Of a stretch of 64,000 nucleotides of DNA, positions 1 to 64,000 are shown in pieces. The notes beneath the pieces were generated by a model. That model made no database searches. It was not told the DNA's origin and worked only from the letters and a program-made list of their open reading frames with translations. Within the stretch, counting starts at the first letter, position 1; every line of letters starts with the position of its first letter. The translations under genes were made by a program, and so were the position numbers. This DNA comes from Mustelus asterias (lineage: Eukaryota), in assembly GCF_964213995.1 (NCBI RefSeq), contig NC_135822.1:71362001-71426000 (forward strand), written 5' to 3'.

Positions 1-358
1 CTATGCCATTCATTGTGATCATCGAATTCAATATCCTGATCCCACTTCCTCTCCAGATCCCTTTAACCCCAAGAGCTATATCTAATTTCTTCTTGAAATC
101 ACACAACATTTTGACCTCAACTACTTTCTGTGGGAGTGAATTCCACACATTCACCACCCTCTGGGTGAAGAAATTTCTCCTCACCTCAGTTCTAAAAGGT
201 TTACCCCTTATCCCCAAACTATGACCCCGAGTTCTGGACTGCCCTAACATCGGGAATATTCTTTCTGATGGTAACCTGTCTAACCCTGTTGGAATTTTAT
301 AAGTTTCTACGAGACCCCCTCTCACTCTTCTGAACTCCAATGAATACAATCTTAACCT
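1..358 (-). mobile_element. CR1/HER1-type LINE 3' fragment
   Basis: Near-identical to 34365-34735. Encodes the CR1 ORF2 end (TRGHSL, FFTQRVV). Confidence 0.85.
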
Positions 359-361
359 CTT

Positions 362-1870
362 AAGAATGGGAAAATAGATGTAGATCTGGGTTACAGGAGC
401 ACAGAGGAGGAAACAAGGCTTAGACTTGGCGCTGTTGCTTCAGAACAAAAACAGGATCATGTGCAAAGCATTTGTGAGCTGGAGGTTTGTCAGCTGAACA
501 TGGATTAAAGTTACGTCTCGTGGTTAAATTTATGAGAAAGCTGATCTATGAAATGCATCTCAGGCCTGGCCAGACTCTGATAATCTGGAAGAATAATGTT
601 CATTATAAGGGAAAAGGTATTATGGAATTTAATTAACCGTCGTTTATAAAAAGATTGTAGAAACTTGGAAATTCCTCGTTCAGTGCTTGCTTTCAGATTG
701 CTGAAATGTCAAACACGGACAGACTCCTGGGCCAGAACATTCCGGCTGTACACATTGGCAGGATCTTCCAGTCCCGCTGCCGACACATCCCCATCGCGGC
801 TTTCCCGGCAGCCAGGGGCGCATTCAACGGGAAACCCCATTGACAATGGCGGAACCAGATGATCCAGACTAGCTCGGGTAAATGCATGGGGTTATGGGGA
901 TAGGGCCTGGGTGGGATTGTGATCTGTGCAGACTCATTGGGGCTGAATGGCCTCCTTCTGCACTGTAAGGATTCTGTGATTCTACGAAAAGCAAGACTTG
1001 TGGAGTAGGGTTTCAAAGATCGAGATGTCAGAGTGCATCTTTGCCCCCGGCACAAAAACTTTTCTTGAAAAGTTTTTCTGCCACAGATTTGTGGGTCTGT
1101 AAGTCCACTGATATAAGCTGGATGTGTTTAGGGATTGAGGATATGGTTTTTCTCAGTTACCTATGCCTTGCTCAAAGTAGGCTGTACTCAGCTGAAGGCA
1201 GATCCGCCAATGCTTTCCTGGTGTCAAGAAGAGAAATTCATGGCCATTTTTATGATGCATGCCCATGATTTTCAATGGGAAGAACTTGAGCAACTTCTTA
1301 GAGACAAATTCAGAGGGGAGTTTAAGAATGGAAGTCAGGTTAAATATACAGGCTTAGACACTAATCAGAGTTGATGAGGAGTAGCCTTGAATCGACCGTT
1401 ATCTCTACTGCATGTTAATTGTCCATCAGTATATCAGGTCAGGAGGTCAAAAAGATGACCTTGCATTTGTAAAAGAACCAACAGTCAAGCAGCTTGATTG
1501 GATAGTTAACCTGGCTATGTACTCAGACAAGATCCATACCAGTTGTGATGTATTGGAGTTTTGTCCCATGCAATGCCACAATTGAAGAGGTTTTGAGGGC
1601 AAATATTATACCCTGGGATATATATACTGAGGTCTGTAGCCCTGGATGACCTGAGGGATATCACATTGGTCCTTTTTGGTTTTATCCACGTCAATCCTCT
1701 GGATGGGTACGAGTGTACAGCTGGGTTTATAATATTATTCCTGGATAAAAAGGGGAAGGGTTGTCCCTTAGCCCAGGAAGCCAAGAAAATGACATGGATA
1801 AACAAGGGGGATCCTTTATATTGTATCCCCAGATAGTTTGATCAGTCTGCACATTCTGGAAAGTCAAACT
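362..1870 (+). mobile_element. Degenerate Ty1/copia LTR-retrotransposon internal relic (gag + RT/RNase H; GalEa-like)
   Basis: Broken frames read RKQGLDLALLL and LEIPRSVLAFRLLKC (gag); KARLVE*GF, CKSTDI, RIWFFSV..LLKVGCTQLKADP, FMMHAHDF, KYTGLD, SLIG*LTWLCTQTR (copia RT); VNPLDGYECTAGFIILFLDKKGKGCPLAQEAKK (RNase H). Confidence 0.82.
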
Positions 1871-1878
1871 GCACAGAA

Positions 1879-2161
1879 GCACGGTGGCACAGTGGTTAGC
1901 ACTGCTGCCTCACAGCGCCAGGGACCTGGGTTCGATTCTCGGCTTGGGTCACTGTCTGTGTGGAGTCTGCACGTGTTTCCTCCGGGTGCTCTGGTTTCCT
2001 CCCACAGTCCGAAAGACATGTGGGTGAGGTGCATTGGCCATGCTAAATTCTCCCTCAGTGTACCTGAGCAGGCGCCGGAGTGTGGTGACCAAGGGATTTT
2101 CACAGTAACTTCATTGCGGTGTTAATGTAAGCCTACTTGTGACATAAATAAATAAACAAAC
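1879..2161 (+). mobile_element. HE1-like tRNA-derived V-SINE, tail type B
   Basis: A box tggcacagtggttagc, B box ggttcgattct, V-domain-like core, tail ending gtgacataaataaataaac. Confidence 0.85.
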
Positions 2162-2348
2162 TTAAGCTCAACTCACGACTGGAGTTCCAGTATCCAATAG
2201 CTGAGATTTCAGCATGGAATATCACTGTTCACGCCATGTTTGTGGCAAAGTTGTAACGTTTTTGAGAAGCAAAAGGAATTCACATTTTCATTTTAATGGG
2301 ATCACAAACACAGTTGATATTATCCTCCAATCTCTCTCTCACACTTAC

Positions 2349-2437
2349 CTGAGCCATTTCCAGTAAGAGGAGAACATCTCCGTCGATGTCCACACCCAGG
2401 TGTGTTGCTTCAATCAGCCCCATCACCGTGTACTGCT
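2349..2437 (-). CDS. RHOBTB2: RHOBTB2 coding exon 7 (EQYTVMGLIEATHLGVDIDGDVLLLLEMAQ); gene continues beyond the left edge
   Basis: Read manually. 89 nt, ttgcag|AG...CAG|gtaagt, phase 1 to 0. Confidence 0.95.
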
Positions 2438-3611
2438 CTGCAACAAGCCAAAACCAATCAAATCATTTCAATATTCACACTCAGCACTTCCCCGAGCTTT
2501 GCTGTGGAACCGGGACTGATCTGGCGCCTTTAACAAGGGAAACACTAAAGCACTCGAGGTCAGAGTCAGGGGAAGAAAGTGTGATGAGGTGAACAAGCAG
2601 AGATGAGGAGGGTTGAACAGAAGGCCTGGATGCAGAAGAGGGAGGCCAAGAAGTGGAGGGGGAACGCAGGGAGTACCTACAGTCAACTAACCTTTTCTGA
2701 AAATTCTCAAAGAAGAAATATCATCTTGTTGACAAGAGATGGCAGTTTGCGAAGTGTGAGTGTACCTTATTAGAATATAAAATAACAGACTGCTTTCAGC
2801 CACACTGACGTTTCACAGTGTACAAATTCCTGTTGGTGTCCAGAACAGAAAATGCTGGCAATACCCAGCAGGCAGACAGCATCGGAGGATCTAGTGAAAG
2901 ACTGTGACTGCCGTCTGTCTCCCTCACAAGCCCCTTACAGGCTTCCGAGCGTATAATTGGGACTCGAACAGCAAAGCTAGGCAGCAGTAGCTTCGACTCA
3001 AACTGCTGGCACACTCGAGAGCCTTTTGCAACTGTAGGGCATTGCTGCAAAGAGTGACGCTGATGACTATCGCTGAGTTGGGAAAGTTTCCCTTGCTTTT
3101 TGTCGGGACACCTCTTGCTGATGGAATCAGAATACTCAGGAGGAGGCCATTCAGCCCACGGTGTCTATGCTGACTCTTCAAAGCAGCCATCCATTTAATC
3201 CCACTCCCCCCTTCCTCCTGTGAAATTCTGCAAATTTATCCTTTTCTTCAAGTCTCCATTCAATTCTGGTCATTTTTAGTCTCCCATGGAAGAGTACGTC
3301 ACTGGCAGAGCCGGCATTTATTGCTCATCTCTAATTGCCCGAGGCCATTTCAGAGGGTGTTTGAGAGTCAACCACATTGCTGTGGCTCTGGAGTCACACC
3401 ACACCAGCTAAGGACGGCAGATTTCCTTCCCTAAAAGGACATGAGTGAACCAGATGTTTTTTTTTTTAAAACAACAATCGACAGTGGTTTCATGGTCATC
3501 ATTAGGCTTTTAATTCCAGAGTTTTATTGAATTTAAATTTCACCATCTGCTATAGTGGGATTTGTACCTGGGTCCGCAGAACATGACCCTGGGTCCATTG
3601 ATTACTAGTCA

Positions 3612-3925
3612 TTTATTTTGAGTGTGACAAGTAGGCTTACATTAACACCACAATGAAGTTAGTGTGTGTGAAAATCCCCTAGTTGCCACACTCCGGCGCC
3701 TGTTCGGGGACACGGAGGGAGAATTTAGCATGGCCAATCCACCTAACCAGCACGTCTTACAGACTGTGGGAGGAAACCGGAGCACCCGGAGGAAACCCAC
3801 AGACATGGGGAGAACATGCAGACTCTGCACAGACAGTGACCCAGGCCGGGAATCGAACCCAGGTCCCTGGCCCCAGGTCCCTGGCACTGTGGGGCAGCAA
3901 TGATAACAATGTGCCACCGTACCAC
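3612..3925 (-). mobile_element. HE1-like SINE, tail type B
   Basis: Reverse complement of the same consensus. Confidence 0.85.
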
Positions 3926-4679
3926 CCCGGGTACTAGTTCAGCAGCAATACCACTACACCACTGGTGTAGAGACTGGGACAAATAATAATTTGCTGCATT
4001 GAAAGAGTGTCCTGATTTCTCCCCCGGACTTTTGGCCAATGATCTTCAACAATGTCCTCTGCTAAGTGACTTCCTGGCCGGATTGAGCTTTCCTTATGGC
4101 CCACACTTTTCCTCCTGACATTAGAGCTGCCCTTCAAGGAGCACTTGTGTTGACTTTGACTTGGTGATGCTGGTTCATGGAAATAAACCCAGACAGCAGT
4201 GGAAAGCTTTCACCTGAGGCCTTGATAAGGCAGACCCCTGAGCAGGTCTGCAGACCGATCGTCCCAGACCAGACTTACATATGTTAAGGGTTATGGTTTA
4301 GCTTTTGATTTAATAATAAAACATCATTCCATTCCAGTCAGCTTCCTGAGTTATTACAGTTACTATCCTTAATTAGAGATCTTTTTAAGGATGGTTTCCA
4401 GAGATTGGTCATTCATTCTGGAGATTTTATAGATTTGTTCCAACAATGTCACAATAGAAACATGGGAACCTAGAAACTAGTAGCAGGAGTAGGCCATTCA
4501 GCCTTTTGAGCCTGCTCTGTCATTCATTATGATCATGGCTGATCATCGAATTCAATATCCTGATCCCCCCTTCCCCCCATATTCTTTGATCCCTTTAGCC
4601 CCAAGAGCTATATCCAATTTCTTCTTGAAATCACACATTTTGGCCTGAACTACTTCCTGTGGAAGCGAATTCCACACAT

Positions 4680-5022
4680 TCATAGAATCCCTACAGTGCA
4701 GAGGGAGGCCATTCGGCCCATCGAGTTTGCACCGACAACAATCCCACCAGGTCCTATTCCCGTATCTCCACATATTTACCCTGCTAATCCCCCGACACTA
4801 AGATCAATTTAGCATGGCCAATCAACCTAACCCGCACATCTTTGGAGTGTGGGAGGGAACCGGAGCATCCAGAGTAAACCCACGCAGACACGGGGAGAAC
4901 GTGCAAACTCCACACCGACAGTGACCCAAGCCGGGAATTGAACCTGGGTCCCTGGCGCTGTGAGGCAGCAGTGCTAACCACTGTGCCACCGTGCCAGCCC
5001 ACTGTGCCACCATGCTGCCACC
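4680..5022 (-). mobile_element. HE1-like SINE, tail type A (CR1-derived), adjacent to a CR1 tail at 4455-4680
   Basis: Full head with a duplicated A-box segment, tail ctgcactgtagggattctatg. Confidence 0.88.
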
Positions 5023-5520
5023 GTCTGGGTGAAGGGATTGACAGTCTGGCCTTGTTCAATTTGACTTGTGTGTCACACACTGCAACTTTGATCGCTTGGG
5101 ATGCATACGTCACGTCTTGTTTCACTCAGGTGGGGTGTTGATGCAGGATGCTTTTGCCAACAAACAGCAGTCGCACAGTGAGCCCTTCATTAGGAACACT
5201 AACACCAAATTGATCATTTCAGTACTAGTGTACACCGGGAATGTGTGACTCAGTAGGTAGTGTGCTTGCCTCTGAGTCAAAAGGTAGTGTGTTCGAGCCT
5301 CATCCCAGAGACTTGGGCACTATATCCAGGCTGACACTGCACTGCAGTACAGACACAGTGCTGCATTGTTGGTACTGACACCTTTCATATCAGATGTCAC
5401 ACTGAGCCATTTGGGTGAATGTAAATGATGAAAGCAGTCCAAGATAAAATAATCCCTTAACCAACACCTCTGAAATACATCATGGATAAAAGCAAAATAC
5501 TGCAGATGCTGGAATCTGAT

Positions 5521-5557
5521 GCTCTGACGAAGGGTCATCCAGATTCGAAACGTTGGC
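5521..5557 (+). ncRNA. Minimal type I hammerhead ribozyme motif (family B)
   Basis: GCT-CTGACGA-A-GGGTC(atcca)GATTC-GAAACGT-T-GGC, within a Penelope-type repeat (about 5488-5584, resuming near 6108 after a CR1 insertion). Confidence 0.65.
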
Positions 5558-5584
5558 TCTATTCTCTCTCCACAGATACTGTCG

Positions 5585-6104
5585 TAGAGGTTTACAGCAT
5601 GGAAACAGGCCCCTCGGCCCAACTTGTCCATGCCGCCCTTTTTTTAAAACCACAAAGCTAGTTTGGCCGCATTTGGCCCATATCCCTCTATGCCCATCTT
5701 ACCCATGTCTAAATGCTTTTTAAAAGATAAAATTGTACCCGTCTCTACTATTACCTCTGGCAACTTGTTCCAGACACTCACCACCTTCTGTGTGAAAAAA
5801 TTGCCCCTCTGGTCCTTTTTGTATCTCTCCCCTCACACCTTAAACCTATGCCCTCTAGTTTTAGACTCCCCTACCTTTGGGAAAAGGTTTTGACTATCTA
5901 GCTGATCTATGCCCCTCATTATTTTATAGACCTCTATAAGATCGCCCCTCAGCCTCCTACGCTCCAGAGAAAAAAGTCCCAGTCTATCCAGCCTCTCCTT
6001 ATAACTCAAACCAACAAGTCCTGGTCGCATCCTCGTAAATCTTTTCTGCACTCTTTCTAGTTTAATAATATCCTTTCCGTAGTCGAGTGACCAGAACTGT
6101 ACAC
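5585..6104 (-). mobile_element. CR1 LINE 3' fragment
   Basis: QKRFTRM..LSYKERLDRLGLFSLERRRLRGDLIEVYKI. Confidence 0.9.
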
Positions 6105-6487
6105 AAACCTGCTGAAATTTTCCAGCATTTTCTGTTTTTGGCTCTGCAATACATTCCCTGGCCTCTTATTCCATTATTGTTCGTGGGATCCTGCAAAGCA
6201 CAAAGTTGGCTGCTGCATTTCCTATATTACAACAGGCACCACATTTAAGCAAAATACCTGTTGCTTGCCCGTGAACTGTTTTGGGACATTGTGAAAGGTG
6301 TATTAGAAATGTGAGTTCTTTCTTCAGCGGAGCAAGCAAGGAGGCTTAAATGAAGCTGTAATCCTCCGAGCTACAAGTTATATATTTGGCATGTTATAAT
6401 ATAATTTAGAGTCCAAAGATGTGTGGGTTAGGTTGATTGGCCATGTTAAATTGCCCCTTAGTGTCAGGGAGATTAACAGGAGAAATA

Positions 6488-7490
6488 CAAAGAACAAAGA
6501 AAATTACAGCACAGGAACAGGCCTTTCAGCCCTCCAAGCCTCCAAGGGGTGGCATGGCGGCACAGTGGTTAACACTGCTGCCTCACAGTGCCAGGGACTG
6601 GGTTCGATTCCCGGCTTGGGTCACTGTCAGTGTGGAGTCTGCGCGTTCTCCCCGTGTCTGTGTGGGTTTCCTCCGGGTGCTCCGGTTTCCTCCCGCAGTC
6701 TGAAAGATGTGCAGTTTAGGTGAATTGGCCATGCTTAATTCTCCCTCAGTGTACCCGAACAGGTACCAGAGTATGGCGACTAGGGGATTTTCACAGTAAC
6801 TTCATTGCAGTGTTAATGTAAAACCTACTTTTGATTAATAAATAAACTTTACTTAAAAAAAAAGCCTGCACTGACTATGCTGCCCATCTGAACTAAAACC
6901 CCCCACCCTTCCAGGGACCATATCCCTCTATTCCCATCCTGTTCATGTATTTGTCAAGATGCCCTTTAAAACTCACTATCGTATCCGCTTCCACCACCTC
7001 CCCTGGCAGCGAGTTCCAGGCACCCACTACTCTGTGTAAAAAACGTGCCTCATACATCTCCTTTAAACCTTGCCCCTCGCACCTTAAACCTGTGCCCCCT
7101 CGTAATTGACTCTTCCACCCTGGGAAAAAGCTTCTGACTATCCACTCTGTCCATGCCCCTCATAATCTTGTAGACTTCTATCAGGTCGCCCCTCAACCTC
7201 CGTCGCTCCACTGAGAACAAACCAAGTTTCTCCAACCTCTCCTCATAGCTAATGCCAGGCAACATCCTGGTAAATCTTTTCTGTATCCTCTCCAAAGCCT
7301 GCACATTCTTCTGGTAGTGTGGCGACCAGAATTGAACACTATATTCCAAGTGCGGCCTAACTAAGGTTCTATAAAGCTGCAACATGACTTGCCAATTTTT
7401 AAACTCAATGCCCCGGCCGATGAAGGCAAGCATGCCGTATGCCTTCTTGACTACCTTCTCCACCTGCATTGCCACTTTCAGTGACCTGGG
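6488..7490 (-). mobile_element. CR1 LINE 3' fragment with a nested SINE at about 6550-6860
   Basis: ORF 7050..7475 contains LYRTLVRPHLEYSVQFWSP and RRRLRGDLIEVYK. Confidence 0.9.
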
Positions 7491-7648
7491 ATGGGGTTAT
7501 GGGGATAGGGCCTGGGTGGGATTGTGGTCGGTGCAGACTTGATGGGCTGAACGGCTACCTTCTGCACTGCAGGGATTCTATGATACTGTGAACGTTACAG
7601 TTAGCTGTCCGAACACAAGGTGAAGAATGGTGAGATCACAGCTCTTAC

Positions 7649-7799
7649 CTGTCAATGCGACCAGGTGGGGTAGACACAGACGGTTTGCCAGCACAATGAG
7701 TTCCATGGAATCCAGATCTGGGCTGGAACAGAACTGTCCTGTGTACAGGTATTCCAGCACCGCTTGCATGCAGCTCTTGTATGTGTTTGGAAAGTACAC
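7649..7799 (-). CDS. RHOBTB2: RHOBTB2 coding exon 6 ([21 protein letters not shown]...LPHLVALT)
   Basis: 151 nt, aaacag|GTG...ACAG|gtaaga, phase 0 to 1. Confidence 0.96.
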
Positions 7800-7964
7800 C
7801 TGTTTGAAAGGCATTATCAAAGGTATTATCTCTGCACCCCGTACGACAAGGATAACAGCAATTTCTCACCATGAACCGCTGATCACAAAAATCAAAAATC
7901 ATGACTCATTTCTTCCACCCTTGCATCTGGGAGAACTGGTTTGTAGTGTGGTAGATTGACAATC

Positions 7965-8400
7965 AGCTGTGCCTCAGTGAATCCACCCTGAGTCAAAAGG
8001 TTGTGCATTTAAGTTTCACATCAAAGACTGGAGTACCGAATTCAAGTTGATACTCGGGCAGAGACTGAAGTGCTTGCTTTGAAATAAGGCGTTAAACTGA
8101 GACCTTGGCCGACCTCGGCCTTATGTGGAAGATCCCACATCACTTCATCTCAAAGAGGAGGGGGAAGAGTTTTCTCTCTGGTGGCCTGGCCAATATTAAT
8201 CCCTGAATCAACAACGTGAAAATGAATGATCCTGGCCATTATCACATGGCAGTTTGCAACGGCTTGCTGGGTGAAAATTAGTTGCCGTGACTGCGACATG
8301 ACAACACTGACTACACTTGAGAAAGTGCCGCATTAGCAATGTACTGAGACTGTGAAAGATGCTTCAGAAAGACAAGTTGTGTCTTTCTTCAAAGTGTAGA
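7965..8400 (+). mobile_element. Old Deu-domain SINE (SacSINE1/AmnSINE1-like)
   Basis: ctgagtcaaaaggttg, gttaaactgagacc, cctggccaatattaatccctgaatcaac. Similar copies at about 5245-5470, 58430-58840 (-) and 44640-44820. Confidence 0.55.
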
Positions 8401-8530
8401 TCCGTGAATTAAAAATAAACCTCGGGGCTTAAATTATGTTGCACATAGCAGTGAAGAAACTGAAGCGTGAACAGACACCACAAACTGTGTAAAAAGAATG
8501 TGTTACTTTGACATACTGCGAGCATACAGA

Positions 8531-8586
8531 ACACACACACACAACACACGCACGCACACCACACACACACAACACACACACGCACA
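8531..8586. repeat. Imperfect (CA)n microsatellite
   Basis: Directly visible. Confidence 0.9.
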
Positions 8587-9409
8587 ATTATTTGTTACTC
8601 AGGAAATATATCAAACTATCGATTCCAACAAAGTCTGTGTGGAATTTGTAAGTTCTCTCCGTGTCTGCATGGGCTTCCTCTGGGTGGTTTCCTCCTCCCA
8701 CACTCCAAAGATGCGTGGGTTAGGTGGATTAGCTATGCTCAATTACCCCTTAGTGTCAAGGGGGGATCAGCAGAGTTAATACATGGGGCTACGGGGATAG
8801 GGCCTGGTTGGGATTGTGGTCAGTGCAGGCTCGATGGGCCGAAAGGCCTCCTTCTGCACTGTAGGGATTCTACGATTCCAAAGGTTACTGAGTGCACAGT
8901 CACCCTGTGAGGATCAAACAAACGGAAGCGGTAACTATAATACTCGTGACTCCTGGCACTTGTTTGCTGGGTTGGGTTGGGTAAAGTTAGACAGCGCTGA
9001 GGGAGATCATTTGGCCCATCCATACCTCTCCTGGCTCTTGGGTACAGCTGTCTACATTATCCCACTCACCTGCTTTCTGCCACAGATTGCAGGCTAACAA
9101 GCTCTGGGACCCATGCCACCACTGCTGTTCCTTTGCAATTAGTTGCAGAGGAGATAGGAGATCTGACGGAACACATCATGTTGGGTTGTTAATATTCCAG
9201 GATAGCCCTGGACTCATCAGGAATTCAAGATGAATCGCTGGGACACCTCCTGCCAGCAACACGATGAGAAAAAAATTCCAAAACACTTCTGTCCCATCAA
9301 TGCCAAAATGATGGGAGGTGGGAGAAAGGCAGGTTTGTCAATGCTGATCAAAAACCATTCCAATAAAGAGTCTAATCACTTTCTAAATGCTGAAGAAAGG
9401 CTTGTCTGA

Positions 9410-9696
9410 GTTTAAAGTTTTTTAAGTTTATTCATTTGTCACAATTACTCTTACATTAACACTACAATGAAGTTACTGTGAAAATCCCCCAGTCGCCACA
9501 CTCCGGAGCCTGTTCGGGTACACTGAGGGAGAATTTAACACGGCCAATGCACCTAACCAGCCCGTCTTTCGGACTATGGGAAGAAACCCACGTAGACACG
9601 GGGGGAATGTGCAAACTCCATACAGGCAGTTACCTAAACTGGGAATCGAACCCGGGTCCCTGGAGCTGTGAAGCAGCAGTGCTAACCACGATGCCA
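9410..9696 (-). mobile_element. HE1-like SINE, tail type B
   Basis: Consensus match. Confidence 0.82.
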
Positions 9697-10274
9697 TGAG
9701 TTTACTATGTCCACTGGCCAGTGGCAGGAGGATGCTGGGGGGGGGGGGGGGGGCGGCATTTGGAGACAGCAGGTCAGGAGATAAAACCTCTGGGAATGTA
9801 TCCAAGCAGAGTTCACAACCAACTCTTAACTTGCCCCCAGCTGTGTAATTTCAGGGTATTTTGACGAACTGCTCCGTGTCATGGCTCACCAACAATAGGC
9901 AGAGTTAGAATATGAAATCAAAACAAACTGGGTGAATTTCAGAAAAATTGGAATGCACCGATTTGTCGCTGAAATGTACATTGATGTTGCAATGGTGTTG
10001 GAATTTAGTATCAGCGTGTTCGGCGTAGCAAGGGTTAATGTGGGGCTGGAGAACAGTACCACCCATATTGTGATGTCGAGGGTCAGATGGTGGTAGACTT
10101 TGTGCAGAGAGGAGTCAGCCCAAAGACAGCAGCGAGACAGGGCTGTGCCGTGGAGATAGGTATATAGTTGCGTGTGGGATATAAACAGTTTATATTCAAT
10201 CACACAAGCCTCCAGACATCTGAGAAAGACACCAAGCAACCTCACAATAGACCTGTGATTCAAAGCTCAGGCCA

Positions 10275-10578
10275 CATGGCACAGTGGCACAGTGGTTAGC
10301 ACTGCTGCCCCACAACACCAGGGACCCGGGTTCAATTCCCGGCTTGGGACATGTCTGTGGAGTCCGCACGTTCTCACCGTGTCTGCGTGGGTTTCCTCCG
10401 GGTGCTCTGGCTTCCTTCCACAGTCTGAAAGACGTGCTGGTTAGGTGCATTGGCCATGCTAAATTCTCCCTCAGTGTACCCGAAGAGGCGCTGGAGTGTG
10501 CCGACGAGGGGGTTTTCACAGTAACTTCATTGCAGTGTTAATGTAAGCCTACTTGTGACACTAATAAATAAACTTAAA
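10275..10578 (+). mobile_element. HE1-like SINE, tail type B
   Basis: Consensus match. Confidence 0.87.
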
Positions 10579-11042
10579 ACAATTGTACTTCTTTCTCGCA
10601 AAATCCCCAACACTGCGACATGTATATCCAGCAACATGAACAGGATAGAGTGTGCATCGTGTATATGGCAGCTGCACACTGCAACTGTGTGTACTATCAA
10701 TGTGTTTCCACAGGGACAGCTGACAGTACAAGGGTAAAACACAGACAAGTGCACATCAGTGAATTCGCATCGCAGACTTCCTAATAGTCGTTCCTCTGTG
10801 ACGATCCATGTAACCACACAGTATGTGTGTGTCTGTGTTTATGCAACACAGGAGTTGACACTGGCATACCGCACTAACCAAACAGAAACTGGGAAATAGA
10901 AAGGGGTGGCTAACACATTGAACATCCTGGGACCCTCACCATGGGAAGGGTCTGGCAGAGGATGGAAAAGGAGAGCGCCTGGAAGCAGCCATCAGCTCTT
11001 TAAATGGCTGTTCCACAGAATCCAAATCTTTTCTTGCCATCA

Positions 11043-11350
11043 GGGCAGCACGGTGGCACATTGGCACTGCTACAACACAGAGCCAGGGACCCAGGTTCAA
11101 TTCCGGCCTCGGGTTACTGTCTTTGTGGAGTCTGCACGTTTTCCCCGTGTCTGCGTGGGTTTCCTCTGGCTGCTCTGGTTTCTTCCCACGCTCCAAAGAT
11201 GTCCAGGTTAGGTGGATTGGGCAGGCTAAATTGCCCCTTAGTTTCAGGGAGATTGGCAGGGTAAATACGGGGATAGGGCCTGGGTGGCATTGTTGTCGGT
11301 GCAGGTTCGATGGGCTGAATGGCCTCCTTCTGCACTGTAGAGATTCTACG
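11043..11350 (+). mobile_element. HE1-like SINE, tail type A
   Basis: Consensus match. Confidence 0.83.
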
Positions 11351-12326
11351 TCTATTTTACTTATTTATGAGTCACAAGTTGACTTACATTAACACTGCAA
11401 TGAAGTTACTGTGAAAATCCCCGACTATGAGTTTCTGTGAGAAAAGCAAAACTCCAAAATACTTGAAAAAAAAACCCTGCAGTTTTGAATAAACAAAATC
11501 ACAGCCCTTTCCCTTTCTGGGTGGCTGAGGGAGTGGTTTAATGTACTAACTCTCAGATGGAGATGTTGACTTGTATCACACACAATGTAATCCCTTTATA
11601 TTTAAACCGCAATAAAAGAGAATCACGTTGCTTCATTGTCAGTTCTATAAATAGCACAGTAACCTTCAGACAGACAGCACAGCTCTTCATAAAACATGGA
11701 AGGTCAGGAACTGAACAGCTCCATCTCCGAATGTCTTTCTCAATAGCTGCCCAAAGAGAACGGAAAACATTCCAGATCTTGCAGGCAGCATCAGCGCTGA
11801 CATCATCTGCACATTGAGCCTCTGGTGATTGAGCTGCCTCCTGTCTGATTAATAAAACAGAGCGAGATTCATCTTGCCATTTTCACTCTATCTTGGGTTC
11901 TGAAACACGCACTGAGGGCAAAGTACAGACGCAGCGAGCCCAGTGTGAAATGGAGAGAGCAAACACTGAACAGCAAGGAACCTTCAGCTCATGCTGAAAA
12001 GCACCCCCCCCCCCCCACCCCCCCCGATGTCCTCAGCCAAAGTCTCTGCAATCTGATCCCAATTTCATTTTCTAAATACGTCCCAGGCCAACATTGTCCC
12101 TCAACCAACATGAGGGAAGCAGAGTATTGTTACTGTCAGTGGGATCTTGCTGTGCACAAGCTGGCTACGTTACAACAGTGATGAGATTTGTTTCCTCACC
12201 TCTGTGGTGCTTGGAGAGATCCTGATGCAGTCCGATAATGTTTTTCACAAGTCTCTCATGCAAATCGTGACATTTGATGCATTTACACAACTCTAATTTG
12301 CAACATTTCACTGATTATGCAACATT

Positions 12327-12825
12327 TTGCTTTGGAGAGGGTACAGAAAAGATTTACCAGGATGTTGCCTGGTCTGGAGCGCATTAGCCATGAGGAGAGG
12401 TTGGAGACACTTGGTTTGTTCTCACTGGAACGGCGGAGGTTGAGGGGCGACCTGATAGAAGTCTACAAGATTATGGGAGGCATGGACAGAGTGGATAGTC
12501 AGAAGCTTTTTCCCAGGGTGGAAGAGTCAATTACTGGGGGGGGACACAGGTTTAAGGTGCGAGGGGCACGGTTTAAAGGAGATGTCCGAGGCAGATTTTT
12601 TACACAGAGGGTGGTGGGTGCCTGCAACTCGTAGAGGGTGAAGGTAGTGGAAGCGGATACGGTAGTGACTTTTAAGGGGCGTCTTGACAAATACATGAAT
12701 AGGATGAGAATAGAGGGATATGGTTCCCGGAAGGGTAGGGGGTTTTAGTTAAGGCAGGCAGCATGGTCGATGCAGGCTTGGAGAGCCGAAGGGCCTGTTC
12801 CTGTGCTGTAGTTTTCTTTGTTCTA
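12327..12825 (+). mobile_element. CR1 LINE 3' fragment
   Basis: ORF 12317..12634 is a CR1 ORF2 C-terminus, followed by the 3' UTR. Confidence 0.9.
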
Positions 12826-13253
12826 TAATTATAATGTTATCGGTCAATGTTATAGGTTATGGGTATATCGATAGATAATGCAATATTCAATCTATCCTTC
12901 CATTCTCTTTGGGTTTTTCCCCCCCCATTTTACATGGGCTCTTGCTGGTAAATTGCTCTTTGCTAGGTCCCTTTCCTGATGTTAACACTCCTTTTTTTCC
13001 CAGGTTGGGGTCCAGCACTGATACAAGCTGGCTTGCCTGTACCAAGTGGCTAGGCTCCGTGATAGTCCATACATGGACTCCCACCCAAGGCATATCCATT
13101 TGTTGGTCCTCCGACCCCAGAACGAGTTTGAGGACTTTGCTCTTAAATCTAGGTTTGCTCCAAGCTTTTTAAAATTTTCATTCCTGGTATTCTCCATTCT
13201 TCACTGTAGGGGTGACTGATACTCATGTTGGGTTTCCACTGCAGCCGAATGTG

Positions 13254-14010
13254 TGTGAGACAATACTGTGCCTTTAAGAAATGTATTATATCATGTGTCT
13301 TGGGAGGGGTATGTTTAAAATTCAGCTCTGTTTACGGTGTTGATTTGTCTGCCCCAGGCAACCCACATGCTGAGAATGCAGGAGAATAATTGATCCTGGA
13401 CAATGGAGTGCTTGTTTTAATCTGAGCTAATGCATTTTTGTGTATTTTAGGGTTTTCCCCTGGGGTTTCAGAGTAGGGTTTAATTCGGATGATTGATAAG
13501 AGACAGTCATGTGAGCTAAGCTGACAGAGACAAGCAGGCAGTTTCTGTTGAGTCTGCAAGGAGTAGGAGGCCTCCTTCTTTATCTCCGTCTGGAGCCTGC
13601 AATTTGGGACCTGCCAGGAGAAGTAGGTCTCTCTCTCCAGAGGTGTTCTGGAGGCTTGAGGACTGATAGGCTACGTAAGCGTGTGTTGTTTGCTAACTGA
13701 TTCTGAAGTGGAATTTAAGTCTATGAGGAAGATTGCTTAAATTGGAACTAATAGAGATAGGTTAGCAGTTAAGAATTGTATCTTGTCATGCTTAAGTATT
13801 TCAATTGGTCAAAATTAAACTAATTCATTCGTTATAATTAAATTGTACTGTTAAAAATACAATTTGTTTTGATAAAAGCTTCCGAGTGTGTCAATAGAAC
13901 CACAACGAGAATGAAACACCTTATCCTCACACTAATGCCAAAATAAAAAGTTTTTGGGGTCTAGTCTAACTTCAGAATATACCTTGGGGTTTCTGATCTG
14001 GTCTCTAACA
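13254..14010 (+). mobile_element. Solo LTR (Gypsy-like)
   Basis: TGT...AACA termini with 4-bp TSD TGTG (13250-13253 and 14011-14014). Homologous to 16215-16980. Confidence 0.85.
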
Positions 14011-14649
14011 TGTGCAAGCTGCTTTCAGAACACACTGGTGAAGAATGGGAACCTGATTCTCTCCACCCGAGGCGAATGGAGATGATTTGAAGAAGAATGG
14101 GAATATTGCTGATTTTCCTTCATCCTCCTAATGTTGGTCACTGCACTGAGGCCAAGTCACACTTGGCAACTGTTGTACCAGTTGCGGGGGGCAGGAAAAC
14201 CTACAGATTTGGTTTGAGATATTATGGAAAGTCACCATACATGGTAATCAGCGCATACTCCCATCCCCCACCCCCACTGCGCCAACTGCTCGTGGCACCA
14301 AAATACTGCAGCAATGCCAACGGAGTTAAAAAATGAAAGCTCACTAAGCATTACACCTGTCCACAGCTCTGACGAATCCAAACTGTCCAGAAATTAAGAG
14401 GCACGGTGGGAAGGTCAAAGTGCAGGAGAGCGCGGAGCTCTTCAAGTGTCTCGAGAACCGCCGAGCTTTGCTTTCAAGACTTGGGTATGATTTCTTGGGG
14501 AAAAAGGAATTGCCAGATTTATTAAAGCAATGTTATTCAGACGAACCATTCATAGCGAGAGAGTAAACCGGAGGGTGGAGGAAGACCATGATTTTGGCCT
14601 CAATTACAGATCAGAAGAAACAAGAGAGGTTAAACTTTGGAGGTACATT

Positions 14650-14988
14650 GAATCCATAGAATCCCTACCGTGCAGAAGGAGGCCTTTTGGCCCATCGAAT
14701 CTGCACCGACCACAATCCCACCCAGGCCCTACCCCCATATCCCTACATATTTTACCCACTAATCCCTCTAACCTACGCATCTCAGGACACGAAGGGGCAA
14801 TTTTAGAATGGCCAATCAACCTAACCCGCACATCTTGGGACTGTGGGAGGAAACCGGAGCACCCGGAGGAAACCCACGCAGACACGGGGAGAACAAAAAA
14901 AAACTGCACCCAGACAGTGACTCGAAGCTGGAATTGAACGCGGGTCCCTGGAGCTGTGAGGCAGCAGCGCTAACCCACTGTGCCACCT
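14650..14988 (-). mobile_element. HE1-like SINE, tail type A
   Basis: Consensus match. Confidence 0.87.
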
Positions 14989-15229
14989 GATGGCTGTCGG
15001 AGCGTTCAATAAGACAGGATTGAGGTCGTGTGGAGACCGAGTGAAGGAACAGACAATGTTGTTTTCTTCCTCCAAAAATAAAAGTGTTACGCAAGGACAC
15101 TGGGGCACAGAGTTCTCAACCAGAAGGACAATGAAGTCGGTTATCAATTATTTGCCAAACTATTGTTCGTGCCCTTGGACAGAATGTGAGTCACGGCACA
15201 GAAAAGCACACTTTGTCACTGTTGTTACA

Positions 15230-15401
15230 ATGTGGAGATGCCGGCGTTGGACTGGGGTAAACACAGTAAGAGTTTTAACAACACCAGGTTAAAGTCCAAC
15301 AGGTTTATTTGGTAGCAATGGGAGCAATAGAATTTGGTAGCTAATGGCATTTGCTACCAAATAAACCTGTTAGACTTCAACCTGGTGTTGTTAAAACTCT
15401 T
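15230..15401 (-). mobile_element. Penelope-like terminal-repeat fragment with inverted copy, same family
   Basis: Inverted arms about 15262-15318 and 15351-15406. Flanking duplication ACTGTTGTTACA (15218-15229 and 15402-15413). Confidence 0.7.
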
Positions 15402-16214
15402 ACTGTTGTTACACGCATTCTGTTTGAGGTTAGAGATGGAGGGAGGGCTGGCTTCAATATGACGTGAGGCATGTTCCTTCAATCTGAACACAAGTGGTGA
15501 AGCAGTGTAATTCCTGCTCAGTGCACAGGGCCACACTGAGCGCTGCTGTTTTAGAACGCACCCTCACCATTTCACAATGTCAGCATCCTTGAGTTTTACT
15601 TCCCCAATGCTGCGGCTGCACTGCAGGTGATAACGCAGCACTGGAGGTGAAAGAGAGTTCGACGTTTTCTACAATATCTACCTCAGACTGTGACGGGTGA
15701 AAGGTGTCACTTGGTGTGGATTTGTGGACAAACCTCTGGCTGCACATCTGTGACAGACCCCATCTTCCCTTGTCGTTTTACCTTGTTGCATTACCTTGCT
15801 GCATTCAGCAGTAACAGTGGGCACCAACTCGAGATATAATCCGAGAATCCCAACAGTGCTCAAGGAGGCCATTCAGTCCATCGAGTCCGCACTGACGCTC
15901 CGAAAGAGCATTTTACCTAGACCCACCCCACACCCCATGCTATCCCTGTAACCCTGCACATTTAGCAGGGCCAATCCACCTAACCTACACATCTTTAGAG
16001 ACTAAGGGGCAATTTAGCATGGCCAATCAATCTGCACATCTTTGGAGTTTGGGAGGAAACCTACGCAGACACTGGGAGAACGTGCAAACTCCATACAAGT
16101 GGATAGGAGCCGTCCTCCACTCCTTTATGTCAGGACTCATTTTTGTGGCCATTGTGTGTGTTTTTTGGAAAGCTTTCACCCGAAAACTATCTGCAGGTCA
16201 GCTGTTTAACCCAT

Positions 16215-16980
16215 TGTGACGATTCTGTGCCTTTAAGAAATGTATTTTAATCATGTTTCTCTGCAGGTTTTTCAAGGAGCTCCTAGCATTTTATTGGTGC
16301 CATGATGTCTGTAACCAGTGTCCTCTAATTGTTACTGCAGCAATATAATGGACATCATGCTGATTTTAATATGGACTAATGCAGTGTCATGGGGTTTTAT
16401 GGTCCTTTGGGGATTGCTGAGTGGAGCTTGATTTCGGGGTGATTGATAGGTCAGGTGATATGCCTGGGGACAGTTTCGTTCCACAGAAAAGTCTAAGTTA
16501 TGGTTTCATTTTCTCAGTTGCTGTTGGAAGAAGGCAGTGTCTCTGTCTCTGCCTCTCTCCAGAGGCTTTTTGGAAAGTTCCAGGACTGGGAAGTCTCAGA
16601 GATTTAATCCAACATTCAAAGGACAACTCACAGCAGATGTAAAAAAAAGCTGAGAATCCAACATCACGTGAGCAAACTTGTTTCTGTGTCAAGCCTAGAA
16701 TGGGATGGTGTTTGACTTGGAACAACAGAGATAGCTAGCTGTTTATACTGTGTTATGTTTAAATCTTGTAATTGGTAAAAGTCAGGCTAATTTCTTTTTG
16801 TCATGTTTTAGCTGTTTTCTTAAATAAACTTTGTTTTGATAAAAGTTTCCGAGTGGGTCACTTGAATCATACCTGGAGTGAAACAACTTATGCTCACCCA
16901 AGACCAAATTTAAATGTAAAAACTTGGGGTCGAGGCTAACTTTATAAAACACCTTGGAGTTTCTGGCCTGGTTCTTAACA
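16215..16980 (+). mobile_element. Solo LTR, same family
   Basis: TGT...AACA termini with 4-bp TSD CCAT (16211-16214 and 16981-16984). Confidence 0.88.
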
Positions 16981-17391
16981 CCATCCGAAAAAGACTCAAT
17001 AATGATGGTGTTCTGAGGGGTGTAGATCAGTGGAGAGAAAGAGGGAGGTAAAATTGAATTCTAATTTTGAATGTGGGTGGTAGTCATTACCCTCTGCTCC
17101 AACTCGAATCTCAGGAGAAATTCAGATAAGCATCTTGCAGGGAATATGTGAATGTGACAAACTTTGAAACAGAGTTTGATCATGTTTAGTTTGGAAGCCC
17201 ACAGCTAAGAAACATCTTGCTTCTGTGAACCCCTGGAGGTGGATTTTAACATTGTGTAACTACGCTAAGTGGGGCAGAGAGTAGGATTTTATCAGCACCG
17301 AACTTCCCCAAAGTCAAGGTTGACCCCTTTTGTCCTTTGCCCCTGTAACTGACCCAGAATACGTGACCGGCCCCATCAGTCACTGCCTTAC

Positions 17392-17510
17392 CTCTTTTGT
17401 TGAACTCTCCACAAACGGACCTCCAAACATTGCGGCCATCCAGTCGCAGCTGGAGATTAGCAAGGGTTTATGTGCACAGATTGTCCCATCATCCAGCTTA
17501 AAGACCACAT
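17392..17510 (-). CDS. RHOBTB2: RHOBTB2 coding exon 5, start of BTB2 ([40 protein letters not shown])
   Basis: Read manually, not in the ORF track. 119 nt, caacag|AT...GAG|gtaagg, phase 1 to 0. Confidence 0.96.
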
Positions 17511-17914
17511 CTGTTGCGAAAGAAGAGCAGAGGAGAGGTTCCTTTCAGCACAGTTTGCCACTCAGAATGCGTCACAAATTGAAGGTGTTAACATCAAGTG
17601 CCTGAACAATTGGTTCAGCAGCTTTTTCCAGGCTAATGTCACACATACGGAGACGCAAGCACTCTGAGCTGTTGCCATAGGGACGTGCGCTGGGTTAGCC
17701 AGACAAGTCTGCAGATATTGACAGATATCCCCATCCCTCAGTCAACAAGATGTTAACTTTCAGGATGAAGTTGAGCATGATGGCTGGCCAGAAACGTCAG
17801 CTCATTGCGATGTGTCCACCAAATAACCAACAGAAGCCTTTGAAATGACAAGTCACCCAACTAAAGCAAGTGCTATCAGAGGCCAAAAACAGAATTGGTC
17901 ACTGCCCACTCAAT

Positions 17915-18560
17915 CACAGAATATGACAGCGCAGAAGAGGCCCTTCGGCCCATCGAGTCTGCACCGACACATGAAAGGCCCTGACCTGCCCACCTAATCC
18001 CACTTGCCAGCACTTGGCCCATAGCCTTGGGTGTTATGACGTGCCCAGTGCTCTTCCAGGTATTTTTTAAAGGACGCGAGGCATCCCGCCTCCACCACCC
18101 ACCCAGGCTGCACCATCACCACCCCCTGGGTAAAAACGTTTTTCCTCAAATCCCCCCTAAACCTCCCACTCCTCACTTTTAACTTGTGTCCCCTCATAAC
18201 TGACCCTTCAACTAAGGGGAACAGCTGCTCCCTATCCACCCTGTCCATGTCTCTCATAATCTTGTACACCTCAATCAGGTCGCCCCTCAGTCTTCTCTGC
18301 TCCAAAGAAAACAACCCAAGCCTACCCAACCTCTCTTCATAACTTAAATGTTCCATCCCAGGCAGCATCCTGGTAAATCTCCTCTGCACCTCCTCCAGTG
18401 TGTTCACGTCCTTCCGATCATGGGAGAAAATGCTTCTCATAGAATCATATAGTGCAGAAGAGGTCCTTTGGCCCATCGAGTCTACACTGACATGCGAGAA
18501 ACACTTGACCTCCCATCTAATCCCATTTACCAGCATTTGGCCCATAGCCTTGAATGTTCA
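17915..18560 (-). mobile_element. CR1 LINE 3' fragments (two tails in tandem)
   Basis: ORF 17994..18545 has CR1 motifs. A second 3' UTR lies at about 18438-18560. Confidence 0.85.
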
Positions 18561-18824
18561 TAGAAGCATCGAATCATAGAATCCCTACATTGCAGAAGGA
18601 ACCATTCAGCCCATCGAGTCTGCACCCACCACAATCCCACTCAGGTCCTATTCCTCTAACCCCACATATTTACCCTAGCAAGTCCCCCTGACACTCGGGT
18701 CAATTTAGCATGGCCAATCAACCGAACCCGCACATCTTCGGATTGTGGGAGGAAACCGGAGCACCCGGAGGAAACCCACGCAGACACGGGGAGAACGTGC
18801 AAACTCCACACAGACAGCGCGAGG

Positions 18825-19035
18825 CATGTTCTGTACCTTTAAGACTTGATTACCTGTAAAGACTCGCATTCCAACCATTATTTTGTAAATTGAGTTTGTG
18901 TCTTTATATGCCCTGTTTGTGAACAGAACTCCCACTCACCTGATGAAGGAGCAGCAAGCGCTCCGAAAGCTTGTGGCTTTTGCTACCAAATAAACCTGTT
19001 GGACTTTAACCTGGTGTTGTGAGACTTCTTACTAT
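18825..19035 (+). mobile_element. Penelope-like terminal-repeat fragment with hammerhead motif
   Basis: Shares ccaaataaacctgttggactttaacctggtgttgt with the other copies. Confidence 0.7.
18936..18976 (+). ncRNA. Minimal type I hammerhead ribozyme motif (family A)
   Basis: TCAC-CTGATGA-A-GGAGC(agcaagc)GCTCC-GAAAGCT-T-GTGG: intact core, stems I and II, palindromic AGCT stem III. Confidence 0.72.
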
Positions 19036-20399
19036 GTTATGTCAGGCCAGGTTTCTGAGTAGGAGACAGACGACTCACCCTGGCAATCTCCCATCATTAA
19101 CACTCAACCTTTTTCCTCCCTGGAAGCGTGTTAAATGTTTATCTGCTCTCTTGTCTCGCCTTCTATTGAAGATTTGGTCACAGCCACTGATATTCCTCTC
19201 AAATTTCACCCTCTCTGCTACAATTAACAGTTCATTCTTTTATTAAAATTCCACCAACTGGAAGCTCCTTCAGAGCACTGCTTTCCCTCTAACTTTGCTT
19301 CATCGGCATCCCAATCATTTTCTCCCCTTAACACTGACCATGCCACTTTTATTCTGATCATTCCATTGAGTTTTAATGCACCTTCCCTTGGCCGTGCACT
19401 GACTCAATCCTCCAGTTTAATCTCCTCTTTGCTCTTCCAGAAGGTAATGAATACCCCATTGTTTAAAAACCTTCGTAGAACCATAGAATCTCTACAGTGC
19501 AGAAAGAGGCCATTCAGCCCATCACGTCTGCACCAACTCTTACCCATCTTACCCAGGCTCCATCTCCATAACCCCACATATTTACCCCGCTAATTCAATT
19601 TAAATTTATTCACGCGTGTCACAAGTCAGCTTACACGAACACTGCAATGAAGTTACTGTGAAAATCCCCAAGTCGCCACACTCCGGCACCTTTTCAGGTA
19701 CACTGAGGGAGAATTTAGCACGGCCAATGCACCTAAATAGCACATCTTTCGGAACTAACCCCTAACCTATACATCTTACGATACTAAGGGACAATTTCGA
19801 AAGGCCAATCAACCTAAACTGCACATGTTTGCTCACCCAAGGCCGGACTTGAACCTGGGTCCCTGGTGCTGTGAGGGAGCAGTGCTAACATTTCTTTATA
19901 TTTCTTCCAAATCAAGCCAATAATTGCCACCTCTTTGAGAGCCAGGTTTTCATTTACTGATGTTCCCGAGCTCATTAATCCTGACCTCAAACGTAACTCC
20001 AGACCAGTCTCCTGGAGGGATCAGTTCCACATTCACTCGTCTAACCTCATACTCTTATTTTTTAAAGATACTGTCATGTCTTTTCCTTGAGCCTGGGACC
20101 TTCCTTCACCTAGATTTCTCACTGTGTAAATTTGTCAATCAGTGTGTGTTTGGATGTGCCTGTACTCTGATCAATTTCAAAGCACACCAGGGAATCCAAG
20201 GAGATATCCGCTTTCTTTTTAAACAAAAACGTTGAATCCTTTTTTAAGCAGCGGAATTGATTCAGGGCCAGAGACACATCATTTTCTCTGCAGATACCCG
20301 AGAATTCAGTGGCCTACAGTTTAACAACATTGGAATACGAGTCGTTTATTTAGCCCCTCGAACCTGTCCTGACAATCAATTTGATCTTAATTCGATTTT

Positions 20400-20990
20400 T
20401 AAAATTCATTTGTGGGACATGGGTGTCGCTGGCTGGCCAGCATTTATTGCCCATCCCTACTTGCCCTTGGAGGGCAGTTGAGAGTCAACCACTTTGCTGT
20501 GGCTCTGGAGTCACATAGAATCATAGAAGAATCATAGAATCCCTACAGTGCAGAAGGAGGCCATTCGGCCCATCGAGTCTGCACCAGCCACAATCCCACC
20601 CAGGGCCCTATCCCCATAACACAAAGCTTTTACCCTACCTGGTCCCCCTGACACAAATGGGGCAATTTAGCATGGCCAATCCAACTAACCCGCACATCTT
20701 TGGCCTGTGGGAAGAAACCAGAGCACCTGGAGGAAACCCAAGCAGACACGGGGAGAACGTGCAAACTCCACCCAAGCCGGGAATCGAACCCGGGTCCCTG
20801 GCTGTGAGGCAGAGTGCTAACCACTGTGCCACCCACGTAGGCCACACCGGGTAAGGATGGCAGATTTCCTTCCCTAAAGAACATTAGTGAACCAGGTGGG
20901 TTTTACCGACAATCAGCAATGGTTTCATGGTCACCAGTAGATACTTAACTCCAGCTATTTTTTATTGAATTCAAATTCAACTTCACCATT
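20400..20990 (-). mobile_element. Second tRNA-SINE family (Meta-domain-like) with an HE1-like SINE nested at about 20515-20835
   Basis: ggagtcacat...gtaggcc is split by the HE1 copy. Intact relatives at 3290-3610, 33455-33660, 43745-44070, 47420-47782 (all -) and 54100-54505 (+). Confidence 0.78.
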
Positions 20991-21004
20991 TGTGTTGACT
21001 GTTG

Positions 21005-21450
21005 CTACGAGGGTAGGTTGGAGAGGTTGTGTCTGTTTTCCTTGGAGAAAAGAAGGCTGAGAGGAGGGTTGATCGAGGTATTCCAAGATGCTGAGGGGTA
21101 TGGACAGGGTAAATAGCGAGCAAGTGTTTTCACCCAAGAGGCCATCAAAAACTAGAGGACACAGATCGAAAATAATGGGCAAAAGGAGTACAAGTGACTT
21201 GAGGAAACACTTTATTTTCACCCAGAGGGGGTGTTTGAGTCAGGAATGAACTTCTTGAGAGGGCGGTGGAGGCAGGTTTGATCGAGATATTCCAAAGGGA
21301 ATTGGATTGCTATGTGAAAAGAAAGAATGTGCAAGATTAGGGGGATAAGGCAGGGGGTGGGACTGGGTAGAATGCTCTTTCAGAGAGCCATTGCAGACTC
21401 GATGGGCCAAATGGCTTCCTCCTGCACTGTAAAGATTCTGTAGTAGAGTA
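21005..21450 (+). mobile_element. Older CR1 LINE 3' fragment
   Basis: Degenerate FSLEKRRLRGGLIEVF and TRGHR motifs. Confidence 0.75.
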
Positions 21451-21714
21451 GAATCATACAGCTCAGGAAGCCAGTGTGCCTTTATCACTCGATCACTCGT
21501 TGATAGAGCTTTCTAATTAGTGTTACTCCCTCGTCCTCTCTACAAAGTACTGCAAATATTTTCTTTTTAAGTATACAAGCGATTCTCTTTTGGAAAGGTA
21601 CCACTCACTTTGCTTCAGACATCGTATTCCAGATCATAATACCGCATTGTGTGACAGGAAACTGGCCCCATCTCTCCTCCACTTCCTTTGCCAAACATGT
21701 CAAACCAGTGTTTC

Positions 21715-21815
21715 CTGTCAGAGCTGGCGAAGGGTCATCTAGACTCGAAATGTTAGCTCTATTCTCTCCCCACAGATGCTGTCAGACCTGCTGAGATTTT
21801 CCAGCATTTTCTGTT
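21715..21815 (+). mobile_element. Penelope-type family B repeat, degenerate hammerhead core
   Basis: ctggcgaagggtcatctagactcgaaatgtt...cacagatgctgtcagacctgctgagattttccagc. Confidence 0.6.
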
Positions 21816-22072
21816 GTTGTATCACCATTTCTTCACAGTCGCTGGGTCAAAATCCTGGAATTCCCTCGGTAGCGACATTGTGGGTCAACCCACAGCACGT
21901 GGACTGCAGCGATTCAAGAAGGCAGCTCACCACCACCTTCTCAAGGGGCAACTAGGGGTGGGCAACAAATGCTGGCCTAGCCAGCGACGCCCATGTCCCA
22001 CGAATGTGTAAAAAAAAGTAACTGAGGCAGTAAATAAAAAAGGGAGAGACACTCTGACATCCAACTGAGAAT

Positions 22073-22174
22073 GATATCCATTCTGATGAAGGAGCAGCGC
22101 TCCGACAGCTAATGGCATTTGCTACCAAATAAACCTGTTGGACTTTAACCTGGTGTTGTTAAAACTCTTACAGT
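22073..22174 (+). mobile_element. Penelope-like fragment with mutated hammerhead core (GACA instead of GAAA)
   Basis: Perfect 14-bp TSD ATCCAACTGAGAAT (22059-22072 and 22175-22188). Confidence 0.72.
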
Positions 22175-22269
22175 ATCCAACTGAGAATCCAGCAGAAGTG
22201 TCTTTACCGAGAGAGTGGAAAAGATGTGCTACTCACTGGCTGAGGTGAATAGTCTGGATAAATTAAGGG

Positions 22270-22567
22270 AAAGTTTAAAGTTTGTTAAAGTTTATTTTAT
22301 TAGTGTCACAAGTAGGTTTACATTAACACTACAATGAACTTACTGTGAAAATCCCCTAGTCGCCACACACTGGTGCCTGTTCGGGTACACTGATGGAGAA
22401 TTTATCATGGCCAATCCACCGAACCTGCACATCTTTGGAGTGTGGGAGGAAACCGGAGCACCCGGAGGAAACCCACATAGATACGGGGAGACTCTGCACA
22501 GACAGTGACCCGAGCTGGGAATTGGGTCCCTGACACGGAGGCAGCAGTACTAACCACTGTGCCACCC
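22270..22567 (-). mobile_element. HE1-like SINE, tail type B
   Basis: Consensus match. Confidence 0.82.
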
Positions 22568-23806
22568 CAAAAGCTGGAGAAAGGAATAGGAAGTTATATT
22601 GATAGGGTGTGGTGGAAAGGAATGAGACGAGGCTCATGAGGAGCATCAAGAACAGCCCGGCCCAGTTGGGCTGAAGGGCCTGTTTCTGTGCTGCAGATGG
22701 GAATTCCAGATTTTGATGCTTGGGGTGTGCACTCCATTTTGTTCTCTCCCGCTTACGTCCCTCAGCCTGGAGAACACCAACAATCACCATCCCTCCTCCC
22801 TGCCAACCATCGATCTGTAATTCTTGGTAAGAAAACCCAAGTGGCCACAAAGTGCTGCGACCCGCAAGAATAAGATGCAACTGAGAGACAGCTGATTGAA
22901 TTACAAGGAGAGGGCGATGAATAATTCAGTGGCTTTCACGGGGAATGGTTCGTCTCACTTGAACGATTGAGAATTAACTGGGGCCTTCAGACAACCTGTT
23001 GACATTGGATTCTGACGCGTTACACAGGTGGCAGATGGCGGATGTGTAAGTGAATATAATTAAAACCATAATGGTCTCTTTTCATGACATTTCTTTGGCA
23101 TGAAAACAGTGCACTCAATCAGCACCAGAAGATCACAGTCGCCGGGTTGAGGGAGCTGTAGGTTTCAGTGAACAGATTCCCAGCAGTGCTGAGGGTTTTA
23201 CAGCTTCAGTTCCCTCACTTCACGTTCAGTCGATAAGGCTGCGATCTATTTCTCTTCTCCATTTCCCCTCTCTCCCTGGAGAATTCGCTCTGCTTACCAT
23301 TTGGGCCGGAGGCATTGCTGGGAAATCTATTTGCCTTCCTCTTGAGAATTCAATTTTGCACACGTGAAAGGAATTAATTGCAGAGTTGGCTGCATCTCTT
23401 GCTGTAAGGCGGGAGGATTATCTGAGGCTGAAGTTAAAAGAAAAGAAAGATTCCACTTCCGTTGCAATGGCTTCTGAAGTTCATTCTGAGTTCCAAGAAC
23501 TCAGTCCAAAGACCAGGGAGTTTGGAAAAGGGATCCCAAATGACTCCTTAAAATAGTTTGGAAATAAAACGTTTGGTTGCTTTCACAGACATCCCCACTG
23601 GTCAAAATCTCTATCCTTTCCTTTGGGGTTTCTGCGCTTAGGCGCAACTCAGCTTTGGCACTGGTATCCTTGTCTGAGATTGGAACATACACAAGCTCAA
23701 AGCCATTGGTTCCTCTAACCATAGGTGACAATTGGTCAAACAGCTCCCTTCTCATTGACACCAACACTGTGTTAAGATGCAGCATCCAAACTTACAGCAG
23801 GGAAGG

Positions 23807-24122
23807 AATCATAGAATCCCTACAGTGCAGAAGGAGGCCATTCGGCCCATTGAGTCTGCACCGACCACAATCCCACCCAGACCCTATCCCCACAACCCCT
23901 TGCATTTACGCTAGCTAGTCTCCCTGACACTAAGGGGCAATTTTAGCACGGCCAATCCACTTAACCTGCACATCTTTGGAGTGTGGGAGGAAACCGGAGC
24001 ACCCAGAGGAAGCCCACGCAGACACGGAGAGAACGTGCAGACTCCACACAGACAGTGACCCAAGTCGGGAATCGAACCCGGGTCCCTGGCGCTGTGAGGC
24101 AGCAGTGCTAACCACTGTGCCA
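23807..24122 (-). mobile_element. HE1-like SINE, tail type A
   Basis: Near-consensus full-length copy. Confidence 0.88.
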
Positions 24123-24926
24123 TTCGGAGATTTCTAATTCACCACAAGGCAGCATTCTCTATGTCACGAGGTACTCTGGCCTTCTTGTGAATGTGTGTGT
24201 TCAGCAATCGGCTGGTGGTTTTGGGAAGAAGCTATTTGCTTTGGAGGCACCACACAACCTCTTCAGCCTCTAGCACAGCAGACAGGAACAAGTGCTTATT
24301 GTGAGCCCACCGTATCGTTCGTTACAGGCCGAAAAGAATCAACGTGCATGCCCAAACTTTTGCATACGCAAGCAACGGGCTCAAAACCTTTTATGAGGCC
24401 CCCTACCCCCCACGATAAGGTTGGTTTGATTGGCAACATCTCCTCCCAAAGCACAACCCACCATTGTCCAAAATGGTCACTCCAGAAATGAATGGGTCAG
24501 GATTCCCAGGACCAGCACTGGGCCAAGCACACAATCCCTACTGTAACGCCGCCCACCGACCCCCGCCCCTCCACTTGATATTCTGAAATGTAATCTCTAA
24601 GCTATTAAACAGAATAAATTGAGTTTCTTAGCTGAGATAAGGAACTGAAATTCAGTATTACAAGCATAAACCCACCTTATATACCTCTGGTAATGCATGT
24701 TCCTACATAGAATCCCTACAGTGCAGAAGGAGGCCATTCAGCCCATTGAGTCTACACCGAGAACAATTCCACCCAGGCACTATCCCTGTAACCCCGTACC
24801 CTGCTCATCTCCCTGGCACCAAGGGGCAATTTACCACCGCATCACCAGGACATCTCGATCAGTCCGTCACTTCAGGCGAGCACACCGATTTTAAACACAA
24901 ACAGAAAGCACACCATACAAGCTTAC

Positions 24927-25918
24927 CGGAGAAAGTCCCTTTGGCAAGGCATTCTTTTACACGGTTTGCCCTCCTCACGTGGAATGCTTTGGTAATCTCT
25001 TGGTTCATGAAGGCCTCATTGTTCAAGATATTGGCCACCATCATTCGCAAGTCAAAAACCTCCAGTAGCTCTGCAATGTGGGCGATCTGCATCAGCTCCT
25101 TCTCATTCTCATCCAGCTGGCCGGTGTACAGGTAACGCATGACCGCATTGAACGCATCCGCGTGCACCGAGTAGTCCATCCTGACCACCGTCATCAGTCG
25201 GTTGTCCAACGTGATGGGATCTTCTGCCATCTCTTCCTGGATACTGATGAAAGCTCTGCTCCATGACGACAGGATTTTCCCTCTTCTAAACCAAGCCTTT
25301 GCTCTCCCACTGTTATCGTGGGCATTAAGTTTCAAGATACCGTCACTGGTGGACGCTCTAAGATTGGACAGCGGTTGGGTGCTCAGAACCTCATCTGTGC
25401 TTTCGCTGACATCAAAACTGGCAGCCCTCATTAAATACTCCCTGCCCTGCTTGTCACTGTGACTCACCGCTCTTCCGCCACCCGACTCGGCTTCTTCACT
25501 GAGGTCCATCAGAAACAAGTCGTAAAATTTCGAAGAGGAGGTAGACAAATAGATCTTGTGAGCGTAGATTTTAATCTTGTCCTGAAGCACGAGGATGACG
25601 TCCGCACAAAGGGGATTCTCCAACAAGTGGGCAGGATGCTCTTCATTGGTTTTGGGGGGCTCCGGGACAATGATGATGGGGGGAGGCGGTTTGGGGGGCA
25701 GGAACGGGGCCTGGAGTAAAGGCTTTTGAACGTTCCTCAGGTGCGACTTCCAGAACTGGAGGTGCCGTCTGGATATCAAGGCGGCCCTGATGGCATTATC
25801 GAAGACATCCTTGATGCCAAATTGGGCCACCACGCTGGTCTCGTAATAGGGGATACCCAGTTCTTTGGCGACCTCGCGACCCTTTTCAGGAGGCAAAATC
25901 TCATTGTGTTTTATTGGC
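24927..25918 (-). CDS. RHOBTB2: RHOBTB2 coding exon 4: end of GTPase domain, proline-rich linker, split BTB1 ([21 protein letters not shown]...[10 protein letters not shown])
   Basis: 992 nt open frame inside ORF 24859..26058, cacag|G...TCCG|gtaagc, phase 2 to 1. [14 protein letters not shown] and EEMAEDP favour RHOBTB2 over RHOBTB1. Confidence 0.97.
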
Positions 25919-26084
25919 CTGTGAACACACAAACAAGACCGCGTCAGCTGGATAAGGTCACTTACAAAACTGTCAAATATCACGCATTTACACCTTCCCG
26001 CTTTCTGTAACTGCTTTCTTGTCAAGATGCAATTTGGAAAGCTAGTTGGAAATGTCAAACCATGGTGCTTGGGGTATTTAGCTA

Positions 26085-26220
26085 AGGCAAATTACTGCGG
26101 ATGCTGGAATCTGAAACCAAAAAAGAGAAAATGCTGGAAAATCTCAGCAGGTCTGGCAGCATCTGTAAGGGGAGAAAAGAGTTGATGTTTCGAGTCCAGA
26201 TGACCCTTGGTCAAAGCTTG
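26085..26220 (-). mobile_element. Penelope-type family B repeat, degenerate hammerhead core
   Basis: Minus strand agctttgaccaagggtcatctggactcgaaacatcaac...cagatgctgccagacctgctgag. Confidence 0.6.
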
Positions 26221-27521
26221 GGGTATTTTTGCACACCAACGATTGTTTGGATCTAAATTTTGCTGAACGGGAGGAATATACACAATTTTAGAAAATAGAC
26301 ATGAATATTGTAAACAAATATACTGCCTCAACCAATCTGCAATTGATGATATTCTGATGGAGGGGAGTCGGTACATTGGCACAACCCATCTTGAAATCTG
26401 ACATCTCAAACAACACTGAAAGGGACAAGTTTTAAAAAATATCCAGAGCTCAGATTGAGTAATTGAGAGTAATTTGAAATGTGAACCACATAGACTTACA
26501 GCTCCAAGTAATCAGAATGTATCACTCCCAAATAGGTCCCTAAGCCACCCGGTCCCTCCAACTTGCTCGGCCAGTTCTTCATTGGGTTGGTTGTTGGGAG
26601 TGTTAGTCAGCTGGAAAAGTATTGAATGGAAGGGTGGGGAAAGAATAATTCAGATGGAATCTGGAGACATGATCATAATGTGAGATTGGTTAAGGTCAGT
26701 GAGAAGGTAATGGGGTCAGGGTTGACTGATGGTGCGAACAGGTGGTATCTAATTCATTCCAATTCTCTTCCTGCACCTAGCAGTGCACTGAGGCAGACTT
26801 CCGTTTCCAGAGCTCGGAATTCCCAGAACAGGTCGCCTGTCCTCCAAAGATGTGCGGTTAGGTGGACTGGCCATGCTAAATTGACTCGCGTGTCAGAGGG
26901 ATTAGCAGGGTAAATAGGATTTTCACAGTAACTTCATTACAGTGTTAATGTAAGACTACTTGTAACTAATAAATAAATAAACTTTATCTGTGGGGTGATG
27001 GGGATAGGGCCTGGGTGGGATTGTGGTCGGTGCAGACTCGATGGGCCCAAAGGCTTTCTTTTACACTGCAGGGATTCTATGATTCTAAATAAACATCAAA
27101 CCAGTGCTTTTAAGTTACGTTCACTGACAGCAAATTGGTTGATTTAACTGTGAGTCAATACTAGACTATTCTGTAGGATAGTGGGACTGGGCTGGGGGAA
27201 GCTGTCATACAGTAGAGCGTGTCTAATGAAGAGGTTTGCTGGACATTTGGTATTTATATTCTCATAATCCAAATCAATACAATCCAATCCAAATCAGTAA
27301 ATGAGGAAGCCTCTCAAAGCTTACCATTGATTAATTGCTCATTCGTCCCTTCATGGATTTCTCTTCATTGACTCACAACGGGTTCCTGTTCCACTGACAT
27401 CAATCAGCCCGTGGTACCTCACCCAAGTATACCTCCTTCATTTGTGATCCACTACAGCAAGTTCAGCCAGTGGCAGAAGGGTTGCGGGAGGTTGGCCATG
27501 TAAAACCTCATCAACATAAGG

Positions 27522-27950
27522 GCGGCATTGTGACATGGTGGTGAGCACTGCTGCCCCACAGCGCAGGGACCTGGGTTGAATTCTGACCTTGGGTGACTGT
27601 CTGTGTGGAGTTTGCACGTTCTCCCAGTGTCTGCGAGGATTTCCTCCGCATGTTCCGGTTTCCTCCCACAGTCCAAAAGGCGTGCTGGTTAGGTGAATTG
27701 ACCCGAACAGGCGCTGGAGTGTGGCGACGAGGGGAATTTCACAGTAACTTCATTGCAGTGTTGATCTAAATTTTACTTGTGACCAATAAATAAACTTACT
27801 TAAAGATGTACGGGTTTGGTGGATTGACCATGCTTAGTCTCACGGGGACTATCTAGAGTAAACGCATGGGGTCATAGGATAGGGCCTAGGTGGGATTGTG
27901 GTCAGTACTGGGCTGAATGGTCTCCTTCTACACTGTCGAGTTTCTATGAA
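27522..27950 (+). mobile_element. HE1-like SINE (type B tail) followed by a type A 3' half
   Basis: Consensus match. Confidence 0.8.
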
Positions 27951-28131
27951 TTCTGCCTTCCCCCAACACGGGTGAGGTTTCCTTCCCATACTTAACACAG
28001 CTGAGGACCATTGGGGTGAACATTCGGACTGAGATGAGCTGACTCACCGGTGAGCAAGACTTTCTGGTCCCATCGCTCATCCATTCGCCCGTCAGTTCAA
28101 CCTTTGGGGAAAGTTCTCACTTTTACCCTTA

Positions 28132-28458
<327 letters not shown>

Positions 28459-28707
28459 TCATCTCACCTTTGTGTAGTCTGTTTAAATTGGCACGTATGA
28501 CACTTCAGTAACTGGATTGTGTCACACAGAACATACAGCACAGAAACAGGACATTCATCCCACTGGTTCCTTGCTGGTGTTTCTGCTCCACACAAGTCTC
28601 CTCCCACCCTATCAGTACCTCCTTCTACTCCTTCCTCCCTCCCTCATGTGTTCATCTCGACCCCTCTCCTTAAGTTTATCCATGATTTGCGGACTTTCTT
28701 TATTGAG

Positions 28708-28905
28708 TCTCACAACACCAGGTTAAAGTCCAACAGGTTTATTTGGAGTCACGAGCTTTCGGAGCGCCGCTCTGAGTGACTCACCTGATGAAGGAGCAGC
28801 GCTCTGAAAGCTCGTGACACCAAATAAACCTGTTGGATTTTAACCTGGTGTTGTGAGACTTCTTACTGTGCCCCATCCCAGTCCAATGCCGGCATCTCCA
28901 CATCA
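28708..28905 (+). mobile_element. Penelope-like element terminal-repeat fragment with inverted partial copy
   Basis: Inverted arms spanning 28706-28860, a hammerhead core, and a 13-bp flanking duplication TTTCTT(T/G)ATTGAG (28695-28707 and 28906-28918). Confidence 0.75.
28781..28817 (+). ncRNA. Minimal type I hammerhead ribozyme motif (family A)
   Basis: TCAC-CTGATGA-A-GGAGC(agc)GCTCT-GAAAGCT-C-GTGA. Confidence 0.7.
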
Positions 28906-29484
28906 TTTCTTGATTGAGGCCTGTAAAAACTAAGTACTACAGCATCCAGCTATGCCTATAATGGAGGTGGACATCGACTGCACACCTATTTAAAAGCTTG
29001 TGGCCACTGCACAGCCTGTTTTTGAGGAAGTTACACTCATCAATGGTACCCTTTTCAATAAAAACACCTGAAAATGAGTTGCAATGAGTAAACCTGTTGC
29101 GGAGGAACCTGCCCTTTCCTCAGCCCTGCTGGACATTCTGCCTCAGCTGATTAGATTGGCCAGGTTTTCAGAATGACGTAGCAGTGTCCTTTCCAGCGGT
29201 AAAGGTTAGTGCCACAGCTGAATGATCCACAAGAGATGCTGCGTTATTCCGAGAATAGACTCCACCAGCTGGGGGCTGGCATTACCCATCTTCACAACGA
29301 ATCAGGCTCTTTCATTTTGGTTTTGTTCAGGAAATACTGAATTGGTTAGAAAGCATTTCAGATCTGTGCAGTCTTCTTCTCAGTGGTTCTCTCTGAAGAT
29401 AAGCTTTGCAGGATGTTTTGAGACATAGCTTTACAAGGATATCAGGTTTTACAACGACCTCAGATTTGTCATGCCATTGGTTGT

Positions 29485-29618
29485 GTGATGACTTCAATGA
29501 GGCCCATGAGGTTGGCCTCTTGGAGTACGAGTTCCCTGATTGGACAGACAATTCTGACCTCAATCAGGGAGCTCATACTCCAAGAGGCCAACCTCATGGG
29601 CCTCGTTCAAGTCATCAC
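29485..29618. repeat. Long inverted repeat (58-bp arms, 18-nt spacer)
   Basis: 29485-29542 versus the reverse complement of 29561-29618: 54/58 identical. Confidence 0.92.
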
Positions 29619-29629
29619 TGGTTGTTTCA

Positions 29630-30227
<598 letters not shown>

Positions 30228-31886
30228 TCAATAATTTCCAGTGCAAAGGAAGAGAAGGTAAGTCTCATCAAGTGTGTTGCAGTATGGAATCATACAATGC
30301 AGAAGAGGCCTTTCGACCCATCGAGTCTGCACCAACAGTAGTTAAGGCTGAAGGAGCACAAGGTGCTTCAGTTGATTTGGCATTCAACATGTCCGAGCAA
30401 TGTTGCACAGCGCTCATATTAAATTACCTTGCCCAAACAGTGAGCACATTGGAGAAAAGAAACTGCCACTAAAGGTGCATAACCATCAGACCACACCTTG
30501 AAGGGGTCTGGTCACCCAGACACAGACATTCAAGCAGTGAGAGGAGTGTGGGGAAGAGCTAGAAGGCTAATTTCTCATGTCAAAGGTCTGAGGTGTCAGG
30601 TAAGGATGGGAGCGGACCTTAATGACATGTGGGAGTTAGTTAAGGAAATGGAAAAGGTGCACCTCGAACAAGTTTGATTGGAAGAGTACAACAGTGAACA
30701 GTACAGCACAGGAAACAGGCCCTTCGGCCCTCCAAGTGGGACATAACATCAAACTAGTCTGAAGGACGCGCTGGTTAGGTTCATTGGCCATGCTAAATTC
30801 TCCCTCACTGTATCCGAACAGGCGCCGGAGTGTGGCAACTAGGGGATTGTCACAGTAACTTAATTGCAGTGTTAATGTCAGTCTACTTGGGACACTAATA
30901 AATAAAATACAAATGGTTGAAAAAGGTACATTAAGAACAGATGCCAGGAGATTTTACATGCTTGCGTCTTAATAATCTCTGGAGAACTTGGGACGTCAAT
31001 AGTGTCTACCTCCCTGAACAAGTGAAACACTGTGCCTTCAGAGAGACAGCCTTGGCGTTGTAGCAAGGATGCCAATGATGTTGCCTTTAACTTGAGAGTT
31101 GGAGAGAATGCTGAATATCCATAAATTAATATCAGATTGCAAACCTTCATCTTCTAAAACCTCCTGGCTATCACCCAGGATTTATGCTAGGTGGCCAATG
31201 TGTCATTTTTAAATAGCCGAAACCAGATGTTCGTGAGAAAAACAGCTTGCATTTAAACTGCACCTCTAATGACCTCAGGACATCAGACAATGCTTTACAG
31301 CCAATAATGTACTTCTGAAGTGTAGCAGTTGGCATCCTTCCATCCAGAAAGGATGACAGACACAGCAAACAATCCATTGAGGTGGGGTGTAGTGAATGCC
31401 ATCCCTGATACAGGAAAAGCAGCAGTCAATCCGAGTACAACAAGCTCCCACGAACAGCGGTGCCATAATGATCGGACATCTGCCATGTTGGCTGGTATTG
31501 TGTTTCCTTTGATTTTTTCAGCACAAACTCACCAATTACTCAAGTACACTGGTAAACCGTATTGTCAATTCTTTATTCACTGATTATTGTACTAAGTACA
31601 CATTTCCAGAGTGCTCTCACCAGTAGGTCTCGATTGGTCAACTGATAGATTGTCACACAACAACTGTCTGATGTGCACAGGTAATGGACATACCCCACTG
31701 GAGGGCATCCTACAATCGCTAAGAGATAAACATTGGCCAGGGCACTGGGAAAACTCCCCTCTTCTGCAAGATAGGACCACAGGGCTTTTAACATCCACCA
31801 GAGAGGACAGATGGGTCCTCAGCATCCCAACTGAAAGGTGGCCTGTCTGACAGTCCAGCAGCCCCTCAGCACTTGTCTAGTGGCCT

Positions 31887-32395
31887 GGCGGCATGGTGAC
31901 ACAGTGGCTAGCACTGCTGCCTCACAGCGAAAGGGACCCAGGTTCAATTCTGGCCTCCGGTCACTGTCTGTGTGGAGTTTCCACATTCTTCCCGTGTCTG
32001 CGTGGGTTTCCTCCGGTTTCCTCCCACAATCCAAAGATGTGCGGGTGAGGTTGACTGGCCATGCTAAATTAACCCTAGTGACAGGAGGATTGGCAGGGGG
32101 GATATGTGAGGTCACGGGAGTGGGGCCTGGTGGGACTGTGGTCGGTGTGGACTTGATGGGCTGAACGGCCTCCTTCCGCACTGCAGGGATTCTATGATCA
32201 ATATTGATACTGTATTCCGTCCAAACCACCTAACCTGCACATCGTTACTGTGGGAGGAAACCAGAGCACCCGATGGAAACCCACGCAGACACGGGGAGAA
32301 CGTGCAGAATCCACACAGTCACCCGAGGCCAGAATTGAACCCGGGTCCTTGGCGCTGTGAGGCAGCAGTGCTAGCCACTGTGTCACCGTGCCGCC
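31887..32395. mobile_element. Inverted pair of HE1-like SINEs (31887-32198 +, 32220-32395 -) nested in an older Deu-type SINE
   Basis: Two heads pointing toward each other. The flanks at 31480-31870 and 32396-32430 resemble the SacSINE1/AmnSINE1-like repeat. Confidence 0.82.
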
Positions 32396-33879
32396 CAGTC
32401 GGACATGAACCCATAACCTTCTGACTCAGGCTGCTGACTGACACAAACCTTCAGAAAATATCCCCTTCAGTTGCATTTTCCAGACCATTCGCCTTAATGT
32501 CAAAAACATAAATTCATATCCCAGTGATAAAACAATTTTTCACGCTGAATGATTTTCAGTGTTGCACAGGTTTATTGCAGTTGTAAATAAAGCCTGAACA
32601 CAAATCTAGCCATGTGACTGGGTAATGAGTTGAAGTGAATTATTTTACCACTTACAAGATCAAATTGAGCTGCAGGAGCTTTGAAATTGCGGTACTGGAC
32701 TTGCTGCCAAGGGGTCAAGAGTTCAAATCACACCACGGCTAAACTTAATCTATCACATCTGATGCAAGTTCACCAATCTGTAATGCCAATTCTCTCTCTC
32801 TCCACACAAAGGTTGTCTGATCTGCTGTGTATTTCCAACACACGCACTTGATATTTCCCATTTCAAGCACCTGTAGTTTTCTTTTGCTTCACACTCACTG
32901 GTACGCTAGCATCTTAGAAATAACCCCTCAACAACAACTTGCATTCACACAGCAACATTTATGGGATTAGCTGGTAAAGGAAGCAGATGTGGTATGAGGA
33001 GAAACTTTTCCACACAGCGAGTGGTTAGGGTTTGGAATGCTCTGTCTGAGAGTGTGGTGGAGGCAGCTTCAATCCAAGCTTTCAAAAGGGAATCAGGCTG
33101 TGATCTGAAAAGGAAGAATGTGTAGGGTCAGGGGGAGAAGTGTGTGTGTGTCTCATGTCTGTCACGGAACAAGAACCAGCCAATCCCACCTACTCTGGAC
33201 ATGATCAACTCTGGCTGCCTGAGGACAACTGGGAGCAGCCTTGCCCACATTCCAAGAAGCAATGAAATAAAATTGCAGGAATGCTCAAGATGCAAGCATA
33301 AATCCCACTTAGTATTTTATTTTGGATCTTAATATCATCCTAACTTACTGCAGTATTAATTCCCCGGACATTTCTTTTCCCTACATCTGATAAGCATTTG
33401 TAGATGATCATGCATGTCAATTGTATGGTACATGATGGTGGAGAGTTTTTTAAAATTTTATTATTAATTCGTGGGACATGGGCGTCGCTGGCTGGCCAGC
33501 ATTTATTGCCCATCCTTGGCTGCCCTTGTTCAAAGGGCAGTTGAGAGTCAACCACATTGTTGTGGCTCTGGAGTCACATGTAGGCCAGACCAGGTAAGGA
33601 CGGCAGATTTCCTTCCCTAAAGGATATTAGTGAACCAGATGGGTTTTTCTGACAATGGTCTCGGATGCTTACTTGAGCATGTATACAAACACGCTTACTG
33701 ACACAAGAGTTGACTGGAATCAGGAGATATTGACCTGTAATGTTTCACACTGTGAATACTCTATTCTAAGTAAAGACCAACTCTGGATTTTTCCTTCACC
33801 AACTGGCTATTTGGAATATAACAATGCATTAAATTTAGCATCTAACTCATCTATTCAATATCAGAAAGCACACAGACAT

Positions 33880-36115
33880 ATGAATTCGGAGCAGGAGCAG
33901 GCCATTCAGCCCCTCAACCCTGCTCCGCCATTCAATCAGATCTTGGCTAAATTGATTGTGGATTCAACTTCACTTTCCCTTCTAACCCCTTTGACTCTCT
34001 CATTAGTGCAGAATCGATCGAATTCGGCCTGAAAAATATTCACTGACCCTGCCTCCATCACTCTCTGGGGAAGAGAGTTCCACAGACTCACTGCCCATTG
34101 AGAGAGAAAAAAATCTCCTCATCTGCCTTAAATGGGAGACCTTTATTTTTAAGCTGTGTCCATAGTTCTGGCCTGTCCCACAAGGGGAAACATCCTCTCA
34201 GCATCCACCTTTTCAAGTCCTGTCAGGATCTTGAATGTTTCAATAAGATCACCCCCCACGCTTCTGAACTCCAGTGGATACAGACCCAATCTGTCCAATG
34301 AATGATATAGAAACAAAGGAACGAGAAGCAGGAGGAGGCCATTCGGCCCTTTGAGCCTACCCCACCATTCATTTTGATCATGCCTGATCATCGAATTCAA
34401 TATCCGGATCCTCCCTTCCCCTCCATATCCCTTGATCCCGATAGTCCCTAGAGCTATATTTAATTTCTTCTTGAAATCACACAACCCTTTGGCCTCAACT
34501 ACTTTCTGTGGGAGTGAATTTCACACATTTACCAACCTCTGGGTGAAGAAATTTCTCCTCACCTCAGTCCTAAAAGGTTTACCCCTTATCCTCAAACTAT
34601 GACCCCCTAGTTCTGGACTCCCCCACCATTGGGAACATTCTTTCTGAATCTACCCTGTCTAACCCTGTCAGAATTTTATAAGTTTCTATGAGATTCCCTC
34701 TCACTCTTCTAAACTCCAGTGAATATTATCCTAACCGACTTAGTCTCTCCTCATATGACAGACCTGCCATCCCAGGGATCAGCCTGGTAAACCTTCGCTG
34801 CACTCCCTCTATAGCAAGGACATCCTTCCTCAGATAAGGAGACCAAAATTACACACAATACTCCAGGTATGGCGTCACCAACGCCCTATACAGTTGCAGC
34901 AAAACATCACTATCCCTATACTCAAATCCTCTCACTATGAAGGCCAACATACCATTTGCCTTCTTTACTGCCTGCTGTACCTGCACGCTTACTTTCAGTG
35001 ACTGATGCACAAGGACTCCAAGGTCCTGTTGAGTATCCACCTCTCTCAATTTACACCCATTCAAGTAATAATCTGTCTTCCTATTATTGCTACCAAAGTG
35101 GATAACCTCACATTTAACCATATTATCCTACACCTGCCATGCGGATGCCCTAACACTCAGCCTGTCCAAATCATGCTGAAGCATCTCTGCATCCTCCTCA
35201 CCACTCATCCTCCCACTTAACTTTGTATCATCTTCAAATTTGGAGATAAGACATTCAGTTCCCTCTTCCAAATCATTAATATATAATGGGAACAGTTGGG
35301 GTTCTAGCACAGATCCCTACAGAACCCAACTAGTCACTGACTGCCAATCAGAAAAAGACCCATTTATGCCAACTCTCTGCTTCCTATCTGCTAACCAGCT
35401 TTCTATCCATCTCAAGACATTACCTGCCATCCCACGTGCTTTACACAGTAGTCTGTTGTGTGAGACCTTGTTGAAAGCTTTCTGAAAGTCTAAATAAACA
35501 TCCATTGGTTCTCCTCGGTCAACTCTGCTCGTTACATCCTCAAAAAAGTCCAATAGAATCGTCAAGCGTGATTTCCCTTCTGCAAATTCACGCTGACTTA
35601 GTCTGATTATACCACTACCGTCCAAATGCTGAGTTATGAAATCCTTGATAATAGACTCCAGCAACTTCCCCAGTTAGGCTCACTGGTCTGTAGTTCCCTG
35701 TTTTCTCTCTACCTCCCTTTTTGAATAGCGGGCTTACGTTAATTACCTTCCAATCTGTAGGAACTATCCCAAAGAATTTTGGAAAATAACCACCAATGGA
35801 TCTACTATTTCCAGGGCCACTTCCTTTAGTACTCTGGGATGAAGATTATCAGGACCTGAGGATTTATCCACCTTCAATCCCATCAATTTCCCCCAAACCA
35901 TTTCTCTACTAATGCTGATTTCCTTCAGCTCCTCACTAAAACATGTTTCTCTCAGCACTCCTGGTACATTGCTTCAGTCCTCACAAAGGAAGACATGAAT
36001 AGAGTACAAATTTAATTCCTCGGCCATTTCTTTATTCCCCGTTATGAATTCTTCTGTTTCTGACTGTAAGGGTTCGACATTAGTTTTTGTCAATCTCTTT
36101 CTCTTTCCATGTCTA
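33880..36115 (-). mobile_element. CR1 LINEs: an older tail (33880-34297) plus a decayed RT-encoding copy of about 1.8 kb (34307-36115)
   Basis: KSSGPDNLHPRVLKE, VYLDFQKAFNKV, LYINDL..ISKFEDDTKL, KCEVIHFG. Confidence 0.92.
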
Positions 36116-36246
36116 TATGGGACAGAAGGAGGCCAATCAGCCCATTGTGCCTGTCAGACACAGCAGAACATGTTGACTATTGCACCACGAGCAGAAAATG
36201 CTGGAAAATCTCAGCAGGTCAGGCAGCATCTGTGGAGAGAGAATAG

Positions 36247-36285
36247 AGCCAACGTTTCGAGTCAGCATGACCCTTCGTCAGAGCT
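36247..36285 (-). ncRNA. Minimal type I hammerhead ribozyme motif (family B), sense to the RHOBTB2 pre-mRNA
   Basis: Minus strand AGCT-CTGACGA-A-GGGTC(atgct)GACTC-GAAACGT-T-GGCT. Confidence 0.72.
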
Positions 36286-36479
36286 AATGTTACAGATGGA
36301 AGGAGGTTCAGAGGCAGGTAAAGATGGGCAAAAAGCCTTTGATAAGACAGGAGTGATTCAGTGACAGAAGGGATGATGGAAGGAGGAAAAGAGGACCATA
36401 AAGAGACAAGTGAAGAAATGGAAGATGGATCTCGAGTAGCTGCAAATGGCAGCACACCTGTACACAAGTAGAAGCAGAA

Positions 36480-36548
36480 GACACACACACGCAGAAACAG
36501 ACAGACACACACACACACTGACAGACACAGAGAGAGAGAGAGAGACAG

Positions 36549-36585
<37 letters not shown>

Positions 36586-36638
36586 CAGACAGACAGGCAC
36601 ACACATATAGAGACAGACAAACACACACATATAGAGAC
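36480..36638. repeat. Compound (CA)n/(GA)n microsatellite running into the gap
   Basis: Directly visible. Confidence 0.95.
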
Positions 36639-37060
36639 NNNNNNNNNNNNNNNNNNNNNNNNNNNNNNNNNNNNNNNNNNNNNNNNNNNNNNNNNNNNNN
36701 NNNNNNNNNNNNNNNNNNNNNNNNNNNNNNNNNNNNNNNNNNNNNNNNNNNNNNNNNNNNNNNNNNNNNNNNNNNNNNNNNNNNNNNNNNNNNNNNNNNN
36801 NNNNNNNNNNNNNNNNNNNNNNNNNNNNNNNNNNNNNNNNNNNNNNNNNNNNNNNNNNNNNNNNNNNNNNNNNNNNNNNNNNNNNNNNNNNNNNNNNNNN
36901 NNNNNNNNNNNNNNNNNNNNNNNNNNNNNNNNNNNNNNNNNNNNNNNNNNNNNNNNNNNNNNNNNNNNNNNNNNNNNNNNNNNNNNNNNNNNNNNNNNNN
37001 NNNNNNNNNNNNNNNNNNNNNNNNNNNNNNNNNNNNNNNNNNNNNNNNNNNNNNNNNNNN
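36639..37060. other. Assembly gap (422 N)
   Basis: Run of N. Confidence 0.99.
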
Positions 37061-37062
37061 CA

Positions 37063-37389
<327 letters not shown>

Positions 37390-38729
37390 CTACCTTTTCT
37401 AACTTCCCACCAGAGAACTAGGTTTACAGCACAGAAGGCCATTCAGCACATCACATCTGTGACAGCCCTTTCCAGGAGCAATGTAAAAATCAATCCCACT
37501 CCTCTGCTTTCTCCGTATCAACTTCTTGCGGTGCACACACAAAATTTGCAGCAAATTGTAACACGATTAGCCTTGTGATAAGGAAAGGGAAACATGATGT
37601 TTCCTACATTACGACAGTGAGTGCCCTCTGAAGCACTTCAGTGCCTGCAATGTGCTTTAAGGTGCCCCTGAGGTTGTGTATGTTTTGCATTCACAAGTCT
37701 TTGTGAAATGAGCTTGACACAAAAAATAAATCGGACGTTGGAAAAAGAACCGAACTGAATTGCCTTGTAGATGGAGTTCTCTCAGAGCACAAGTACAGTT
37801 CAGTCGCCACTCAAGTTTCAGAGTGCAACTGATCTTTTATTTACACCAGACTATCCACAGATTGTGCCTGTAATATAATATACATTGAACTGTTATTATT
37901 GCAAGGAAGTTATACCGTGTCCCGAATATCAGCAGGTCACGTACCAGCCGACTCAAGAACAGCTTCTTCCCTGCTGCCGTCAGACTTTTGAATGGACTGA
38001 CCTTGCATTAAGTTGATCTTTCTCTACACCCTAGCTATGACTGTAACACTACATTCTGCACTCTCTCCTTTCCTTCTCTATGAACGGTACGTTTTGTCTG
38101 TATAGCGCGCAAGAAACAATACGTTACACTGCATGTTAACACATGTGACAATTATAAATAAAATAAAATCAAAAATCAAGATACATTGGTACGATGCTCC
38201 AGCTGCGAGGAAGGTTGAACTTCAAACTGACAACCCACAGTGTTTGTTTTCTCTGCCTGAAACTTTGGAAAGTTCCAGACTGTGTGATAATCTTAGATAC
38301 AGCTGGCATTTATAAATAGCACAGGCATTGATCAAGAGTCCAAGTATAATGTCAATATGAGAGAATATTTCTCCAAATCCAGTGCTCCCGCTTACCAGTT
38401 CCCTCTTTCTCCTGACTGAAGACACAGCTGCAGCTTTCCACCTATTCAGTGTAATGGATGAAAGGTTGTGAGCTTGGGGGGGGGGGGGGGGGGGAGACTG
38501 CACATCATACTCCATCAATCACAGACCAGCCTGGACTATGCTGACAGACTACCCCGACAAGCCCAGTCACGTTCCAATGCACGCTTCCAGCAAACGGAGC
38601 AAGAACAGGAGCAGGGGAGGCGGAAATGGTTTTTCCCATTTCCTGGACAGTGAGTGTTTAGGCAAATGCCAATCCGTTAGCTCACTCAATGCTGGGCAGT
38701 GATCGAAACTGGGACCTCTTCAGGTCTAC

Positions 38730-39065
38730 ATAGGTCACAGTGCAGGAGGAGGCCATTTGGCCCATCGAGTCTGCACCGACAGTCCGACACAGCATCATAC
38801 CCAGGCCCTACCCCCATAACAGTTACGTATTTACCCCACTAACCCTCCTAACTGACAAATTCTTGGGACACTAAGGGTCAGTTTAGCATGGCCAATCCAC
38901 CCAACCTGCACATCTTTGGAGTGTGGGAGGAAACAGGAGCACCCGGAGGAAACCCACGCAGACACGGGGAGAACGTGCAGACTCCGCACAGACAGTGACC
39001 CAAGCAGGGAAATCAAACCCCAGTCCCTGGCGGTGAGGCAGCAGTGCTAACCACCGTGCTGCCCA
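38730..39065 (-). mobile_element. HE1-like SINE
   Basis: Consensus match. Confidence 0.85.
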
Positions 39066-41097
39066 TAGACCCAGCCCGTCATTGGGTAAGCTCATGGTGG
39101 GGAGCCCTTCCCCGTTGGTTGATATGTATGAATGATCAATTTAGCGGTCGGTTTGGGAAGCTGGGATCATGATTGGTGCAGGCATCATGGAGTTCAGTCT
39201 GGAATCACATTGTTACTCCCGTGGTGTTAGCTTGTTAGCCCAAAGATGGCACTCACCTGGCTGCCTCTTATAGAATGGAGGGGGTTGTATCACTGGGATT
39301 GCCACTGGAACAGCTTAAAGGGTGGAATAAATGCACTGGCTTCTCTCCTTTCAGATTCCTGAACCGCAATCAGCAGATTTTTATCCGCCATCTATTTTTC
39401 ATGACACTGAGTGGAAGACAGAATGCTGAAATCAAGTCCAAACTGGGCTCTGATCTATTCATAGACACAGCGAGGACTGGGAAAACTGGAGTGCTGTCGA
39501 AACTGTTCAGCACATCACACGCATCAGATCTCATTTCAATTGTACTGGTGGCAGATAAGGCTCTCAGGTTTTTAGCTGTTGCATGAAGCACTATCAGATG
39601 ACATTATGAAGGGCACCATGCACTGGCACTACAGGCACAGCCCGAGGTTGCAGTGGCTTGTGCAATTGCAACTTTTCACATCAGTTGAAGTGTGCAACGC
39701 TATCCAGATTGGTGTTTGAGTCCACGTCGCCACGGTAACATACACATTGTACTCTGCAGTAATGGATAGTGATGACAGTCTCCAACTTTCTTTCCATCAC
39801 ATGGCTGGCCAGAAATCTCTCCTGCTCTCACTGGCTGCCGTGGGCACATGTTGAAAAGATGAATGGGTTGACACTCAACCTGTCTGGCCATGATACGAAT
39901 ACACCTCCCTGAGCCATCAAGTCCTGCAGTGGGACTCGAACCCAGAGCTCCCGGTTCAGAGGCATGGATCCCACCCAGTGCGCCACAAGACCACTATCTG
40001 GATGAGAAACATAGAAACAAAGGATCAGGAGGAGACCATTTATCCCCTTCACCCTCTTTCACCATTGAATGAGATCAGGGCTGATCTATGACCTCACTCC
40101 AGACACCCATAAAACCATAAAACATAGGAGCAGAATTAGGCCATTCGGCTCATCGAGTCTGCTCCGCCATTCAATCATGGCTGATATTTTTCTCATCCCC
40201 ATTCTCCTGCCTTTTCCCCATAATCCCTGATCCCCTTATTAATCAAGAACCTATCTATCTCTGTCTTAAAGACACTCAATGACCTGGTCTCCACAACCTT
40301 CTGCAGCAAAGAGTTCCACAGATTCACCACTCTCTGGTTGAAGAAACATCCACTTTCTTCCCATTTCCCTTCAGACCCTAGGATAACAAAAATCCAGGAT
40401 TTGAAGTGACAATTGATCCAGATTCGATTCTCATTTCTGGAAGTGGGTTCCAAACTTTACCACTCTGTGTGCTGGAGGTGTTACCTAATATCACTGTGGA
40501 AGGCTCTCGGTCTAACTTGTAACTTACGCCCCACCTCGGCCTTCCATTTGCCAACCCGTGTAAAAAGTTTCTATCCATTTCCCCCATTTCTTCCCCTTCA
40601 CATCTTGAAAACTTTGGCCAAATCATCTGCTAGCTTTTTAAATTCCAGGGAATACAACCCTCGCCCATATCCCTTGGACACCATGTGTCATTCCAATAAA
40701 CCTACGCTGCACTTCCTCCAAGGCCAATATGCTTCCGACTTCAACCAAGTGCCAAGCAGAAGCCAGACTGCACATTCCCCAAAGGGAGGTGGGAAATTTG
40801 GAATCCTGCCCATTAATGAGCCACAGGGAACTGGATAAATTCAGAGTGTGGCCAATGTAACCTCCTGGATAATTTACTTGGGTGCTGGGGGATGTCTTTT
40901 CCATTCACCATGATCCCAGGAAACTCTTTTGATCACCTTCCAGACACTGACAACTGGCACTGGTGTTTTCTGGAAATCCTTCCTCACTGCTCACCCTCGA
41001 TTTGTTACCGGCCCAGTGGCACAACCAAAAAATACAATCACATCCGTCACTTGAATTATCAAAGGAGTGCGCACGTGAAAAGAAATCAGGGGGTGGG

Positions 41098-42050
41098 CAT
41101 TTATATTAATGATTTGGATGAGAATTTAGGAGGTATGGTTAGTATGTTTCCAGATGGCACCACGATTTGTGGCATAGTGGACAGTGAAGAAGGTTATCTT
41201 GGATTGCAATGGGATCTTGATCAATTGGGCCAATGGACTGACGAATAGCAGATGGAGTTTAATTTAGATAAATGCGAGGTGATGCATTTTGGGAGGTCGA
41301 ACAAGGGTCGGACTTACTCAGTTAATGGTAGGACATTGGGCAGAGTTACAGAACAAAGAGATCTAGGGGTACAGGTTCTTAGCTCTTTGAAAGTGGAGTC
41401 ACAGGTGGACAGGGCGGTGAAGAAGGCATTTAGCATGCTTTGGTCAGAACATTGAATACAGGAGTTGGAACATCTTGTTGAAATTATAAAAGACATTGGT
41501 AAGGCCACATTTGGAATACTGTGTACAGTCCTGGTCACCCTATTATAGAAAGGATATTATTAAACGAGAAAGGTGCAGAAAAGATTTACTAGTATGCTAC
41601 CAGGACTTGATGGTTTGAGTTATAAGGAGAGGCTGGATAGACTGGGACTTTTTTCCCTGGAGCATAGGAGGCTGAGGGGTGACCTTATAGAGGTCTGTAA
41701 AATAATGAGGGGCATAGATCAGCTAGATAGTCGACACCTTCTCCCAAAGGTAGGGGAGTCTAAAACTAGAGGGCATAGGTTTAAGGTGAGAGGGGAGAGA
41801 TACAAAAGTGTCCAGAGGGGCAATTTTTTCACACAGAGGGTGGTGAGTGTCTGGAACGAGCTGCCAGAGATAGTAGGAGAGGCAGGTACAATTTTGTCTT
41901 TTAAAAAGCATTTAGACAGTTACATGGATAAGATGGGTATAGAGGGACATGGGCCAAATGCAGGCAATTGGGAGTAGCTTAGTGGTTAAAAACTGGGCGA
42001 CATGGACAAGTTGGGCTAAAGGCCTGTTTCCATGCTGTAAACCTCTATGA
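41098..42050 (+). mobile_element. CR1 LINE RT 3' fragment
   Basis: IYINDLDEN, MEFNLDKCEVMHFG, RRLRGDLIEV. Confidence 0.92.
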
Positions 42051-42674
42051 CGATGACTGAGCAAACTGCACAGCAACAATGATTCAATGCAGCATGGCAC
42101 CACATCAGTGCTATAATCCAACACAACCAATTGTCAACATCTCGAGCCTTGGAAATACAATCAAATTTAGCTGAATAAGTTACCACCTCCCGATTTGAAG
42201 GTGTTTCAGCGCGTCTCCCTGAGCTCCGATACCCACAGGCACCCACACCATCAGCTGCTCACACTTCCAGTTTAAAATTACACTGCATATTTCAGACAGC
42301 TGATTGCTTCACAGTCCCCCCCCATCCCATTTAAATTCACTTCCCTCTTCATCCCACATTCACATGACCCTGTCTGGAACTGTACCCAAACAGCAGCCTT
42401 AAATACAGCATCGTAGGAACTGCTTGTGGGGCCATTTCCCTGACTACTTCCTCCAGCAATATTGACAATAACTGGCAGCAATCAGGGTTAGAAGCCTGAT
42501 AGGTTTTTACCCTCTCAAACGGTACCACCCCTACTGCAATCTGGACTGGGATCAGCTAACTCAGAAAATACGTCACTTAATTAACGCAAGTTATAGCCCT
42601 GGGCTAGTGCTCAGGAGTTGGTACTGAATGCGTTACCAGGTACACCTCCCATCCAAAATTCAGTTGTGCGCAAG

Positions 42675-43240
42675 AAACAGAAGCAGGAGTGGGCCACCGG
42701 GTCCTTCAAGCCTGCCCCGCCAGTCAATAAGATCATGGCTCTTCTGTTCCATCCTCAGCTCCTTCTCTGTATCATTTCCCCAGAGCCCTTTATTCCCCGA
42801 TCTATCAAATATTTATCCACCTCCACTTTAAATACTTCTAATGGTCCAGCTTCCACTCCCCTTTGGGGGCAGAGAATTCCAGAGATTCACCACCCTCTGC
42901 GAAAAGAAATTTCTACGCACCTCAGTTTTAAACAACCAGCCCTTTATCTTGTAGCTATGTCCCCTTGTTCAAGATTCTCCCACGAGTGAAAACATCTCAC
43001 CAGCTACCCTGTCAATCCCCCCCTTAGGATCTTGTATGTTCGAATAAGGTCACCCCCTCACTCTTCTAAGCTCCAAGCAATACAGAGCCAGACAATTTAG
43101 TCTCTCTTGACAGGACAACCCTCTCATCCCAGGAATTAACTTGGTGGATCTGCTTTGGACTGCCTCAACGTTACAATGTCCGTTTTAAGGTTAAGGTATC
43201 CAGGTGAGGTCTCACCAACACCCTGTACAATTGCAACAAG
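42675..43240 (-). mobile_element. CR1 LINE 3' fragment (older)
   Basis: 3' UTR and degenerate ORF2 end similar to the other copies. Confidence 0.75.
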
Positions 43241-46100
43241 ACTATGTAGCATTGTAATATTAAGCAGGGAGGTGGCACATGCAATGCTGTGTTATGATGC
43301 CTACCCTTTCAGATGCTCATCCCTTGATGTTTTAAAAACTATTTTGTGTTTGTGGGAATCGGGTTTGGGGAGTTGCTGTTTACGGATGTTGTTACTCACG
43401 ATGTGAAAGCTGTCATTTGTTTAAGACCGAAAGACGTGCTGGTTAGGGTGCATTGGCCGTGCTAAATTCTCCCTCAGCGTACCCGAACTAGGGGATTTTC
43501 ACAGTAACTTCGTTGCAGTGTTAATATAAGCACATCTGTGACACTAACAAATATAAACCTCAACTTATTTTCCAGTCTGTTTATCTTTGCAGCTGATGTA
43601 TGACTTTGAGCTCATAAAATTCCTCAGTTCCAGTAAGCTGCACAGTTGGATTTCCAGTCAGTTTTTAATGAATTCCAATAGCTGGCATCTTGTGTGAAAT
43701 ATGGAAATTGTCTGTGCATCATACCACATCAAATGTTTTTAAAAATTCTTTCATGGGACGTGGGTGTCGCTGGCTTGGGCCACCATTTGTTGCCCATCCC
43801 TAATTGTCCCATTTCAGAGGGCAGTTAAGTCAACCACATTACTGTGGATCTGGAGTCACATGTAGGCCAGACCAGTTAAGGACGGCAGATTTCCTCCCCT
43901 TAAGGACAGTAGTGAACCAGATGGGTTTTTCCAACAATGGTTTCAGGATTTTTATTGAATTCAAGTTTCATCATCTGCTGTGGTGGGATTCGAACCTGGG
44001 TCCCCTGGGTATTGCCCCGGGTCTCTGGGTTACAAGTCCAGCAAATATACCATGACACACTGCCTCCTGGTGAGAATGAAAGGAAATGTGCTCCCTCACC
44101 AAAATCAGGAAGCTTGGAATAATACTGAATGTCGCGCAACAGGGCAATGACGATGATCAAACACCAAGCCAGGAAAGGGGAGGTGTCCAAAAGCTTGGTC
44201 AAAATCTGTTTTCAGGAGCACGCTATAGAAAGAGGGATGGGCAGAGGAGGTGAGAAGGACAAGTTTTTGATGGGAGGCCAGGCAGGAAAGTACAGGGATG
44301 GCGAATACTGCCAAGCTCGGGGGATCTGTGCAGGGATGAGGTTGGCCACTTATCATCCCCTGCCATACCCACCCCCTCTCACACCCCGTTAAAATGGGGC
44401 TTTCATCGCTTTCCTTTGCTTATACACTTGTGCGTAATACTGCATTGTGAAAAGACCCTTTCTTCTGCATTGTGTCTAAGTCATGCATCTTGGATGTGTC
44501 TTCCAGCTCCCATTCATTATTCAGCCTATCAATGGCTTCATTTTAGCTATGACACATCGATCAGACTCCACAGCACTTTCCACAACACGCGAAGGTCACA
44601 GACCTTTTCAAGTGGAGTCAGATGTTTGATGCCTTGGCCGATATTTGTCTCTCAAACAACGTTACTGAAGCAGATTACCTGGTCATTGTCACATTGCTGT
44701 TTGTGGAATCTTGCTGTGCTCAAATTGGCTGTTGCATTTCCTAGTATGCAACAGTGACTGCGCTTCAACGTATCTGGCTGCCTGTGAAAGGCTGTGGGAT
44801 GTCTTTCGGTGATGTAAGGCTCTAGGTAAAAACAGGGGGGGGAGAATTCTCCCATCCCACCCGCCATGGGAATTGTAGCAGGCGGCAGGGATGGACCACG
44901 CAAAGATCCATTGACCTTGGGTGGGATTCTGCGGTTTTGGGGCGAGCGCGGCTGGTGAATCCCACCCAAGATTCTTTCTCACATGTGAAAAGGAAGAACC
45001 TGCTTTCATGTAGCACCTAATCACGTCCTTGCAATATCTCCAATCAATTACTTTTTGACTCGTGGTTAAACTCAATATTGAGTCCAAAAGGCCAGACATA
45101 CAGTGTCGAGTCCTCGAGCGAATGTTCTCCTCTACAGCAAGGAGGCCAAACTCAGATCGACTGATTGCTTTGGTGGACACTTCCATTCAGTTTGCAAGCT
45201 TGACAGAGAGCTTCTGGCCGCGTGTCATTTCAATTCCCTTCCGCTCCCACTCAAGCCGTTCCGTCTTCCACCTCCCACACTTTTACAAAGAAGCTCGAGG
45301 AACAGAACCCCAGCTTCCAAACTGAAAACAACCTTCCAAACTCAACAATGTCTGACCACAGCCACTGCTTCCATTTGTCAAAGAGCAGGGACTGGGAATG
45401 GTCTCATTTACAGCCCCTCCTCGTGCAACGTCTCTGCTTTTCCTCATCTCATTACCACGCTTTTTAAAAAAAAAACTTGTACCCTCACTCCTTGTGTTGT
45501 TCAATCGCCCCTGCCCTCCACTCAAGTACACCTTTCCCCATTTGTTCCTCTTCCCCTCTCCCTGCCTCTGAAGTTGCTTAAGAACTATTGCATTTCTAAC
45601 AAGTCCCACTTCCTACGAAAGGTAACCAGCCTGAAACTGAGCTCGGTTTTCCTCTCTGCACAGATGCTGCACGACCTGCTGTCCAACTTTAGCATTTTCT
45701 GTGTTTTAATCTATTTTCCAGCAACTGCACTATTTTGTACATCAGAGACAAAGGGGAGGGGGGGAGGGGGGGAGGGGGGGGGGCAGAAACTTACACGTGC
45801 ATTCAAGCTTTTCCACGAATATCATGCTGAAAATATTAATTACGTTCCGAATCGCAGTGCTGCACATCAGAGCACATTCAAATACTTAGACAAATTCAAA
45901 TGCAGAGAGCTGACTTTCTCAAAGCCTTTTTCCAGCTGAAATCAGGGCACTTTGGTAAGATTGAAACAACAGGGTAAAGTACGGGCACAGTGAAGCACAA
46001 TCATCAACATCTGGTTAATGGAAGGAGGCTTGTACAGAACATTATGGAACAGAAATGAACTGTAAATTCAATGCAATCCTGTATAAAGCAGTGAAGGCCT

Positions 46101-47082
46101 TGAAATTATGCTGAGGGTGAACAGGTTCATCTCAAATACACTGCTATTTTAACAGAGGTTTTCTGGAATGACCTCAACAAGGCCCACGAGGTTGGCCTGT
46201 TGGAGTATGAGCTCCCTGATTGAGGTAATTATTGCTCTGCTCTACCTTGGCGGGCCCTGTTGCCACCGGGCGGTGGAGGTCCCCTGTGGAAGTCCCTCTA
46301 CGGAGGGATCCTCCCCCACTATCTTGGGGACCTGGGGTGGAGGGTGGTGCATACAACAACAGGTTAAATTGGTTCGCGGACTCCCAAGCGACAGCCCTTT
46401 TTGCAACCTTGTGGAGTCCATGAGCCGTGTCTACGTTGAGTGTTATGGCTGCACACCCTTTAGTTTCCTCAAAAACCTTTCGTTGATGTTTTGTTTGCAC
46501 TTCAGTCCCACGCTCCTGATCTATGGACACTCGGTGCGGAGGGGGAGCGGGGAAGGAGGAGGACCTCCTCGTGAACCTCCTCCTGGCCCTGGCCAAGCCA
46601 TCTACAAGTCCCGGCAGCGGGCAACTGAGGGGTCATCCAATCCTACTGTCTGCCCCTCTGTCGCGGCTATATTCATGTCCGTGTGTCCCTAGAAAGGGAG
46701 CATGCGGTGTCCAAGGGCACCGTTAACATCTTCCGTGCCCACTGGGCACCGCAGGGACTGGGGTGCATAACTGACCCCTTTAATCGCATTTTGATCTGAT
46801 GTTTTAAGTTTCCTTTCCAGTTTGTCCTTTGTTTCGAGCGGTTCCCCTTCTTTTGGGAGCTGCCCATTTTAATTTGTCCCTGAGTTAAGTTATTTGGTTG
46901 GTCAAAAAGATTGGTAATGATTGCTCTGCCCAGAGAGACTCACCCGTATATATATTGAGGAGTGTCAGGTCCAATGGGACTCCAGATTCTGACTGTGTAC
47001 CTGAAACACTCTAACAGTGGAATAGAGTTTGTAAATAAAGAGAATCTGGTGAAGGGACACGGGCCTCTGAGGAGTTATTTCA
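46101..47082 (+). mobile_element. Short LTR-like element (about 290 nt net) split by the Tx1 insertion
   Basis: Termini TGAAAT...ATTTCA, TATA-like TATATATA near 46947, AATAAA near 47034. No clean TSD. Confidence 0.55.
46241..46912 (+). mobile_element. 5'-truncated Tx1-type L1 non-LTR retrotransposon (ORF2 C-terminus and 3' UTR)
   Basis: Frameshifted PFCNLVES..VYVEC, FCLHFSPTLLIYGH, EEDLLVNLLLALAK, AIYKSRQR, typical of the Tx1 ORF2 zinc-knuckle end. 17-bp TSD GGTAAT(T/G)ATTGCTCTGC at 46224-46240 and 46913-46929. Confidence 0.85.
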
Positions 47083-47419
47083 TCTTCAGTCCTGACAGGT
47101 TAACACCTCTGCTGCAGCATTGAAGAAACAAATTTGAGGTCAGCTTGTCTGGGATAGTCACACAGTGCAATTTCAAAAGCTGCTGTTCAAAGCTTCGTTA
47201 AGGAACACTGAAAGATGTCTTACTCTGCTGACTTACATTCTCCCTCAGTGTACCCAAACAGGTGCTGGAGTGTGGCAACTAGGGGATTTTCACAGAAACT
47301 TCATTGCAGTGTTAATGTAAGTCCACTTGTGACACTAATCAACTTCTTGTGAAGACTAATTTGTAAACTGCATCTCTCTTTAACCTCCTGATTTTTGCTG
47401 ACCAGATGAATAGATTTTT

Positions 47420-47782
47420 TCTTTATTCGTTTGTGCGACATGGGCGTCGCTCGCTGGGCCAGCATTTATTGCCCATCCCTACTTGTCCGAGGGCAGTTGA
47501 GAGTCAACCACATTGCTGTGGCTCTGAAGTCACATGTAGGCCAGACCAGGTAAAAACGGCAGATTTCCTTCCCTAAAGGACATTAGTGAACCAGACGGGT
47601 TTTTCTGACAATTGACAATGGTTTCATGGTCATCAGTAGGTTCTTAACTCCAGATTTTTTTTTTTTATTGAATTCAAATTCCACCAACTGCCATAGCGTG
47701 ATTCAAACCTGGGTTCCCAGAACATTCACTGAGTTTCTGGACGAACAGTCTAGTGATAATACCACTAGGCCATCACTTTCCC
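47420..47782 (-). mobile_element. tRNA-derived SINE (Meta-domain-like), full length
   Basis: Minus strand: A/B boxes, then ggttcactaatgtcctttagggaaggaaatctgccg, then a tail matching the LINE at 56900-57565. Confidence 0.78.
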
Positions 47783-49039
47783 TGAAAGATTATAAACTTT
47801 TATTGGACAGTTCAGCAAAGGTGGACATTCAGGAATAGAGGCTTTTAAAAATGTATTAGTGTCACAAGTAGGCTTACATTAACACTACAATGAAGTTGCT
47901 GTGAAAATCCCCTAATCACCACACTCCGGTGCCTGTTTGGGTACACTGGAGGGAGAATTTAGCATGGCCAAGGCATCTAACCGGCACATCTTCCGGACTG
48001 GGGGAAGAACCCTTTTCCAATTGATCCAGAAAAGAAATAGTTATGTTCAATGTTATTGCACTTTGGATATGGAAACTTTAATCATATTTTAGATGACGCT
48101 GGAAGCAATAAATCACTCATTCCTGTTCACTCCACCAACATTCCTGGTTTATTTCTTTTTTAATTCCAAAAGTAGAGGAATAAACTTTTCTTTTGTCAGT
48201 AGACAAGATAAAAGTATCTCTAAATAGGAGCAGCGTCTCTCACACACTCTGGGAAAGGTGGTCTTTATCTAACTTTAGCCTGGGATATCACATGGCTTGT
48301 GGAAGGGGTGTAGGACATCGATTGCGGTGCATTCCAGATGGGCTAAATGGACCAGAGAGGCTTTTCCTGTTCCGGGTTGGTCATAGCTTTCGCTTGTAAG
48401 TAGTCATCAGTGTCGTTTTTGTGACATATCATTAATGTACTAGACAGTGGAGTTTCTATGGATGACACCAAGAAAGTCTGTGCACTTTATAGAGATAGCT
48501 AGCTGTAGGCCAGTTGGAGCATAAATATCTCTCCCATTTGCCCCAAAATTACAGCAGGAAGAGGGAGTTCTGTGAAAAGTAATTAACGTTTCCAGAATGG
48601 GTGTACAGAAGCTCAGTATGTTACAGTGCCATGTCTGTGGGTGGAGAGGTGGCACCCTGTAGTGCCAATCAGCAGCCCCAGCTGTTACTCCCTGACTTCA
48701 TCTCTGCTCAAATGCCACGAATCCCACGCGTCAGGTCCAGGACAACTGTCACTTGGCACTGGAAGTGGCAGTAAAGTAGGTTGACTTAAGCCACGCTGGA
48801 TTTGAAAAGTAACTGTCCCAGTTATCAACACAGCCATCAATCATGCACAACTTGACAAATCTGAGGTTCGGTGTGGAACTCTCTCACGGGTCAGCCAGAA
48901 GGTTCAAATCTCACTCCAGGGCTTGAGCACAAGAATTTAAGCCAGATACTCTGTGCAGTACTGCGGGAGTACTGTTAGAGGTGCTTTCTTTCGGATCAGA
49001 TGTTCCTCTCTGACAAGAATAAAAGATCCCTTGACAATA

Positions 49040-49340
49040 GGGGCGGCACAGTGGTTAGCACTGCTGCTTCACAGTGCCAAGGACCAGGTTTAATTCCAGC
49101 TTCGGGTGACTGTGTGCGTGGAGTTTGCACATTCTCCCCATGTCTGCGTGGGTTCCCTCCGGGTGCTCTGGTTTCCTCCCACAGTCCAAAGATGTGCAGG
49201 TTAGGTTAATTGGCCATGTTAAATTACCCGTTAGTGTCAGGCGGACTAGCTAAGATAAATACAAGGCGTTTTTGGGATAGGACCTGGGCAGGATTGTTGT
49301 CGGTGCAGACTCAATGGGCCAAACGGCCTCCTTCTGCACT
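49040..49340 (+). mobile_element. HE1-like SINE, tail type A
   Basis: Consensus match. Confidence 0.85.
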
Positions 49341-50649
49341 GTGGGGATTCTATGATTCTATTCTGTGAATATTTCAAAGACGAGCAAGGGTGTAAGCCCT
49401 GGTCATTATTCAAAATGCTTTGGCAAGTCAATTGGTCACAAAAGAGTGATGTAAATCTAAGACTTTTTCTTATGTATTTCTGTAAGTTGATAGATAGGGC
49501 TAAATAAAGCACTAATAAACAGCAATGTGAATTTATGTCCAATGGTATTTTGAATAATATAACAAGTGTGACATTATGTTGTAAAGAGCTGTCTACAAAA
49601 GTCATGCCATCTGCCCCAAAGATAATTTTGCTTTGCACATTTGTTCTCCACCTCAAGCGTTGAATTACACATCTGATCTATAATCGGATGTCTGATGAGC
49701 AAGGTGTCACTGGCTGTGAAACTACCTCTGTCTGATATGCCATTCCATTGTTAGGTAGCGTGCCAGGCGACAGAGACACTTGATCCACCACAAAACAATC
49801 CAGGATTTGGGCAGCAGTTTCAGTCAGCATCGGGGAGCGAGCTGTCACTGAACATCTGCAGAGCGCTGTTAATCATTCACCTGTGCTCTTGGCCCCGAAT
49901 CCAACATTCCTACTGGAACACCAGATATAAAAACTGTGAAGAACGACAGGGCTGTTCACGGTGAGCATGAGGAATACTTGAAAATGAGTTACTTTCCCCA
50001 GTTTCATGACTGACAAACCCAAACTGTTAAAGTCTGGGCAACTGGTTTAATTAATTTCCTCAATGTAACACATACTCAGGGAGCGGTTTTAAGCTAATCT
50101 GTCCACCAGAAGTGTAAAATCATTCGACAGCAGAGTGTGAAGCTGGTGTTTCCCCCATGCATTTCTCATTTGGGAGTTAACAACAATGTACATTCATATA
50201 GCAACTTTATCATATTAACTTTCAACGTGCTTCAGAGGAGCATGAGAAAGGAGATATTACATTGAACCACATAAGATCTGAACTCAAATGACCAAAAGCT
50301 TGGCTAAAGAGTTATGTTTTAAGGAGTGTCAGAGCATGGGGCACAGGCAAAGAGATTTAGGGAAGGAGTTCCAGAGATTGGGGCCCAGATAGTTGAAAGC
50401 ACAACCACCCATGGTCAAGTCATTATAATTGGGGGTGCTTCAGAGATGAGAATTGGATGAGTGCAGAAACCTCACAACTGTGGGGCTGGAGGAAATTCCA
50501 AAGATAGGGAGGGATGGGTAAGGGAGGGATTGGAAAACAAAATTGAGAGTTATTAAATCCAGGGTGACTGGCTGCTTATGTTGGTCAGTGAGTTCAGGGG
50601 TAACGGGACTTGGGTGCAAGTTAACACATACACAGCAGCAGTTCACAGA

Positions 50650-50950
50650 GAATCATAGAATCCCTACAGTGCAGCAGGAGGCCATTTGGCCCATCGAGTC
50701 TGCACCAACTCTTCAAAAAGGCATCTTACCTAGGCCCATCCCCTGCTCTATCCGCATAATCCTATCCTGCTAATCAACCTAACCTGCACATCTTTGGAGT
50801 ATAGGAGGAAATCGGAGCACCCGGAGGAAACCCACGCAGACACGGGGAGAACGTGCAGGCTCCACACAGACAGTGACCCAAGTCCGGAATTGAACCCGGG
50901 TTGCTGGCGCTCTGAGGCAGCAGTGCTAACCACTGTGCCATCATGCCACC
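50650..50950 (-). mobile_element. HE1-like SINE
   Basis: Consensus match. Confidence 0.85.
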
Positions 50951-52196
50951 AGGAATGCCAACCAGGAGTTGGGTTAAAATGACCCCTACAGTGAGAGAAA
51001 ATGAGGGCAACTGTTGATCTAATACTGAAAACTCTCAGATTGAAATCACGGTGCAATCTTCACTGACTGTCACAGGGCAGGAGTCACCGACCAGCAATGA
51101 AATTCAAGCATCTCCCTAACATAAAATAGCCCATTCCTATCCATTTAGCGGTTTCCAAATAACTCCCTTCGACTTGGATCTGTCAGAAGCAGGTTTGTCA
51201 TATCCAAGTCTTAAATAACTTCAACCTTATTCAATCCAGCCTCCAGGATTATTAAGGAAAGTTCAAATTCAAACAGACGAGAGATCAAAGCTGGAATTAA
51301 CATTTCAAGTCCAGCCAGAATCTTCAGCCAGAGAGTGGTGAGTCTGCGGAACTCTTTGCCGCAGAAGGCTGTGGAGGCCAGGTCATTGAGTGTCTTTAAG
51401 ACAGAGATAGATAGGTTCTTGATTAATAAGGGGATCAGGGGTTATGGGGAAAAGGCAGGAGATTGGGGATGGGAAAAATATCAGCCATGATTGAATGGCG
51501 GAACAGACTTGATGAGCCGAATGGCCTAATTCTGCTCCTATGTCTTATGGTCTTATGAACCATCGTTTGGGGTTCTCTCTCCAGAACCCCAAACGAGAGT
51601 CAAAGCAGACTCGAAACATGAAGTCTGTTTCTCTCTCCACAGAGGCTACCAGACTTGCTGAACTTTTCCAGCACTTTTTCCAAATCTCCAGCATTGGCAA
51701 TATTTTGTTTTTACTTGAATGAAAGATGGAAATTTCCTCATCGGCCTGCTGTGTCCTACACTGGGCTGTGTATTCACTGTATTAAATTAATGGTTAAACT
51801 TTCTGCATGTTATATTTCATATGAGTGTTTAATCGCGATCTTGATTTTTTGTTGTTGCAAATATTGAGTAATTGTGGGATCCCCTGGATGGTTTGCCTCA
51901 GTTAAAAAGCTTCATTCTCAGGTATTTCTGCCTCATGTGCCTAAGTATGCTTTGCTTTAAAGCTAACTTGGCCACACTTTAAAACTCAGCTTGGAAATCT
52001 GGGTTTTGAGCTTAGAAATTGACTGCATTTGAAAGTACAAGGCAAGCAAAGCTTTGCATAAACAGAAGAAGCTTTCATGGTCACACAGCTGTGAATTGTT
52101 TTTGAAAGCTGGAGACGGCTTGTACCCAGCCCTTTAATAGCACAGATAACAGAATTCATATATTGTTAGTAACAGCTTTGTGTTCAGTTCTGTTCA

Positions 52197-52512
52197 AATC
52201 ATAGAATCTCTACAGTGCAGGAGGCAGCCATTTGGCCCATCGAGTCTGCACTGACCACAAGACCACCCAGCCCTATCCCTGTAACCCCACATATTTATCC
52301 TGCTAATTTCCCTGACACTAAGGGTCAATATAGCATGGCCAATCCACCTAACCTGCACATCTTTGGAGTGTGGGAGGAAACTGGAGCACCCAGAGGAAAA
52401 CCACACAGACATGGGGAGACTCCACACAGACAGTGACCCAAGCCGGGAATTGAACGCGGGTCTCTGGTGCTGTGAGGCAGCAGTGCTAACCCACTGTGCC
52501 ACCGTGCCACCC
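52197..52512 (-). mobile_element. HE1-like SINE, tail type A
   Basis: Consensus match. Confidence 0.85.
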
Positions 52513-53321
52513 AAGTTGTGTTGAATCCCGTACAAGCTTTTGGATCAAGTCTGTATTGGCTTTCTTCTCTCTCTTCTCAGTAAATTAATATCTCGTGTTT
52601 TCTGTAAATGCTAATTTTAATTGATGTTCAATAAATCAAGTTTTACTTCTGACCAGTTGTGCCTGCGACTATTCTAAGAAGAGAACAGACCCGACAATAA
52701 TACATAGTGGAAAGTAACAACAACCACACAGCAACCTGAGCCATTTTTCCCTGGTATCCTCGTGTGTTTTTATCCTGCAGCTTCACTAAAACAGAGTATC
52801 CGGACATTTATCTCATTGCTTCTTGTGGGACCTTGCTGTGCTCAAAACTGACTGCCAAATTTTACTATGTTCCAATGCTTCAAAAGCGACTTCATTGGCT
52901 GTGAAGTGCTTTGGTCATGAAAAGTGCTCCTCAGATCCATCTTTTTTCACCTTAAGAGTGCTGAGTAAGTCACAGTGGACTCTTCAATCCATCCCAAGGA
53001 AGACGACTTGGCAATAGTTTCGACATCATTCCTCAATAAAATCACAGCAGTAAATCACACTGCAAAATGCTCACGTAAGGTGCCCTTCAGGGGTGAAATC
53101 CTGCCACTTTTACTGTCCTACACTACGCGGCTGCCTCTTAAATACTCTCAGTGTTGGACACTGAATCCTGCCTTGCCAGTGTCACCCATACTCGAAGAAC
53201 AGTTGGCGAAGTGTGTGAGCATACTGTGGATAAAACAGGATCGAGTGCATCAGTGATGTACTCGATATTTGTTTTGCTTTCTGGTACTCAGGTTCAGAAT
53301 AACACACACAATGGCCATTTG

Positions 53322-53600
53322 GTTAAAGTTTTTTTTAGTTTATTATTAGTCACAAGTAAGGCTTACATTAACACTGCAATGAAGTTACTGTGAAATTCCC
53401 CTAGTCGGCACAGTCTGTTCGGGGCAATGCACCTCACGTCTTTCAGAATGTGGGAGGAAACCGGAGCACCTGGAGGAAACCCACTCAGACACGGGGAGAA
53501 CGTGCAAACTCCACACAGAAATGACCCAAGCCGGGAATCAAACCCGGGTCCCTGGCGCTGTGAAGCAGCAGTGCTAACCACTGTGCTACCGTGCCACCCA
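53322..53600 (-). mobile_element. HE1-like SINE, tail type B
   Basis: Consensus match. Confidence 0.83.
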
Positions 53601-54170
53601 TACCACCATGGCATTAAAACTTGCATCTTCCACATTAATTTGTGGGGACATAAGGATAGAAGGCCTTTCAGCTCCTCCAGCCTGTTCCACCATTCAGTTA
53701 GATCAAAGCTAATCTGCACCTTAACTCCATCCATCTACATGGGTTGCCTCACTTTTCATCTCTCAATTGCAAGTCAAAGTGGTGTCAGCCAAACTTGTAC
53801 TCTGCCTCAGAACTTGTGTACAAAGCCTAATCTGCAAGGATTACTGATTTGCTAAATTTTACAATGGATGTTTTGTGTTCGAGCTTGTGAATAATTACAT
53901 GTTGAGTCATTTACTAAAACTGTTCTGACTAATGTTTGAAATCTACAAACAGTAATAAAGAAACTGAGTTACGTCAACTGTTTTGCTTTGGGGCTGCCTC
54001 TCGTGGTTTTACAATGGAAATATTTATCCACTTTGTCATAGTTTTTAAACTTTAAATCCATGTAACAAAATACATCCAGTGGACACAAGTGCATTGGCAA
54101 GTATGGGACAGTGGGGTTGTTCTAATGCCAACAGATCAGCAATCCAATAGCCCAGTATAAGAACTTGGGG

Positions 54171-54260
54171 AGCATGGATTCAAATCCCACCCCGACAGCA
54201 AGCATGGGTTCAAATCCCACTCCAACAGCAAGCATGGATTCAAATCCCACCCCGACAGCG
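54171..54260 (+). repeat. 3 x 30-bp tandem repeat of a SINE B box
   Basis: AGCATGG(A/G)TTCAAATCCCAC(C/T)CC(G/A)ACAGC(A/G) repeated three times. Confidence 0.9.
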
Positions 54261-55290
54261 AGCAGAATTTAGATTTAATTCAAAGTTAATCTCAGAAATG
54301 TTGCCAACAAATTATGATGGATCGTTATTACTGCAAAAAAAATCTGGCAAGGAAATCTGCCGTCCTTACCTGGTCTGGCCTACAGGTGACTCCAGACCTA
54401 CAATGTGGTTGACTCTCAACTGCCTTCTGCCTCTTGAACTGAGTGGCTTGCTGGCCCATTTCAATCAGGGATGGGCAACAAACGCTGGGCCAGCCAGTGA
54501 CACCCAGTGGGCCAAAGGAGCTTTTCTGCGCTGTATGACTATCACCAACATCCCATTGGAGAATCAGAAAAAAGATTGGAGCCCTGATGAACTTTGTCCA
54601 CTCTTATCAGTATTACCACAACAATCAGTACTAATCGCTCACAAGGTGTGAGATATGATCTCTGAAATGCATAATTCATAATCTAACCCTTTCGCAGGCG
54701 CGCAACAGAAATTAAAAAAAGATGTAACCTATTTGCAAAGAGTTGCATTAATTCTTAACCCCCCCGCGCGGGTGGTGGCCTGCCAGAGTTACAAGACAGG
54801 TACAAGAGATATTCGGACCACAGCAGGACAAACATTGATGTGGCTGATTGAGGAATTATTCATCCCTCTCTCACAGCCGCGGGCAGAGATGCTGGAGTCG
54901 AGGCAAGACAAGGCTGGAAACTCACAGCGAGATCTTGCCCTGGCTCAGCCACAGGGCAGGGAGGACAAAATGTGGGTGCCCTGCCCCAGGAGCGGGGAGG
55001 AGACTGTCTTTATTGCCCCCGCAGTGGTCCCATCCATCGGCCAGACCCTAAGAGATGTCCCCAGCCCCTGTGTGTCAGAGATGCTCGAGTCTTTTCCCTG
55101 TACCAAGACTTCAACATCCCAATTCCCTGTTACCAGGACAACCAGCTCAATTTCAGCCAGGACAGACTCTTGACAGAGAGACGGAGGGGGGTGGGGGAGG
55201 GTGTTGGGGGACCTTGCTCAAAATAAAAGGGGGTGGAATATAAATATACAAACATGTACGCGCAGGAAGACAATAAAATTCACCACGCAC

Positions 55291-55690
55291 CGTTCACAAT
55301 AATAAATCTTCCCTTCAGCAAGGAAGTAAGATGCTCTCGCCTTCTTCAGCAGATCGAATGTATCCCAGTCATTGTATCCATTTGAAGAGTGTATCAATGA
55401 AGAATTCGACACTGTAGCAAAGAATGATTGAGTCCAGCCTGGAAACTAACCCATCGCCAACAAACCACTGAAGAAATCATCTTTCCGCAGAAATCCAGCG
55501 TCCTGCGTCTGGCTCCTGAGTTGGGGTGGGGAGGGAGGGGGGGTTCGGGGTGGTGAAAGCGGTAAAGGCTGGAGATATAGATATATCAAAGGAGATCTTT
55601 TCTGTCTCCCCCCGCGGTAGCTGCAGCAGCCACTTCATTCATAAAAAGCAAGCGGGGTGGCTTTCTGCAGCGAGCAGAGTGCGAGGCGCT
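55291..55690 (-). other. RHOBTB2: Probable non-coding first exon of RHOBTB2 (start approximate)
   Basis: Unique sequence directly downstream of the promoter motifs. Candidate donors AACG|gtgcgt (exon end 55291) and CGTG|gtgaat (55284). The first coding exon has a splice acceptor, so an upstream exon must exist. Confidence 0.5.
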
Positions 55691-55830
55691 GGCAGAGAGG
55701 TGGGGGGGGCAGCCTCCCTGCCCCCTCCCCATTGGCTGCAGCATGGCCCCGCCCACCACTGCGTCACAATGCCCTCTGCCCACTCATTGGCCGGCGCTGA
55801 GGTCCATCATTCCCACACCGGAAGAGTCTG
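55600..55830. promoter_or_regulatory. Probable RHOBTB2 core promoter (CpG-rich, TATA-less)
   Basis: Repeat-free GC/CpG-rich stretch 5' of the gene. CCAAT on the minus strand at 55731-55735 and 55786-55790, GC box CCCCGCCC 55747-55754, CRE-like TGCGTCA 55760-55766, ETS CCGGAAG 55818-55824. Confidence 0.75.
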
Positions 55831-56464
55831 GAAGCCCTCCCCCTGGGGACAGAGACACAGAGCCTTTGGGTGGTCCCAAACTCCCCAGTCTATGCACACC
55901 CACCCCCCATTCACAACACACACTCTCCCAGAAACTGCCTCAACATCTCGATCAAAATCTCAAGCACTCCCTGCAACTCTGCTGCAGTTGCTCAGGACTG
56001 CCTGTCTTCACAACCTCACTCTACTCCTTCCTCTCCCAGTCTGTCTGTCTCTCTTGCCTTTTTCTTCACACCAGCTAACAGCCACTTCCCCCGAAGCTGA
56101 GGGTCCGGCCCGGATCTCACAGCCAAGGGCTATTCCCGATGGACTCCGGTGGACAGCTTGCGAGGATAAACACCAAAGCAACTTTGGAAAGTGTTGATTT
56201 TGCGTAAGTGTTGTTGACCTCATTCTGACTTTTGTGTTAATGAGTGACAGCGTGGCTTTGCTGCAGCTTTTCCTCTCAGCCTCTCATGTGTCTGGCTGTG
56301 AGTCATGACTTATTCAAAATCTTCTCCAGTCACTTACATGACCATCTTAAGTGACCTGTCGCCCCGGTAAAGTGAGCAGCGCATATCAAACTTCAAGGAC
56401 ACAGGAGAGTGCACGTTGTATGATTGGTGAAGACATTGTCTATGCATTTAATGCACTCCAATTC

Positions 56465-56783
56465 ATAGAATCATAGAATCCTACATTGCAGAAGGAGGCC
56501 ATTTGGCCCATCGAGTCTGCACCGACCACAATCCCACCCAGGCCCTATTCCCATTACCCCATGCATTTACTCCAGCTAGTTCCACTCACACTAACGGCGA
56601 TTTAGCATGGCCAGTCCATCTAACCTGCACATCTTTGGTCTGTGGGAGGAACCAGAGCACGCGGAGGAAACCCACGCAGACTCGGGAGAACGTGCAGACT
56701 CCACAGAGACAGTGACCCAGGCCGGGAATCAAACCCGGGACTCTGGTGCTGTGAGGCAGTAGTGCGAGCCACTGTGCCGCCCC
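56465..56783 (-). mobile_element. HE1-like SINE, tail type A
   Basis: Consensus match. Confidence 0.85.
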
Positions 56784-56899
56784 TTTGAATGGAGGTTAAA
56801 TGCATGCGGAAAATAAGATGTTTCTAAACTCTGTTGTAAAACATAACACTGCAAATGAAACAGCATTGAATCCAACTCAATAGCTAACCCAAAGGGCAT

Positions 56900-57565
56900 C
56901 AGTGCCATTGCCATCGCTGAATTCCCCACTATCATCATCCTGGGGGGTTACCATTGACTAGAAACTCAACTAGACCAGCCATATGAACACTGACTGCAAG
57001 AGCAGGCCAGAGACTGGGAATACTGTGGCAAGTAACTCACTTCCTGACTCCCCAAAGCCTGTCCACCATCTACAAGGCACAAGTCAGGAGTGTGATGGAA
57101 TCCTCCCCACTTGCCTGGATGGGTGCAGCTCCAACAACACTCAAGAAGCTTGACACCATCCAGGACAAAGCAGCCCGCTTGATTGGTACCACATCCACAA
57201 ACATTCAAGCTCTCCACCACTGATGCACAGTGGCAGCCTTGTGTACTATCTACAAGATGCACTGCAGCAACTTACCAAGGTTCATTCCTCAACACTTCGC
57301 AAACCCATGACCACTACCAGCTGGGGTAGCAGACACATGGGAACACCACCCCCCAAGTCATTCACCATCCTCACTTGGAAATACATTGGCCATTTCTTCA
57401 CTGTCACTGGTTGCCCTCCCAAGCAACAGTGTGGGTGTACCTACACCTCAGAGACTGCAAAGGTTCAAGAAGGCTGTTCACCACCACCTTCTGAAGGGGC
57501 AATTAGGGATGGGCAATAAATGTGGCCCAGCAGCGATGCCCACACCCCATGAATGAATTTTTTTT
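56900..57565 (+). mobile_element. Non-LTR retrotransposon 3' fragment (CR1/jockey-group, distinct family)
   Basis: ILGVTID*KLN, TPQSLSTIYKAQVRSVMESSPLAWMGAAPTTLKKLDTIQDKAARLI. Its tail also occurs at 21825-22010. Confidence 0.8.
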
Positions 57566-59235
57566 AAATGATGCAATTCCAAGGTCAGGTCCTGATGGAG
57601 GATTGTCTCACAGTTATGAAGTGTCACTGGCATTTATATTATATCTTTAACGCAGTAAAACCAAGCCGTATGGGAGATACTGGGACAGTTTGGCCAGAAA
57701 TGTCAGCTTTAAGGAGTGTTTTAGAGGAATGAGAGTCAGGGAAGATTTTGCAAGGGAATCTCAGAACTTAAGCCCCAAGCAGCTGAAGGATCCATAGTGG
57801 AGCGATGGAAACCAGTACCAACGCAGAAAATGCTGGAAAAGCTGACAGCATCTGCAGTAATTTGCTTTTATACTCTGATGGAAATCAATAATGTGCAAGA
57901 GACCAGGATTGGAGGACTGCAGAGATCTTGAAGGATTGGAGGAGCTTTTTTGATTTGATTTGATTTATTATTGTCACATGTATTCGGATTTAGTGAGAAG
58001 TATTGTTTCTTGCGCGCTATACAGACAAAACAGAGTTAATGGGGAGAAGGAAAGGAGAGGATGCAGAATATAGTGTTACAGTTACTGAAAGGGTGAAGAG
58101 AAAGATCAGCTTAAAACATGATAGGAACATTCAGAAGTCTGATGGAAAAAGAGAATTATTAGGAAGTTTAAAAGAGTTAGAGTACAGTTTTAAGAGCTTA
58201 GAATGAGGGTAAAAGACTGAATTCGAGGGTATGCTGGGGACAGCTTGCAAGAAGTCGCCACGCTCCGGCACCATCTTCAGATATCGGATATTTGGAGAGA
58301 TTATGGAGATTGGGAGGATTGTAGGGGCTGCAGGAAGTTACAGAGATAGGGAGGGGAGACACCACTGAGGAATTTTGGAAACAAATATGAGAATGTTATA
58401 AATCTTGTTCAATTCAACTGGTTCAAAGGTTCCCCGATACCCTTCTAATTTCAAAAAAACATGGATTGATTTAGCCCCTTTCACAACATCAGAATGTCTC
58501 AAAGTGCTTGACAGCCAATAGGGTACCTTTTGAAATGTCATTTCTGTTTTAATGCAGGAAATGCAATGACCAATTTTCACACAGCAGACAAGTGTGATCA
58601 CAACCAAGTGTGATTCACAAACAAGTGTGATCATTATCGCTGCCTTTCACTGGTGCTGATCAAGGGATAATCAGAAAGGATCTCAGTTTAATATTTCATC
58701 TGAATGATGGCACATCCAACAGTGCAGCACTCCCTCAGCACTGCACTGGATGTCAGCCGAGGATTTAATGTTCAAGTCTCTGGCTTGGAACTCAAAACAA
58801 TGACTTTCTGATTTAGAAGCGAGAGATTCAACTCAGCCATCAGCCCAGCAACCATCACTTTCTCTGTTTAGGCAGCAGGATTGCCATTATTGGCTTGCTT
58901 TGAGAATTCTTCCACCTGGGCTTATTTTAATTGGGCCAATTGGTGCGGCATTTCATTGCTCCAGGGTCAGTACTACAAACACCCAAGAAGGGTGTCATGG
59001 AAAGCATAGTCCAATCAAACTGTACAAACTGTAAAGCCACTAAGTTCCATTTCAGCAAAACCGAACAACCAAATCATGATATTCTGACCAGTGTGAATGA
59101 AATGTTCACTGGTCATGGCCCATTGTGTGAATTGTCCACCCTAAATTAGACATAGCTTTTGGGGCTAAAGGGGTCAAGGGAAATGAGGGGGAAGGGGGAA
59201 ATCAGGATATTGATTTTGATGATCAGCCATGATCA

Positions 59236-59970
59236 AAGTAGAAATGGTCGCAAGCTTCAAGTTTTTAGGTGTCCAGATCATCAACAACCCGTTCTGGTCG
59301 CTACATGCTGATGCTATAGTTAAGAAACCCCACCAATGCCTCTACTTTCTCAGGAGGGTAAGGAAATTTGGCATGTCCGTTACAACTCTCACCAACTTTT
59401 ACAGATGTAGCAGAGAAAGCATTTTTTCTGGTTGTTTCACAGCTTGATGTGGCTCCTGCACTGCCCAAGACAGGGGCAATTATTTCACTCAGAGGGTGGT
59501 GAATGTCTGGGACGAGCTGCCAGAGGCAGTAGTAGAGGCGGGTACAATTTTGTCTTTTAAAAAACCACTAAAGTTATATGGGTGAGGTGAGTATAGAGGG
59601 ATATGGACCAAATGAGGGCAATCGGGACTAGCTTAGTGGCAAAAACTGGGCAGCATGGACAAGTGGGGCCGAAGGGCCTGTTTCCATGCTGTAAACCCCA
59701 ATGACATTATGACCACAAGAAACGACAAAGGGTTGTAAACAAAGCCTAGTCCATCACTCAAACCAGCCTCCCATCCATTGACTCCGTCTCCACTTCCCGC
59801 TGCCTCGGCAAAGCATCCAGCATAATCAAGGACCCTATGCACCCTGGACGTAATCTCTTCCACCTTCTTCCATTGGGAAAAAGATACAAAAGTCTGGGGA
59901 CACGCACCAACCGACTCAAGGACAGCTTTTTCCCTTTTCAGACTTTTGAATGGACTTACCTCGTATTAAG
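59236..59970 (+). mobile_element. Rex1/Babar-like LINE 3' fragment with a nested CR1 tail (about 59472-59705)
   Basis: VEMVASFKFLGVQI..KKPHQCLYFLRRVRKFGMS..LTNFYRC..ESI, then RTNRLKDSFFP. Related tails at 37935-38180 (+) and 57950-58145 (-). Confidence 0.8.
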
Positions 59971-60729
59971 TTTTAGGCATGTTCATTTTTTAAAAATTAA
60001 GGAATAAAGTGAACATTTGGAGCAGAGCCAAGTTTTCACTTTGCCACTCAGCTGGAGGGAAGAGCAATTTCAAAGTTTCAATTCAGTCGAGGTTTGAATC
60101 GGAGACCACTCGCTCGTCCTTAAGTGGTCAGCTAACAGCTTTGACCTCATGCTCAACTCACCTCCAATTTAAAATGGGATATTGTGCAAATAAATCATTC
60201 TAAATTATGCACGGAGCTCTGATGGAGTTGCAGAAAAATATCTAAGTGACGCTCAGCCATAAAGCTCATGGCCATTGTCAATAGTGTACATGTTACATTT
60301 CCATGGGAACGGATGACAATGTTTATTCATGCTCTGTCAGCCTGTAACACAAAGGAGACCTTTTCCAAAAAGCGATCCTTAGAGGCTCTTGCAATCTTTG
60401 CAGAATCTGATTGGTACGCATTATCAGTAGAGGTCATCTTCTTCCACTCAGTTGGAGCACAATGTTTGACATGTGAGGGAGGTAAAAGCTTTGGGGAATA
60501 TTTTACATTTTCTCTTGGGGTTTATTTCAATTAAGCTGCATTTTTTTCCAAATTATTATCCCTTTTGGTGTCTTGTATTCATAAAAGGAGCAACACCAAT
60601 AACTTTAATTTATATACTGCCTTGCACAAACTTAGGCCCTATTCATCTGGCAATAAAAGGAGTCCTTTTCCCAAGTGTAGTCACTGCTGTTATTGGAAAA
60701 TTCATGGCTACAATTCTCTGGCTTTTAAC

Positions 60730-60913
60730 CCCGACGGGATTCTCTGGCCCCGCTGGCAACATGGTCCCGCTTGCGGGCTTCCCGCCGGTGTGGGATGAGG
60801 GCAATGGCAATTCCCATTAACAGCAGCGGGACCAGAGAATCCCACCGCTAGCAAACAACACGCCAACTCCCGCCAACGGGACACACGTGGCTGGGAGGCC
60901 AGAGAATCTCACC
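60730..60913. repeat. GC-rich short palindromic interspersed repeat (MITE-like)
   Basis: Internal inverted pair gggattctctggccccgctg / cagcgggaccagagaatccc. A relative lies at about 728-868. Confidence 0.55.
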
Positions 60914-61629
60914 CCATTTCATTCAAAATTACATTTTGCATTTCAAATACAGATTGGGTGGGACTTTGCAGCCTCGCTCGAGCGAGACCGGAAATTCCTG
61001 CTCGAGGTCAATGGACATTTCCATTGCCCACTCCTCGCCCACTCCGATTCCATGGTGGGCGGGACGGTGGAGTTGCAATCTAAACACTTGGATGCTGACT
61101 TGGAGTTTTTTTTCAATGAGAGTCATAAGATTACCTTTAGATTGGGAGCAAGCCTCCCTTTTTGTAAGAAATCACCGAACCAGCATGGTACTTGAAGGGG
61201 GAAGAACTATTTCTTTGTTTTGAATTGCAATCATTTTAATTGCTGGTGGAAAATCTGGCAACGGCAAGGACTTACTGGAAACCGCATGACAGAGACAAGC
61301 TTTAATTCTGGACCTGTATTTTTGAATTCAGTGTGTTTTGGGAAACAAGCTGAGAAGGAAGGTTGTCCAAACCCACTCTCTTCCTGCCTTTCCTGAAATT
61401 CCACACAACCTGTTGCCAGATATTCCTTGTCGGAGGAGAACTCTTCTGCATTTAGAAACCTGAAAAGCTGAGACAAGAAGAATTGACCCTGCTCTATATT
61501 CTCCTCCATACCGAAGCTTCAAAACTCCCAGACGTCACCCAGATTTCACATGAGGGAACTCTCGATCAAAACATTGTGAACTTTATCCTTTATGTTATAA
61601 AGCCTGAATGCCGAAGTTATAATCTCTGT

Positions 61630-61709
61630 ATGTGTGTGAGTGTGTGCATGCATGCAATGCATGCGCGTGTGCTTGTATGTGTCTGTGTGTGCGTGCATGT
61701 GTACATGTG
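61630..61709. repeat. Imperfect (TG)n microsatellite
   Basis: Directly visible. Confidence 0.85.
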
Positions 61710-61714
61710 AACAA

Positions 61715-63459
61715 ACAGAACAAAGAACAAAGAAAAGTACAGCTCAGGAACAAGCCCTTTGGCCCTCCAAGCCCGTGCCGATCATGATGCCCGAACTAAA
61801 CTAAAGAAAAAAAATTTTCTGCCCTTACTCAGTCCGTATCCCTCTATTCCCCCCTTATTCATGAACCCATCCAGATGCCTCTTAAATGTTGCGAATGTGC
61901 CTGCTTCCACCACCTCCTCTGGCAGCGCGTTCCAGGCACCCGCCACTCTCTGCGTGAAAAACCTACCCAGCACATCTCCCTTAAACTTTCCCCCTCTCAT
62001 CTTGAACCTGTGCCCCCTTGTAATTGACACTTCCACCTTGGGAAAAAGCCTCTGACTATCCACCCTGTCTATGCCTCTCGTAATTTTGTAGACCTCTATC
62101 AGGTCTCCCCTCAACCCCCGTCTTTCCAGTGAAAACAATCCTAGTTTATTCAACCTCTCCTCATAGCCAACTCCCTTGAGATGAGTCAATGTCCTGGTGA
62201 ACCTTCTTTGTACTCTCTCTAAAGCTTCCACATCCTCCTGGTAGTCTGGTGACAAGAACTGCATGTAATGTTTCAAATACAGCCTAACCAAGGTTTTATA
62301 TAGCTGCAACATGATTTGCCAACTCCTGTACTCACTGCCCTGGCTGATGAAGGCAAGCATGCCATATGCTTTCTGAATCACCTTGGCCACCTATGTGTGG
62401 AACTGTGGCCTGCATGCCCAGATCCCTCTGTATGTTAATGTTCCAAAGCGTTCTGCCATTTACAATGTAATTCACACCTAAATTTGATCCTCCAAAATGC
62501 ATCATCTCACATTTGTCCGGATTAAAATCCATCTGCCATTTCTGTGTCCAAGTCTGCAATCTATCTATATCCTGTTATATCCTCTGACAATCCCCAGCAC
62601 TATCAGCACCAATCTTCGTATCATCCGCAAACTTACTAATCAGACCACCCACATTTTCCTCCAGATCATTTATATATACTACAAACCACAGAGGTCCCAG
62701 CACTGATCCCTGCGGAACAGCACTAGCTATAGATCTCCATTCTGAAAAACACCCTTCCACCACTACTCTCTGTCTTCTATGGCGAAGCCAGTTCTGTATC
62801 TATCAAGCCAGCCCACTCCAAATCCCATGTGATTTCAGTTTTTGTACCAGTCTGCCATGTGGGATCTTGTCAAATACCTTACTAAAGTCACGTCCTTCTT
62901 CTTGGTGAATGCCAATACAAAGTACTCATTAAGGATCCAGCCCACTTCCTGTGGCTCCATGCCTAACTTCCCCCCATTGTCCTTGAGTGGGCCTACTCTT
63001 TCTCTTGCTACCCTCTTGCTCCTAATATATGCATAAAAAGCCTTGGGATTCTCCTTGACCCTGTTTGCTAAAGACATTTCATGGCCCCTTTTAGCCCTCC
63101 GAATGCTGTGTTTCAGCTCCTTCCTACTTTCACTACACTCATCAAGGGCTTCCTCAGTTTTTGGATGCCTACACCTTTCAAATGCTTCCTTTTTCCTTTT
63201 GACTAAGCTTACAATTCCCCTTGTCATCCATGGTTCCCGAATCCTGCCATTTCTATCCTTCATTTTTGTGGGGATATGCCTGTCCTGCATTTAAATCAAC
63301 CGGCCTTTAAAAGCCTCCCACATGCCAGATGTGGATTTGCCCTCAAATAGCCACTCCCAATCCGCATTCCCCAGTTCCTGTCTAATTTGGATGTCATTGG
63401 CCCTCGCCCAATTAAGTACCCTCACCCAAGGGCCACTCTTGTCCTTATCCATGACTACC
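61715..63459 (-). mobile_element. CR1 LINE, internally deleted, interrupted on its 5' side by an LTR
   Basis: VPQGSVLGPLWFVVYINDL..SKFADDTK, KENPKAFYAYIRSK and the C-terminal motifs. Confidence 0.93.
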
Positions 63460-64000
63460 TGCTATAGTTCAGGTCAGAAACTCCAGAGTGTTTTATGAAG
63501 TCTGTCTGGATCATAAGTTTTGCAATTTGAATTTGGCACGGGTGAGCATGAGATGTTTCATTTTGGGTACGATTCAAATGATCCACGAGGGAGCTTTTAT
63601 CAAACAAAATGTATTTAAGAATACAGTTAACATCCAGAAAGAAACTTAACAATAACTTTTACCAATTACAAACAAGAAAAAGAACCAACCATGATATTGT
63701 ATGAACCTTAACAGCCAAATACCATTCCAATCAATCAAATCCCATGAGCAAAACCCTTGGCACAGGTTTCACACAAAAAATACAAATGCTCACGTGATGC
63801 TGGAACTGAGTTATTTGGTTGGATGCTACAGCTCTCTTTATGCATACACAGACAAGCTGGAAGTCGGAATAGCTTCCCAAAACATCAGGGAGAGAGAGAC
63901 AGGCTCTAGGTACTAACTAGCAAACAGCCAACAGCAGAACTTTCACTCCAGGAAGGCAAGAAGCCTTGCTTCCAGCTAGCCAGCAGAATTTATAATACCA
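63460..64000 (-). mobile_element. LTR of the same family, opposite orientation, truncated by the window edge and interrupting a CR1 LINE
   Basis: caggtcagaaactccagagtgttttat and gcttttatcaaacaaa match the reverse complement of the 3' parts of the two solo LTRs. Confidence 0.75.

What the first reader, a model, noticed from the sequence alone, without database searches (positions are those of the whole stretch)
5521..36285. Two families of minimal hammerhead ribozymes scattered through the RHOBTB2 introns
Seen: family A (CTGATGA-A-GGAGC..GCTCY-GAAAGCT-H) at 18936 and 28781, mutated at 22083. Family B (CTGACGA-A-GGGTC..GAYTC-GAAACGT-T) at 5521 and 36247 (-), decayed at about 21724, 26185 (-), 45610 and 51590. 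Each intact copy has stem I pairing across the core and a palindromic 4-nt stem III (AGCT or ACGT). Known: Penelope-like elements carry such minimal type I hammerheads, which are thought to cleave as dimers. Inference: these short, TSD-flanked, ORF-less units are non-autonomous ribozyme-bearing retroelements mobilised by a Penelope RT. They may not be described in this lineage.
Basis: partly seen in the sequence, partly recalled or inferred. Interest (0 to 1): 0.72.

Follow-up and report, generated by a model that had tools for sequence, protein, structure and literature searches.

The report
Penelope transposon ends with hammerhead footprint
These small, predicted self-cutting RNA motifs are the dead end pieces of two very abundant Penelope-type jumping genes in a shark, a known arrangement, but over a thousand copies of one branch begin exactly at the predicted cut site, which likely records the ribozyme cutting in living cells.

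Summary
The motifs are real: a strict minimal-hammerhead descriptor finds exactly the four intact copies, and none in 200 simulated windows. They are not a separate ORF-less family. Each is the 3' pseudo-LTR end of an autonomous Penelope-like element (PLE): family A has intact 892-aa RT + GIY-YIG ORFs, family B a 732-aa open frame, 33% identical, both Neptune/Nematis-type. A 34-mer of A occurs 157,190 times; the RHOBTB2-like introns are not enriched. Covariation (stem I; U3-A8 for C3-G8) shows selection in source elements, while single copies decay neutrally. This is the known PLE minimal hammerhead (PMC4209133). Two footprints add interest. Short copies start just 5' of the core, about 30 nt below a TATA box (22 of 26 B copies). 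In subfamily A1, 1,148 copies begin exactly at the predicted cut, against 125 and 95 at two control positions. That excess is confined to inverted pairs, and neighbouring positions were not counted. This scan noted the same footprint before in this genome; I measured it before looking.

The parts
5487..5520 (-). family B inverted tail arm of the 5521 insertion
5521..5583 (+). family B pLTR end with intact minimal hammerhead (C3 5524, predicted cut after 5554; one extra G-U in stem II); interrupted by another repeat, resumes at about 6104-6141; 13-bp TSD with 1 mismatch at 5468-5480 / 6142-6154
   Evidence: (TSD read by eye)
18835..19033 (+). family A (A3) 5'-truncated PLE end with TATA-like box and intact hammerhead (C3 18940, predicted cut after 18972); ends at the short 3' site; weak 9-bp TSD
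21715..21818 (+). family B short copy, core A6>G and stem III ATGT (predicted inactive)
22073..22174 (+). family A (A2) short copy, A14>C; perfect 14-bp TSD 22059-22072 / 22175-22188
26080..26215 (-). family B short copy with tail, U3-A8 subfamily, decayed (A8>C, ACAT); perfect 13-bp TSD 26067-26079 / 26216-26228
28708..28905 (.). family A (A4) inverted pair: minus arm 28706-28767 cut inside stem II, plus arm with intact hammerhead (C3 28785, predicted cut after 28813) and tail; 13-bp TSD with 1 mismatch
36188..36287 (-). family B short copy with intact hammerhead (C3 36281, predicted cut after 36251); the only intact copy on the RHOBTB2 pre-mRNA strand; starts 6 nt 5' of C3; no TSD found
45615..45737 (+). 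old decayed B-like pLTR end, upstream of the first coding exon
51606..51713 (+). old decayed B-like pLTR end lacking the 5' core
2274..37317 (-). host gene context: RHOBTB2-like coding exons at 37317-37123, 30167-30039, 28395-28207, 25962-24928, 17514-17389, 7805-7644, 2444-2274; residues after 646 of the 710-aa relative not found in the window

Best explanation
The two motif families are the 3' pseudo-LTR ends of two autonomous RT + GIY-YIG Penelope-like retrotransposons, left as short dead insertions, and each carries a minimal hammerhead that is predicted to cut the element's RNA, likely as a dimer or with help from the element's protein. Shown: the link to the ORFs, two fixed 3' ends about 35-40 nt apart, inverted pairs, 12-14 bp TSDs, covariation. 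Inferred: transcription starts about 30 nt below the pLTR TATA box, at the first bases of stem I. The RT starts inside the RNA 65-105 nt past the cut site, from one or both nicked target strands, and runs to the RNA's 5' end. That end is the start site for most short copies, and the ribozyme cut for a few per cent of subfamily A1 copies. The window copies have no likely function for RHOBTB2.
For: ORF link: (18 of 18 RT-selected B loci carry the B end). Canonical layout with inverted pLTR, partial tandem, tail and 12-bp TSD in L093, L099, L101, as described in PMC3846280 and PMC11167929. 3' ends bimodal in 34 of 34 random A ends. Covariation: stem I 2.1-1.1 C-G 129, U-A 49, mixed 8 of 194; B core 3-8 C-G 40, U-A 28, C-A 9, U-G 4 of 84; H17 is G in 1 of 278. 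Start hump: 16 of 98 A events at -37..-31 against 3.9 expected; genome-wide loss 19.7% over the 8 nt before C3 against 9.0% over the next 8; 22 of 26 B copies start within 8 nt of C3, TATA 34 nt upstream in 28 of 35 long copies. Cut-site spike: 1,148 against 125 and 95; 0 of 40 inspected hits are internal deletions; the partner arm stays at or downstream of the cut in 31 of 35 pairs against 0 of 9 in controls.
Against: No cleavage or start site was measured. Plain folding gives stem II but not the active core for most copies. The spike was counted for A1 only, and the window's A copies belong to other subfamilies. Positions -2, -1, +1, +2 were not counted. The flank filter favours the cut site for short partner arms (10 of 16 against 3 and 4 of 16). 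Solo copies show no excess (2 of 40, about 57, against 9 of 20, about 56). The unbiased sample has 7 events at -3..+3 against 3.9 expected (p=0.10). The parse behind the covariation counts allowed only one core mismatch, and subfamily structure inflates its p-values. PMC11167929 found no RNA-seq reads ending at the cut site of an anole Poseidon, and cleavage was not needed in vitro.
Confidence: 0.82

Rival explanations
1. The short units are a SINE-like non-autonomous family that is transcribed from its own internal promoter and amplified again by the PLE protein.
For: Most core-bearing B copies have nearly the same boundaries (22 of 26). Penelope has an internal promoter overlapping its 5' intron (PMC8557442, passages). 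Tandem retrozymes derive from PLE pLTRs (bioRxiv 10.64898/2026.07.22.740005).
Against: Short A arms span 17 stem-II variants, 19 of 24 matching long copies. 5' ends form a continuum into the ORF. Both B subfamilies seen as short copies have ORF-bearing long copies. Short copies lack the TATA box. No tandem array of the unit was seen in the window.
Confidence: 0.13
2. PLE ends as above, but the spike at the cut site has another cause: a cryptic 5' splice site (the A1 site begins with GT, 76 nt before a branch-point/AG acceptor), RT stalling at stem III followed by trimming, or end-joining and palindrome repair near the self-complementary AAGCTT.
For: The excess occurs only in inverted pairs. 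A 75-bp pLTR intron is known in Drosophila Penelope (PMC8557442, passages). One perfect palindrome centred at the site occurs in L264.
Against: 0 of 110 acceptor contexts show the spliced form. Subfamily A2 has no GT at the site, yet one A2 pair (L234) joins there (one case, 2-nt ambiguity). Flank classes that pass both filters still differ about ninefold (about 44 of the first 100 hits, against about 53 of 95; counted by eye). At the cut the selected arm is the longer one in 30 of 34 unequal pairs.
Confidence: 0.35
3. One or more intronic copies were co-opted to process or regulate the RHOBTB2 pre-mRNA.
For: The 36247 copy is intact and on the sense strand.
Against: Density is ordinary: 6 A ends in 64 kb against 34 in 400 kb; 4 B ends against 34 per Mb. 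Three of four intact copies are antisense. The only sense-strand partner for a dimer (26185) is decayed.
Confidence: 0.02

Closest known systems
Minimal hammerheads (min-HHR) in pLTRs of metazoan PLEs (Cervera and De la Pena 2014, PMC4209133; parts 1-2 of 4 read)
   Same: Type I core, extra nucleotide between 9 and 10.1, G10.1-C11.1, short stem I, palindromic 15.2-16.2, mostly solitary copies taken as truncated PLEs, pairs on opposite strands, and a U3-A8 core variant (there in Schistosoma).
   Different: No cartilaginous fish is named in the parts read. Copy numbers here are far higher (157,190 exact 34-mers, against about 4,000-9,000 motifs in coelacanth and Xenopus). Stem II is 5-6 bp. No mapping of copy 5' ends to the cut site is given in the parts read.
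EN+ PLEs of the Neptune/Nematis type (PMC8557442 and PMC3846280, passages)
   Same: Single RT + C-terminal GIY-YIG ORF, CX4CX2C linker, two Cys inside the GIY-YIG core plus two His, pLTRs, inverted and partial-tandem insertions, optional tail, TSD, TATA in the pLTR.
   Different: Neptune against Nematis was not resolved by a tree. Named relatives of family A are uncharacterised shark proteins (80-94%) and turtle proteins (43-44%). A and B are only 33% identical.
PAc, Poseidon of Anolis (Frangieh et al. 2024, PMC11167929; parts 1-2 of 4 read)
   Same: Two RT start sites giving the tail; both target strands cut and extended; hammerhead in the pLTR.
   Different: In PAc the hammerhead overlaps the ORF start and RT starts inside the ORF; in family A both lie upstream of the ATG. 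No reads ended at the PAc cut site, whereas genomic junctions pile up at it here.
Animal non-LTR retrozymes (bioRxiv 10.64898/2026.07.22.740005; parts 1-3 of 5 read)
   Same: Type I hammerheads related to PLE pLTRs; one chondrichthyan genome carries them.
   Different: Retrozymes are defined by tandem units, each with a hammerhead. The window copies are single or head-to-head, TSD-flanked and dispersed.

Membership tests
Minimal type I hammerhead of PLEs | Conserved core CUGANGA...GAA-A15.1/U16.1-H17 | tested here: met
   4 intact window copies; H17 not G in 277 of 278 parsed copies
Minimal type I hammerhead of PLEs | Stems I and II with compensatory change; extra nucleotide after A9 | tested here: met
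   C-G/U-A at 2.1-1.1, U3-A8 subfamily, A bulge in 193 of 195 (A) and 79 of 84 (B)
Minimal type I hammerhead of PLEs | Palindromic stem III without a loop | tested here: met
   AGCT in 175 of 195 A copies, ACGT in 42 of 84 B copies, many of the rest CpG-decayed (top rows)
Minimal type I hammerhead of PLEs | Location in the pLTR of a PLE | tested here: met
Minimal type I hammerhead of PLEs | Self-cleavage as dimer or protein-assisted | not testable with these tools
   only the indirect genomic footprint
EN+ Penelope-like element | Single ORF with RT and C-terminal GIY-YIG | tested here: met
   892 aa in L092 and L094, RVT_1 E=1.7e-9, GIY-YIG E=2e-4 in L094 (just under the cut-off); 732-aa frame without its N-terminus for B in L187
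EN+ Penelope-like element | pLTRs, inverted or partial-tandem layout, tail, TSD | tested here: met
EN+ Penelope-like element | Spliceosomal intron in the pLTR / 5' UTR | tested here: inconclusive
   acceptor-like sequence before the ATG in A; no spliced form in 110 contexts or among the joints shown
Neptune clade | CX2-5CxxC linker and CCHH motif | tested here: met
   read from translations; shared with Nematis per PMC8557442
Neptune clade | Placement in an RT tree with named references | not tested
   no named reference PLE sequences were returned by the tools
Non-LTR retrozyme | Tandem head-to-tail units each with a hammerhead | tested here: not met
   window copies are single or inverted pairs; arrays elsewhere in the genome were not searched
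Independent non-autonomous (SINE-like) family | Fixed boundaries and private variants absent from autonomous copies | tested here: inconclusive
   fixed 5' start in 22 of 26 B copies, but variants shared with long copies in 19 of 24 short A arms; no tree built

The most novel reading that the evidence does not exclude
The insertions form a fossil map of the element's RNA ends. Most short copies are cDNAs of the 5' leader, from a start site at the first base of stem I to an internal RT start. About 3-5% of subfamily A1 ends come from RNA already cut by the hammerhead, with both arms of an inverted pair copied from the same cut molecule. This would be genomic evidence that a metazoan PLE minimal hammerhead cleaves in vivo, removing the first ~35 nt of the transcript.
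Probability: 0.55. Interest if true: 0.72.

Novelty: new member of a known kind. Interest (0 to 1): 0.5.

Why it matters
The motifs themselves are a known signature of Penelope-like elements. Whether these weak ribozymes cut in cells is stated as unclear in PMC8557442, and PMC11167929 found no RNA ends at the site. A young family with over 10^5 copies makes the question testable by counting junctions, and gives intact ORFs and natural covariants (including a U3-A8 core) for cleavage assays. The start-site hump also explains why readers keep seeing 'short ORF-less ribozyme units'. For RHOBTB2 the copies are most likely inert.

Tried and rejected
Rfam scan: no hammerhead family hit; the miRNA hits are inverted repeats below gathering score. 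The ten other CTGANGA...GAAA matches, including 48410(-), fail the strict descriptor. Internal deletion as the cause of the cut-site count: rejected, 0 of 40. My first look at 135 unbiased A ends showed no clear pile-up at the cut; it appeared only in whole-genome counts. Raw within-subfamily conservation looked higher in the core (1.8% against 3.8%), but this vanished when only positions between the anchors were used. Thermodynamic folding of monomers and dimers was uninformative about the active fold. Sequencing runs: no RNA holder listed; contigs only, so no starts or ends, and no GT..AG joint among the rows shown; not used as evidence. Junction counts at positions next to the cut remain open. 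Luense et al. (dimer cleavage) is not held; I know it only from the review passage and reference list in PMC6765202. Searches for a prior description in sharks or of the footprint: (0 papers with Penelope + elasmobranch + ribozyme); Repbase/Dfam and most subscription papers could not be checked, and the bioRxiv supplements naming the chondrichthyan families were not seen.
Full report
1. Observation. The cited motifs are present. A strict minimal-hammerhead descriptor returns exactly four copies, with C3 at 5524(+), 18940(+), 28785(+) and 36281(-), and none in 200 simulated windows. The decayed copies are as described. The gene is RHOBTB2-like on the minus strand; seven copies are intronic, two lie upstream of the first coding exon, and only one intact copy (36247) is on the pre-mRNA strand. 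TSDs of 13-14 bp are clear for four insertions by script and for 5521 by eye, weak for 18936, and not found for 36247, 21724, 45610 and 51590. The genome is a shark's, judged by the closest named proteins.

2. What the motifs belong to. Family A: the 30 best genomic matches to 18936 share a 3' end and extend upstream to very different lengths, up to more than 1 kb, into RT and GIY-YIG coding sequence. An RT search gave 24,797 candidates, 150 scored. Of 14 long-frame loci fetched, several hold a complete ORF; L092 and L094 give 892 aa from the ATG with RVT_1 and, in L094, a weak GIY-YIG hit. L093, L099 and L101 show an inverted pLTR, a partial tandem, the ORF, a 3' pLTR and a 12-bp TSD. Family B: L050 has a GIY-YIG remnant upstream. 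In 30 loci picked by that protein alone, the B motif follows 299-429 nt downstream in 24 (one is the query locus), further away in 2, and is absent in 4. All 18 RT-selected B loci carry the B end, and L187 has a 732-aa open frame, 33% identical to A. Both proteins have a CX4CX2C linker and the CCHH residues, which PMC8557442 (passages) assigns to Neptune and Nematis. No tree was built.

3. Abundance. A 34-mer of the A end has 157,190 exact copies, control 0. In 400 kb of stretches taken at round coordinates there are 34 A and 18 B ends, against 6 and 8 hits in the window; with a stricter anchor B gives 34 per Mb against 4 in the window. The introns are not clearly enriched. 22 of the 34 A ends are in inverted pairs, and all 34 stop at one of two sites about 35-40 nt apart, the PLE tail signature (PMC3846280, passages; PMC11167929, parts 1-2).

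4. Selection on the fold. Among 133 A copies chosen by anchors outside the ribozyme (129 analysed; 4 A3 copies dropped as too few), private mismatches are equally common in core and other positions (27 of 1416 against 112 of 5101, p=0.6). Columns that vary between lineages avoid the core (0 of 33 against 37 of 145; the same 11 positions counted in three subfamilies). Stem I covaries (C-G 129, U-A 49, mixed 8 of 194), N7 and H17 vary freely but H17 is G once in 278, and a whole B subfamily has U3-A8 for C3-G8. That swap was reported in Schistosoma (PMC4209133). So source elements kept the hammerhead, and single insertions decay neutrally.

5. Where copies begin: the front edge. In 135 A ends from loci not chosen for the ribozyme (132 placed, 98 events), 16 events start 31-37 nt before the cut, within a few bases of C3, against 3.9 expected. 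Genome-wide for subfamily A1, counts fall from 43,295 to 34,770 over the 8 nt before C3 and to 31,634 over the next 8. For B, 22 of the 26 core-bearing copies among 52 ends start within 8 nt of C3, most often at 4; long copies have a TATA box 34 nt before C3 in 28 of 35; 26 of 46 long A copies have a TATA-like box at 35 nt, 17 have none by my pattern. A spacing of about 30 nt from TATA to start is textbook knowledge, recalled. I infer that these copies are cDNAs of the transcript's 5' leader, primed at an internal site, as the anole protein does in vitro (PMC11167929). 19 of 24 short A arms are within two mismatches of a long copy's ribozyme variant, which argues against a separate short family but does not exclude one for B.

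6. Where copies begin: the cut site. For A1, 1,148 copies have three non-matching bases directly before the first base of the predicted 3' product, against 125 and 95 at positions 3 and 6 nt upstream. I inspected the first 40 hits and the first 20 of the -3 control. None of the 40 is an internal deletion; 35 have an inverted partner with the anchor, 3 an inverted tail only, 2 none. The partner starts at or after the cut in 31 of 35, against 0 of 9 in the control (Fisher p=1e-6), as expected if both arms were copied from one RNA that ended there. With roughly 40,000 A1 ends (scaled), the site holds about 3-5% of them; the controls match the baseline of about 0.55 events per base per 98. Against this: the filter favours the cut site when the partner is short, though matched flank classes still differ about ninefold (counted by eye); solo copies show no excess (about 57 against 56); the unbiased sample gives only 7 events against 3.9 (p=0.10); adjacent positions and other subfamilies were not counted; and the A1 site begins with GT 76 nt before an acceptor-like AG, so a splice intermediate is a rival, although 0 of 110 contexts show the spliced form. 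I put in vivo cleavage at about 55-60%.

7. Mechanism. Shown: ORF link, end structure, covariation, junction counts. Inferred: transcription from the pLTR; nicking of both target strands 12-14 bp apart; RT priming at two internal sites; copying to the RNA's 5' end (start site or ribozyme cut) or earlier drop-off; joining of the two cDNAs into head-to-head pairs. Dimer or protein-assisted cleavage is taken from PMC4209133, PMC6765202 (passages) and PMC11167929 and is untested here.

8. Known and new. The motifs are the minimal hammerheads of PLE pLTRs (PMC4209133), which that paper already saw mostly as solitary, probably truncated copies. Five paper searches found no description of these shark families or of junctions at the cut site; Repbase, Dfam, most subscription papers and the bioRxiv supplements were out of reach. 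After my counts I looked up earlier notes: several agents reported the same footprint in this genome, one reported the front-edge hump and one only a mild preference in other genomes. These are not independent support. Verdict: new members of a known kind, ordinary as intronic insertions, with a testable footprint bearing on an open question.

Noticed in passing
window 29489-29615: Near-perfect hairpin with arms of about 40 bp, scored weakly as mir-1294 on both strands; origin not examined.
   Followed up: no
L099:2875-2950 and other A copies: The short 3' end of A insertions falls at a branch-point-like CTTAC just before an AG acceptor-like site and the ORF's ATG; a link between RT priming and splicing is possible but untested.
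   Followed up: partly
L187-L204; window 26080-26215: A whole family B subfamily carries U3-A8 with C17 and a U-A pair at the base of stem I; these loci include the longest B open frame found.
   Followed up: partly
L316, L299 (G000 C1): Inverted-pair junctions at the cut site contain 50-nt fillers; in L316 the filler is the start of the element's own ORF, suggesting a template jump within the same RNA.
   Followed up: no
window 48388-48410 (-): Another CTGATGA...GAAAGCT match with no stem II and no second copy in the window; probably chance.
   Followed up: yes
L091:1-2756, L094:711-2899: Full-length A elements sit next to minisatellites whose unit resembles or abuts the element's 3' end.
   Followed up: no
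window 3600-57000, many places: Dense SINE-like repeats (families D1-D9) and LINE-like 3' fragments (for example 7050-7496, 17994-18557, 41564-41977, 61782-62390); one such repeat interrupts the 5521 copy.
   Followed up: no
   Followed up: partly
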